Both the position numbers and the translations under genes were made by a program. From positions 806,001-870,000 of the forward strand of contig JAMWBK010000005.1 of assembly GCA_029953675.1 (NCBI GenBank): a stretch of 64,000 nucleotides of DNA, read 5' to 3'. Every line of letters begins with the position of its first letter. The stretch's first letter is position 1. The notes under the pieces were generated by a model. The model had not been told where the DNA came from, searched no databases, and saw only the letters and a list, made by a program, of their open reading frames with translations. This DNA comes from Rhodosorus marinus CCMP1338 (Eukaryota > Plantae > Rhodophyta). Below are positions 1-64,000 of this stretch, one piece after another.

Positions 1-526
1 CTGCCTCTAAAAACCCTATCGAAGACTTACCATTGCCGGCGAGTTGGTTTCAGCGGGAAGAACCGAATCATCACTGCCGGACGAGAGATTTGAGCGCAAT
101 GGAGGAGATTGAACCAATCCTTTCTCTGAACCGAACTTCGTACCCGAACTGAAACTGGCTCTCAACCATAATCGATCCTACACCAGAAACGGCTTGAAGA
201 TGTTAGCCCACGCCCTGAAACCTTCCCAGAGTAAGCGAGATTCAAGTTATGGGACGCGATCATGCAATCAAAAGCTCACCAGATGATTACCGCAACCAAG
301 CACTCGGACCGCACCCAAGCATCCGCTAGGTGCTGTTTTCAACCGAATTCTGCCAACCATTGAAATCATAGCCTCAACACACGACCGGAGGACCAAGACT
401 ACACCCAAACTGAGTTCTCCTCGAAGTCACTACATACTAAAATTTACCGTTTCTTCACATAGCAAGCCTTCTTCTAGACGCCAAATGACCCTGAGAAAGC
501 TGTAAACGTCAACTCTTAAGTCGCGC

Positions 527-1204
527 CTACAGCGGTGATCTGTCACCCTCGTCCAGTTCCCGACCGGTGACGATGGACACGGCGGTGTAACTTAATCGGT
601 GAATCAATGTGTCATTAACGGGCTTGACCGGTATACTAGGAAGGAAGACTGTTTTTTGCAGTTGATTTGAACGCATCCACAACATCCATGTGTCCTCCTC
701 TGAACCAATTGAGCTCCACTGACGGTGTAGCTTCAAACTGTGGCTCCACTGTAGTTTTGTTCAGCAGGGAATGTGCTCAGTCGCATCTTGTGCTGCCATC
801 CCCCAGGGTGCGTTTTCGTTCATTTACGAGCCATTGAGGACGACCACGACGGTGAGACTTACCAACGTACTGGATTCACGATGTGGTGCAGGAGTGCAGA
901 TTACTGCTGCGCCTTGCACGCGTTGAATCTCCTGTGCATCCAAAAACGTCGTCAAGGACCGATAAGCTTCCTTTAACTACCGCCGACGGTGTGACTCAAC
1001 TTTGTGGTTTATCGGTGTAGTTTGTTCGCGGAGAATCCTGTTTGGCAGTTGTATATGTTGGGACGTGCACACGTCCATGTGTCGTCCTCTGGACCAAGTA
1101 GTTCCACCGTCCGCGGTCACCGGCAATCTCGCAATGGGGTTGAAGACGTTTGTGAGATGTTTTCCGAACGAAATGCCAGTATATCCCGTTTCCACGGACT
1201 GCAT
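527..1204 (-). CDS. Possible spliced hypothetical gene
   Basis: A GTAAGT donor at 862 and a CTACAG acceptor at 749 join an open frame (LKEAYRSLTTFLDAQ...STL) in phase to ORF 527-736. No recognisable domain; 5' exons unresolved. Confidence 0.3.
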
Positions 1205-1778
1205 AGTTTCATAACGTGGCTTAGATGCAGTTCAAAGCCGGCTGAATGCTTCTGACGATGCAGTTACGATGTGGTTCAGAGTTGGATAATCACTTAATCA
1301 AAGTCGAACTACCTTGCAGTCAGACTGGCTGACGGTGTGACTAAAGGATGCGCTAGGCGAAATGTAGCTTGGCATAAACAGCAAGCAAAATCCACTCTTT
1401 CTTTCCACGTTTTTACAGTTCAGAGCTTACGATTCCGAGTTGCTTTTCCGTAGCTGGGCTTCGGCCGGTAGGTTCGTAGCACTGTAGAACCACAGCAGCC
1501 AGAAAGTTGCTTGTATACAAGAAACCGCGTTAGCACAGATACGTATGCTATTATGCAGACGGTGTAGCTCAACAGTGTACCTCAACGCGATATCAGAATG
1601 CTATTATGCTTTAAAGCCTTGAATCTTCCCCGTTCCATTTGCTCTCCTCAAGGGATACGAGCTTCCGACGTCCTAGATTTTGAAGGTCTATTCCATAAAG
1701 GTCCCAACCTTTACCTCTTACGAAAGGGTTGCAATCACTGACTGGAATCCGTTCAAACGAGCGTTTCTACCGTCTGAT

Positions 1779-3449
1779 CTATTCGGCTGGGCTTTCTGTC
1801 TTGTCTTTCCGGCCTCTCATCCTCGCTTTCTTCTTGCTTTCATTCATTTTAGGGACTGTTGTTGGGTTCACTGAAAGGTCCATAATCTCTTCATAGTCCT
1901 CTTCAAAATCTTCGCTCGTTAGTGAACTACTGAGATCCTCATTATCAAAAGGAGTACTCTCCGCCTCAGGGAGGGTTCCTTCGTCCGAGTTTTCATTTTC
2001 AACCTCAACGTCACTCCTGACCACGGCACCTCCTCCTGAACCGCGTTTTGAACCACCAGACTTCGATAGGGACTCGCCCTCAGGTACCTTTTCAGCGGTG
2101 GTTTTGGTTCTCGAACCTGCCTTCTCCGCGTTATGCTTCTTGTTATCTACTTCTCCAGGTTCCTCGACCGAGCCCTGCCGAGCACCCGTCTTGGCCGCCT
2201 TTGAGGGGGAAGTTCTACGCTCTGGTGAAGAACCTATCTCCTCCGCCAAGCATCCCGTTTCCAACTGTTTCTCAGCTTTTCTGATGGGTACAAGCCCTTG
2301 AAAGTCTTCAGCGAGACGGCTCTTAACGGGTTCCAGCTCGCGATTTCGAAGAGCTGTAAGCGATATATCCTTTCTCTCATTTTCCGTGACCTCCGAAGGC
2401 CAGGACATGGAGCAGTGCCTGGATGCATTCCTTTCCAGGGCCGAGCTCCATCGGAGTACATCGTTAGTGTACAATTCATGAACGAAGGAATGCTTCGCAC
2501 TTGGAAACAGTTCCTCCAGTTTGCGTTTACCAATTTTGGCATTGTCCACTTCGTCGAAGTCAATTAGCGAATACTTCTCGTCCTTGGTAATGAAGAGCAC
2601 CCCACACTCCTCGAAATTCAACGCTTTTCCGGATCTCAACGTTGCCAAGTCCTCCTGGCGGAGATTCTCGATCATAACCGCTGCCGTCGCTTGCTTAGAT
2701 TTCTGGAGAGGAGGACGACACCAGGTCAGACCGGATCATATCATATCAATGCTGGAGAAGAAATTTCTTGCGTGTGTAGCCTGCGAGGCTTTCACTGTCT
2801 GCGTTGGAAAAAAACTGGCGAGATTGGAGTAGCAACTCACTTTAATGTCTGTTTGAATGTTTACATCACTTCGGGCATAGTAGAACGCAGCTCCTTCTGC
2901 CTCGAGTTCATACTTTGCAGCTCGCGCTTTCTCGACGGTACTAAAGCGGTAAACCGTGCGATTGATGAAGGGTAGGTGCCACGACTCCTCCGCATTCTTG
3001 AGGATCTCAGTGAGCTTGCCGTTTGGGCCGTCGGCTTGAAGCAGCTTATCACTTTTGGGCAGAGAAATGATGGTTCTGGACAACGAGCTATTTGGCCCGC
3101 ATACATGTCTTTTATACAGCGTTCTTACCTAGGTTATCCGAGCAAGTGCCATGAGAGTATCAGCATTAGCCAAGCAGGGTACCGCGCATCGGCTACAAGC
3201 TGCTCACATACTTACCGCGTGTAGAGACACGCTCATTTTAAGCAGCGGCAAGCCTTTCGCTCCAGAATCAAACGAATCGATGTAACCGCGCCCCCTATAT
3301 TCGGCCTCAAGCGAACGATTCACCTGTCTACCCCCTTCAGTAGAATACCTCCGATGGGGGAAAGCCCCCAACCGCCACTCACCAACCAAGATTCTACCCT
3401 TCATCTCCTCCCTTACAAAACCGTCCAATCTTCGAATAAAGAAAACCAC
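1779..3449 (-). CDS. Spliced hypothetical protein, possibly mitochondrion-targeted, with RRM-like segments and an acidic low-complexity C-terminus
   Basis: Three co-oriented ORFs (3204-3449, 2736-3083, 1779-2675). A phase-0 intron at 2703-2840 (GTGAGT...CTCCAG) joins two of them. The N-terminus is Arg-rich (HRRYST). RRM similarity is by eye only. Confidence 0.5.
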
Positions 3450-4641
3450 CTCAGAGATCCATCTCCGCTCTCATCTTCCGAGCTAATCATCGAAAACCGA
3501 TCACTCCCTGATCCACTTCAGCATTCACAACACGATCAAACCTCCACTCCCAACCGTCAACGAGCTAAAGGCTAAAGCAAACTGTCCCAAAGCAATTCCT
3601 GGTGGTTTTCGCTAACGTGTCCTTGAGGTGCCTCCGCAGGCCGTTGTACGAACTACTAGTTTGGAGAAGTTAACTACGATATGATGGACTCCATGATGAA
3701 GTCCATGGAGGAACAGTGCTCAAGAGAGGACTTAAAAAAGCGAGCGAGTTCACCAACTAACGACCTAGCCAAGAACTAGGCCAGCTAGTTCCCGCTGACA
3801 TCGAACCCAGCTCTTTCCGGTTGGATGGAGTTTGTTCCCTGCATTTTTCCTGGACGTTCGGGTCGGTCATTGGGCACTGAGTGTCGTCTCTGATAGCAGT
3901 ACAGCTCTTGTCGGATCTGATGTGGACATTCGAATCAAGTTGAGTACTACTGGTGGAGCTCCGAAAGGACAGACCTTTTAATGATTAGCTTTCGTCAATA
4001 GCGGACTCAGATGGTGGCAGAATGAAACGCCTCCCTGAGCTTTGCCTACTCGATTCATTCCGCCACCCATCGGGGATGGAAATGGAACGCAACCATGGGC
4101 TACGGCGCTGATGTTTCTATACCTTTGATTCCGTGTCTACGTTTCTAATGATGACACTCTCGATAAGTTTCACCCAGTCTTGGTTCCGAAATATCGGCTC
4201 TTATCTTCCGGACTCAGCAACAGTCATCTATCCGTCGCTTTCAGCTTTCTCAACCAGTTCAATCCCAGCCGACAACGACCTAAAGAAATGCTCGAAAACA
4301 ACTGTCCCATTTCGTGGAACAGTTGCTTTCGGGACCGTCCCATGAAACCCCCACGAAATGGGACAGTTGCCTTCGGGACATTTTTCTTAGTTGGTACTGA
4401 TGGCGTGGATTCAATGTGGATTGAGGACCTGCTTAAGGCTGCCATAGTTTTCTCTGTCATTATGCTCCTGATTGTTTTCTCCTGGAGCTACGTTGTTGAC
4501 CGAAGATCAGTTAGCTGGAGGGTAGGAACTATGGGGAAAGACTAGGGCTGGTTCGTTCGAAGATGAACTGATCGGAATGTAAGGATAAAGTTTATTTTAG
4601 ATATACTACGATGTGCAAGGAGGTTACTTAGTGGGAGTTGG

Positions 4642-5400
4642 CTATCTGTCTCGTCTTCTTTCTATGGTGTTCACGGGTTTACAGCTTTCCAAAGACATTG
4701 GAGCGAGGGCTTTCCTCTCGTCGCATGCAGAGATTGCGATCTCTGCTCCCTCTGCAATCGAGTTGACGTAAGTGTAGGTTGAGCCATCGTCAGTGAATCC
4801 CTCCCCGGGTGCTTCTACTTCTACGCTCACTACTCCGGCATCATGGGGTGGAGCTATACATGTTAGGATCTCTGGCGAGTACCTGACCGCCTCGACTTGT
4901 ACGGCACCGAACTTAACCATACGAACGGTGTTTGCAAAGTTGACTCCCCTGATCGTAATCTATCGAAACGGAAGACCGTCAATGCACTTGCTTTGGTTCC
5001 TTTCCAAGCTGGTCGGCGGGTATCTTACCTGTGCACCTCCAGTGGTAAGACCCACAAAGGGTTTCACCTCATCCACATGAGTTCTATTCTTCCGCTCAAC
5101 AAAGACAGCTCGGTACGGGTTTCTCTCGTCCACCGCATCCCTATAGTTTTCTTCTTTGATCAGCATTCCGGATTGAAAAAGTCTGAAGTCTTCCGCGGCT
5201 TTTGCAAATTGCTCATATTTCTCGGACAAAGTACGCCTCAGATCATCCACAGGCGCCTATTTGGGACAGAAAAAAAACAGTAAAAGGCATCGCGTCCATT
5301 CCAAATCAGATAAATGTCATGGTCCAAACCGAGATGCGCCCCAGTCAAACGCGCGGCGCCCCTACCTGATGAGAGATCTCCAACTCAGACTTTCCTACTT
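4642..5400 (-). CDS. IPT/TIG (immunoglobulin-like fold) domain protein, spliced
   Basis: Removing the 69-nt intron 4960-5028 (GTAAGA...GATAG) gives DEVKPFVGLTTGGAQITIRGVNF...VKFGAVQVEAVRYSPEILTCIAPPHDAGVVSVEV...FTDDGSTYTYV, the canonical IPT/TIG pattern. 5' exons uncertain. Confidence 0.75.
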
Positions 5401-6789
5401 GACTCAGTTTCCCTCGCGCAGAGCTGTAAACATGCACAGAAACTGTCATCACCCAACAAACAACCAAGAAAACGGATCCAAGACAAAAAGAAAGAAAAAA
5501 CTACAAAACCCCTGTGTCGCCTCCCCACCCAACACCCAAACCACAAAACAGCAGATTCCAAACTCCTCAAATCAATCTAATAGAGGTAGCCACCAAAACG
5601 GCAGAAAGAGAAAAAAACCGTTAGCCAGAAGCTCCGCCAAGCCCATCGCCCACCCCACTCCCATCAGCTTCATCCTCACCAAAGTACGCTCTCTAAGTAG
5701 ACAAACAAAACAGCACCGCCCGATGTATAATGATTGATCAGTTGTTAATTGATTGAATATCAGTCACTACAGCTACTTGATGTTGACTGCGTCGTTTTGT
5801 TTATTGACTGCGTGCTCAGGAAGGAGTTTTTTTGTAATGTAAGACCTGTGATTCTAGTATTTCAATAGTTTTTAGTACTAATTGAAGTTTGGGACTTTCT
5901 TCTCGGGATTGACGGATGTTGACGAGTGCGATCGTGAGATCGGGACGAAGATGAGATAGCTCTATGTTGTAAGCGAACTCTCTTTACTGAAGGATACCGG
6001 CGTTAGATACCGATCCTAAAGCATCGAGAACCTTTTTTTCGTTGTGCGAAGCGACTTTTCCCTGGGTCCCTTTCTCTCCGTGTTTTTGGGGGTAGTTTTT
6101 CTCCTCTCAGAGGGTGGTTTTGTCCCTGACCACCACTATTTAATGGTGAAGAAATCGCGCGCGGCCACAAGGAGCTTGCGTGTACCATGAAAAAGCATAA
6201 AGGTGCAGCTTGGGTTTTGACGAACACTTCCGAATCACTCTACACGCAATCCACGCAATCCGTGATCCAAGCGAGACACCTTGAGTACTGGCCTGGTCCC
6301 GACCATACTAGCAGAAGAATTCTGCCGCAGGTAACAAATACCACCGCGACAACCGCCAGTATTTTTTCGCCGTTTTTAAAAGCTTTGTTAATTTTATTAA
6401 ATATAACTAGTCTCTAAACTACATACTTAAAAACTTATATTCAAATAACATTAAAATTTATCACTTCTCTCACCTGTTTTTAATATTTACATGAACATGA
6501 ATAAGTTTTTGAATTTCTTCCGCGCTCATGTATTCAAATTCCAACTTTATTATTTATGTGTTTTTTTTGCTGTTTGTGTTGTAATGTTTCCTCTAGCCTT
6601 ACTCGGGTTGTAAGTATTCTGTTCCGCGTTCGGCAGTGGACATGAGGCCAATCGGTTGTGTGGAACTAGAGCTATTCTTGCCGGGACAAGGAGCGCCGGA
6701 AGGAGCCTCTGGTAATCAACGTGAGAATCTGAGGGTAAGAGTCTACAGCTTCGCTTGAGGATTCGCCGGGTGGTTCTGTTCTTGTCAAT

Positions 6790-9100
6790 ATGGCCAGGAC
6801 ATTAGTGGATGTTCTCAAAGCCAGCTCAGGCTCAGGTCTGGTTGAGGAAGGCATGCTCGCAATGCAATTGGCGGAAATGTTCGTTGAAAAGCGGATCGAT
6901 GCTGCATGCGTTGGAAGCAAAGGCGTGCTGGTCGGTGTGGTGAGCGTTAGGGATATTGTGAAGCTTGTTTCGAGGAGAGCGGATCTGAGATCGCTGTCCG
7001 TTGGAGAGTTCATGACTCGCAATCCAGTAGTGCTTCCTGGAGAAGCTACGACCGTAGAAGCCATTTCAGCAATGAGGAGCGGCGGATTTCGACATATTCC
7101 AGTCGTTGATGGCGAAGGCCAGTACCTGGGCGTTGTTGATGCGATTGAACTGATCTATGATGCAATCATAAAAATGCAAACTCAGTTTATCCCCACGAGA
7201 CGAGCTTTTACATTCTTCAGGTCGAAAACGGAGGCTCTTCGAGTACCCACGCTGAGCAGCATTGCAGATGCGAGCGAAGCAGCGGTCCTCACAACAGAAG
7301 AAACCCTTCTTACTGCCTGCGAACTCATGACTGAAACTCGAGGCACAGCTGTAGCAGTTACAAACTCTGCGGGCGTTCTAGCTGGAATAGTCACAAGTCG
7401 TGATGTTCTGAAGTCGATTGTCGGGAATCTTGGCCCAGCGCAGGATACTCGTCTGTTCAAAGTGATGTCAAGGGACCCGGAATACGCATCTGGTTCTGAT
7501 ACGCTTCTCCTCGCACTTCAAAAGATGCAAGCGAGGGGTTTCAGGCACCTGCCAGTCATAGACACTGACAAGAGAGTTGTGAGCCTCGTGAGTGTGCTCG
7601 AAGTCGCCGGCAATGCCATCCTGGACGATGGCGATTTGAATCAGAGTACAACGACCATTCAAGCTGATACTCAGTGGGGATCAGGCTCAGGAAGCTTCTG
7701 GAACTATTTTTTCTCGTCCGCATCTCTGAATGGGGAGAGCATTGAACCGAAAGAAAACTTTCTCTCTTCAGGCGGGAACGCTCCTGTTCCAAAATCGATC
7801 AGCTCCTTCCTTGTGTTCAAATTCCAGGACAAGAACAGAGAGTTTCGAAGGGTGAAAGTACCCATGAGGCTTGAACGAGGGAGCTATGACAAGTTTCAAC
7901 TCGAGATTCGAAGGAGGTATGGAGCATCCAGGTCCTCCGTCTTGAAGATCAAGTACTTTGACGATGAGGGGGATGAGGTTCGCATTTCTTCTGACGAGGA
8001 TTTCGAAGAATGCATCGAGAGTGCGTTGGAGAATCAGTGGAAAACGGTCAAGGCCGTTGTGGAGGAAGTACAAACCCTCACGGACACCAGTTCAAGAGGA
8101 TCAATATCCGCTTCTCTTTCGTACGGCTCGCTCCTCGACCTTGATGCGAAGGACTACGGAGGCTCGCAGATCGCGACGGCATACAGTGCGCAGGACAAGA
8201 TCAGGGAAGCGATGGGTTTGCTTCAGAATGGGAACGTGAAAGCGGCGATAACATGTTACGACGAGGCTGTATCGATTGATCCGTCGTCCGCGAACGCGTA
8301 CTGTGGTCGGGCCGCTGCGAAGCTCATCGTACACGAGACAGAGCAGGCACTCGAAGACTATGACAAGGCGCTCGAGCTCTGTGGCCAACGCCAAGATATG
8401 TAGGCCGCGGGCGTCGCTTTAGACCAGTGAGGTAGTAGTAGTTGACTAATGGCTTTTGCTGAATCGCTTCCTTCGCTTCTTTCCTGTGCTTAGTATTGAT
8501 CAATCCGCTCTGGAGAGCTTCATGGACGTCTGCAACAGTGGAATTGCGGAGGCATTAATTGAGCTCAGGCGATACGAAGAAGCCGGGAAGATCCTTTCTT
8601 CTATAAGCTCCTCCCAGTGCAGAGACGAAACAGTATCTGCGTTCCTGGACGAGCTCTCTGCATGTAGGGATTCGGCGGTCAAAGCTCAGCTGTCGGACGC
8701 CTGTATGGAGGCCGTGGATTTGTACACCAGCGCAATCCGTATTGATTCCACGCTTGAGAAGGAAATTGGTCACCCCAGACAGGCCAAGCTACTGTGTGCA
8801 AGAGGCCAATGCTATGTAACAGTTGACGATGTAGAGATGGCTGCGGAGGACTACTTTCTAGCGCTCCAAGTGGATCCTGAGAATCGCGATGCACTGCTTG
8901 GGAGAGCCGAGGCTTTGAAGAAGCTTGAGAAATACAAGGAAGCCAAAGACGCATTTCGCACGTATTTCAAGCTCTTCCCCAAAGATGAAAAAGCCGTCAA
9001 GAGCTTCGATGAAGTCAAGAAGAGGGTACTCGAGGCTGATTCAAAGAAAATAAGCGACCTGGGTTCTGTCCTGAAGGAGATCAACCTCCCGAAGATATAA
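6790..9100 (+). CDS. CBS-domain (two pairs) + PB1 + TPR-repeat protein; one intron 8400-8493
   Basis: Two CBS pairs (FMTRNPVVL...GFRHIPVVD; VMSRDP...GFRHLPVID), then PB1 (LKIKYFDDEGDEVRISSDEDFEEC), then TPRs (AITCYDEAVSIDPSSANAYCGRAAAKL; LALQVDPENRDALLGRAEALKKL). The 94-nt GT-AG intron has a GACTAAT branch site and joins in frame. True start may lie upstream. Confidence 0.85.
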
Positions 9101-9514
9101 TCACCAGCGGCAAGACAACGCTCCGCACTGGCCTCGACGACGTCGTGGGCTTGGAGGGATGTGAGCACTTTTTTTTGCTGTTGAAGTATTTATCATTAAA
9201 GGGTTAGAGAAGTTCAAAATACAGCAAGCAACTTTCCACTACAAGCTTAGGATGGTAGCAATCGCAACGAAGGGTCTGAGCCACGGATTCTCTGCCGTTC
9301 TGTCACAGCCGTTTTCAAGAGCCGACGTCAGCTTAAATTTCCGTTTTGACGAACTGAGCTTGGCTTCGGACACAAATTTCGATGACCCTCGATCGTTGCC
9401 GTTCCACGCAAAGCGCAGACATTTCCACAGAGTGACTGAGCGCTGAAGAACGAGTCACCATCACCGGCTGCTGAAGATGGTGGAGGCGAAAATCGAAGAA
9501 ACCCGAGCCACGGC

Positions 9515-9551
9515 CAGAGAGTGGTAGAGAGTGGCAGAGAGTGGCAGAGAG
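9515..9551. repeat. 10-bp tandem repeat (GTGGCAGAGA) x~3.6
   Basis: cagaga gtggtagaga gtggcagaga gtggcagaga g. Confidence 0.8.
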
Positions 9552-9855
9552 CACGAGGGATTTACAGTCGATGCTCGAGAAAATGCTAACGTGCCGCCTG
9601 GAGAATCCTTTGCTCAGTGCTCGGCCTCGGCCTCAGCCTCGCTGGCTTCCTCACTGACCAAGTGGTCAACCCTGAATCGGTCACGTACGTTGCAAATGCC
9701 TATGCGGAGAGATAGCAATAGCTCATAACCTTGAAATTCTTTCTTTAATAAGTTCTTCGGATTAATAAATTCAAATCATTTCGTGGGACTCCCGACAACA
9801 AGCAAGAGCCCAACTCGAGGGACGTCATATCCCAGAGCAAAGGGCTTCTTCGAGC

Positions 9856-11238
9856 TCAGTCCTTCTTCTCGACAAGACTTCCCCGAAGAATCTTTTCACT
9901 CATCCAGAGGGCCAGGGCCTCTCGCCCGACAACGGAATCGACTTTATGAGGTATGATCCCCAAGTCGTCGAATGTGAGCTCATCAGGTGCCGGAGTTCCC
10001 AACACATTGCTCCTCATACCCTCCGCCACGTCGTATTTTCCAAGCACGGGCTGTTGACTGAGGTAGGAAACAAGCCAGGTTAACAATGGAGATCGAAAAT
10101 GATCGAACAACTCAGGTTTGGATTATCTGCATCGCTTTCACCAGATCGCCATATCATCAAAGCAGAGCTCAAGAGACGTGAGCACATGTTTCACGAAGAT
10201 ACTTACTTCACAAGGAGGATAGCCTTGGCAAATGGCAGCTGTAGCAGCCGCGCAATTCTCGGGCTGACAAATGCTGGGTTGAACCTGTACATTCCTCCAA
10301 TATAATCGATAGCCCACTCTGTAACCTCCATCTCCGTCAAAACGTCTGGTCCCGCTAGGTTCAGCGTCCTGCCCGCAAATCTCTCATAATCGTTGACTAC
10401 TTGCCCTATGGCGTTGGCCACATCGACAACATGAACAGGCTGAACCAAGTCCTTCCCCTGGTTGACTAAAGGGTAATAGATCATCCAACTGAACATCTGC
10501 ATGATTCTATAGAAGAATCTACGTAGGAGAAGGCAAGCGTTTTGGAGGAGCAGCGTTAAATCCACGAGTATCAGCAACTAAGATCAATTGTGCCGGGGCT
10601 AAGGCAAGGTACCTATCGTTCAGTCCAAATATGTCCGTGGCTTTCACAATGGTAGATGTCGGCACATTCTTCCGGACTATTTCTTCTGCCTCAACCTTGG
10701 CTCGAAGCTGGCCTGACTCCGAGTCTTTGCTTGCGTTTGCCATCGACATTTGCACGAAGTGATTAATCCCCAGCTCCTTTGCCACCTCGGAGAGAACCGT
10801 CGCGCTTTCAAGGGTGGACTGCTCGACCGTAAAATTCCACGTGTCGTAATGCTTCCCGACCAAGTTAATGATAACGTTCGCGTGCTTGCAAACATCAACT
10901 ACACTCTCCCTGTCACGGATGCTCATCTCCATCAGCGCGATCTGCCCGAGATCACCCATAACCTTCAGATCTCTGCCATCTTTGGAATCCCCTCTCCATG
11001 CGGCAACTACTTGCGTCCCGTGTCGCCCAAGCTGGTGGACCACATGTCGGCCAAGGAAACCGGTACTTCCAAAGACAGCAGCGACGATTGCAGTATTCGA
11101 AGACCTTCCTCCGGATCCTTTCGAAAACTGAATACCTGTAGATTCCATTCTCAGGGCCCTGTATGAAGACCAAGGGTTCCGCTTGATTATTCCGTAATTG
11201 CTTGTCCGCAACAACTTCGACATTCCCTGAATCGTCAT
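9856..11238 (-). CDS. NDUFA9: NADH:ubiquinone oxidoreductase 39-kDa subunit (SDR fold), spliced
   Basis: GSGGRSS...VAAVFGSTGFLGRHVV, VMGDLGQ, VIINLVGK, QPVHVVDVA and LTFDDLGI are all NDUFA9 motifs. Arg-rich presequence. Intron 10519-10612 is clear; the 3' exon junctions are not fully resolved. Confidence 0.93.
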
Positions 11239-12674
11239 CGCGCAGGAACCAACTTAACAACTTCCTTTGCCCTTCGCTCAAAACCCCCAAAAACAAATAT
11301 GTCCAGGAGAAACAACAACAAGATTTCAATTTCACTTAGATAAGCATTGACAGAACCGCTATTGTAAACCGGAAAAAATAGCGAAGCTCTCCAACTGCGA
11401 CTGACGTCTCCCCACTAGCCCTCCTCCCCAAACCCTCTTTTTATCAATCCCACACTCACGCCCTCTCTCCACTGCGACATCATTGAGCTCCCCCAGACGG
11501 ACGAAGGGACACTTAAGACAATATAAACTTTTCTTTTTTAAGATACTAAAAACCAAGAAATAATTCGAAAAACTGAATATCGGCGTATCCAATGGACAGC
11601 TGTCCATATACTGTCAATATTTATTTTCTAAATGTTTTATGTGCAACTTACTAGTACTATAGTACTCCAGTGATAGTTTTGGTTTTAGAGTCACCTAGGT
11701 GACACTCAAAGGTGATAACTAAGCAAAGGTGGGACCGTGGCATGCCTCAAGTGCCCTGGGAAATGGCCTAGTTTCAACGGTTTGATGCCCCATTGGTCTC
11801 ATTGGCAAGCACCGTTTCCGATTTCAACCTGGCACTTAAAATTTCTAGTGCCCCAATGCTTGCCCCAATACTATCCCCCATTTCTTACCCTATTTCTTGA
11901 TGTCCGGGTTCGCCTGGTACATATATGGGAGCGGTGGGGTAAGGGGGGTGAGGGACTAGTCTGGTGTAGTTTTGCTGCTTCCAAATAAGCAAAGTCCATT
12001 CTTATAGGGGTGAATTTCAGTTCAACAATTCGAATCTAAATGATGGCGCTGAATTTGTTTTCATGGTACGAATGAGTTTCAATACGCTGCCTTTAAGACG
12101 TGTTGTGTCATGTGCGTCCGATAAAGTTTATCGAACAATACTGGCAATTTTTGAAGTGGATAGACTATTGAAAAAAGTATAAAATAAGCGGGGGTGTCCG
12201 ATTGCCCGTCCGATAGACGCGTCCAAAAATCGTCCGATATTCAATCAACATTAGTCTAAAGAATCAATCATCTACAATCCAGGCATTGAATCATGATTAC
12301 TTCTTGGTATGACAAGATCGTTCTCACACATATCATGAATTATGGTTACTTCTCGGTATGGCAAGCTTCTTGGTACGACAAGCTCATACTCACATATCAT
12401 GAATCATGGTTACTTCTCGGTATGCCAAGCTGCCATTATCATGCAAAGAATACTGATTTTGTTAGGACTGTAGACTACCAGATTTGAACCGTCCTCAGAT
12501 GATGTTTGTCCTCTTTCAATTTCTTCTCTTATTGAAACGGTCACAGGAAGAACGGTGACTATCCGCTCTCAGCACGTAGGAGGACAATCCTCACATCGTC
12601 CTACATATGGTTGCACCGGTGTGTGGATGGTATACGGTAGGCTCACCGGATAGAGGTTCAAACGTTTGAAGTAG

Positions 12675-12838
12675 CGTTGGCGCACGGTTGTAGCCGGACA
12701 GAACGACACCATCAGGGCCTGGCTGACAACGGAGAAAGCCAGGGAGACGTCAGGCTAGGCGAGAGCAAGGGGGAAAAATTCTTTGGACTTATCAAACAAC
12801 TCTTCGTGAGGGGGTTACTTGGGCGAAAAGATCCAATA
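12675..12838 (+). repeat. 5' LTR of Ty3/gypsy element (164 bp)
   Basis: Direct repeat of 17099-17263, with about 7 substitutions and 1 indel. Confidence 0.95.
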
Positions 12839-12920
12839 TTTGGTGGATTTCCGGGGCTGAAGCCAGCTGGAACTTGGTGATTGAAGAAAAATACAACCCG
12901 ATCCTCCTCCGGGTGCGTGG

Positions 12921-15900
12921 ATGCCCGCGGTTGCTCAACTACTAGAGCAACAACAGCGGATGACGGAGCAGCTTGTGCAAGCGTTGCAGGAACAGGAACA
13001 GCTACAACAACAGCAGCAGCAGCAACAGCTACAACAACAGCAACAGCTACAACAACAGCAACAGCTACAACAACAGCAAGGAGCTCGATCGGGACGACTA
13101 CCAACGAAATCTGAGTCCCCGACTTTCGACGGTACTTCAGACGTCGAGACATTCATAATGATCCGTTTATTCATAAGCGAGCTCGAGCACCTAAAGGCCG
13201 TTTATGCCCTCGAGGAGGACAGTAACTTGCTTTCCATCGCGGTTCGAGGGCTTGCAAAAACCGTTACCGAATGGTACCGCACCCTCCCCGTGACACAACG
13301 GGCAACGTGGGCAGCGTTGCAAGTTGCCCTGCGAACGCGATTCGCGAGCCACAACCAGGATGTAGAACTGGCGGTGAAACTAACGAGGATACGCCAACGT
13401 GAAGGGTCAACAGTCAACGAGTACGCCACGGAGTTTGAATCCACGCTGGACCATCTCCGAAGGTATGACCCTGAATGCCTCAGCGAGTTTATGCAGACCC
13501 AACTCTTCATAATGGGCTTACGGACGTACCAACAAACGTACGTAAGAGCTCTACGCCGGACAACGTTTCAGCGAGCGATCGAATTTTTTTTTGGCGGTGT
13601 CAATACCCGAAGAGACATCTGGGTCGAGGCGGAAGGTGATGAAGGCGTGGGGTAAAAACGAACGGACGGCCAGGACAAGTCATGACCAGCACGAGATCGT
13701 CTCCCAACCGCCACCTCACCTGGATGCACCAGTACCAATGGCAGTTGGAACAGTGCGCGGGCCGCGGCAACGACGTCAGGGCCAGAAAAGTAGGGTGAAC
13801 ATCGTGGAGGCACCGTCTGGCAAGAAAGATGGGAGTGAAGACCCGGCAACCCGGGTATTGACCATCTTTCAGGAAGCTGACGTCCCCGACCAACGGCAAC
13901 CGTTGTTGCGGATCCCGGCAGAAGTAGGCGGCGTCAAGGTCAATGCGATCGAGGACAGCGGAGCGCAGGTGAACCTCATGACGACCGCGGCAGCCGCGAA
14001 GATGAAAATTACGGTGCCTAAGGAGACCGAATCGCTGAGTGCAGCGTTCGGACAGGCATTCCGCGTAGGTATAGTCAGAAGGATTACGGCGGAGTGTACA
14101 CCCAAGTGGCGCAGTCAGGAGACGTTCCGAGTCGCGAAACGGGGAGTGCCCGAAGTCATCCTGGGATTACCCTGGTTAAAGCGCAGCCGCGTAATAATCC
14201 ACCGAGGTGACGGGTTGCTGACGGCGGTCAACGATCTAGGGCAGGACGAATCACTACGGTGCCTCAAACTTCAGCCTACGCCGTTTAACATCACGGAGGT
14301 GCTCCTGGTCGGACGAAAGGACGTAGCAGTCGGCGGTGACGAGAACATCGGTTTTCTCCAAATCCGCGCAATTGATACTCCGGGGACGACGAAGGAAGTG
14401 AGCGTAGCCGAGAAGGAGCTACGGAGAGAGTTCGATGAGCTCTTCGTCGATACGTTGGCGAAACTACCGCCACATCGGGAGCAGGACGCAGCAATTGAAA
14501 CGGGCAACGCGAAGCCGGTGTTCAAGTGCGGGTACCGACTATCGCCATTGGAGCGGCGAGAGTTGAAGACTCAGCTGGAGGACCTCATCGAGAAAGGCTT
14601 CATAACCCCTTCCAACAGCCAATGGGGGGCCCCAGTGCTTTTCGTAAAAAAGAAAACGGGCGAGTTACGTTTGTGTGTTGACTACCGCGCATTGAACAAG
14701 GTCACCGAGCGGTTAAAATATCCGTTGCCAAAAATAGACGAGCTCTTGGACCAACTGGCGGGTGCTGCTATTTTTAGTAAACTCGATCTACGGAGTGGGT
14801 ACTAGCAGCTGCGGATACGGGAGGAAGATGAACCAAAAACGGCCTTTGTGTCGGAATTCGGCCATTATCAATGGCGTGTGGCACCGTTTGGGTTGACTTC
14901 CTTACCCGCCTACTTCTCGCGATTGATGTCGGACATCCTACGGCGTTTCATCGGCCGGTTTGTAGTGGTGTATCTCGACGATATCCTTGTCTACGCCCGT
15001 AATGAGGAAGAACACGAAGAACACCTCCGACAGGTCTTCCTGGAGCTGAGGCGACATCACCTAGACCTACATCCGGTAAAGACAGAGCTATTTCTTGACG
15101 CGGTGGCATATCTGGGGTTCCGCGTCGAAAACGGCGGCGTCTCCATCGACCAGAGCAAGGTAGACGCGATCCGGAAGTTAGCGGTTCCCCAATCAGTTAA
15201 GGGGGTTCGATCGATCATGGGCCTACTTTCGTACTTTCGTCGATTTAGGCGAAACTTCTCAACCCTAGCAGCTCCCCTAACCGAGTTGCTTAAGGATGGG
15301 AAGCCCTTCGAAATCATGGTAGTAGTACATACTGCATTCGAGAAACTTAAGGCGCTGATATGCAGTGCGCCCATCTTGAGACTCCCAGACCTTGATCATC
15401 TTCAGTTCGAGGTAACAACTGACGCCTCGGACATAGGATTGGGAGGGATGCTGACGCAGGGTGGAAATCCGGTGGCATTCAAAAGTAGTAAATTTACAGA
15501 CACCGAGCGAAGGTACCCAGTTCACGAGCGGGAAATGTATGGGATCGTGTATTGTCTGTTCAAATGGCGACACTTCCTGGAGGGAGCCCGGACTACGGTG
15601 TTCACGGACAACGCCGTGCTCACCTATATGAACACGAAGGTACCGCCCTCGCGCCGGATGACCCGTTACCTGGAACAACTATCTCGGTTCGATTACGAGA
15701 TAAAACACTTGCCCGGCAGGTCGAACGTCGTGGCGGATGCGTTGTCACGCTTGTCTGAAGTAAATCTGTTGACCACGGCGCAACTCACGATGTATGCGCG
15801 AGAAGGAAAGGAGACAGGTCTGACCGCTGAGGAGCAATCCGTGATGCGCAAGGAGATGGAAGGCGTCGTCTTCGACGCTGCTACAGGAGTATACACTCGA

Positions 15901-17044
15901 GAAATTGATGGCCAAGCACGTATTTGGGTCGAGGCCCGAAAATCGGAGCGACGCGCTAGCAGATGCGCACCAGGCGTTGGGACACCTATCGGCAAGAGCG
16001 CTTTACGAACACCTGCGAAGCAAACTTTGGTGGAGGACGCTGAGGGCGGACGTTTACACAGCCGTACGACATTGCCCTCGCTGTCAATTGAATCAGGTGC
16101 AGGCTCCGTTGGCTCGGAAGGCACCACTGCATCCTCTACCTACGAAAGCCATCTTCACCCGGTGGCATCTCGACTTCATAGGACGATTACCGAAGGCGCA
16201 CGGCTCTGGAAATCAGTGGATTCTTGTCGCAGTAGAGTCCCTGAAACCTTGGTCGGTAGTAAGGGCAATGCCGGAAGCGACGCAGGCAAACGTCGCCAAG
16301 TTCATTAACGAAGAGATAGTGTGCCCATTCGGAGCTGCAGTTCAAATATTAACCGACCGAGGCGCTAATTTCCGGTCGAAAGTGGTGAAGGAGTATCTGC
16401 GACTGCTGCCAACTGCCCAACCATTTACTAGTAGTTACCACCCTCGGACGAATTCGACGGCGGAACGGTGGAACCGGACGTTCCAGGAGGTGCTCGTGAA
16501 ATTAACGAACGGAGCAGTGACGAGCTGGGATGGCTTTATCCACCAGGCGAACATGGCGCTGGGAATGCGGACCAGTAGGGTCACCGGCATCGTACGAGAT
16601 CCTATATGGGGTGAAACCGCGAATCCCCGGACTGGCGCAGCTATTGTTCGATGCTGTAGACGAAGATGTTTCTCTTCAGGCGCGAGTCAAACAACTAGAG
16701 CAACTGGGTCGAGAACGCGAAGCTGTCACGCTGAGGACAGAAGCCGCAAAAAAACAAATCGCACGTTACTATGACTGGAAGGTGAAGGCGGACCCACTGA
16801 AACCGGGAGAATTCGTCTTGCTCACGAACGAGGTGAAAACGAAAGGCACGTACCTCCACATCGGACCCTTCCGAGTCTTGGAGCGCCGATTATTCGACAC
16901 GTACTGACTAGCTGAGCCAGATGGGACGCCGCTCAAGACCTTGGTTCATCGTGATCGTATGAAGCGAGCCCAGGCCAACAAGGAAGTGCGGAGTTATTGG
17001 TACCATCCCACAAAGGATGAGCTGGGGGAGCTGCGCGGCGAATA
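12921..17044 (+). pseudogene. gag-pol of Ty3/gypsy (retrotransposon gag with poly-Q, aspartic protease, RT, RNase H, integrase), disrupted
   Basis: Protease [11 protein letters not shown]; [25 protein letters not shown] (TGG to TAG at 14803) and VYLDDIL; RNase H TDASDIGLGG and VVADALSR; integrase HQALGH...CPRC, WHLDFIG, ILTDRGANF and AERWNRT. Frameshifts near 13590, 15950 and 16600. Confidence 0.95.
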
Positions 17045-17098
17045 GCACCAGACAAAACTCAAATTCGGGAGGACCGTGAGTCTGAGTTGGCGGGGGTA

Positions 17099-17263
17099 TG
17101 TTGGCGCACGGTTGTAGCCGGACAGAGCGACACCATCAGGGCCTGGCGGACAACGGAGAAAGCCAGGGAGACGTCAGCCTAGGCGAGAGCAAGGGGGAAA
17201 AATTCTTTGGACTTATCAAGCAACTCTTCGTGAGGGGGGACACTTGGGCGAAAAGATCCAATA
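17099..17263 (+). repeat. 3' LTR of Ty3/gypsy element (165 bp)
   Basis: Starts TGTTGG after a G-rich PPT and ends CCAATA, followed by GAAGT. Confidence 0.95.
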
Positions 17264-17694
17264 GAAGTTTGAACCGTACAAGACATCGATCATTTCCACG
17301 GTATAGTAGATTATTTAAGTAGGAGATATCAACCCTAATTGTCAGGGAATAAAGAAACCATCGAAGTTTGGCTGACGGGACTTGATCAAGGTTGGGAAAC
17401 CCGGAAAAACGCAACATCTCGAATCGACTTCTACTTTTGTCTCTGATTTAACTTCTTTTTCCTAACTCTTTCAAACTAGCTTCTTCAACCTGTTCTTCCT
17501 ACTGCTAACGGTGAGAGAGATGTCATAGTTACGATATATATAGGTAAGGTTACCGTGCCAAATCTTGTCATCATTCTCCACTTTAGTCCCTCCAACCACG
17601 CTATGTTTAGCCCTCCGCAGTGCTAGGCCGTGCTAGGTTTAGCACTCTGGCCCTGCTACTGAAAAACCCGCCTCTTCAGGACGTGACAAGATTA

Positions 17695-19257
17695 TGTGAG
17701 AACCTGCCCTGACAGCTGTGTAATCCGTTTATGTTTTAGTGTCAGGTACCTATTTTAGTGCAAGACGTCAATGTTTTAGTATTCACTAATTTCTACTTTA
17801 CTGTCATGTATGTTTTAGTTTACAGAAACCGAGACTTTATAAGTCCTAGCTTTGCTGGATATTGATATTGAGACCTAGAATTGAGTAAAGACAAGTTGGT
17901 TCAAAGAGTTCTGACAAAGTGGTCTCATCGCTTAAAAGGCGATTAAGGGAAGGAAAGGGAGAGAACCAGGGGCCGACTTCACAATGGCAACATTTGCGAT
18001 TCCTCAGCCCGAACCATACGACGGGCGGCGGGACTTTGCAAAGGTTCAAACGTTTTTGGCGTCGCGCCAAGGTTATTTACAGTTCCACAACGTTGACGAC
18101 GCAGGGCGCCAGACGGTCCGGTACGTGGGTCTCTTCCTCAAGGACCAGGCCCAGACGTGGTACCAAGGGCTTCCGCGATCGTCGGATGGTTTGCCAACGA
18201 CCTTGGAATCGCTAGACGACTTCGAGCTGGCCCTGTGTGCAAAGTTCCAGCCACAAGATCACGTGGAACGTGTACGGGCGCAACTGCGCAATGCCAGACA
18301 ACGGGGCCCCGACGTTGCACGGTTCATCGACTACCTCGATGAACTCTTCATGCAGCTCGGGGAGCACATCAACGATTCCGAAAAGCTCGAAAGACTCAAG
18401 GCGGGCTTAACCGGGCGGGAACGTGATTTCGTATATTACAGCCGCCCCCGAAGCTGTGTTGAGGCCAAACAGACTGCTCTCAGCATATCCGGGGCGGTTC
18501 CTGATACTACAACGCAGCAGAATACCGTACAATCCGAACCTGCCACTCACGAAACTCCTTCAATACAACCCTCTCGACCGCACACGCGAAGTATGGGACC
18601 GCTGAAACCTCTCATATGCCACAGGTGCCAAGAGGAGGGGCACGTCAAGAAGGACTGCCCTCAGCGACTGGCCTATCTTCAGGCAGAGTTGGAGAGACTA
18701 TCTCGCATTCAGGAAAACTGAGGGACTCCGGACGAGGGATGCCGTCCGTGAGTCAGGCTCGCAGCATCCCACCATGCGTTGCGCTGGAGCGGAAAGACAC
18801 CGGACTCCTCGCGACAATTCACGAGCACGCGGAGGAAAAGATCGCGGGAGGAGCTTACCGACAAATGTAAGATGGGGTTCAGTACCCTCCGAGAAGGATC
18901 TGAAGGAGAAGAGGTGTGCACCGACGAAGGCGAACCGGGGTTCGGTGGTACACTCCGAAAAGATTTTCCCGAGATGACCGAAGAATGCTCGATGCTCTTC
19001 CTGCAATGTCTTGAGTTTGTGCCCAAACTCGGCGGGAGGAATGTGAGAACCTCACCTGACGGCTGTGTAATCCGTCTATGTTTTAGTGTCAGGCACCTAT
19101 TTTAGTGCAAGACGTCAATGTTTTAGTATACACTAGTTTCTACTTTACTGTCAAGTATGTTTTAGTTTACAGTAACCGAGGCTATATAAGGCCTAGCTTT
19201 GCTAGATCTTGAGACCTAGAATTGAGTAAAGACTGGTTGGTTCGAAGAGTTCTAACA
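17695..19257 (+). mobile_element. Gag-only non-autonomous LTR retrotransposon (TR-GAG/TRIM-like)
   Basis: TG...CA LTRs at 17695-17916 and 19042-19257 (~91% identical). Perfect 5-bp TSD GATTA (17690-17694, 19258-19262). PBS-like TGGTCTCATCGC at 17920 and PPT GGCGGGAGGAA at 19031. No pol sequence. Confidence 0.93.
17984..18721 (+). CDS. Retrotransposon Gag with CCHC zinc knuckle (245 aa, intact)
   Basis: PEPYDGRRD capsid-type N-terminus, ARQRG..VARFI..LDELF and CHRCQEEGHVKKDC. Confidence 0.92.
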   Translation: MATFAIPQPEPYDGRRDFAKVQTFLASRQGYLQFHNVDDAGRQTVRYVGLFLKDQAQTWYQGLPRSSDGLPTTLESLDDFELALCAKFQPQDHVERVRAQLRNARQRGPDVARFIDYLDELFMQLGEHINDSEKLERLKAGLTGRERDFVYYSRPRSCVEAKQTALSISGAVPDTTTQQNTVQSEPATHETPSIQPSRPHTRSMGPLKPLICHRCQEEGHVKKDCPQRLAYLQAELERLSRIQEN

Positions 19258-20713
19258 GATTACTTCTGATCTCGACAGGCTGTCAAGATCAAGCAAGAAC
19301 CACCTTTGGGATCCCACCGAAAAGTGTAATCACAACCTCGCATATTGTTGAAAATCAAACCTTAGTCCAGTCGGCAGACGACCATGCACTAAAAAAGATG
19401 AAAAACTCATTGAAAAATCGGACGCAATCGGTCGTTATCGGACTATTTATCGGAGAAAAAAGAAAAAGTTTTTCTTTTATATCCATGCGGGTGTCTGATA
19501 AAATCATATCAGACGGGGGTCTACAGAGTACTCTCAGTACAATTTATTATTACTAGATACAGGTCCGATAAACGTTTATCGGACACAATCGGACCTTTTT
19601 TTTATCGGACGGAAATGACAAAACTCGACTTTTAGGTTTGAAAAACGATTACACAAATGAGGCAAATTGTTCATGAATACATAAAATAAATTGCAAAATA
19701 GGGCAAGCTCAAGGTTCCACTAAGGTGCCAGAATGCGCCCTAAACGCTAGGGCTACCATCAAATTTTTTGTCATTCTCGAAATGAGGCAAGATAGCTCCT
19801 TGCCTCATTGCCCTATTCTCCCACGGGCCCACAAGCAAAATGAAGCTTTTCGCTTAGGATATTGTTTTACAAATATAATTGGAAGGTCCATTTTTTGAAC
19901 GGTTCTCATGAAATGTTGATTTCTGATGAACGAAAAGGGGATATGATTTTGTTAGTAAATTCGTACTAATGTGCTCACTTGTTTTTTACTTCGCCATTTT
20001 GATCTGGTTTTGTCGGTTGAGATGGCTGTTCCTCAGCCGTATGAGGGAGAGTTAGGTGCATTTTGAGGGGATCTTGGTTCCTTTTTTCCCCGAAAACCTT
20101 CTGGGAAAATTATAGGCGCGACGGATCGCGTCGTTTGAGATTGCGGTGACTGTGTTTCTTAATAGGAAGCGTCTCGGTACTCTGGAAGTTTGGTGGATGA
20201 TGTCCTGTTCAGGAAGTTCTGAGGTCGGTTTGTTGCGTAGACGCAATAGCTCATCAAGTGCGAATTCGGGAACTTTCCATAAACTAGAGTAGACGGCAGG
20301 GAGGTGGTTGTTTCCATCTGCTATACCGTTGTATGCAGCTCGACGTTGATGTTGATCGCTGGGGTAGCCGAGGGCTTCTGCTGCACGCAATGTGCACATG
20401 CCTTCAACTTACGCGGCTCCAGTGGAAGAGCATTAAATTGTCTCCGAACGTTGCGATGTGAGGAACCTCATAAGAATGCACCTCCAGGTGTCCAATAATT
20501 TAAAAACAGAGTCAAAAAATTTATACTACAGGCGTCGATAGTGCTTAATTCGAAAACATTTTCGCGACCACTATGAAATTAGAGAAGTAACAAACCTGTA
20601 CACGATCACGGCCTCAACGTCTAAACATCATTAGAGCAGTTGCGCTCCTTAAATTAAGCGAACAGATAACACAAACTATCACAAAACAAATTTGTTGCCG
20701 ATCTCCCTCGTTA

Positions 20714-21412
20714 CTATCTCATGCTTCCAAAGGCATCGTTCACCGGCGTTCTCGGATGCGCATCTACCGATCGGGGGACGGAGATCGTTGGATTCCTGCC
20801 GACTGGATGCGAACTCAATAATGACAGCGGAGGGATCCGCGGAGGCTTGACCTCCAAAGACGGCAAGTCCGATGGAGCGAAGTGGGGCTCAGCAATCGAG
20901 CCAAGAAGGCTGATATTCGGTGTGCTCGGACTTGTTAGCTCAGAAAGATTCATCTTTGGCAGTTCGCAATCCGCGCTGATCTTACTCCTCAGGCTTCTTC
21001 TGTCGTGGTTCATCACTGACCAAGTGCCAACCTCGACAGTTAACAGCTCCGGCAGGACGACATCGTTGTCGGCAGCTGAAGAACCTAGAGATGCCCGCAT
21101 ACTTGTGTTTGCTCTGTCACCAGGCAAGGTAAAACTCCTCGGGGCAGGTCGCCGTGCACCAAACGCGTTCGGTTCAATTCCGGGCTGCCACTTCGGAGCT
21201 TCCTTCACGTTCCCCTCAGCTCCAATGTCTGCAGTTCCCATCCCTCCATGGGGCGGATACGGAGCTGGAACCTCGTGAGTTGCGACGATACGATCTCCGA
21301 GACCTTTCTCAGTCGAAGTCTTATCAACCTCCGCCCATTGCAACCTTCTCTTCCTCCTCTCACCTTCCCCAGTAAACCAAGAATGCTTCTTGCCCAAAGT
21401 TCTATCCCCCAT
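20714..21412 (-). CDS. Hypothetical protein (232 aa, Pro/Ser-rich)
   Basis: ATG-initiated 232-codon ORF preceded on its own strand by the G/T-rich tract seen upstream of other genes in this window. No domain recognised. Confidence 0.5.
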   Translation of the reverse strand: MGDRTLGKKHSWFTGEGERRKRRLQWAEVDKTSTEKGLGDRIVATHEVPAPYPPHGGMGTADIGAEGNVKEAPKWQPGIEPNAFGARRPAPRSFTLPGDRANTSMRASLGSSAADNDVVLPELLTVEVGTWSVMNHDRRSLRSKISADCELPKMNLSELTSPSTPNISLLGSIAEPHFAPSDLPSLEVKPPRIPPLSLLSSHPVGRNPTISVPRSVDAHPRTPVNDAFGSMR

Positions 21413-23589
21413 TTTGCCTAACTACTCCCCAATCTAATGTAACAAACCCCCCAACCCCCTCCCCTTGCGAAAAAAGTGAGCTCCGGTTCCCCTTGCCCGA
21501 AAAATAAAAGGAGCTCCAAACCGCCTCCTCCGCTAGACCGCAACCCCTAAAACGCCCCTGCCCAAACCTTCCCACTCTCTAAACCACCACTCCCACTTCC
21601 AACGTCATTTGCCTTCCCTCTCGAACGAAGAGAAACCACGCAAAAAGCTTGCGCACCACAGCGCACCAAAAACTCTCGCCCCCTCAGCTCTTTAAGCCGG
21701 TTCCCCGCCCCACCACTCTCCCCCCAAAAAAAGCAAGCAAAAGGTAACCTCCCTGAAAACTATCTGCGAAAAAGCGAAACACCAAAACAGACACACGTCC
21801 GTCTATTCTATAACCATACGTGACCCTAGCAACCAAGAGCAAAACAAAAACTCTCAAGGGGACCCTGAACGCTTCACGAACACCCCTTCACATCACCAGC
21901 CTCATCTCCAACCTCTTAACCCACACAACACAACGCTCGGTTCCTTACGTTTCCCCGCCACCGCCAACCCCCTTGCCCCCCCCTTTCACTAGCAGTGTTT
22001 ATATATTGCACCTGGTTAAAACAGCCCAAAACTACTCTCCTCTTCTAACGAAACGAAACGAAAGTGTTCGCATTCCACATCTCCCTATGCTAAAAAAAGG
22101 GAGAAAACAGCCCATCAACGTTGAGTAATTCCCTCCCCTCTTTTTTTATGAAGGAAACTTATTTATCATGATCGAGCGAACCTATTCAGTTGGCCTTCCA
22201 AAATTGACCAGAGAAAAAACAATTCCTTTCTAGACAATTCCAGCCTTTTTCTTTTGCCCCTTGGACTTGCCCATCGTCACCCCCCCCCCCGGCTTACCTC
22301 TTTTGTTCTTTATTTGTGGACCTCTCCACGTTTGAGGAGAAACAGCAACATCATGACTGAATATTACAGACAATCAATAACTCCCCCCTGTTAGAGATTC
22401 ACATATCTATTCTCTTACAAAATTAGTTTGGTGATCAGAGATCGTCGAAGTTCCTCCCGCCCCCCCCTCCCCCCGCTTTCGCCTCCAACCGTTAAACTTT
22501 GTGAGATTGGGGAAAAAAAACAAAATCACACCCAAGGAAATCCCTTCCCCCCCACCCCCACCTTTCTTACTGGAGACAAGCGTTCAGTGGCCCTCTCTCC
22601 CCCCCTCGCCCTAGCAAACATTTCACCCGTTGTGCGATTAATCCACCCCGGGGGTCTATCTTGTCAAAGCTCCGCAACTTTTTTTCAATGAAATTTATTC
22701 TAAAACAGCTCGCTTTTATGTCTCGAGTCCTCCTCTGATAAAAAAAACGTTTAATGAAAAAATTCCAATAAAACTTCGAAAATTTGAGAACAAGCTTAAG
22801 TGTTTTAATTGGAGGAAGGTCGGTACTGGGGGTCCTATGGAAAGCTTCTCAATTGAAAATCATTTGGGTTTTTGCTTTATTCAGGTAAATGGGCTCCTCT
22901 AGAATTTACGCATCAGACTTTCCCAGAGATTTCCACTTCCAATTAAATTTGGTATGTAAGGGCCCTGCAAGGTGTCGGTCTTAATTAGATATATTTGGGT
23001 GGGAAAGGGGTTACGTGGAGAGTACACACCATGATGGACTGCTAGGGAGAGGGTGGTAAGCGGTTTAAGGAAGATAAGGACAAAAAAACAAAAACCGGTG
23101 TGCTTGATGGAGAAGACAAAAGGGGGCGGAGATGATGTTGACCGGATGATAGAACGTTCAATAATCCAGAAACTAGCCTCTCGTCCGGAGTGATGTCCCG
23201 ATGCTTCACATGAGGACGCTCCGGTTTTTTTTTCTCGTCCCTTGGATGAGTAGGCTCTTGTCACAAGTGCAATGAGCTTGTACGGTCGCTCGACCGTGCA
23301 CGATCAGGGGTTGATCTTCAGATCCGAAGCCGTCAAAATAAACGAATATGCGTTGTGGGAGTGAGAATTCGTATGCTCCTCGAGGGCTCAACAACGTCGC
23401 GGTCCATACATGCTTCAGTCCATGGGTCTCCTAAGTCCTGAATGAATGAGTGTAGACGAGGACCGACAAAAACCCTACTGAAGGCGAAGATCACGGTGCC
23501 TCCAACTTCCAAGCAGCGCTCATACGCCACAACGGGCAACTCAAACGGGTTGACGTCTTAGCGCTCCACAGTTTGTGGTTTACAGTAAA

Positions 23590-24260
23590 GTGATGGTTTT
23601 ACTTTCTGATTGAATTTACATAATCGGAGGTTGAAAGAAAAAAATCGCAAGGGGAAAAAAAGACTAAGCGCGGCGAAGATCGCGCCTCCAACATCAAAGT
23701 AGCGTTCATACGCCACAGCAAGAAACTTAAACGGCTAAACAACGAGGACAGACTGTCAAGGCGTTCGCGGAACAATTCCCGAAGCCGAGGACCAACGGAA
23801 TCCAGAAACCCAAAGCACTCAATGACCAGAGGCACCAGGCGATGAGCTAGAGCCGAAGCACGAATGGCTGGGGAAGAAAAGGTGCCTGCATATTTCAACT
23901 CTTTGCGACGTCTCAAGAAACTTAACGGCTAAACAACGAGGACAGACAGTGGGCGTTCGCGGAACAATTCACGAAGCCAACGAGAACCAACGATATCCAT
24001 GAACCCAAAGCACTCAATCACCAGAGGTACCAGGCGATGAGCTGAATGAATTGGAGCTAGAGCCGAAGCACGAATGCCTTGGGAAGACAAGTCCCCCCGC
24101 ATATTTCAACTCTTTGCGACGTCTCATATTGGCAGCGGTAAATCCACGGCGCTCTCCCGCAGCCGGCAGATAGCAACGAGCCTGAGGATTAGGAGCAGCA
24201 AGATCAACGTAAGTCATACGGCGGCTATCGTCACAGGTGACCACGAGGTCAGCCACGCGG
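23590..24260 (-). mobile_element. Family B CRE-like non-LTR 3' fragments (RLE domain), two partial copies
   Basis: ADLVVTCDDSRRMTYVDLAAPNP and RRRKELKYAG...LVPLVIECFG, colinear with 34898-35590. Confidence 0.85.
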
Positions 24261-24326
24261 CGTTCATCATTCTGGTAGCCTGCGACAGGCAGGGGCTTCT
24301 CACTTTCAATTTCAAGACTTTTTAAG

Positions 24327-24700
24327 GTGGTGGTTTTACTGGCTTTATTAGCATAGCCTAAAGCGCTACGCAAACCGGTGTTACTAACATCGCCTGAAGC
24401 GCTAGGCAGGGCGTAAAAGGGAACTAGGAACTAGAGAGAAGAGCGTACAAGTCCAAGCGGCGGTGGCGCGCCTCGGCGAGCATGCTGCTAGAATATTGTA
24501 GAGAGCGACGCTTGAACGTCGTAGGAGTCCCAGATTTTCAACAGGATTGTCAGTAAAACATTTCCGCAGCAATTACAAGCTGGGCTTTGCCAGCTGCCTA
24601 AAACTTTCCAGAGTGAAAGGCCGGAACCAGTGATAACTGCCCTCTGCCCAGGGGGACTAGCCATGGTCTCGGCATATCGTCTTTCCTTCAGTCGGCAGGA
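24327..24700 (-). mobile_element. Decayed family A 3' fragments with two 3' motifs and an AAAACCACC tail
   Basis: Variants of the TAGCATAGCCTGAAGCGCTACGCAAGG motif at ~24350 and ~24390, followed by decayed RLE sequence. Confidence 0.7.
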
Positions 24701-26059
24701 CTTTTTTAGTTATTGAGTCTGACGACCTTCTTCCCCATGTTTTAGCTCTTGCCTAGAGCCTCCATCTGAGCTTGAAAGTAAAGTTTTCGCTACGTATAGT
24801 CAACTAGACGGAATTGACTTTCATCGCCTGGTACCCTTGGTAATTGAGTGTTTTGATTGTATGGATTCCGTTGGTTTCCGCTGTCTTCGCGTATCGTTCC
24901 GCGCGCGCCCCTACCGGCTTTCCTCGTTAACCTGTTTGAGCTTCCTGCTGTTGCGTATGAGCGCTGCTTTGATTTTAGAAGCCTGTGGTCTTCGCCTTCC
25001 GTAGGCTTTTGTTTCCCTCGCGGTTGTTTGTTTTAGTCTCCGATAAACACATTCTTTCAATCAACAGGTGTCAGGTGGTACCTACAAAAAAAAAGGGAAA
25101 CGATGGTGGTGCCACCCACACCATGGATTCCATCATAAAGCTTGAGTACAAGCTCACCGGAATTTCAACGGCGGTCCCTATTGTCCACCGGCCCTGGCAG
25201 CGGCCCTAGCGATCTCCCCAAGCCCAAGTACTATTGCCTGTAGCTTTCTTACATATGGCAAAAACTTTTGCTGAAGATGCCTTTGAAGCCCAGAGCGCAT
25301 GTCCGTCTGAGAGGGGTAGAGAAAAAAACAAGAAGGCGAAAGAAAATCCCGAAATCACAGACAGAATTGAATGAGTAACCGCAACCTCACTTTTCGCGGC
25401 CCGCTTTTTCTACCGGACACGAGTGCTTAGAAAAGTGTTGTAGGGGGTCCAAATTCATCCAAATTGAGTGAATTTGACCATTGCAACCACACGCTTTTTT
25501 GCAGCCAAGGCCTCAAACAAACACGCTCCGGCAGCAAGTCTTCAAAGGGGGAAGTTGGGTGGGTGGGTGGCTCAACAGCATCTGACGAGCAGCATTTTGG
25601 CATTCCGATTTCTAAGGGGTGTACCATATCGACTTTAAGATGAAGAGCTACTAGATTCATGAAAAACTACTTATCCAATAAAAACATTGAAAATTGTAAA
25701 TATTTTGCCAATAGATTATTTACACGTGTCGTATATGAGATATTGAATTCTGGAGAACTTCTAGAGTCCTAAACAGGAACAGAAAACCATCGCCGCGGAA
25801 TAGCACTCTTTTTTGTTTGTCCAAAGGATATCTGTGAACATATTTCTTATTGGCAAACTAGCGTGGGGACGAGGGGGGGTGGTGCAATGCGAACTAGCTG
25901 CCAAGAAAATGAAAAAGCGTGCAATCCCTTTTTCTTTTCTCTTTTCTTCAATTGGTCTGTTTCCTCTTCTTTCTATTCGATTTTTTCATCGGAAAAGCTG
26001 ACTTGTATTTTTGAGCAGAGCAAAAAAAAAAGCTGGGTAGGTTTTTACTATCATAGACT

Positions 26060-27394
26060 GGACTTTACTGGACTGGACTTTACTGGACTGGACTTTACTA
26101 GCATAGCCTGAAGCGCTACGCAAGGCGTGAAGATGAACTAATAACTAGGGAGGGAAGCATGCAACCCCAGGCGCCGATGGCGCGCCTCGGAAAGCATGTC
26201 GCTGGAATATCGCCAAAGGGAGACACTTAAACGCCTCAAGAGCGCCAAATATTCAGTAGGATGCTCAGCAAAACATTTCCGCAACCACTCTAAACCCGAC
26301 TTATCGACGTGACCAAAGCTTTCCACAATGAATGGCTGGAACCGGTGAGAGCGACCCTCAGCACAAGGCAGACTGGCCATGCTCTCAGCATACCGTCGTT
26401 CCTTAACTCTTCGAAGGGCTGAAGCCGCGGCCCCCCGGCGGCGGGCGGCTGCGGTGAGGTGGGCGCTGGCCACGGGGCAGGTAATCGCAAGGTCCACATA
26501 TGTTGAGCGTCTGGCAGCAGCGTCAGAGACGAGGAGATCGGCTATACAACGGGGCGGTGCAGAGTCCGAGATTGATCTGGGCAGTTCCGACTCAACCTCA
26601 ACCGTATGCCCTATCCGAGTCAAAAATTCGCTGAGGATGTACTTTGAGGCGAGTGTGACGCCTCGTACGGAGACCTCGCAACAGTCCGCAGGAACCCAGG
26701 AAGTGGTAGCCACAAGCGTCAATCCGGCTCTCACATCCCTGACAGAAAGACGGCCGATTAGAGTGCCACGGAGCCTGTGGCAAACCGAGATAGATCCGTG
26801 CGGCAGAACGGAACTGGAAAGCATCGAGACGATGACTCAATGACGACGGTAGAGTGGTTAACCACAAGTGCGAGAGGTGGCCTCCCATGCCGCGGAGACG
26901 AGCGGCAGTGGTAGGCGGCGTGAGAGGAGAATTGAGCATGACTGTGTGAGCGGCACTGTGTTGGCCCCAGGTGAGGCTATGTTGAATCACATCAGTGCGG
27001 GAGCTCCACAATCGGCTCAAACCCGGGTAGTCTGCAACAGGTGACCCGGGGCTAGCCTCTCCGTCATCGGCAAGAACTCGGTCGAGGGGACAATCCTCAA
27101 TCGCTTCAGCTCGTCCCCATAACAGCGCCCTCCAGGAACGAAAGCGGGACCGATTTGCGTCCGGCACGGCGTTGCACCTCCTGAACGCGTGTTGAAGACC
27201 ATCATAAATTGTCAAAAGCGGGGGCGGCAGGGTCACTGGATCCTCGTTGGTCAAAGCTCGAGCCAAGAGGCAGGAACTTCGGATCTGGAAGGTCACCAAC
27301 GTTCGCAGCGCGGTAGCCCAGGAGGCAACCGCCGCTGGCGAGCATACCAGCCCACGGTCTGCGACGCCGAAGCGCTACGCAAGGCGTGAAGATG
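26060..27394 (-). mobile_element. Family A CRE-like element, 5'-truncated, with 10-bp TSD
   Basis: Near-identical to 38720-39990. TSD ATCATAGACT at 26050-26059 and 27395-27404. Tail of AGTAAAGTCC/AGTCC repeats. Confidence 0.92.
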
Positions 27395-27595
27395 ATCATA
27401 GACTTGTGCGATACGAAAGGACGCTGTGACGATAGCCGCCTTACAACATACGTGGTGGTGGTTTTACTACGTTGATTTTGCCGTGCCCAATCCTCAGATT
27501 AGTCGTTATATGACGGCTGCGGGTTAAGTAGCGATTTTCCGATACTGTCCGGGAACGCGACTTGACTACCATACCAGGGGGCCGGCGTATCCACT

Positions 27596-30380
27596 GGGCT
27601 TTACTAGCATAGCCTGAAGCGCTACGCAAGGCGTGAAAAGGAACTAAGAAACTAGGGAGGGAAGCGTGCAAACCCAGGCGCCGATGTCGCGCCTCGGCAA
27701 GCATGCTGCTAGAATATCCACAGGGCGGCACTCAAACGCCGTAAAAGCGCCAAGTACTCAGTAGGATGCTCAGCGAAACATTTCCGCAACCACTCTAAAC
27801 CCGACTTATCCACATGACCAAAGCTTTCCACAATGAAAGGGTGGAACCGGTGGGAGCGACCCTCGGCGTAGGGCAGACTGGCCTTGCTCTCAGCATACCG
27901 TCGTTCCTTCACTCGTCGAAGAGCCCGAAGCGGCTGCCCCTCGGCGGCGGGCGGCAACCGTGAGGTGGGCGCTCGCCACAGGGCATGTAATCGCGAGGTC
28001 AACATATGCTGAGCGTCGGGCGGCAGGGTCTGATACAAGAAGATCTGCGATAAAGCGGGCCGGCGCCGTGTCCGAGACCGATCTGGGTAGTTCCGATTCC
28101 ACCTCAACCGTATGCCCTACCCGAGTTAAACATTCGCTTAGGATGTACTTGAGACGAGTGTGGCGCCTCGTGCGGAGACCTCGCAACAGGCCACATGAAC
28201 CCAAGAAGTGGTAGCCACAAGCGTCAATCCGGCTCTCACATCCCTGACAGAAAGACGGCCGATGAGAGTGCCACGGGGCTTGTGGCAAACCTAAGTAGAT
28301 CCTTGCGGCGGAGCGGAACTGGAAGGCATCGAGACGGTGACCCGGCGACGAGAGTTGAGCAAGATTGCGTGAGCGGCACTGTGTTGGCCCCAGGTGAGGC
28401 TATGTTGAATCGCATCAGTGCGGGAGCCCCACAATCGGCTCAGACCTGGGTAATAGGCAACAGGTGACCCGGGGCTAGCTTCTCCCTCATCGGCAAGAAC
28501 TCTGTCAATGGGTGAGTTCTCAATCGCCTCAGTTCGTCCCCATAGCAGTTCCCGCCAGGAGCGAAAACGGGATCGATTCTCGTCCGGCATGGCGTTGCAC
28601 TTCCGGAACGCCTGTTGTAGACCATCACAGATCGTCAAAAGCTGGGGCGAAAGGGTCACTGGGTCCTCGCTAGTCAGTGCTCGAGCCAAAAGGCAGGCAC
28701 TTTGTATCCGGAAAGTCACCAAGGTACGGAGCGCGGTTGCCCAGGAGGCGACCGCCGCAGGCGAGCAGGCGAGCCCCCGATCTGCGACACCAAATCCCCC
28801 TAAGCGCAACGGTAGAGCGAGCTGGGCACGAATTAAGTCCCTGTCGGGAGCCGCTTCAAGATCGAGGGGTTCATCCAAGAGCGTTCCCCAGTGGTTCAGC
28901 GTCATCTCGTCGGCCTTGGCGGCGATCCACGCACCCCAGCCGGGTGGTAGGCTACGCAACTAGTAGTTGAGTCGGGGACCGGCACAAAAGCGGGAAAGCA
29001 AGCAGGTCGATTGCAGCATGCTGTCTGGAAGGCGCTCAATGGCGTCAGTGAGCTGCTTGTGCCGAGTCAAAACTCGTTCGCAAGAGGCTTGGACGAAGTT
29101 TTTGCTCCTGAAACCGACGCCGTGGTGCTCCAACCCTTCCCGTTGCCAATGGTTCGTAGATTAGATGGCGGAGAGACCATCGAAATTTTCACTTGGAGCG
29201 AGAAAACGACACTTTTCGGGTTCCACCGTCAGACCTACTCCGCGTGCAATCGTTTCGATCTGGGTGAACCCCCGAGTCAGAGTTTCAAGGGCGCCCAGGA
29301 AGGTCACGTCGTCGTGATAGGCGTAGATACGAAGAGCCGGCACCTCAGTCGCGAGACGCAGGAGAACGAGCTGCAAGGCACAAGCGTGAATTAGAGGCCC
29401 ACAAAGATCGCCTCATGGACTCCAGTATGTGCTTGGAAAACAATGCCCTCCCTAGTCCAGTAGGGGAGGTTCCCCCTTCCGTAAAGACTAGAGAGGAAGG
29501 CCACACCTTCGGAAAAACCCGTCGGATCACCTCCAACGCCTGCGTCCGCGAGACGCTGTTGAATGCGTTTCGAAAATCAACCACCAAAACTCCCTAGTCC
29601 GGCCTACAGGCACGCTCCACTCGATCCCATGGGTGATCAATTCGCAACCCCCCGAAAATCCCACCCCCCACTAGCAAAGGCGCCATAAAAGCCGTGACCC
29701 GCTGGCGAAGGCGTTGGCATAGCCACCTTCCAGCTAGCTTCCGTAGGCTCTCGAACATACCGATCGGCCGGAGACGCGGGTGGGCCGGCTGATGACCAGG
29801 CTTCGTGAGCAAGCAAGGTTGTGCCCTTCGGAGATGTTCCCATGGGGCAGACGCACCCGATGTGCCCTGGAACAGTTTGTTCAGGATCTTGAGCAGCGCG
29901 CTCCGGCAAGGCTTGCCCAAGGCCTGCAATAATTCGGTTCGAAGCCATGGGGCAGCGTCCACGACGCGAGGTGCGAAGCAAATCCTCCAGATCAGACTCG
30001 TTGAGACTCAGGTCGATTTGAAACCGTGCCAACTCCGGACGGTCCAAGAATGCCTCGAATTCGGGTAGCAAGTCCACGTCGGAAGAGGGGAACAAAGATG
30101 ACACCGTCTGGGCGAGACTTTCTTCGTAGGGGAGGACAGGCGACTGGCCCTCCAGAACTCGCGCCGCTCGACTCAAGTCTCCCACCGCTACCAATTCCTG
30201 TACTCGAGCCGTCAGAGGCGAGGCGCTTCCAGCCCTGGTCTGACGAACGGATGGTTCCAACGACGCCAAGTAGCTTTGCTGCAACACCTCGAATTCCCCT
30301 TTCAGGAACATGGCAAGCCGATTTCGGACACGCCATCTGCGCTCCGGCGTGTGAGTTGGGGCCAGAATCAGGCGCGTCAT
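27596..30380 (-). mobile_element. Family A subfamily 2 element (RT + CCHC + RLE), decayed
   Basis: LRPIGMFESLRKLAG, VVDFRNAFNSVSR, AYHDDVTFLG, QLALPLRLGGFG, CQGC...H...C and ADLLV...YVDLAI, broken by stops, frameshifts and an internal deletion. Confidence 0.92.
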
Positions 30381-32480
30381 GTCTTCTAGTATGCTCCTTA
30401 CCTTCTCTGCTTGTTTTAACTACCTTCGCTGCCCCAGTCTGTGTTGACCTGAAGTGCCACGCAGGGTAATGCGAACTAGGAAAAATAACTACCGCGCAAT
30501 CCGAGGCCGGATACTATGCTGCTAGGGTGCCTTTTCTACTTGTTTTAGTCTTGTGTTATAGCGCCGGAATCTTTTCGTTTGACATTAGAGTTCCGAGTGT
30601 TGCTATAGGGCGCCATTGAACCCCCGTAAGAGAAATAGATAGATACTCGGAACTTCGTTTAGCAGATATTCTCAGGATGGTCACTAGCACATTTGCGTAG
30701 CAACTCCAAGTTTGATTTTTGGAGGTTGCTCCGTCTTTCGCGATAAGCCAGACGATATCTTCTAACGTTTTCCAGCTAGACGGATCCCGTTCGAGTCGAA
30801 GGAGGTATCTCTCCAGTAAGCCGTGTCGTTGTGGACACATGCACGAGCGGGTAGTGCCTCTTCGACACGAACGGGATCCATCTAGCTGGAAAATAGTAGA
30901 TCGGCCTAGTTCAAAAACACACAAAGATGTCGCCCCCTCATCTCCCAACCTATTTGTTCCGGGAAAAAGAAAAAAATCCGTTGCAAAAAAACTCTCAAAA
31001 CCGAGGATTTTTCATCTGCGTCCCTAGTTTCAGAGTTCAAAGTTCTCTTCTCTCCGGTTGTGCACTCCCCAGCTCGTCAAAGGAGAACTCGAGCAGGCAC
31101 GGACGTTTTGCAAGAAGCTCTCTCTTGGGACTCGTGTCGTGTTTCATTCTCGGGCTTCTGTCAGCCGCCTGTACGAACTCGCTCGTCCGTGTTCCCTTGA
31201 GAAAATGTTACGCCATGGGCGGTATAGCACGCTGCCAACGTCTCTACATGCCATCTTCAGCGACTGCGAGGTTCGCTCCTGCATACGGACCAACATGGAC
31301 CTAACTCAACCCAGGGGGCATCAAACTAGCAGGACCACAGAAGTTGTCTGAGGTCCATGTTTGCGAGCTGATGGTCAAGTTTGGGAGCAGGTTATTTTTG
31401 CCATTGGCCTCGTATCATTCGTTTTGGAGAGCCCGTTAGAGCTGTGTCACACGTATCCTGAGCCTCCTGAAGCATACGTTAGGACCTGTTATTGAAAGGT
31501 ACCACCTCCGAGCCGCCACCACCGCTTCTACTATCAGCAAAACCACAACCACTGCAGGACTTGCCCAAGGCGTCAAACGAGTTGCCAATCTGGCCTTTTA
31601 TTAGCCAGACTCACAGTGTATGGTTTTTTATTTGTACCTTGACATAGTTGTCCGATAGCACGATACTTGTCGGAGGCATCCCAGCACCGGCACAATCCAA
31701 CCATTGAGGATGACCAGCTAAGAGGCCTGAGAGCCTCTGAACAACGATGACCTCCGTGCGCCTGTCTTGTTGGTTCCATTTTCCTCGAATGTCTGGGTGC
31801 CGAGGTGAGATCCCAGGACAAGGGGCTTGGGTGTGATGCTGGACCGGTTTTTACTGTTTAGAGCGTAATATTAGTCTGGGGTTGTGTGGTCGTGCGGCGC
31901 TGCGGTAAGTAGCTGCCGAATAAAGGCTACAGGCTTCATGTATCGTGACGGTGCCATAAATAATTTTCTGAGCCCTCCCCTCTCGAGGCTCGCGGTCTCC
32001 TCAATCCGCTACTCAGTGGTTTTACTACATAGACGAAACTTGTTCGCTTGCGTTGATCGAGCAATCTATATTTGTACGAGCTATGTGCGCTTAATTTAAG
32101 TATCCTGGGTTGTAAAAAGTGCTCGGTTTAGTTGTCAATTTCACACCCTCCTCAAGAGTAGTCGATAGCCTGTCCGTGATCGAACCGCTCCCATCTCACT
32201 CTCCTTGCCAGAAAGCTGAATCTCCAGCGACTTAATAAGAAGAACTAGAGAAAAATCCAAGCCTGAATTGTGAGTATTGGCTGAGAGAGAAGAGTGCCAA
32301 GGATGTGTGGCAGTCGTGTTCTGGACCTCCACTTTGTTGTCCTTCCGGTGTATCCGCTCCATTATCGGATAACGGGATAACAAAAAGAAATATACTTTGC
32401 ATATGGAGATTACTTTAGCACGGATTTCCAAATCTGCAAAAAACATTTCAAAATACATTTTGAAAGCGTAAGTCTCCAGA

Positions 32481-33030
32481 GTCGGAACTGCCCAGATCAA
32501 TCTCGGACTCTGCACCGCCCCGTTGTATAGCCGATCTCCTCGTCTCCGACGCTGCTGCAAGACGCTCAACATATGTGGACCTTGCGATTACCTGCCCCGT
32601 GGCCAGCACCCACCTCACCGCAGCCGCCCGCCGCCGGGGGGCCGCGGCTTCAGCCCTTCGAAGAGTTAAGGAACGACGGTATGCTGAGAGCATGGCCAGT
32701 CTGCCTTGCGCTGAGGGTCGCTCTCACCGGTTCCAGCCATTCATTGTGGAAAGCTTTGGTCACGTCGATAAGTCGGGTTTAGAGTGGTTGCGGAAATGTT
32801 TTGCTGAGCATCCTACTGAATATTTGGCGCTCTTGAGGCGTTTAAGTGTCTCCCTTTGGCGATATTCCAGCGACATGCTTTCCGAGGCGCGCCATCGGCG
32901 CCTGGGGTTGCATGCTTCCCTCCCCAGTTATTAGTTCATCTTCACGCCTTGCGTAGCGCTTCAGGCTATGATAGTAAAGTCCAGTCCAGTAAAGTCCAGT
33001 AAAGTCCAGTAAAGTCCAGTAAAGTCCAGT
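32481..33030 (+). mobile_element. Family A 3' fragment (RLE) with long (AGTAAAGTCC)n tail
   Basis: Near-identical to 39497-39990; tail at ~32970-33030. Confidence 0.92.
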
Positions 33031-33039
33031 CTCATGGTG

Positions 33040-33570
33040 GTTTTCCTGGTTTTTATTGTGTTTTTTACTGATTTTTATTGGCGTAGCCTAAGGCGCTACG
33101 CAAGGCGTGAAGGGAACTAAGAACTAGGTAGGGAAGCGTGCAAACCCAGGCGCCGATGGCGAGCCTCGGCAATTATGCTGCTATAGTATCGCCACAGAGA
33201 GACACTTAAACGGCGTAACAGTTCCAAATATTCGGTAGGATGCTCAGCGAAGCATTTCCGCAACCACTCCAAAATCGACTTCTTCACGGGACCAAAGCTT
33301 TCCGCAATGAAAGGCTGGAACCGGTGGGAGCGACCCTCTGCGCGAGGCAGAATGGCTATACTCTCAGCATGCCGTCTTTCCTTCACTCGACGAAGGGCCG
33401 AAGCGGCTGCCGGCGGCGTGTGGCAGCAGTGAGACAGCCGCTTCGTGGGCGCTTGCCACGGGGCATGTGATCGGGAGGTCCACATATGCTGAGCGTCCAG
33501 CGGCAGCGTGGGAGACGAGGATATCTGCGATACAGCGGGGCGGCGCCGTGTCCGAGACTGATCTGGGGCA
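33040..33570 (-). mobile_element. Divergent family A 3' fragment
   Basis: ALRRVKERR...FQPFIAESFG...EARHRRLGLHASLPSS plus the 3' motif. Confidence 0.85.
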
Positions 33571-34099
33571 ACCAAGTTTGAAAGAGACTCATGCTTTGAT
33601 CGGACATAACTCAAGTCTTATGTTGGGCTACATCGGACCTCTACTATAACGTAGATGGTCTGGCTCAAACTCGCTCAAAGTTTTCGCGGGTTTACCCACT
33701 TCTGGGTCGTAAACAGTGAAAAACCCGACCCACTTAGCACAAGCCTACTCCAACTACCACCCTTCATGCGGTCAACAAAATCCAAAGCAGAACCGTTGTT
33801 AGTAGAACCACTGTTGTTATCCTCTGTTATCTGTGTCAACGTGTTATCCGATATTTCAGAAGAAACTCTTGCTGCTATCTGCCGTTCTCGCTTATTCCGA
33901 AACAAACTTATATTCCAGTCAAAAATCCTCGTTATCGGTTGTTATTGGGCAACAAAGTTGTTATCCGGTAACAGACCAACCAACATGAATGATCATTCAC
34001 AATAGAGTTGGAGAGCCTGGAAGGGCTTCTTCGACGAATCCACCAGGGCGTCTTGAGAGTCTCCTCACGAAGCTCTCTTTAACCCCCTGGAGTTCCAAC

Positions 34100-34470
34100 G
34101 CTGCTTTATTTAGTTTTTGCCGCCCGCCGCCGAGGGGCAGCCGCTTCGGGCTCTTCGACGAGTGAAGGAACGACGGTATGCTGAGAGCAAGGCCAGTCTG
34201 CCCTACGCCGAGGGTCGCTCCCACCGGCTCCACCCTTTCATTGTGGAAAGCTTTGGTCATGTGGATAAGTCGGGTTTAGAGTGGTTGCGGAAATGTTTCG
34301 CCGAGCATCCTACGAGCAGTTGGCGCTTTTACGGCGTTTGAGTGCCGCCCTGTGGCGATATTCTAGCAGCATGCTTGCCAAGGCGCGACATCGGCGCCTG
34401 GTTTTGCACGCTTCCCTCCCTAGTTCTTAGTTCCTTTTCACGCCTTGCGTAGCGCTTCAGGCTATGCTAG
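34100..34470 (+). mobile_element. Family A subfamily 2 3' fragment
   Basis: Matches 27600-27960 in reverse orientation, including the 3' motif. Confidence 0.85.
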
Positions 34471-34897
34471 TAACGGATGGAAAGGCATCAAGTGGGAGGA
34501 GTTGTTGTCGAGGATTGGGGTTTTGTTTCTTTTTCGGTCGCGAGCGTGTTCGTTTACGGGAAGCGCTTCCTCTGGTACGCCTTCCCCTCGATTTTCCGCG
34601 GGGCGTCGTTTGCATTTGCAACTACTTCTGTCTTCCGGGTGGGTGTGTTGCGGGGCCTTTCCTATTTGGGTTGGGTTTGGTCGATTATTCTCTCGGTGCG
34701 GTTTCATATTGGTGGTGCAACGTTTCCTTTGCGGATTCCCTCAGGATGGTAGGGATATCTCCGCGCTCAACGGAGCCTCCTCCCAAGGAGGCACTGCCAG
34801 GTGGGGGACTCCGTGTTCGCCTCAGCTGCGGCACGTTTTCTTCCGAGGTTGACTTGGAAGGCGCTTCTGGCACCCAGGCGCGTGCACTTATCTCCTC

Positions 34898-35590
34898 AGC
34901 CCCCTTGGCCGTACGAGATGGGTTCGTCGTGCCCTCTCTGCTCTCAGACTGAAGACAACGCAGATTTTGGCGCCCACCTGCTCGCTAGTTGCCCGGCGGT
35001 GAAAGGTGCTCGAACCCGCCGCCACACACGGATCTTGAACCTGTTATACCGGGAACTTCGGCCTATAGTCCGGCAAGCCGGTCTGGAAATCGAACGTGAG
35101 AAACCTTTACCCGTCGCGGACTTTCAAAATGATGAACGCCGTGTAGCCGACCTGGTGATCACCTGTGACGACAGCCGCCGTACCACATACGTTGATCTTG
35201 CTGTTCCTAACCCTCAAGCTAGTCGTTATCTCCCGGCTGCGGGGGAGCGCCGTGGATCTGCCGCCGCCAGCATGAGACGCCGCAAAGAGATCAAATACGC
35301 GGGGGCTTTGTCTTCCCCTGGTGTTCGTGCTTCGGCACTAGCACATCGCTTGGTACCCCTGATCATTGAGTGCTTTGGGTTCACGGACTCTGTTGGTTCT
35401 CGCTGGCTTCGGGAGTTGTTCCGCGAACGCCCTGACCGTCTTCAATCGTTGTTTACCCGCTTAAGTTTCCTGCTGTGGCGCATGAATGCCGCTTTGATGT
35501 TGGAGGCGCGAGTACTTCGCCGCGCTTAGTCTTTTTTTCCCCTCGGGGGTTTTTTTTTCAGCCTCCGATTAAACCATTCGTTCGTTCGTA
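34898..35590 (+). mobile_element. Family B 3' fragment: CCHC knuckle + RLE + U-rich 3' UTR and (TTCG)n tail
   Basis: CPLCSQTEDNADFGAHLLASC...RRH...ADLVITCDDSRRTTYVDLAV...RKEIKY...PLIIECFG, with a stop at 35529. Confidence 0.9.
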
Positions 35591-35634
35591 TCTCCGCTGT
35601 CACCAGCCTGATCACGGCTGCGAGTGATCGTGGA

Positions 35635-36699
35635 GTGCTCCCTCAGCTCACCCAGAAGCTAGGTGGGCTGGAATCGGGATTGCTGGCCAGGTCAAATTCA
35701 AATTCGGACGAGAATTTGAATTGCCCCAGAGTGGCAGGATTGGCTGAAGGCAGTCAACATCAGGTCAATCAACATGAACCTGTCCCGGGACAGGCGAGGG
35801 CTGTTGCTTCTGCGCGGGACAGTACGACGTTGGGGAGCGGCAGGCCGGGCCAAAACGTGCTTCAGCCCTCGGGGACTCGAGGCAATGGTGGTGGTGACTG
35901 TGCGGCAACCGGTGTGGAGGAGACTGCAGCTGTGGACTTCCCTCTCTTGGACCAGCCCTCAGGTGGTCACCAGCTCCCGGCTACTTCGGGGGCACGTGGT
36001 GGCCGCAAAGGGGGCGCTTCGTACGCATCAGTCTTGCGGAAGGGCACCACTGCCACACGTACGGCGGCTATGCTCCGTTTCATACCATCTCGTGAGCCTC
36101 AGGATGGACCTGTGGAGACCACTCTCCAATTTCTGTGGGTGCGAAATGTCCGGCCCCAGACTACACGAGGACAGGTTCCGTCTATGCGAGACTTCCGGGA
36201 CACTTTTGCGGAATCGTTAGGGTGCAGCCGGGGTGATTTCTTCTTCGCAAACTATGAGGGCCGCGATGTGCTGTTTTTGGTCTCCGCAACCGCCGCCAAG
36301 TACCTGGAGGCCTTGCTGGCGAAGCCTACCGAGCAGTGGCCTGAGAGCGCCCGGTGGCTGCGCTGCAACCCGCAGGTGGTTTTGCACTTCGATTTTGACC
36401 GTTTCTCGGGCAATTTCCTGTCTCCGGGAGAAACGGCAGGGCTCTCTGAGCATGAGAGCAGCGTGCAGGCGGCAGCGATCCATTGGCTACGGATTCAGCG
36501 CCTTGAGAGGATCTTGTTGGAGCGGTTCCGGTCGGGCCCTCGTCACCTGCGCATGGCGGTTTCCAGTTTCTTCGATCTGGAGAGGCGACTTGTGCTGACT
36601 TCGCGCTACAAGACAGAGCTGCAGCGGGTGGGGATTTTGGAGGGCTCTGCTTCCAGCACTACTTCCAGCGAGAGTGGTGAGGAAGGGGAGCAGACTTAG
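35635..36699 (+). CDS. ORF1 of family A element (354 codons, no early AUG), putative nucleic-acid-binding protein
   Basis: Long open frame upstream of the RT ORF, with a low-complexity N-terminus and an SYASVLRKG motif of the type seen in non-LTR ORF1 proteins. Confidence 0.65.
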   Translation: MLPQLTQKLGGLESGLLARSNSNSDENLNCPRVAGLAEGSQHQVNQHEPVPGQARAVASARDSTTLGSGRPGQNVLQPSGTRGNGGGDCAATGVEETAAVDFPLLDQPSGGHQLPATSGARGGRKGGASYASVLRKGTTATRTAAMLRFIPSREPQDGPVETTLQFLWVRNVRPQTTRGQVPSMRDFRDTFAESLGCSRGDFFFANYEGRDVLFLVSATAAKYLEALLAKPTEQWPESARWLRCNPQVVLHFDFDRFSGNFLSPGETAGLSEHESSVQAAAIHWLRIQRLERILLERFRSGPRHLRMAVSSFFDLERRLVLTSRYKTELQRVGILEGSASSTTSSESGEEGEQT

Positions 36700-36883
36700 G
36701 GCATGGCGGTGGAGGACGCCCAGGTTACTTTGCTGAAGCCCGCGGGATCCGTTCCGCGAGCCTCGCGGAGTGGTGTTACGACTTTGGTGCGGATAGGAGG
36801 TAAGAGAGCGAGGACCGACTCCCCCGGATCTAAGGGGGAGAAGCACGATTAGCGCTCCAGGCACGGCTGCGAGGTCGCAGCCT

Positions 36884-39800
36884 ATGGATCTACAGTCTTA
36901 TGTCCTGAAGGAGGGCGGAGACTGGGGCATTTGGCGTACGCGTTTTCGGAGTTGGCTCCGGCGGTGGATTTCTTTGGAAGGAGGCTCGCTTCCCCTCCGT
37001 GGGGGCATTCCCCCAGTCGTCCTTCCTCGTGGAGACCTTCTAGTAGCTGGAACCATTCTCGATTTCATCTTCACGAGCCTGGCTCGCAACATTCGGGACA
37101 CAGTCATTTGGGTTTTTCTGGGGGTCATGCCGCGCCTAATTCTGGCCCCCATTCACACATCGGAGCGCACATGGCGAGTACGAGACCGACTGGCCCTGTT
37201 CTTGAAGGGAGACTTCGAAGTACTACAGCGCAGCTATTTGGCGTCGTCAGCACCATCCGCCCGTCGGACTCGGCATGGCACAGTGTCGCCCGTGCCGGCT
37301 CGAGTACAGAAATTGGTAGCAGTGGGCGATTTAAGTCGAGCGGCGCGGGTTTTGGAGGGCCAGGCGCCTGTCCTCCCTACGATGATAGTCTCGCCCAGAC
37401 GGTGTCGTCTTTGTTCCCTGAGTCCGACGTGGATTTGTCCCCTGAATTCGAGGTATTCTTGGACCGTCCGGAGTTGGCCAGGTTTCGCATCGATCTGACG
37501 CTCAGTGAGTCTGACCTGGAGGATTTGCTTCGTACCTCGCGTCGGGGACGCTGTCCCGGACCCTCCGGACTAAGAACAGAGCTATTGCAGGCCCTGAGCC
37601 AGCCTGGCAAGAGCGCGCTTCTGAGGATCCTTAACAAGTTGTTCCAGGGCGTATCGGGTGCGTCTGCGCCATGGGAACATCTCCGGCAGGCACAGCTTTG
37701 CTTGCTCACGAAACCTGACCACCAGCCGGCCCACCCGCGTCTCCGGCCGATCGGGATGGTGGAGAGCCTACGGAAGTTAGCCGGGAGGTGGCTATGCCAG
37801 CGCCTTCGCCAGCGCGTCACAGCTTTTATGGCGCCCTTGCAAGTAGGGGTGGGATTTTCTGGGGGTTGTGAACTCATCACCCATGGGATCGAGCTAGAAC
37901 GCGCCAGTAGGCCGGAGTGGGGAGTCTTGGTGGTTGATTTCCGGAACGCATTCAACAGCGTGTCGCGGACGCATGCGCTAGAGGTGCTCCGACGTGTATT
38001 TCCGGAGGCGTGGCCGTTTCTATCGGGTATTTACGCAGGGGAGAGCCTCCCCTACTTGACAACGGAGGGCACTGTTTTTCAAGCACATACTGGCGTCCAA
38101 CAAGGCGACCCTTGCGGACCTCTTCTTCATGCCTGTGCCCTACAGCTCGTACTTTTACGTCTTTCGACTGAGGTCTCGGATCTTCGAATCTGCGCGTACC
38201 ACGATGACGTAACATTGCTGGGCACCCCTGACACCCTGGCTAGGGGACTGACCGCGATCGAAGCGATTGCACGTCGCGTCGGTTTGACTGTGGAAACAGA
38301 AAAATGTCGCTTTCTCCCCCCGAGGGACGTGTCGCTGAACTCTCTGCCACCCACTCTGCGACTAATCAGCGAACGTGAAGGTTTCGAACACCACGGCGTC
38401 GGATTGGGGACTGACAACTTTGTCCAAGCATCCTGCGAGCGAGTTTTGGCACGGCAGAAGCAACTCACCGACGCCATTGAGCACCTACCCGACAGCATGC
38501 TGCAATCGGCCTGCTTGCTTTCCCGCTTTTGTGCCGGTCCCAGACTCAACTACTGGTTGCGCAGCCTGCCTCCAGCGTGGGGCTCGTGGATCGCGGCTAA
38601 AGCCGACGAAATGACCCTGCAACACTGGGGAACGCTCTTGGATGAGCCCCTCGATCTTGAAGCTGCTCCCGACAGGGACTTTATTCGTGCACAGATCGCT
38701 CTACCGTTGCGATTAGGGGGATTCGGCGTCGCAGACCGTGGGCTGGTATGCTCGCCAGCGGCGGTTGCCTCCTGGGCTACCGCGCTGCGAACGTTGGTGA
38801 CCTTCCAGATGCGAAGTGCCTGCCTCTTGGCTCGAGCTTTGACCAACGAGGATCCAGTGACCCTGCCGTCCCCGCTTTTGACAATTTATGATGGTCTTCA
38901 ACACGCGTTCAGGAGGTGCAACGCCGTGCCGGACGCAAATCGGTCCCGCTTTCGTTCCTGGAGGGAGCTGTTATGGGGACGAGCTGAAGCGATTGAGGAT
39001 TGTCCCCTCGACCGAGTTCTTGCCGATGACGGAGAGGCTAGCCCCGGGTCACCTGTTGCAGACTACCCGGGTTTGAGCCGATTGTGGAGCTCCCGCACTG
39101 ATGTGATTCAACATAGCCTCACCTGGGGCCAACACAGTGCCGCTCACACAGTCATGCTCAATTCTCCTCTCACGCCGCCTACCACTGCCGCTCGTCTCCG
39201 CGGCATGGGAGGCCACCTCTCACTTGTGGTTAACCACTCTACCGTCGTCATTGAGTCATCGTCTCGATGCTTTCCAGTTCCGTTCTGCCGCACGGATCTA
39301 TCTCGGTTTGCCACAGGCTCCGTGGCACTCTAATCGGCCGTCTTTCTGTCAGGGATGTGAGAGCCGGATTGACGCTTGTGGCTACCACTTCCTGGGTTCC
39401 TGCGGACTGTTGCGAGGTCTCCGTACGAGGCGTCACACTCGCCTCAAGTACATCCTCAGCGAATTTTTGACTCGGATAGGGCATACGGTTGAGGTTGAGT
39501 CGGAACTGCCCAGATCAATCTCGGACTCTGCACCGCCCCGTTGTATAGCCGATCTCCTCGTCTCTGACGCTGCTGCCAGACGCTCAACATATGTGGACCT
39601 TGCGATTACCTGCCCAGTGGCCAGCGCCCACCTCACCGCAGCCGCCCGCCGCCGGGGGGCCGCGGCTTCAGCCCTTCGAAGAGTTAAGGAACGACGGTAT
39701 GCTGAGAGCATGGCCAGTCTGCCTTGCGCTGAGGGTCGCTCTCACCGGTTCCAGCCATTCATTGTGGAAAGCTTTGGTCACGTCGATAAGTCGGGTTTAG

Positions 39801-39952
39801 AGTGGTTGCGGAAATGTTTTGCTGAGCATCCTACTGAATATTTGGCGCTCTTGAGGCGTTTAAGTGTCTCCCTTTGGCGATATTCCAGCGACATGCTTTC
39901 CGAGGCGCGCCATCGGCGCCTGGGGTTGCATACTTCCCTCCCTAGTTATTAG
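36884..39952 (+). pseudogene. ORF2: CRE-clade reverse transcriptase + CCHC + restriction-like endonuclease (~1020 aa when repaired)
   Basis: LLTKP...LRPIGMVESLRKL, QVGVGFSGGCE, VDFRNAFNSVSR, GVQQGDPCGPLL, AYHDD, CQGC-x8-H-x3-C, RH, ADL..YVDL, KERRY and PFIVESFG. A 1-bp deletion at ~37376 and a 2-bp deletion at ~39221 are each intact in sister copies. Confidence 0.93.
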
Positions 39953-40097
39953 TTCATCTTCACGCCTTGCGTAGCGCTTCAGGCTATGCTAGTAAAGTCC
40001 AGTAAAGCCAGTAAAGCCAACCATGCTTTATTGTTGGACGCGCGTCATCAGAGTCTCGTCCCTCGCGTCTCAGCGAAGTTAGGCTCTGGATAAACGG

Positions 40098-40771
40098 TTG
40101 ATTGATTTACTAACATAGCCTGATTCGCTACGCAAGAGGAAACTAGGTACTAGGGCACTGCAAGCCCAGGCAGCGGTTGCGCGCCTCGGCGAGCACCCCC
40201 AGAGCTCGACACTCAAACGGCGGAGGAGCATCAGATATTCTTCAGGATGTTCCGTGAAACATTTGCGCAGCCACTCCAAGCTTGAACTTTCCAGATGCCC
40301 AAAGCTTTCCAAATTGAAAGGCTGGAACCTGTGAGACTGGCCCTCTTCCCGGGGAAGACTGGCCATGCTCTCAGCGTTCTTTCACGCGGCGAAGTGCAGA
40401 AGCTGCTGCCCCCCTGCGGAGAGCGGCAGAAGCGAGATAGGGTACCGGAACCGGGCAAGTGACAGCGAGGTCCACATATGCTGAGCGTCTGGCGCCTGCG
40501 TCCGATACCCGGAGATCTGCGATGCAATGAGGAAGGGCGGTTGCGAAGGTTGTTCGAGGCAGTGCCGATTCCACCTCGACCGTGTAGCCACCTTTTGTCA
40601 AGTGTTGGCTCAGGATGTATTCAGGCGCGTGTGTATCTTCAGGGGATGACTTCGTAGCAGTCCACACCAGCACAGAAAATGGTACTCACATCCGTCGATA
40701 CGAGTCGCACAGGCTTGCCAGAAGGAGGGGCGAATGGAATGCCAAGGGGCATGTGGCAAACCCAGGTAGAT
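40098..40771 (-). mobile_element. Family A subfamily 3 fragment, 5'-truncated, with 20-bp TSD
   Basis: RLE motifs (IADLRVSD...YVDLAVTCP, FNLESFG). Flanked by GTTAGGCTCTG(G/A)ATAAACGG at 40078-40097 and 40772-40791. Confidence 0.88.
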
Positions 40772-40791
40772 GTTAGGCTCTGAATAAACGG

Positions 40792-42110
40792 ATGAATGAA
40801 TTTGTTTAATCGGAGGCCGAAAAAAAAACCGAGAGGAAAAAAAGACTACTGGCGGCGAAGATCGCGCACCTCCAACATCAAACGTTCATACGCCACAGCG
40901 GGAAACTTAGGCGGGTAAACAACGAGGAGAGGCGGTCAGGGCGTTCACGGAATAACTCCCGAAGCCAATGAGAACCACAGAATCCATAAACCCAAGCGCT
41001 CAATGACCAGAGGTACCAGGCGATGAGCTGAAGCAGAACCGCGAATGGCTTGGCCAGAAAAAAAAACCGCGTATTTCACTTCTTTGTGACGTCTCACAGT
41101 GGCAGGCGGCAACTCCACGGCGCTCTCGCGCAGCCGGCGAATAACGGCTAGCCTGAGGATTAGGAAGAGCAAGATCAAAGTACATCGTTCGGCGGCTACC
41201 GTCACGGTTACCACGAGGTCAGGCACTCGGCATTCGTCGTTTTGGTTGCCTTCGACAGGCTGGGGCTTACCACATTCAATTTCAATTTCGTCTCGCCGTA
41301 CTGCAGGCCATATTTCGCGGTACAACACGTTCAAGACAGGCGTATGTCGGCGGGTTCGGGCGCCTTTCACAGCCGGGCAGCTGGCGAGAAGGTGGGTTTC
41401 TTCGTTCTGAGAGCATAAAGGGCATGGATAACCCACATCGGAAGGCCAAGGCGGCTAATTCAATCCTAGGTACAAGCAGAAGAGAAGCGCGCACTTCAGA
41501 ATACCTGAGCCAAGGCGGGAAAACTTGGAACAGTGGTGAGCCATTGCAAGCTGCGACAGCCCCACAGATTCCGCGGGTGAGCGCGAGCACGAGGACAGGA
41601 GACATTTTGCGCCAGAATTCGGGCGTAAGCAGCACGGTACAAACCCAAGCACATGTGAGGGAAGCAACAACAATGCGAAGAAAAACAGGCATTACCCTAA
41701 AATCCAGTCAAACAAATCCAAAGAATCGGAGAAGCCACAAAAAGCCAAGCTGACCGCAAATGACAAGCGAGAAGGTCAGAGGATTTTGTGCTTACTGATT
41801 TCAACTTGTCTCGTCAACTTCAGCTCACGAGTTCATGACCAAGTCGCCGTTCTATGGGTCGAAGTTCGTGGTACAACTCGTTCAGGATCCGCGTATGTCA
41901 GCTGTAGGTCCGAGTGCCTTTCACTGTCGGGCAGTTGGCGATCAGGTAGGCTCCAAAATCCGCCGTGTCTTCGTTATGAGAGCATGCAGGGCAGGGCGAA
42001 CCCGGCTCGGGAGGCCAGGGCGGCTGATGCAATCCTAGTTACAAGCGCAGAGAAGTGGTGGTTGTGGTTTTCAGGGTGGTTTTACGCGCACTTCGAAATT
42101 CGTGAGCGTG
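40792..42110 (-). mobile_element. Decayed family B copies
   Basis: CPLCSQNEETHLLASCP...VPDLVVT...LVPLVIE. A second B-like knuckle region lies at ~41980-42110. Confidence 0.75.
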
Positions 42111-42282
42111 AGGGGCGGAAAATCTGGAACTGTTGTTGGTAATTGAAGCCGAGGTAACACCGCAGACTCCGCAGGGGAGCACAGTCATGCGGAAAGGAGA
42201 CAACTTGCGAAAGAAGCTGACCATAGGCAGCGCGGCGCAAGTCCCAATGAACGGTGTTTTCGGGTGTTTTCGAGGAATGCAT

Positions 42283-42350
42283 GAACTGGTTTAACCGGAG
42301 ACTGAAATAAAAACCCAGAGGAAAAAACGACTATGCACGGCAAAGATCGC
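42283..42350 (-). mobile_element. Family B 3' tip (~70 bp) abutting the U2 5' end
   Basis: Reverse complement GCGATCTTTGCCGTGCATAGTCGTTTTTTCCTCTGGG...CTCCGGTTAAACC matches family B stop and 3' UTR. Confidence 0.75.
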
Positions 42351-42600
42351 TCGTCTTCTCGGCCTTTTGGCTAAGATCAAGTGTAGTATCTGCTCTTTCA
42401 AGTGTAACAACGTCATGCATCTAAATTTTAGATGCTTTTGTTACAAATACTAACTTTCCTGGTGGGGTTTATGTTTGTTTAGGGGCTTGCCACGCCCGTA
42501 ATACTAACTTTCCTGGTGGGGTTTATGTTTGTTTAGGGGCTTGCCACGCCCGTTTACCGCGCTTTGCTCAGATTTTGATCGCATTCTGTTTGGGAGCACC
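42351..42600 (+). ncRNA. U2: U2 snRNA gene or pseudogene with a 54-bp internal tandem duplication
   Basis: CTTCTCGGCCTTTTGGCTAAGATCAAGTGTAGTATCTG is the invariant U2 5' end with branch-recognition GTAGTA at 42383-42388. Loop TGTAACAA has its complement TTGTTACA at 42438-42445, and a IIb hairpin GCATCTAA/TTAGATGC is present. Length is ~196 nt after removing the duplication 42446-42499/42500-42553. Confidence 0.9.
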
Positions 42601-42639
42601 GCTTTTACTCCCCTCCTCGTGACTCCCTGCAATGCTCGT

Positions 42640-44255
42640 TGTTGTTTTATCGATATTGTTGCAATCAGCGGGTCATCTATTGGTTCCGCTCGCTCCCGAC
42701 TCACTGGGGCCGGTGGCTGGCAGCCCGTGCCAACGACAAGAGCTTTGGTGAGCTGGGATATTTCTTAGATGAGGAGCCGGGTCATCTTCCGCGCCCCACC
42801 TGTAATGTCGGTCGCGCCAAATTGGGCCTCCCCCTACATCTGGGCGGTCTGGGCCTCTGTAACCGAGCTGCTATCCAACAACGGCCGTGCTCGGGTCTTG
42901 GGGCACCGCCTTCCCGACATTGGGTGCGTTGGGCGTGTCAAGTTTCCGAAATCTGGAGGCAATCTTTCCAGCGAGTCCGAGATTTGTTTCTCGAGCTCCA
43001 ATCGGCGATGTCATCCTGCACCAGTCTCCTTGCCGACCTACACCTACATCTAGCTGGCGGCTGGCTGGCTGGTGAGCCGCTTTTCGCGTGCTTGTGGCCT
43101 CGCGACCCGAGCATCTGCTGGTCCTGTACCTTCCGCGCTTGATCTTGTGGTGGCTGAGGAAACAGAGGCCCCTCGAGATCCTCCTGATGATGGACCGGGC
43201 TCTGGCTTGAAGTCGCGTCAGCGCACGCACGGATAGTTTGCAAAACACCCTATGTTGGGACTTGCACCTACGGCCGACTTCTCGCACAGATGGTCTCATG
43301 TTCCCGAGACCGCGCCCACCTGCGTAGTCTTGGGGAATGTATTAGCTCCTAGTGGTTCATGATCCCGCTTTTCCGCCACTCGCACTCACAGATTTCGAAG
43401 TGCGCACTTCCGTACGCTTATACATCGGATTGCATCAGCCGCCCTGGCCGTCCGAGATGGGGTCGCCGTACCCTCTATGCCCTCAGAGCGAAGACACCGC
43501 GGATTTTAGAGCCCATCTGCTCGCCAGCTGCCCCACTGTGAAGGCGCTCGAACCAGCCGACTTACGAATGAATTTGTTTATTCGGAGACTGTAAGAGAAA
43601 ACCCCGAGGGGAAAACAAAGACTATGCGCGGGGAAGATCTCGCGTCTCAAATATTAAAGCAGCGTTCGTACGCCACAGCAAGAAACTTGAAGGGGTAATA
43701 ACGAGGAGGGACGGTCAGGGCGTTCGCGGAACACTTCGTGGTCACCTGTGATGATAGCCACGGTACGATGTACGTTGATCTTGCTGTTGCCAATCTTCAG
43801 GCTAGTCGTTGTTTGCCGGTTGCGGGAAAGCGCCGTGATTTTCCCGCTGCCAGTATGAGACGCCGCAAAGATTTGGAAGATGCGGGGGTTTTGTCTTCCC
43901 CAGATTTTCGTGTTTCGGCTCTAGCTCATCAACTGGTACCTCGGCATTGAGTGCTTTGGTTTATGGATTCCATTGGTTCTCGTTGGCTACGGGAATTGTT
44001 CCGCGAACGCCGTAACCGTAAGCTTTACCGTCTCTCCTCGCTCTTTACCCGTTTAAGTTTCTTGGTGTGGCGTATGAACGCTGCATTGACCTTGGAGGCG
44101 CACGATTTTCGAGGTGCACGACTTTCGAGGCGCCATAGTGCTTTCCCCCTCCGGAGTTTTTTCCTTCAGTCTCTCATTAAAGAAATTCATTTCAATTCAA
44201 GCAACTAAAAATATATTCAATTCAAGCAACTAAAAATATATTCAATTCAAGCAAA
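42640..44255 (+). mobile_element. Decayed family B-like element with antisense B 3' piece inside and an expanded 25-bp-unit tail
   Basis: LGLPLHLGGLGL, VRLYIGLHQPPWP, VTCDDSHGTMYVDLAV and a B-type 3' end. Tail repeat TTCAATTCAAGCAACTAAAAATATA at 44191-44253. Confidence 0.75.
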
Positions 44256-44557
44256 CAAATTCATTCAATTATAGCAAATTGTGGACAACTCAATAAGCCA
44301 ATATTCATTCAAAAACTGAATACCGCGATTGTTAAGAATTATAAGCCAAATTGTGAGCTACAATTTAATATATTTTAGTAGATATTTTTTTTAGTTTGTA
44401 TTCGATTGATTTTGTTTTAACCGCTCTCCACCCTCCCACCCCCCCCCCTGGCGGGCCCCGCGGAGAAGTACTGTCTTGAAGAAAATGGAGGAGAGGGGGG
44501 GGAGGGCGGTGGGCGAATATTCCCCACAGATGCCAATGAGCATTTTTTTATGAGACT

Positions 44558-44921
44558 GGACTTTGGACTTTACTAGCATAGCCTGAAGCGCTACGCAAGG
44601 CGTGAAGATGAACTAATAACTAGGGAGGGAAGTATGCAACCCCAGGCGCCGATGGCGCACCTCGGAAAGCATGTCGCTGGAATATCGCCAAAGGGAGACA
44701 CTTAAACTGGACTTTTTTTAACGCCTCAAGAGCGCCAAATATTCAGTAGGATGCTCAGCAAAACATTTCCGCAACCACTCTAAACCCGACTTATCGACGT
44801 GACCAAAGCTTTCCACAATGAATGGCTGGAACCGGTGAGAGCGACCCTCAGCGCAAGGCAGACTGGCCATGCTCTCAGCATACCGTCGTTCCTTGTGGCG
44901 ATCCCGCCACAAGGAACGACG
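44558..44921 (-). mobile_element. Family A 3' fragment with fold-back 5' junction
   Basis: Near-identical to the end of ORF2 and the 3' motif. Perfect 17-bp hairpin at 44884-44921. Confidence 0.9.
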
Positions 44922-45029
44922 CATTCGTTTGGTTGTTCATATTGGTAGTGGTGGTTTTACTCGCAAAACTCGTTTGGTAGTTTTGGCGGGTTGTTTTGGT
45001 TGCACGTTGGTGGTTTTTTTACTGCTGGT

Positions 45030-45800
45030 CATGGGTTATTAGCATAGCCTGAAGCGCTACGCAGGGCGTGAAAGGGACAAATGAGCTAGGGAGAAAACTT
45101 GCAAACCCAGGCGGCGATGGCGCACCTCGGCGATGCATGCTGGTAGAATGCCGCTACTAGCATAGCCCGAAGTCCTACGCAGTGCGTAAAGTGGAACTGG
45201 GAATTAGGGAGAACAATGTGCCCCCATGCGGCGGTGGCGCGGCGAGTATGCCGCTAGAATATCGCCATTTTGCGACACTTAAACGGCGAGGGTTGCCAGA
45301 TATTCGTCAGCATGGTCAGTGAAACTTTTCCACAGCCACTCCAAGCGGAAGTTTTCCGCGTGCCCAAAGGTGAAAGGCTGGAGTCTGTGAGATCAGCCCT
45401 CAGCCCGGTGGAGACTGGCCATGCTCTCTTCGTACGATCGTTCCCTCAGTTGGTGCAGTACAAAAGCTGCGAACCCCCGCCGGAGGGGCAGCTGGGAGAT
45501 AGGCGCTTTACACACGGCCAGTAACAGCGAGATCCAGTTGAAATATGCGGGGCTTCGTCTTCCCCAGGCATTCGTGCTTCGGCTCTAGCTCATCGCCTGG
45601 TACCTGTGGTCATTGAGTGCTTTGGGTTTATGGACTCCGTTGTTTCTCGTTGGCTTCGGGAATTGTCCCCCGAACGCCCTGACCGTCTGTCCTCGTTGTT
45701 TACCCGTTTAAGTTTCTTGCCGTGGCATATGAAGGCTGCTTTGATATTTGAGGCAAGCGATCTTCGCTGCCAGCACAGTCCTTTTACCCCTCGGTTTTTT
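45030..45800. mobile_element. Stacked decayed family A 3' ends (minus strand) and a family B 3' fragment (plus strand)
   Basis: 3' motif variants at ~45040 and ~45157; VIECFGFMDSVVSRWLREL at 45606. Confidence 0.75.
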
Positions 45801-46079
45801 TTCTTTCAATCTACTATTGGGCAAATTCAATCAGGCACAGTACAAAGAAGTGTAAAAAAGTGTAAAATTCTCCGGAGGGTATCACATATAAGTATAGAAG
45901 TGGAGTCCCTCCCCCGGTGGCAAGGGGTGCGGGGGACTCCAACGGTGTGCGCTGGATGTGGCCTTTGGAACGTCCTGGGATGAGTGGCAATGTATCCGGT
46001 CTCAATCTGTAGTTCTCAAATTACGTATCTGGTTCTTGCTTAATTTCGATAAAAATCGATCGATTCAGCCATCACTCTA

Positions 46080-48050
46080 TCACACCCCGAACAGATTTCG
46101 TCGTGCCTTCGCTGCCATATGAATGAATGGTGCCATAAGGGTCATTATGCTAATAAAACCAACCATAAGCGTCGAAGTCTGGCTGCGGTGGAAACTGTGT
46201 ATACGATTAGTACCATGCGATGTCCATATTTCCGGTATCGGCAAGCCCAACAGCTGCCGTATACGCTTCTGTTCCGCTGAACTCAGGCTTTTCGGCCCGG
46301 GCGTCAGCATTTCCCGTGACCACGCTCCCGCTTTGGCTCCCGCTGCTGCCCGAATTCTGGTCCGACCTTCAGGAGAAATTGCTTGCGGGAAACCAGCATT
46401 TGGAAAGCTGCATTGTGTGCCTCTCTTGCGAGGATTTGTTGAAATGAACCATGTTTCCAAGCTGAGGGATCGGCTTCTTCAGCTCCTTGGGCGAGTTCCT
46501 TCCTCTGCTTCAGGGTGGCAAGGTTCTTGATTCGTACAGGCGCCTCCGGACGCAGTGTGTATTGTGTGTGCTGCGGCGGACGCCCGGATTTGGTTAGGAA
46601 GCCGTGCTGTTGAGCATTGGATTCTCCTCAGCGTGCGTGTATCTGGGGCCTCTTCCGTGGATGATTGCTTTTGGACCTCGGTGAGCTATTGTCATTCGCC
46701 GTGAATCCCTTGGAAAGTTTCCCTCCAGGCCGAGTAGAAAGCGATAGGCTGGATCCGTTGTCTGGTAGCGAATCCCAGTCTACGCCATCGACAGGGGAGT
46801 GCAATCTGGTCAAGCGTCGGTTGTAGGTAGTCTTAGTCCTCGATGGCCATAGTGGTGAGGGCTCCAAATAAGATATCGAGGTGACAGCGCGTCAGGGCGT
46901 CCGCCTCACATGCAAGTGTTCTTCCAAAGGGGTAGGCGAGGCAGCGTAGAAAGTAGTCCAGGCGTGATTCAGCACAATACCGGAACAGGGCCAGTTTCGT
47001 AGTCAGCTCCTCGGGGGGCAGGTGCAGTATCTCCTTAATAGTTTCTCGTGCCTGTTTTGTAGCTGGCGGCACTCTCTTTGGACGTAAGGGCGTGTGCCCA
47101 TCGGTATGGACTGGATGGTAACTCCTTCTCGCGTCGCCGTTACTGCAGGGGTGTCGCGGCTGAGCAGTCGAGGCGTAGTCAGAATTGTGCCGTAGAAGGT
47201 CCACTTGGCAAGCTGTAGTCGGGCTCCAAGGGAGGTGAGCAGAGTCCGACCCCTGTGTAGTGAATCTTTCAGCAGTTGTAGCGGTCCTACGATAGTGATG
47301 TCATCGCGGATCGCCACAACGGTTAGATCAGGGCTTTACTGTGTAATGCTTCCAGAAAAGGAGCCAGGGATAGCGCATGTAAGACCGTCCAAGGGGATCG
47401 CCTTGTTGAACTCCCGCTGTGGCCCGTAGCGTCAGGCAATGGGTATCTCCTTCGTCTGGTCTTAAACAACGGAGGAAAAGAGCCAGAGCGAGCGCAAGTA
47501 GTACAGGGCCGAGCGGATCCCTCTTCTTGTACACCAATGCGCGCACGCAGATGCAGACGGTCGTTGGCGCCTGCTCTGCCTTCCGTCGTGTTGCCATCCT
47601 AGTTGAAGAGGACTGTCAGCAGGCGCAGTTCCCTATGTGAATTGGAATATCAGGTGTAGCTCTGGGAACAGGACTGTAGTATTTTTCGATAGGCGCCGGT
47701 TAACACGATTGAAGGCATTGGACCGGTCATGTTTGAATAGCACGTGCGAAGGTTGATAGAAAAGATGTGCTTGCACTGTGTGTAACGCCTGCTCACAGCC
47801 ATATCTGACAGGTATACCAAACTGTTCAGGTGCCAAAAAGGCCTTCAACCTCTCCGAGACCCCTCGTAGCAGCCACCAGGCAGCGATTTTCCCCAGCACT
47901 TCAGGAATCCTGATCGGTCTCACGCGAATATATCCAGGTGCCTCATTGTCTGCTTCCTCGTTTCCTTGCGGATTCACAAAGTGGATAAGTCTGGTGTGTC
48001 GAAGCTCTAGTCGCAGCATGGGAGAAAAAAACTGCTGGATTGCTTGCTAG
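46080..48050 (-). mobile_element. Family C CRE-like element (RT to knuckle), heavily decayed
   Basis: VRPIRIPEVLGKIAA, QFGIPVRYGCE, DRSNAFNRV, GVQQGDPLG, AIRDDITIVG, RIRAAAGAKAGAW and RQLLGLP. Confidence 0.88.
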
Positions 48051-48869
48051 GCTCCGCAAAAACCGCACCAGTACGTGCTGGTAATATCGCCTGCAGATGT
48101 TCGGCAAGGAGGCCACAAGGTCCAGGGCAGGTGTGGCAGGGCATTCGCGAGATCACGGACAATAGAGATTAGTCGCTGGCCTCTCCCTGGTTCCATGCTC
48201 GGGGTGGACTTGCTCGGACTTACTCGAGAATTCGCTGGAGTTCGGACACGATGTTAGGATGTGCTGGTGCTGCTACTGCTTCCGGGAACAGGATTTCGAG
48301 CGCGGTCCAAGTATTAGCGGTTTACAGTGCTATATCTTTAACATCGAGTCTCTGTGCCCCGTGTGATTTTCGTCCGGAGCTCGCCAATTTAATCAATTGC
48401 TGATTGTGCCAATGTTGGGATATTGACTCGGAGCGCCTCTCGCGTGGAGAGCACTGGGTCGACGCCCTTTGAAGTATTGCCGCCTAGGCTCTCTCGAACT
48501 CGCCATGGAGGAGGCAGCCTGTTTTTTCACAGCATTCGAGGTCAGAATATCAAAAAGCCAGCCAGGGAACTACCGAGATGAACGAGCGTAGGCTGTCTGT
48601 CGCGGTCGTATCCATTGCATACTCAAGTACACGCTGGAAGAGCATGTTCCAGTGCTTCTTTTGCGCTTTTAGAATACATCGAGCCTTTCCGAGACTGTGT
48701 GTGACCCTCTACCACGAGTCCCCATTTTTCCAGCTTTTGATCTAGAAAGGTCTAGCACCCAAACTAACGTAACCGTAACCTTTACTGAGAAGTTGCCTAC
48801 CGCAGCGCAACACTGTTTCTAGTAATATCGAAGGGAAGAAGGTACGGTAACCCCGCTACCTGGGTCTCA

Positions 48870-51120
48870 TGCGACGTTCAAAAGAACAAAACAGGGGACA
48901 GTGGATTCTCCAGGGGGTCCAAACGCTGAGCTCCTACAGCAAGCTCCGCGTTCCCTTGCCCAAGCGTCCGGTTGAGATGAGCGCGCACACCGCTCAACTC
49001 GGCACTGTGGTGTAGTAAATGCTTGCAGCTGTCTCGCAAGAATTCCTGGTTGCCATTTGTCCCGGCCGGCCAAAACTCTCTATCGCAATCGGAATGAGCT
49101 TGTCTTCCGGCGTCGCAATCTACATCGCTTCCTTGTAGTGGAGCCATTTCGTGTTCCCTGCGGTTTTCGCTGCGTAGCCGTTCTCAGCCCCACTACGCCG
49201 CAGGTACTTCGCTTGCAGTGGCGAGATTACCGCCACATCCCGTGATACCTCTGGAAGGTCTTCCGATGGGCAGCAATAATCTCCGGTCGCAGTCCGTAGT
49301 CTTCAGAGCAGCTTTCTGGTTTTTGCTTAATGTCTATAAAGTTCCATCGATTCAGCCATCGCGCCAACTCCGTGCAGATTTCGTCGTGCCTGCGCTGCAA
49401 TCGAGATAGGACAATGGTGAATGAGTTGTACACAATTAGTACCGTGCGTACTATGACAACTAGTACACTTCAGTACACATGCTCAATGAATAAGTTTGTT
49501 GCGCGCTTATCGTTTCCACTCGGAAACACGGTCCATCTTTAGAGCAAACTCCAAACGAACCCTAAACAGCCAAGCCTGCTAGCCAGGGTTTTATAGCAGC
49601 AACTACTTGTGGAGGAACATTCAATAGGCGAAATCAAGGAAATCAATACTAGTTACCGCTGTTCTTGACCTGGTCAACCGTTCGAGGCACTTTTCTCGAC
49701 TAAGTGGACCGTTCACAGCTTCTTTTGTTTCCTTCCGACCGTTCACGACCTCTTTTGGTCCCTTCTAGGACTGTCGTGTCACGTTTCCTACTCAGGACTT
49801 CTGCACGTTCTTCCCTTCCCGCTTTGGGACTCGCAACAAATTTTGTTTAATGCGCAACGGCCGGAATCAGTATTCCCAACAGCTGTCGTATGTTGAGGTG
49901 CATTTCAGGAAGGGGTACAATTTTTTCGCTCGAGCGTCGGCAAATCCGGTATATAGACAGCAAGCCGATCCGGAGCCGGCTGCTGACCGAGTTTGGGCCA
50001 GAACTTTGGGGGGATCTGCGGTGGTTTTTTAGCAAGCGTTAGAATGCGGTATGGGGTTCTTCTCGAGAAAGGGTTTGTTGCAGAGAACCATGATTCCAAG
50101 CGCGAGGGTAGTTTCGTGTAACCGCGTACACTTTACTGAAGAGCTCCCCCAGACTAACGTAACCCCGTAACCCCAAACCTCAGGCGATCCCCTTGGATCG
50201 GTTTGACATGCGCTATCCCTGGCTCCTTTTCGGGACGGATTACACAACAAAGCCCCTGATCTAAGGTTAGTCTGGGGTCACCACTGCCCGACTTCGACGG
50301 GACTATGGCAGCGAAGGCCCGACGAAATCTATACGGAGCTGGTGCGATGGATGAATCGATGGATTTTTATCGAGGTTAAGCAAGAACCTGATAGATGCTT
50401 CGACAACTACAGATTGCGACGGTATATCATGGCCACTCATCCCAGGATGTTCCCACGGTATGCGCCGTATGTGACCGTTACCTCGCCACTGCCGGACAAG
50501 TACGTGAACCGTAGTCGGTCAGAGAATGGGTACGCAGCGAAGCGAGCGAAGACGTGGAGAATTGCACACTACAAAGAAAGGATGTCGGGTCACGTCCGAG
50601 AGTACCACTCTATCCAAAGAGTGGCGGCGTGATATACTCGGACTAGACCAAGGCGATACCCATCGCCTGAAGCTACGGGCCACAACGGGCGTACAACAAG
50701 GCGATCCCCTTGGACCGGTCTTACATGCGCTATCCCTGGCTCCTTTTCTGGAAGCATTACACAGCAAAACCCCCTGATCTAAGGTTAGTCCGCGGTGGTG
50801 GTTTCCAAAGAGTGTACGAGCATCCGAGCTGTCAGCGCATGTAGGACCGGTCCAAGGGGATCGCCTTGTTGTACTCCCGTTGTGGCCCGTATACGGTCCA
50901 TGCGGTTGAACGCATTCTCATGGTCGAGCCGTAAAACGAATGCGTCAGGTTCGCACGAGAGGTGTGCCTGGATCGCATGTAGAGATCGTTTGCATCCACC
51001 GCTATCTCCGAACATATTCGTTCCTTCATATCTATTGCTGTTCCTAGTCCACAGGATAGTCGTTACTTGCCGGCTGCGTGAGAGCGCTGTGGATTTGCCG
51101 CTGCCAGTATGAGACGCGCG
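48870..51120. mobile_element. Scrambled family C RLE and RT fragments in both orientations, plus a short family B piece
   Basis: RRHDEICTELARW...DVAVISPL...KWLHYKE...IPIAIESFG on minus (48900-49430) and a homologous piece on plus (50300-50630). GVQQGDPLGPVLHAL recurs at ~50190, ~50700 and ~50860. Confidence 0.82.
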
Positions 51121-51808
51121 AAGAGTTTTTCTTAAAACGTGTGGATTGGCTAGTTGTTTTCGTGAAATCGGATGATCTATACCGACTGGCTACACAATCG
51201 GGTCTGGTCTGTGTGCTACTATAAGGAAAACCATGTGCGTCGACTGCGGCGGGTCATTGTGATCTTGTTCTTGCTCCAATTCCATTGTGAATTAACACCT
51301 CCGATTTTTCAGATCCACTGCCCGATGCTTTGCCCACCAGATGTTGCAACCTGGAGCTTGCCTTTATTTTCTCAAACTACCGAAGGTCCCGTAGTTGACA
51401 GCTCTCTCGCCAACAACGAAAGCGGAACCGAGCTTGCCGCTACGAAAAGCTGGAAAACCACACCCCCGGATGATTTGCTTCGTTAAGAACCAGCGGAAGA
51501 TACCGCCCCCGCGCTGCTGGAGACGCAGGTTTGGATTCGCGGAGGCGTTGTCGGAAGATCGCTCGTAATTCGGGCATAAAAATATCCAAGGGACTGAGTT
51601 CACCACGCCCATCTTCGATCACTCGGACTCGTTCGTTGGCTGTGAATCAAAATTTGCAGCAGTTATGACGCGCATCGCCTGCAGCGGAAAAGAATATCCC
51701 CTCACCCTCTGCAAACCCTTGCGTGAAAGCCTGTTAGGTATTTCCGGCTGATGTGAAGCTATAGGCAATGAGTCGTTTGGAGCGATCCGGCAAGCACAGG
51801 TTATGAAT

Positions 51809-52879
51809 TTAGTAGCTTCTGGGGACAGTTTCATCGGTTATCACTAAAAAATCAGCGGCCTCCTTAAATCCTTTAAGATCGGGCATCTTCTCCAGGTTGC
51901 CGGGCTTAATAATAACCGTCGCAACTTGGACCTTGTCGTCGTAATTGGGTATGTGCTCCATGATACCTAGTCCCTCCTCTACATGGAAAACCCCGCCGAT
52001 ATGCACAATGAGGGGCTGTTCTGCCAAGTTGTTTTCCTTTTCTTTTGACACCGTCGAGCATATAGAGTACGCCATCGAAGCATCCCACAACGATTGGGAG
52101 TCCAGCATTCCCTCAGGGGGATCTGGAACCGGCATATCAGGGGCCAGTGGTTTCCCGCCACGCACGAGCACGGCCATAGTTCTAGCGAACTTCTCGCTGT
52201 ACTTTGTTGAGGGACCAGCATAGGGCAATGGCGGGAGGAACCTCTGAGCCTCGGTAGAAATCGCAGCCTGAAGCCCTTCCCGTCCGACTCGCCTCGCCAA
52301 GGATACATACCGTCGAGGAGCGTTTGAAGCCAACACGTTTACACCATTCTCCTTTGCCATTTCCACTAGGGGCTTGTAGTCTGTGTCATAGTTGAATGGC
52401 AGCCTCGCTCCGTTCTTGAAATCAGACTCCCGTATAGTCCCGTTAAGGTATTCATCGACCACCAGCTGCACGTCTGTTTCCAAACTCTCCATCGACAGCA
52501 CAGGTTTCCTCCCAGGAAGCTCTATAGCCTCCCTCAGAAGTTCCTCCTCAAGCCGATGAGCCACGGGGTCATCATGTGTCTCACCAATCAACAGCGCATC
52601 AGCTCTTTCTACGCTCTTGCTCCTCAGCAGCTCCCTCATAGAATCAATCAGTGACCCAGTCTTCGCATCAAACGCTCGCCATCCTCCCTGAACAGCAGTC
52701 GATCCACCTCCGTCTCGAACATTGTCGTCCTCACCCTTCGTCCTCACGCACATCGAACGCCTCCTCCCCCTCTCAACTCTCACCCCGAGTCTGCGTCCTT
52801 GTACACCGTACAAAACAAACCCAACGCTGCACATGCTAAGCAAAAAATCCCCTCTCCCTCGCCCTCTATCGATTCCCAT
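51809..52879 (-). CDS. ChaN/DUF399 (Tiki-superfamily, haem-binding-like) protein with probable plastid transit peptide; intronless
   Basis: LLIGETHDDPVAH, VLSMESLE, YKPLVEMAK...VLASNAPR, QSLWDASMA and HIGGVFHVEEGLG match the ChaN family pattern. MCSVGFV...RRSMC N-terminus. Confidence 0.85.
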   Translation of the reverse strand: MGIDRGRGRGDFLLSMCSVGFVLYGVQGRRLGVRVERGRRRSMCVRTKGEDDNVRDGGGSTAVQGGWRAFDAKTGSLIDSMRELLRSKSVERADALLIGETHDDPVAHRLEEELLREAIELPGRKPVLSMESLETDVQLVVDEYLNGTIRESDFKNGARLPFNYDTDYKPLVEMAKENGVNVLASNAPRRYVSLARRVGREGLQAAISTEAQRFLPPLPYAGPSTKYSEKFARTMAVLVRGGKPLAPDMPVPDPPEGMLDSQSLWDASMAYSICSTVSKEKENNLAEQPLIVHIGGVFHVEEGLGIMEHIPNYDDKVQVATVIIKPGNLEKMPDLKGFKEAADFLVITDETVPRSY

Positions 52880-53207
52880 CCATCGACTGCCCTCCTATCA
52901 CAAAAATGACTTCCATAAAACTCTTCGTGAGCCTAAACAAAAAAGAAAAAAGGCGCCTCCTGGCAAACCAATCAGCCCTCAAAAATTAAGCACATACACT
53001 TGTACTATACGATATACAAAGCAAGCTCCTTCTTTCCGCCTCCTTCTCCTCCACACCCTTCACACTATCTCAGGTCGAATGCAACCTGTTCATCCTCTAC
53101 TAGACGTAGCGAATAAAAAAATCTCGAGATCTTTGTGACGTGTACTATTTGATACTATACTTCACTAAAACAGTTTCTTAGTAAATTCGGGTTTTGGTTA
53201 GTAGATA

Positions 53208-54100
53208 TTAGTACATAGAACTAATATCTTTCAGAAATGGCGAGATCGTTCTGTCCCCCTCAACCCCAGCGCATGGATGGCCGGAGTGGGACCTTTTGCA
53301 AGCACGTATGAAAGCGAAAACTAGTGACACAGTTTCTCCGGAGTCCGAGCGGCAGGTTTCATCTGGTGGGAGAGCGTAGGACGTACAACCGGACGCTGGG
53401 AAAGCAAACCCCCCACTCAGTGGGTCGGAGGAGCGAAGGTGTTTTTTACAATGTCGCAAGGGGGGACGTATGGATAATAAACAATCGCTTCCAAGTATCC
53501 GGGTCATCCTCAAACCACCCGTCCTCCCCACGATATTCATTCCCGCCTTTCTTCGCTTGACATTGCACTAGGGAACTTTCAGGTCGCTCCTTTCTCAGCG
53601 GACGTCCACCATTCTTCGCTAATTTGCAGAGGAGAGGACACCAATAAATGTCCCTGTTAGCATGGAACGCCGAGTTGTCTTTTTTATGGATAAGCAATTT
53701 CCAGCCAAAAAAAAAAAAGAGTGAGGGACTGTCCAAACTAGGCCCGGTATCGTGAAGATCGGGTCGGTGGGCGCGGTTACAGACTCCGGGAATGACGAGG
53801 TGCGGGTTAAACGACGGCTGATTAACTTGAAAGTAGAAGGCGAAGGTGTCTTGACGGCCCGCAGCTGGCACCGGGACGTCCTTCAACTGGATGGATTTAT
53901 CCGTTTCTCGTCGTATGCGTCATTGTACAGCTGCGCTCAGCAGCTGTTCCCACGATGCTCTTGCAGTGAATCCTACTGCCAGGATCTTCCCTTCGGCGAC
54001 CGCCCTCGCCGGGGGGGGGGGCTCCAGTTTACTCAACGTTCCGCGTAATCTGTATATAACCTTTTAGAAGACTCTCATGACTGCCATCGCCATGGCCATC
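53208..54100 (-). CDS. Possible spliced hypothetical gene
   Basis: Co-oriented open frames 53446-53886 and 53208-53540, plus an upstream open segment. Structure unresolved. Confidence 0.3.
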
Positions 54101-54129
54101 CAAATACTACAACAGGCGGAAACGTTTTA

Positions 54130-54300
54130 CTGACCATCCTGTTGAGTTTCTGGGACTCCCACGCCGTTTAAGTGTCGCTCTCTGGCAATATTCTAGCAGC
54201 ATGCTCCCTGAGGCGCGCCATCGCCGCCTGGGTTTGTACGCTTTTCTCCGTAGTTCCTAGCTCGCAGGACGTGGCTTAGCTTCAGGCTACGTAGTAAAAG
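54130..54300 (+). mobile_element. Solo family A 3' tip between host genes
   Basis: CGCCGTTTAAGTGTCGCTCTCTGGCAATATTCTAGCAGCATGCT...GAGGCGCGCCATCGCCGCCTGGG, then CTTCAGGCTACGTAGTAAAAG. Confidence 0.8.
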
Positions 54301-54573
54301 TCTAACCAATATTGCATTTTCTCGCAGCATAGACATTGACTGATCCAACATTATTGACTGATTCAACGAGTTAATGACTGACTACTGATCTTAAGAAGTT
54401 GACTGATATATTGATATCTTGGCGGAACTGGCTCCAGTTCTCGTTCGCGGTAGGTCGTTGAGCGAGTTGGAGTAGATCGCATCGCTCCGAGGACAGTTTG
54501 CTTTAAGCCACTAGCAAAATCGGCAGAGAGGTAGTAAGTCAAAAATGCGTTATGAGCGGAGACTGCCAAAGCG

Positions 54574-55619
54574 ATGTTGACTTTTTTGGGGGCTTTGGGA
54601 GTGACGAGCCGGAGTAGAGGACGCGTCGCTCCTCTTTGTAGTAACGACAGTGAGAGGTTCTTCAAGGAATCCAATCTGAGCCAGGAGGAGAGGGTGAACC
54701 TGTATAGTATCCTGGAGGAGGCTGACCTTGACGGTGTAGGACAGATCGCGTTGAGACATGCATGGTCGTTGAGTACTTTTCTCGACCGCAGGCCCGTTGC
54801 CGAGTACAATTCGGAGGCGTTCAGGACTGCTCAAGAGTTCTTGAAACACCATAGAGGGCAAGATATCATCATCGATGCTGGATGCGGGACTGGAGTGAGC
54901 ACGGAAATAATCGCCGAGGGAAATCCCGATCAGCTAGTGTTGGGTGTTGACAGGTACAGTTGCTTCTATCAATATTTTTTGCTTCACGATGAATCGAATG
55001 AAGTCGGGAGTCGTAGACTGTGAAAAGGTGTCGGAGACAACAGTTTGGTTCTGAATATTCTGCCTGTGTTGGTCCCTGGCTCCCAGCAGGTCCGAGGTCA
55101 GGATTACTAGAAAAAAGGAGCGGGAAGTTCAGAACGCTCAATTCATCAGAGCGAACTTGGTAGATGTCTGGCGCCTTGCACTGGAGCATCGATGGGTCGT
55201 GAAGAAGCAGTACTTACTCTACCCGAATCCATATCCAAAGAAGACTGATTTGAAGGTAGGCCGAAAAGAATCCTTTCCCAGACCGCTCCGAGGAACGATC
55301 TCATTGGGGTCCCTGGCATGTGCAGAAGCGCTGGCATGGCCATGCATGCTTCCCTCTACTGCTGCAGATCGGGGGCGAGCTTGAGCTTAGATCAAGTTGG
55401 CTGGGCTATGTACAGGAGTTCGCTCATGCGTTGAGAACTCTAGCCCAGGATGAGGAGGTGATGAAATCCTTGGGGCTTGCTGGAAGAGGAATTAAGATTT
55501 CGGAAGTTCAAACAATGCAACTCACCAACAACTACTTGTCCAACTTTGAGAGAAAGTACGCATGCAGTGGGATGCCATTGTACCGCTTGCTCGTGCACTT
55601 TGGAGATCGATCCAGCTAG
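54574..55619 (+). CDS. TrmB-like (tRNA m7G46-type) SAM-dependent methyltransferase, organelle-targeted; introns 54954-55089 and 55256-55325
   Basis: The spliced product reads IIDAGCGTGVST...LGVDRS...FIRANLVDVWRL...YLLYPNPYPKKTDLKKRWHGH..FP.LL..GGELELRSSW..YVQEF...SNFERKY. Confidence 0.82.
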
Positions 55620-57615
55620 CATTGCAGCACGAACAATGGCGAAATTTCAACTAACACGTAAAAGAGTCAAACGATGCTCGCACAGCAGCATGGTTTGCGT
55701 AAGGATCCGTACATGTCTGGCCTTTGCGAAGACTGCAGGGCGTAATCCGAACCAGCCTAGCAACAATAACCGGAAAAGCCGATCTCGCGTGCACGACGCG
55801 ATAATAGCAACCACAATATCCTAACAGTAGCGTCGGGAGCGGAACAACAGCTTCAGCGAACTCGGAGACACCTTCTGGAAGTCACACAACGTGTCAGAGG
55901 GTTAAGCTCCATTCTCTTATGCACTCTCTCGTCCATACAAAGCGTGGATTTCCCCGACCTGAACCTCGAGTTATTGAAACCGAACTGCCTTAGTAAGACG
56001 TTAGTACGGAATCCAAATACTTCCCCACCAGCCCCTCGGAAACTCTGCGGAATATGGATTTTGGGTCGAATAACTTTTAAATTATAATATTTTAAAAACC
56101 TGATTCAGTAGTATTGCCCCGAGTGGGGGGGTAGTCTACCATTTCCCTAGACTTGTAGTTTGTTAGTAAACTACGTGGAGCAGAGTAGAAAACACTTGCT
56201 GTGTTTCGGGAAAGGGCGAGCGCAGTGCGAACCATCCCCGAAATTGCTGGCACCTTGTTCAGTTCAAAACCTCAAAGAAAAGGCGAATATGCAAATGGAA
56301 GGTCTCCTTCAAGCAAACAGATTCTAAGCAAAACATTGACCCAATCCGTAAGCGAATATCAAGAAGATTAAACCACTGGAGGAGACCCGGAGACCTGGTT
56401 TGATAGATGTATATCAATGGTAACACTCGTCTGCGTTTGTAGATTCGATTATTCGTCCGGCTGTTCAGTTGTTCCGGAAACCCCTTAAGCTTTCTTCTTC
56501 AGCATCCAGTTGCGGGCGCTTGTTGAAAAGCATACCCCAGTCCGAGAAGCACTACCGAAGTCCCACCTAGTACCTCGCTCAAACTGCTCCTCGAGGCGAC
56601 AATCTACTGAAACAGATCAAGAGTCCCTAAATAGTTTCGAGGACATGTTACTGGTCCTTGACGACCAATTTCTAATCAAAGTCAAGATTTCAACGCTACA
56701 ACGGGAAGCTAATCGACAATAGAGCAGGTGAACGAACTCTAAGATCCTTATATTTCTCTAAAATCGATAGGCATAGTCAAAAGCCAGTCTCTCAACAGTT
56801 TCGGAATAGATCTTCATGTCCTAAAGCACAAGCTGGGCACCTCGTCCCTCGTCAAAGCTCACCGAAGATGAAGGCGTGGACAGCCTCCCTGAGTCCTCAA
56901 ACACCTCTACCCAGAGGTTCGTTAAGCTTGTCCATCGTCAATAACCTTGTTATCCATTAGGACTTCTCGCTTCATCACAACAAACACTAAAAACCCCGAA
57001 ACCCGAAAGCAGCTTCAAAATCAATGGTTTTGTGAAAACGTCGATGGCCGATTCATTTTGGTCTTCTCGAAGACCAAAATGAAACCGTTGACGAGAAGAC
57101 GAGCGCTGTGATGGTCGTGGGGAGTTTCCCACTTTTAGGAAGGTTTGAAGAGGGCTGTTTGAGAGGGAAAATGAACTAGTGAATAAGATTCCTGTACTTT
57201 TTAAGGAGCGCCATTCATCTGTATTCTGAAGCTGAAAGAGCAAAAGCTTTTGGTAGACCGGAGGAGGGACAAGAGGAGCGTGAGAATTTTGGTATCCGGA
57301 AAGGTTGGCTGAATTTCGCTTTTCTTGAGGATAAGACGGTCCGTTTGAGTGAATGAGCGTGGCTCGGTGGTGTTTGTATCAACGTTATTTTGGATTTGAA
57401 GATGTTGGTTGAGGAGTTTTTGGTCTCCGTAAAGGGTTTGTTCAGCTCACAAAGCAGCCCCAAAGGGGTGAGCGCTTTTAGGTTTGCTCCAGTTTCGTAC
57501 CTGCGGGTCTAGGTGGCGCTTTACTTTTGGGGGGTTGCAGTATTACGCAGAGGCTGCTTTTTCCGTTGTTATTTGGTCCTGTTTTTCACTGTCTCTCTTG
57601 GAGTTTCTGGTTGTC

Positions 57616-59132
57616 ATGGGTTTGAAAGCGACTGGCAATCCTGCTCGGCTGCTTGCAGCGCAAGCGAAGAGCCGAGATTGGACGAAAAAGGGTGCCGTTG
57701 GTGTGCCTGGTAAGAAAGTTCGGCTTATAATCCAATCTGGCTGTTTTGCGGCTGTTGGTGAGGGCTACTCCAACAACGATGCGATTGCGCATGGGAGAAA
57801 TCTAATTTGGAATGAGCAGAGAAAGTTCAAGATAAGGACACCAAGGGTCCTGGAGGATGAGCAGAGAAGAACACTTAGGAAGACTATGAGGGAGATTAGT
57901 CCACGTCTTGAGCAAAGTTTTTCGGAGAGGCTGCGGTTGGAAAGAGTGTTCATTGAATTATCCAGGACCCTCCAGAAGGAGTTTGGAGATGAGGGGGGCA
58001 AGATTCACCGCTTTGGCTCAATGGTTTCAGGGTTGTCTCTACCGGGCGGTGACCTTGACGTGTGCTTGCTATACAGTCTACAGGCAGTGAGGCGACAACA
58101 GCTGGCGATGAAGCAGTCCTTGAAATGCATGCGCGCGATGGGACTCGTCGAACTCCTACCAATCCCACGAGCTTCGGTGCCCATCATCAAGTTCAAGCAT
58201 AGGGAGACGGGTATCAAAGGTGACCTTAGCTTTGGAACCAGTGATGGGGTTATTAATAGCTATCTGCTCAAGGCCTACGCGGAAGTTGTCCCCGGCTTCA
58301 AGAATCTCGCTCGCTTCATCAAGTGGTGGGCGAAGCAGCGAGGAATTGCTGACGCCTCTAAGGGGTATATGAGTTCATACTGCTGGACTTTGCTAGTTCT
58401 ATTTTTCCTCCAGTCGAAACAGGTAGGGAATCTCTTATCAAACGAGCTGCGCGGCACTGTATTCTGCTTGAGCCAAACTTGAAGAGGTCTAACTTGAACT
58501 ATATCTTGGCTTTCTCTCATTGAACCAAGCTCGCTGGAGTCGTTGATACGGGCCCAGCGATGACTGCGCTTCGGCAAAATGCTTCTCGGCGAGACAAGGT
58601 TGACAGTATGGACTGGCTTACTGGAGAGTTTCAAAAAGGGCTACCGAAAATGAGCGGCAACGAATGGCAAATTGACCAACTCGTGGACGGCTTCTTCAGT
58701 TTTTATACGCGACATAATGCCCTAGGGAAATCCGTGGTGAGCACAAGGACAGGGAGGCTGATTCAGCCACAGCATTCGAGATGCCATGTGTTCCGGAATC
58801 CGGCCTTCTTGCACGTTGAAGATCCTCTGCTCGAGCACATCAACGTCTCGAGACATGTCAGGGAGGAAACGATCGAAACGCTTCTCGGTGAGATACGGCG
58901 CGCTCACCAAATCATACGAATATCTGGAGACTTCCGCAAGGTCTGTGCACCGCGAAGACAGCTAGCGGAAGTCAAGCCCAAGAGAGCTAGAGAAAACAAG
59001 GAATCGCGAGACGATGATGAACATCCTCCCGAGTTTGAAGATAATAATGATGATGAGCAGCAGCATACGTCCCTGGATATGCCGAACAGATCTAGAGGAA
59101 GTGTGCAGGGCACCGTCGCGCCTCTAATGTAA
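57616..59132 (+). CDS. Cid1/TUTase-like non-canonical poly(A)/poly(U) polymerase; intron 58423-58529
   Basis: FGSMVSGLSLPGGDLDVCL (GS, DxD), ASVPIIKF...GDLS, FIKWWAKQRGI...GYMSSYCWTLLVLFFLQ and the PAP-associated LHVEDPL...NVS. Phase-0 intron with a CTAAC branch site. Confidence 0.9.
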
Positions 59133-59725
59133 CTCTACCACTCGTTGTGGACCCTAACTACCTCCAGAAATTGTCTAGGACTGGTTTCTAAAGTAAATAT
59201 ATTCTTTTGTGGAAAAAAGCCGCTCAAACAACATTTCAATTCCACCCGATTCTGCTTTTAACCGGATTCTGATACAGATATCTTCATTCCTCTCCTTTTC
59301 ATAACAGATTCTGGTTCATTAACAGGAATCCTGTACTATCAGGTTCGACTACATAACCAGATTCTTCTTTCAAAACCAGAATCCTTCATGATGGCCGGTT
59401 TTAGGTGACACTTAAAATACATACACAGTAGATCTAAAGTCTAGTTTTTGGAAATAAATTAGCTTAGTATTTATAGCTTTTCACCTAAATGTGGTCGTTT
59501 ACATATTCGTATTTATCAGAAAGCATAATATTTACCAATATCCTCCAGGAAAGTCGTCTTTATCTGTCACTTGCGGGAACTTCGCATCTCGTTTGTGAGA
59601 GGGAAATTGTTTGAATAGGTTTTGTGAGGTGGTAGGTTTGGGCCTAGTTGGGAAGGAAAGTGAGAGGCTAGAAGGAGTAGTTTACTGAGATTTGTTATTG
59701 GGGTTTTATTAGATAGTGAGGAAAT

Positions 59726-60808
59726 ATGGCTCACCAAGTACCATCTGAAACTACAATGGAAGCGGTTGAGCAAGCGAGGATAACGGTGGACGACGTGATG
59801 AAGCGCTTGTCCGCAATGGACAAGAGCGATCCCGCGGCGAGGGGGTACGAGAAAATCATGAAGAAGGCCGACGATGACTTGAAAAAAGCAGAGCTCATGG
59901 TGAAGGAAATGAAAGAGAAGGTGAACGAGACCGGGAAAGCTCCCGCGAGAGCCAAGGAGAGCATCAATCCGTCCTCAGGTTAGTAGCATCTTCAAGACAA
60001 AAAGCATCGTTTTCGCGGCGTGCTATCGGCCTTGGAGACTTCTTACTCAAGTATAACTTGCGATTTCACAGGAATTAAGAGAGCCTTAATGGCCATTCAG
60101 AACGCCCCTAAAACGCCGAGAACCTTGCGCGAAGGAAAGGACGAGAAGGTGCTCATGAAAGCAGGACTTCCCAAGTTTACTACTACAAACACGGGCCTCG
60201 CCATCAGCGTCACTCCAGATGAGGTAGGACTTCGAATAGAGTGCAAAAATGTTTTCATCGCGGGCCTGTGGTTCGTTCCAGTGTCGCAAGGAAATCTTGT
60301 CCCCGAATGCGCGATGGTGTTCGGAGTTGACGAGAAATTCTCCAGATGGCGAACAAGTAAATATCGGGTCTTTGGGATTTTATCTGAAAGGGCTACCGCT
60401 GCAATTCAGTACTTCTGGTCAATGGAATCGCAGGCACAGCAGGCGGTTGAGCAGTTTCTCGTACGAGTTGTCTCCATCCAAGCCTCTTCAGCTGATCTTC
60501 CACACACTTCACTTTTTGCTGATAGCTTTTTTTTTTTTATATCTCCTGTAAAATCTACGTGACAGGAATGGTTGGCACTGCATAAAACAGTGCTCAGCGA
60601 CGTTAGCGCAGAAGACAATCGAAGACTTGCATTCGATGCGTCTAGGGCGATATTCCTACCGCCCTGTGTGCGAGCCTTTGACGGAGACAAGAGACCTCGC
60701 CACCCCCGCGCCTGTGTTCCAGAGCGGCAGGAAAGATCGGAGAGGCTTCAACAAGCTCCGCAAGCGGGCCAACCTCTGCCAGCGCAGCCTAGTGCTGCGC
60801 CGCACTGA
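59726..60808 (+). CDS. MED27: Mediator complex subunit 27; introns 59979-60071 and 60461-60565
   Basis: Both introns join in phase. The C-terminus WRTSKYRVFGILSERATAAIQYF...QFLEWLALHKTV...RRLAFDASRAIFLPP..R...H resembles the MED27 signature (W.xS.Y.VF...A..A..YF; WL.SY..LF; LPP). Confidence 0.72.
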
Positions 60809-61079
60809 AGGTTCGCTCTTCTAGAACAAAGCACTGTAGATCCCATAGAGTGTAAACTGTCGTTTTCAATTACTCTATTTACAAATACCGATTCCTAGCC
60901 TAATACTTGTTATCATTCTGAGGGTAAGGGAAAAAAAAAGGAACTAGAATGTACAGACCTAAAATAAAATCCCCAACCCACATCAGCCCAGCAAAACCAA
61001 ACCAAACAAAATCACAAAAGCTAAACGGGCACTAGACATCGACAAGGGACTTGAAAAACGCACCCTCAAGGAAGAGGCG

Positions 61080-63925
<2,846 letters not shown>

Positions 63926-64000
63926 CTTAAAAGCGTCGCTCTACTGCGCCGCGCACACTACACACGGCCGATAACCAAAACCCCTCGGCCCCACAGAGCA

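Follow-up and report, generated by a model that had tools for sequence, protein, structure and literature searches.

An intergenic nest of RLE non-LTR retrotransposons from at least four families in Rhodosorus marinus, probably ordinary in kind

INTRODUCTION

Members of the CRE clade (CRE1/2, SLACS, CZAR, MoTeR, Cnl1 and FoTeR) combine a reverse transcriptase (RT), a CCHC knuckle and a PD-(D/E)xK domain, and they are strictly site-specific, low-copy elements that reside in spliced-leader genes or telomere repeats. SLACS and CZAR have two ORFs. Another group of RLE LINEs, Utopia of the NeSL clade, is found across eukaryotic supergroups and forms arrays, sometimes tandem, in which several families lie together; Utopia and Keno are specific for U2 snRNA genes. 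The RT of R2 is the classic end-to-end template jumper, and template-switch chimeras (mammalian U6/L1, and R2 in vitro) are arranged head-to-tail with one outer target duplication. In small algal genomes with a gene-dense remainder (Coccomyxa, Chlamydomonas and Chlorella), multi-copy LINE clusters are formed by Zepp and ZeppL, which are L1-type elements with an AP endonuclease, found almost exclusively in a single centromeric cluster on each chromosome.

Here, we analysed a stretch of 64,000 nucleotides from Rhodosorus marinus CCMP1338 (the window; positions 806,001 to 870,000 of contig JAMWBK010000005.1, assembly GCA_029953675.1), for which an earlier reading of the sequence (the original prediction) had proposed an undescribed nest of CRE-like RLE retrotransposons. 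The supplementary RepeatMasker table of the R. marinus genome paper contains 24 LINE/CRE families with 4036 fragments, accounting for 98% of LINE DNA, and CRE/SLACS DNA makes up 2,820,491 bp, or 9.04% of the genome, with the two youngest families at a Kimura distance of 0.9 to 1.3%. The families of the nest are the dominant repeats of this compact genome. They had already been catalogued automatically in that supplement and are in this respect not undescribed, although the text of the genome paper never analyses them. The LINE/CRE label is itself an automatic RepeatModeler/RepeatMasker classification; it underlies the putative CRE-clade membership of the nest families and agrees with the CRE part of the original prediction.

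RESULTS

The nest extends from position 23440 to 51127 of the window, corresponding to 829,440-857,127 of JAMWBK010000005.1 (~829-857 kb of a 3.19-Mb contig), and one gene beside it was 100% identical to R. marinus NDN08_001220. A fragment map, made with a profile built from 31 homologues and merged with blastn matches, comprised 34 fragments, assigned to families A, B, C and D, 22 on the minus and 12 on the plus strand, which cover 21.5 of 27.7 kb (78%) and leave 22% outside assigned fragments. This bears out the proposed nest of ~28 kb with more than 20 fragments in both orientations. The profile search detected >45 RT/RLE pieces within 23677-51003 and none in the rest of the window. The 36.3 kb of flanking DNA held a single element copy of 183 bp, an isolated A-like 3' end to the right of the nest, where the DNA is gene-dense (54116-54298, +), against ~3.3 kb expected at the genome-wide density. 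The original prediction had correctly reported this one tiny copy, but had missed Ty3/gypsy elements in the left flank at 12.7-19.2 kb. No genes were present in the 28 kb of the nest, or in 38 kb when the adjoining Ty3/gypsy copies are included. Within the nest, old and young insertions were intermixed, no satellite or compositional signature was found, and CpG observed/expected was ~0.9-1.0, the same as in the flanks. Adjacent fragments in the map were concordantly oriented in 14 of 31 pairs, i.e., at random.

An ORF at 36931-39333 matched Pfam RVT_1 (1.4e-15), and its translation contained RPIGMVESLRKL, QVGVGFSGGCE, DFRNAFN, GVQQGDPCGP and YHDD, so that every CRE-type RT motif quoted beforehand was present. 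The C-terminal motifs (CX2C-X9-H-X4-C, RH, E, (I/V/R)(A/P)D, X14-D, and K..(R/K)Y) agree with the published REL consensus apart from small deviations. R2 proteins were the best PDB sequence matches, with 1.7e-14 for the RT and a weak but colinear match for CCHC/RLE. They also made up 4 of the 5 and 5 of the 7 best Foldseek matches (top probability 0.98) when an AF2 model of the CCHC/RLE domain, itself of low confidence (pLDDT 55), was used. The predicted domain order (RT, then CCHC knuckle, then PD-(D/E)xK RLE) is upheld by the Pfam, R2 and REL matches, and the data support the assignment of the nest elements to several families of RLE non-LTR retrotransposons, some copies of which are young.

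Families A, B and C were clearly distinguishable, as had been proposed, with amino acid identities of 41% between A and B in the RLE, 29-34% between A and C in the RT, and 33% between B and C. Family A comprised the expected three or more subfamilies, with nucleotide identities to the full A copy of 98-99% (A1), 82-87% (A2) and 68-73% (A3). A fourth LINE family, D, was absent from the original list. A1 copies differed by 0.6%, in keeping with the recent activity that had been suggested; the full copy and the copy at 26047-27371 differed by 8 substitutions in 1283 bp. The B fragment at 34474-35589 was 99.1% identical to a B copy on another chromosome (contig 13), and MMETSP transcripts of R. 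marinus were 71-84% identical to A and B.

The sole near-full-length copy is an A1 element of 4.43 kb (35590-40019, +), with 5'UTR, ORF1, spacer, ORF2, 3'UTR and tail. No Pfam domain was found in its ORF1 (36070-36699, +; 209 aa from the first ATG), which weakly resembles the ORF1 of a related element (E 0.002) and is 37% identical to an ORF1 in L009 (E 9e-23); judged by such alignments, ORF1 is conserved in relatives. The fold may possibly be RRM-like (beta-alpha-beta-beta-alpha-beta, then helices), although with low confidence. ORF2 (37127-39952, +), conceptually 942 aa with RT, CCHC and RLE, contains the RT core at 37738-38316 (+; RVT_1 1.4e-15, best PDB matches to R2) and, at 39347-39700 (+), the CCHC knuckle and R2-type PD-(D/E)xK core (CX2C..H..C, RTRRH, E, IAD, YVD, K..RY). 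This copy carries two frameshifts in ORF2, where 1 bp is deleted from a run of C at ~37378 and 2 bp are deleted at ~39220. Its 3' tail (39996-40019, +) consists of AGTAA/AGTCC-type 5/10-nt repeats, and other A1 copies have 2-5 tail units. Such 3' tails, composed of short 5/10-nt repeats, do not represent microsatellite targets.

The A1 copy is the last member of a 5.9-kb block, 34119-40019, in which an A2 3' fragment (34119-34473, +; 97.2% identical to the copy at 27601-27955) is followed by a B 3' fragment with RLE, 3'UTR and TTCG-type tail (34474-35589, +) and then by A1. All members are young, with 97-99% identity to other copies. A 9-bp target-site duplication, TGCTTTATT, surrounds the whole chain (left 34102-34110, right 40024-40032, +), while none was found at the inner junctions. 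The chain lies in family D, whose distal part (33568-34118, -; 5' end/5'UTR of another LINE family) and first 86 nt (40020-40105, -; beginning right after the tail of a minus-strand B) become continuous when the chain is removed. Three D paralogues in L009 are uninterrupted at this point, which confirms the empty site. The chain is thus a single block, best explained by template jumping; alternatively, its members may have inserted one after another at this site, the inner duplications being lost. Comparable head-to-tail junctions, in which a 3' end is joined to a truncated body, numbered at least 10 across the window, L009 and L004. The D piece at 40020-40105 was the target of both the chain and an A3 3' fragment (40106-40771, -; 69% identical to A1), the latter with an imperfect 28-bp target duplication whose conserved cores lie at 40078-40097 and 40772-40791. 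The location of A3 and the chain inside D, together with a case of B within B described below, agrees with the proposal that the families insert beside and into one another.

At the left edge of the nest, three B 3' fragments in series (23440-23555, 23606-23919 and 23914-24322, all -) are joined head-to-tail by two A 3' ends, a 43-nt piece and then an A3 piece of 314 nt (24331-24694, -), with a further B 3' end at 24819-25064 (+). A 5'-truncated A1 copy, 99% identical to the full copy (26060-27394, -), is bounded by a 10-bp target duplication, AGTCTATGAT (26050-26059 and 27395-27404), and its 5' junction contains ~26 additional nt that derive from its own 3'UTR. To the right of it are a degenerate 2.8-kb A2 copy that begins at the ORF2 start codon and includes the tail (27593-30389, -) and an A1 3' fragment with five tail units (32479-33032, +), which lies tail-to-tail with an A2-like 3' fragment whose A-rich tail is long and degenerate (33033-33567, -). 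To the right of the chain and A3, a B 3' fragment (40788-41627, -) was found, as well as an older B copy that ends in a 25-bp tandem-repeat tail (42585-44278, +) and is interrupted by an inverted B 3' end (43564-43737, -) replacing ~133 bp. Three A fragments then form a head-to-tail series (44557-45575, -): A3 (45155-45575, -), a 3' end whose degenerate tail measures 129 nt (44907-45130, -) and A1 (44557-44906, -). At the 5' junction of this A1 piece, 17 nt are duplicated in inverted orientation (44884-44900 and 44905-44921). A B 3' end (45538-45834, +) is followed by the longest C copy, which is degenerate and spans the RT to part of the RLE (45835-48165, -; profile positions 316 to ~940), four further C pieces (49126-49401, -; 50182-50593, +; 50631-50782, +; 50788-51009, -) and a B fragment at the right edge (51035-51127, +).

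A U2 snRNA gene or retro-copy is also present in the nest (42351-42553, +; Rfam RF00004, 78.6 bits, E 8e-14), the 3' half of which consists of 54 bp duplicated perfectly in tandem (42446-42499 and 42500-42553). A B 3'UTR fragment (42277-42350, -) abuts U2 nucleotide 1, and the older B copy begins ≤30 bp after U2. The statement of the original prediction that no known target was evident had overlooked this gene, although it still stands insofar as there is no Utopia-site junction with U2. No flanking duplication was found around the U2-B pair.

A second nest of the same families was identified at 828-850 kb of contig JAMWBK010000013.1, showing that the locus at 23440-51127 is not unique. Furthermore, a single related A-type copy was found flanked by genes in a Rhodosorus-like contig, and three other organisms have relatives that occur as one copy each within 21-22 kb. 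In Pyropia vietnamensis, copies of a relative are arranged in a perfect head-to-tail array (period, 8.08 kb), which is located 17-41 kb from a contig end.

DISCUSSION

Judged from two loci and genome summary statistics, the locus, an intergenic transposon nest built from at least four families of two-ORF R2/CRE-type elements, is probably ordinary in kind. The hallmarks of target-primed reverse transcription were evident: copies are truncated at their 5' ends at many different points, target duplications in the window measure 10, 9 and ~28 bp, and one 5' junction carries an inverted duplication. Truncation at the 5' end affects most copies, and target duplications span 9-28 bp. The nest probably grew by insertion into older copies, by insertion near older tails, at distances between a few and a few hundred bp, and by RT jumps from one element RNA to the 3' end of another, the last of which would yield head-to-tail chains without internal target duplications. 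Clustering here and not in the gene-dense flanks is likely due to the tolerance of insertions into junk DNA, the genome having one gene per 3.7 kb, and is perhaps helped by a mild preference for tail-like sequence, i.e., microhomology with tails, or for the chromatin of resident copies. No special chromosomal function is needed to explain the nest.

The elements could instead target themselves, if the endonuclease or the priming step preferred resident tails, termini or a site regenerated behind the tail, so that nests and chains would reflect site preference instead of tolerance or template jumping. The tail of an older element is found ~0-285 bp from each of the four young A1 insertions in the window, and AGTC(T), which resembles the tail unit AAAGTCC, is shared by four A 3' junctions and also occurs within two target duplications; together, these hint at a sequence or tail preference beyond passive survival. 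The frequent head-to-tail junctions point the same way, as do the tandem occurrence of site-specific Utopia elements and the Pyropia array, which could mean active self-association in the lineage. However, re-insertion into a regenerated site should leave an inner target duplication, which the verified chain does not have, and a motif of 4-5 nt is far too common to restrict insertions to nests. The random orientation of neighbours, the single relatives in three other organisms, and the insertions into ORF bodies and the D 5'UTR also argue against it, and we regard an active self-clustering system as possible but doubtful. It is still harder to view the nest as a U2 snRNA locus that U2-specific elements have colonised as Utopia or Keno would, even though B fragments adjoin U2 at both ends and Utopia elements, which occur across eukaryotic supergroups, are RLE LINEs as well. 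The defining junction, an element 3' end preceding U2 from nucleotide 39, is absent, the window has no other U2 fragments, the second nest has no U2, ORF2 does not have the N-terminal zinc fingers of Utopia, and the U2 copy may be a retro-copy joined to a 5'-truncated B. U2 is thus not demonstrable as a target of the nest elements, and this reading is hardly credible.

A regional centromere of clustered LINEs would be a gene-free, internal region of transposable elements with old and young insertions mixed, as seen here, and both the similar internal nest on a second chromosome and the green-algal precedent of Zepp/ZeppL fit with this. Nevertheless, 2.82 Mb in 4036 fragments over 13 chromosomes amounts to ~130 nests of this size, making one nest per chromosome impossible unless most copies lie elsewhere. 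Since an A-type copy also occurs singly beside genes, a fragment lies in the gene-dense flank, and satellite, compositional and CpG signals do not set the nest apart, a centromere is unlikely. An internalised subtelomere, derived from telomere-targeting CRE-clade elements such as the fungal MoTeR, Cnl1 and FoTeR, is very unlikely. The G/T-poor 5-10-nt tail repeats (units AGTAAAGTCC/AAAACCACC) might in principle mimic a telomere unit, and the Pyropia array lies near a contig end, but the nearer contig end here is 0.83 Mb away, repeat runs do not exceed ~5 units, and the second nest is internal as well. Collapsed or chimeric repeats could be suspected in a Nanopore-based assembly, all the more so as one of the two frameshifts in the A1 copy sits in a homopolymer. 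Yet the fragments differ in truncation point, orientation and age, their junctions are unique, the longest near-identical stretch is 1.3 kb, the target duplications and the independently confirmed empty site are internally consistent, and the contig of 3.19 Mb belongs to an assembly with 13 contigs of >1 Mb, six of them telomere-to-telomere. An artefact is therefore most improbable, and an ordinary transposon nest remains the preferred reading.

Compared with known systems, the nest elements share with the CRE clade the RT, CCHC and PD-(D/E)xK domains in the published spacing and, with SLACS and CZAR, the two ORFs. In contrast to that clade, they show no spliced-leader or telomere target, make up 9% of the genome, form internal multi-family nests and occasionally adjoin genes; their motifs deviate slightly, with RHT in place of RHD/N, IAD in place of (R/K)PD in family A, and a knuckle spacing of X9 where CRE elements have X7-8. 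Like Utopia, they lie in arrays of several families, and one U2 gene is found inside the nest, but the junction between element 3' end and U2 nucleotide 39 as well as the N-terminal zinc fingers are missing, and U2 is absent from the second nest. With Zepp/ZeppL they share clustering in a small algal genome, although they are RLE-type, and their fragment numbers imply approximately a hundred nests. R2 (9dou, 9nl2, 9nl3, 8gh6, 8iby) provides the best solved-structure relatives of both the RT and CCHC/RLE, and the R2 arrangement of the RLE (RH, E, PD, D, with the lysine moved to a K..KY helix) is found in the nest elements. Unlike R2, however, ORF2 has no N-terminal zinc-finger or Myb domains, there is a separate ORF1 and no 28S rDNA target, and RT identity is low, at ~20-25% in the aligned block. 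End-to-end template jumping of the R2 type fits the chains in the nest: the A2-B-A1 chain resembles template-switch chimeras in having an outer target duplication only, and U2 followed by a 5'-truncated B has the layout of snRNA/LINE chimeras, although this pair differs in the absence of a flanking duplication. In the nest, most of the partners are other LINE RNAs, and such chains occur frequently.

A nest of four non-LTR retrotransposon families between gene-bearing flanks

The nest occupies positions 23440-51127 of the window (approximately 829.4 to 857.1 kb of JAMWBK010000005.1, 3,187,197 bp), deep within the contig. We built a profile from 31 homologues of the reverse transcriptase (RT) and restriction-like endonuclease (RLE) and ran it against a six-frame translation of the window, which returned more than 45 RT/RLE pieces within 23677-51003 and none elsewhere in the window. 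When merged with blastn matches, these resolved into 34 fragments, 22 on the minus and 12 on the plus strand, covering 21.5 of the 27.7 kb of the nest (78%). The original prediction of a real nest with more than 20 fragments in both orientations was thereby confirmed. Family A contributed 13 fragments (12.1 kb), family B 14 (5.5 kb), family C 5 (3.4 kb) and family D, added here as a fourth, 2 (0.6 kb). Pairwise amino acid identities (41% between the RLEs of A and B, 29-34% between the RTs of A and C, and 33% between B and C) upheld the proposed separation of A, B and C, and at least three subfamilies of A were likewise distinguished by their identity to the full A copy (A1, 98-99%; A2, 82-87%; A3, 68-73%). 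Neighboring fragments were concordant in orientation in 14 of 31 pairs, i.e., without orientation bias. No match was obtained for 25065-26046, 30390-32478, part of 41628-42276, 44279-44556, 48166-49125 and 49402-50181; the GC content of these segments was similar to that of the flanks, and they may represent old intergenic DNA or unrecognized 5' parts of elements.

The large A copies had a GC content of 0.57-0.60, compared to 0.46-0.51 in the flanks. The elements had a ratio of observed to expected CpG of 0.87-0.98 and the flanks one of 0.90-0.94; the elements were thus not CpG depleted, and methylation-driven or RIP-like decay of the repeats was not apparent by this measure. Within the 36.3 kb of flanking DNA, only a single 183-bp A-like 3' end was found (54116-54298), where the genome-wide density predicts approximately 3.3 kb of such sequence. 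The flanks had been described as gene-dense with one tiny copy; the single copy was verified, but the left flank is not free of transposable elements, since Ty3/gypsy remains with gag, aspartic protease, RT and RNase H ORFs lie at 12676-19212, accompanied by the LTR-like repeat pairs 12676-12814/17100-17238 (97%) and 17694-17865/19041-19212 (92%). Two neighboring genes were noted, one for a ChaN/Tiki-type heme-binding protein (51809-52879, minus strand) and one for a CBS-PB1-TPR protein (6790-8403, plus strand; 100% identical to NDN08_001220 [Rhodosorus marinus]), both long unbroken ORFs in a genome with a mean of about three introns per gene. A search of the window for tRNAs found none.

Anatomy and domains of the family A element

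The only near-full-length copy in the nest was the A1 element at 35590-40019. It consists of a 5'UTR of approximately 480 nt, an ORF1 of 209 amino acids (36070-36699), a spacer of approximately 430 nt, ORF2 (37127-39952; a conceptual 942 amino acids stitched from three frames) and a 3'UTR terminating in GGCTATGCTAGTAA, followed by a tail of AGTAA/AGTCC-type 5/10-nt units. Family B has a tail of TTCR-type short repeats instead, and the tail of one B copy (44178-44278) contains 3 to 4 units of the 25-bp tandem repeat TTCAATTCAAGCAACTAAAAATATA. ORF2 is broken twice: at approximately 37378, a C run is short by 1 bp, perhaps through a Nanopore error, and at approximately 39220, there is a 2-bp loss that was not found in the sister copy; the full A1 copy is therefore not intact as assembled. 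For the A2 copy at 27593-30389, similarity to A1 ended precisely at the ORF2 start codon, and the 2.1 kb upstream (30390-32478) gave no matches. A2 may have an unrelated 5' module, or the truncation of this copy at the start codon may be a coincidence.

The ORF at 36931-39333 encodes a reverse transcriptase (Pfam RVT_1, 1.4e-15), and every RT motif that had been listed for the elements was present in its translation. Against the PDB, ORF2 matched R2 proteins best (1.7e-14) and L1 ORF2p next (~1e-7), and by these matches the A-type element carries an RT of the non-LTR type. A second match of ORF2 to R2, weak and colinear, covered the CCHC knuckle and endonuclease. Compared to the consensus for the restriction-like endonuclease (REL), C[X1-3]C[X7-8]H[X3-4]C[X9-10]RH(D/N)..E..(R/K)PD..X12-14..(D/E), family A reads CX2C-X9-H-X4-C-X9-RHT-X19-E-X15-IAD-X14-D, followed by K..RY, and thus deviates at X9, RHT and IAD. 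Family B and the relative P0001 have (R)VAD and RPD, plus K..KY, and an alignment of A and B from the window with the closest database relative showed conservation of CX2C..H..C, RTRRH, E, (A/P)D, YVD and K..(K/R)Y. By these motifs, the RT is followed by a CCHC knuckle and a PD-(D/E)xK endonuclease, with the three deviations given. An AlphaFold model of the RLE domain had poor confidence (pLDDT 55) and the expected alpha-beta-beta-beta-alpha order; R2 proteins accounted for four of the five best and five of the seven best Foldseek matches of this model, which, given its low confidence, we regard as supportive only. Taken together, the Pfam and PDB matches and the REL motifs bear out the element type originally predicted, i.e., RT, CCHC knuckle and RLE.

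ORF1 had no Pfam domain. A metagenomic relative of 4.7 kb has an ORF1 with weak similarity to it (E 0.002), and an ORF1 encoded elsewhere in R. marinus, on another chromosome, was a clear match (37% identity, E 9e-23). A single-sequence AF2 model (pLDDT 62, weak) showed a beta-alpha-beta-beta-alpha-beta order followed by long helices, and the Foldseek matches of this model were all RRM-like and nonsignificant; an RNA-binding role for ORF1 is a guess from this model.

A composite A2-B-A1 insertion with a confirmed empty site

The full A1 copy is the last part of a chain in which A2 (34119-34473), B (34474-35589) and A1 (35590-40019) are directly contiguous and in one orientation. The whole 5.9-kb chain is bordered by TGCTTTATT at 34102-34110 and 40024-40032, while no target duplication was found around A1 alone or around B and A1. 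The sequences flanking the chain (40020-40105 and 33568-34118) belong to the fourth repeat, D, which represents the 5'-terminal part of a further LINE family; in one D paralogue it is followed by a homologue of ORF1 and then by the N terminus of ORF2. Three D paralogues on JAMWBK010000013.1 (contig 13) are unbroken across the chain site and carry the duplicated bases in a single copy, which confirms the empty site. All chain members are young, with identities to other copies of 97.2% (A2), 99.1% (B) and approximately 99% (A1).

One duplication around the chain and none inside it is the pattern expected of a single template-jumping event. In such an event, the reverse transcriptase, on reaching the 5' end of the A1 RNA, would continue at the 3' end of a B RNA and, having copied this, move on to an A2 RNA. 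The chain may also have arisen by sequential reinsertion, with the inner duplications lost since. Similar junctions, in which a 3' end with a short tail leads into a truncated body, were found at least 10 times across the window, the second R. marinus nest (L009) and a Rhodosorus-like JGI contig (L004). We consider template jumping, the best reading of the A2-B-A1 chain, to be a notable contributor to the head-to-tail chains of the nest, and this chain, a clean in vivo composite insertion with a confirmed empty site, could be used for its study.

Recent activity and marks of insertion

Several copies were highly similar to each other. Copies of A1 differed by 8 substitutions in 1283 bp, and a B copy of the window was 99.1% identical to one on another chromosome. 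Proteins in the MMETSP transcriptome of R. marinus had identities of 71-75% to A and of 84% to B. Most copies were 5' truncated at differing points and shared a common 3' end, and target duplications of 10, 9 and approximately 28 bp were found in the nest; 5' truncation and target duplication, as expected of RLE non-LTR retrotransposons, are thus both present, with the empty site supplied by paralogues. The 10-bp duplication, AGTCTATGAT, belongs to an A1 copy at 26060-27394 (minus strand), which has approximately 26 nt of its own 3'UTR appended at its 5' junction. The duplication around A3 at 40106-40771 (minus strand) is an imperfect 28 bp and takes in the end of the adjacent B tail. At the 5' junction of the A1 copy at 44557-44906 (minus strand), a 17-nt inverted duplication (44884-44921) looks like a footprint of the snap-back or twin-priming type; it was observed to be a copy of the first bases of the element itself.

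Elements were also inserted into each other. An inverted B 3' end (43564-43737) substitutes approximately 133 bp within an older B copy, and both A3 and the A2-B-A1 chain lie within D. The motif AGTC(T), which resembles the tail unit, recurred at the junctions between A tails and flanking DNA and within two of the target duplications. This would be consistent with the tail of the RNA pairing over a few bases with DNA at the nick; a motif of 4 to 5 nt, however, cannot explain confinement to nests.

A U2 snRNA copy within the nest

A search of the window with Rfam gave a single match, a U2 snRNA at 42351-42531 (78.6 bits), and no rRNA, spliced-leader (SL) RNA or ribozyme. The 3' half of U2 is repeated in a perfect 54-bp tandem duplication that extends to 42553, so that the U2 copy spans 42351-42553 (plus strand). 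A reverse-oriented fragment of the B 3'UTR adjoins U2 nucleotide 1, and a 5'-truncated B copy begins at most 30 bp past the U2 end. In Utopia elements, the 3' end of the element is joined to U2 from nucleotide 39 (site 38/39) (PMC4640811). In the window, the one U2 copy was uninterrupted by any element, no U2 fragment followed any tail, and no 38/39 junction of the Utopia type was present, and further U2 pieces were found neither in the window nor in L009. The original statement that no known target is evident was therefore right in that SL RNA and telomere-like arrays are lacking from the window, but it overlooked the U2 gene, albeit one not joined in the Utopia manner. The layout of U2 and B is like that of snRNA/LINE chimeric retro-copies, and a target duplication flanking the pair was looked for and not found. 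The U2 of the nest may be such a retro-copy, joined to a truncated B, instead of a working gene; this is relevant for annotation, as is the calling of R. marinus transposon fragments as genes (e.g., NDN08_000224).

Nests in the genome and in related organisms

R. marinus is a unicellular red alga (Stylonematophyceae) with a 31.2-Mb genome in 13 large contigs and 8392 genes, published in 2023 (PMC10250338). The text of the genome paper puts repeats at 15% of the genome and says nothing further on them, while the source data of its Supplementary Fig. 10 list "CRE/SLACS" with 4036 elements, 2,820,491 bp and 9.04%; RepeatModeler/RepeatClassifier assigned 24 R. marinus families to LINE/CRE and 2 to LINE/R2, and the two youngest LINE/CRE families comprise 471 kb at a Kimura distance of 1.31% and 370 kb at 0.93% (PMC10250338). 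These automatic calls and low Kimura values independently back the prediction that the elements are CRE-like and recently active. The claim that they are undescribed holds for their anatomy, which had not been given before, but not for the families, which were catalogued automatically in the supplementary RepeatMasker data. With a 9.04% share, these elements form the predominant repeat class of R. marinus instead of a local curiosity, and 2.82 Mb of CRE DNA equals approximately 130 nests at the content found here.

Searches with the RTs recovered no annotated protein of R. marinus; one further R. marinus locus, gene NDN08_000224 on contig 13, was reached through a query with the B RLE. This second nest, L009 (827,723-850,358 of JAMWBK010000013.1, a contig of 1.11 Mb), has A- and B-type RT/RLE pieces, more than 20 in all, in both orientations and continues past the end of the 22.6-kb stretch; nests thus recur. 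Public gene models lie on LINE fragments of L009 at 10001-12636, 16717-18094 and 21351-22636: NDN08_000224 is a family B endonuclease fragment, and the two adjacent models are on A-type RT/RLE pieces. L004 (JGI sample 3300016967, Ga0186194_100052; 5040 bp, 86% identical to A) has one truncated A copy and a separate 169-bp A 3' end, bordered by a Fea1-like (low-iron-inducible) gene on one side and a second gene on the other, and shows that A-type elements occur outside nests too. If L004 is a transcript, the element is cotranscribed with its neighbor. A related RT-RLE element of the red alga Pyropia vietnamensis (BAAFKR010000030.1, 386,766-411,162 of 428,141) is arranged as a head-to-tail array of at least 3.5 near-100% identical units, with an 8.08-kb period and one unit of 7.14 kb, near the contig end and with a GC content of 77%. 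Clustering may therefore be common in red algae. Relatives on three other eukaryotic contigs were single copies within 21-22 kb, indicating that clustering is not a universal trait of the family, and a metagenome scan with the A 3' end gave no matches.

From this view of the genome, which comprises two loci and summary counts, the favored reading of the nest is an ordinary, if well preserved, site where the dominant LINEs of the genome land and are buried. It had also been suggested to be a centromere or an internalized subtelomere, for which we found no support; a structure present once per chromosome, such as a Zepp-like centromeric LINE cluster, is unlikely, as 4036 fragments and 2.82 Mb argue against such confinement. 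That the elements actively prefer resident copies is a live minority hypothesis. We also consider it rather improbable that nests are functional landmarks of Rhodosorus, as LINE-based regional centromeres or as heterochromatin islands sought by tail- or chromatin-directed integration. If such a landmark or safe-haven reading were true, this would be the first CRE-type lineage with a self-made haven in place of a host gene or telomere target, and the nests are obvious candidates to inspect once R. marinus centromeres are mapped. The nest offers a first view of the anatomy of elements that take up 9% of the first chromosome-level stylonematophycean genome and were formerly only lines in a supplementary table; what is new here is their structure, tails, target duplications and families, and the evidence for recent activity and transcription.

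Comparison with known elements

Zepp-like LINEs are L1-type elements with an AP endonuclease, whereas no Exo_endo_phos domain was found in the nest element and its endonuclease is C-terminal and of RLE type. The single ORF of Utopia, of the NeSL clade, has N-terminal zinc fingers, one to three in number. ORF2 of the nest element lacks such fingers: a single Cys and no C2H2 pattern occur in the 125 amino acids ahead of the RT. The nest element also has a separate ORF1. R2 combines N-terminal zinc-finger/Myb domains with a 28S rDNA target; the nest elements have neither, as no such domains were found in ORF2 and no rRNA in the window. The order of their RLE motifs follows that of R2, whose catalytic lysine is located in helix 2 (PMC4838377). 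Sequences flanking the 3' ends were heterogeneous and the locus is internal to its contig, so the site-specific insertion into SL genes or telomere repeats typical of the CRE clade is not seen at this locus. The REL spacing of the nest elements matches the SLACS/CRE/MoTeR consensus with minor deviations (PMC12857005). As putative CRE members, they would show that a clade best known for strict site specificity can also be high-copy and nest-forming.
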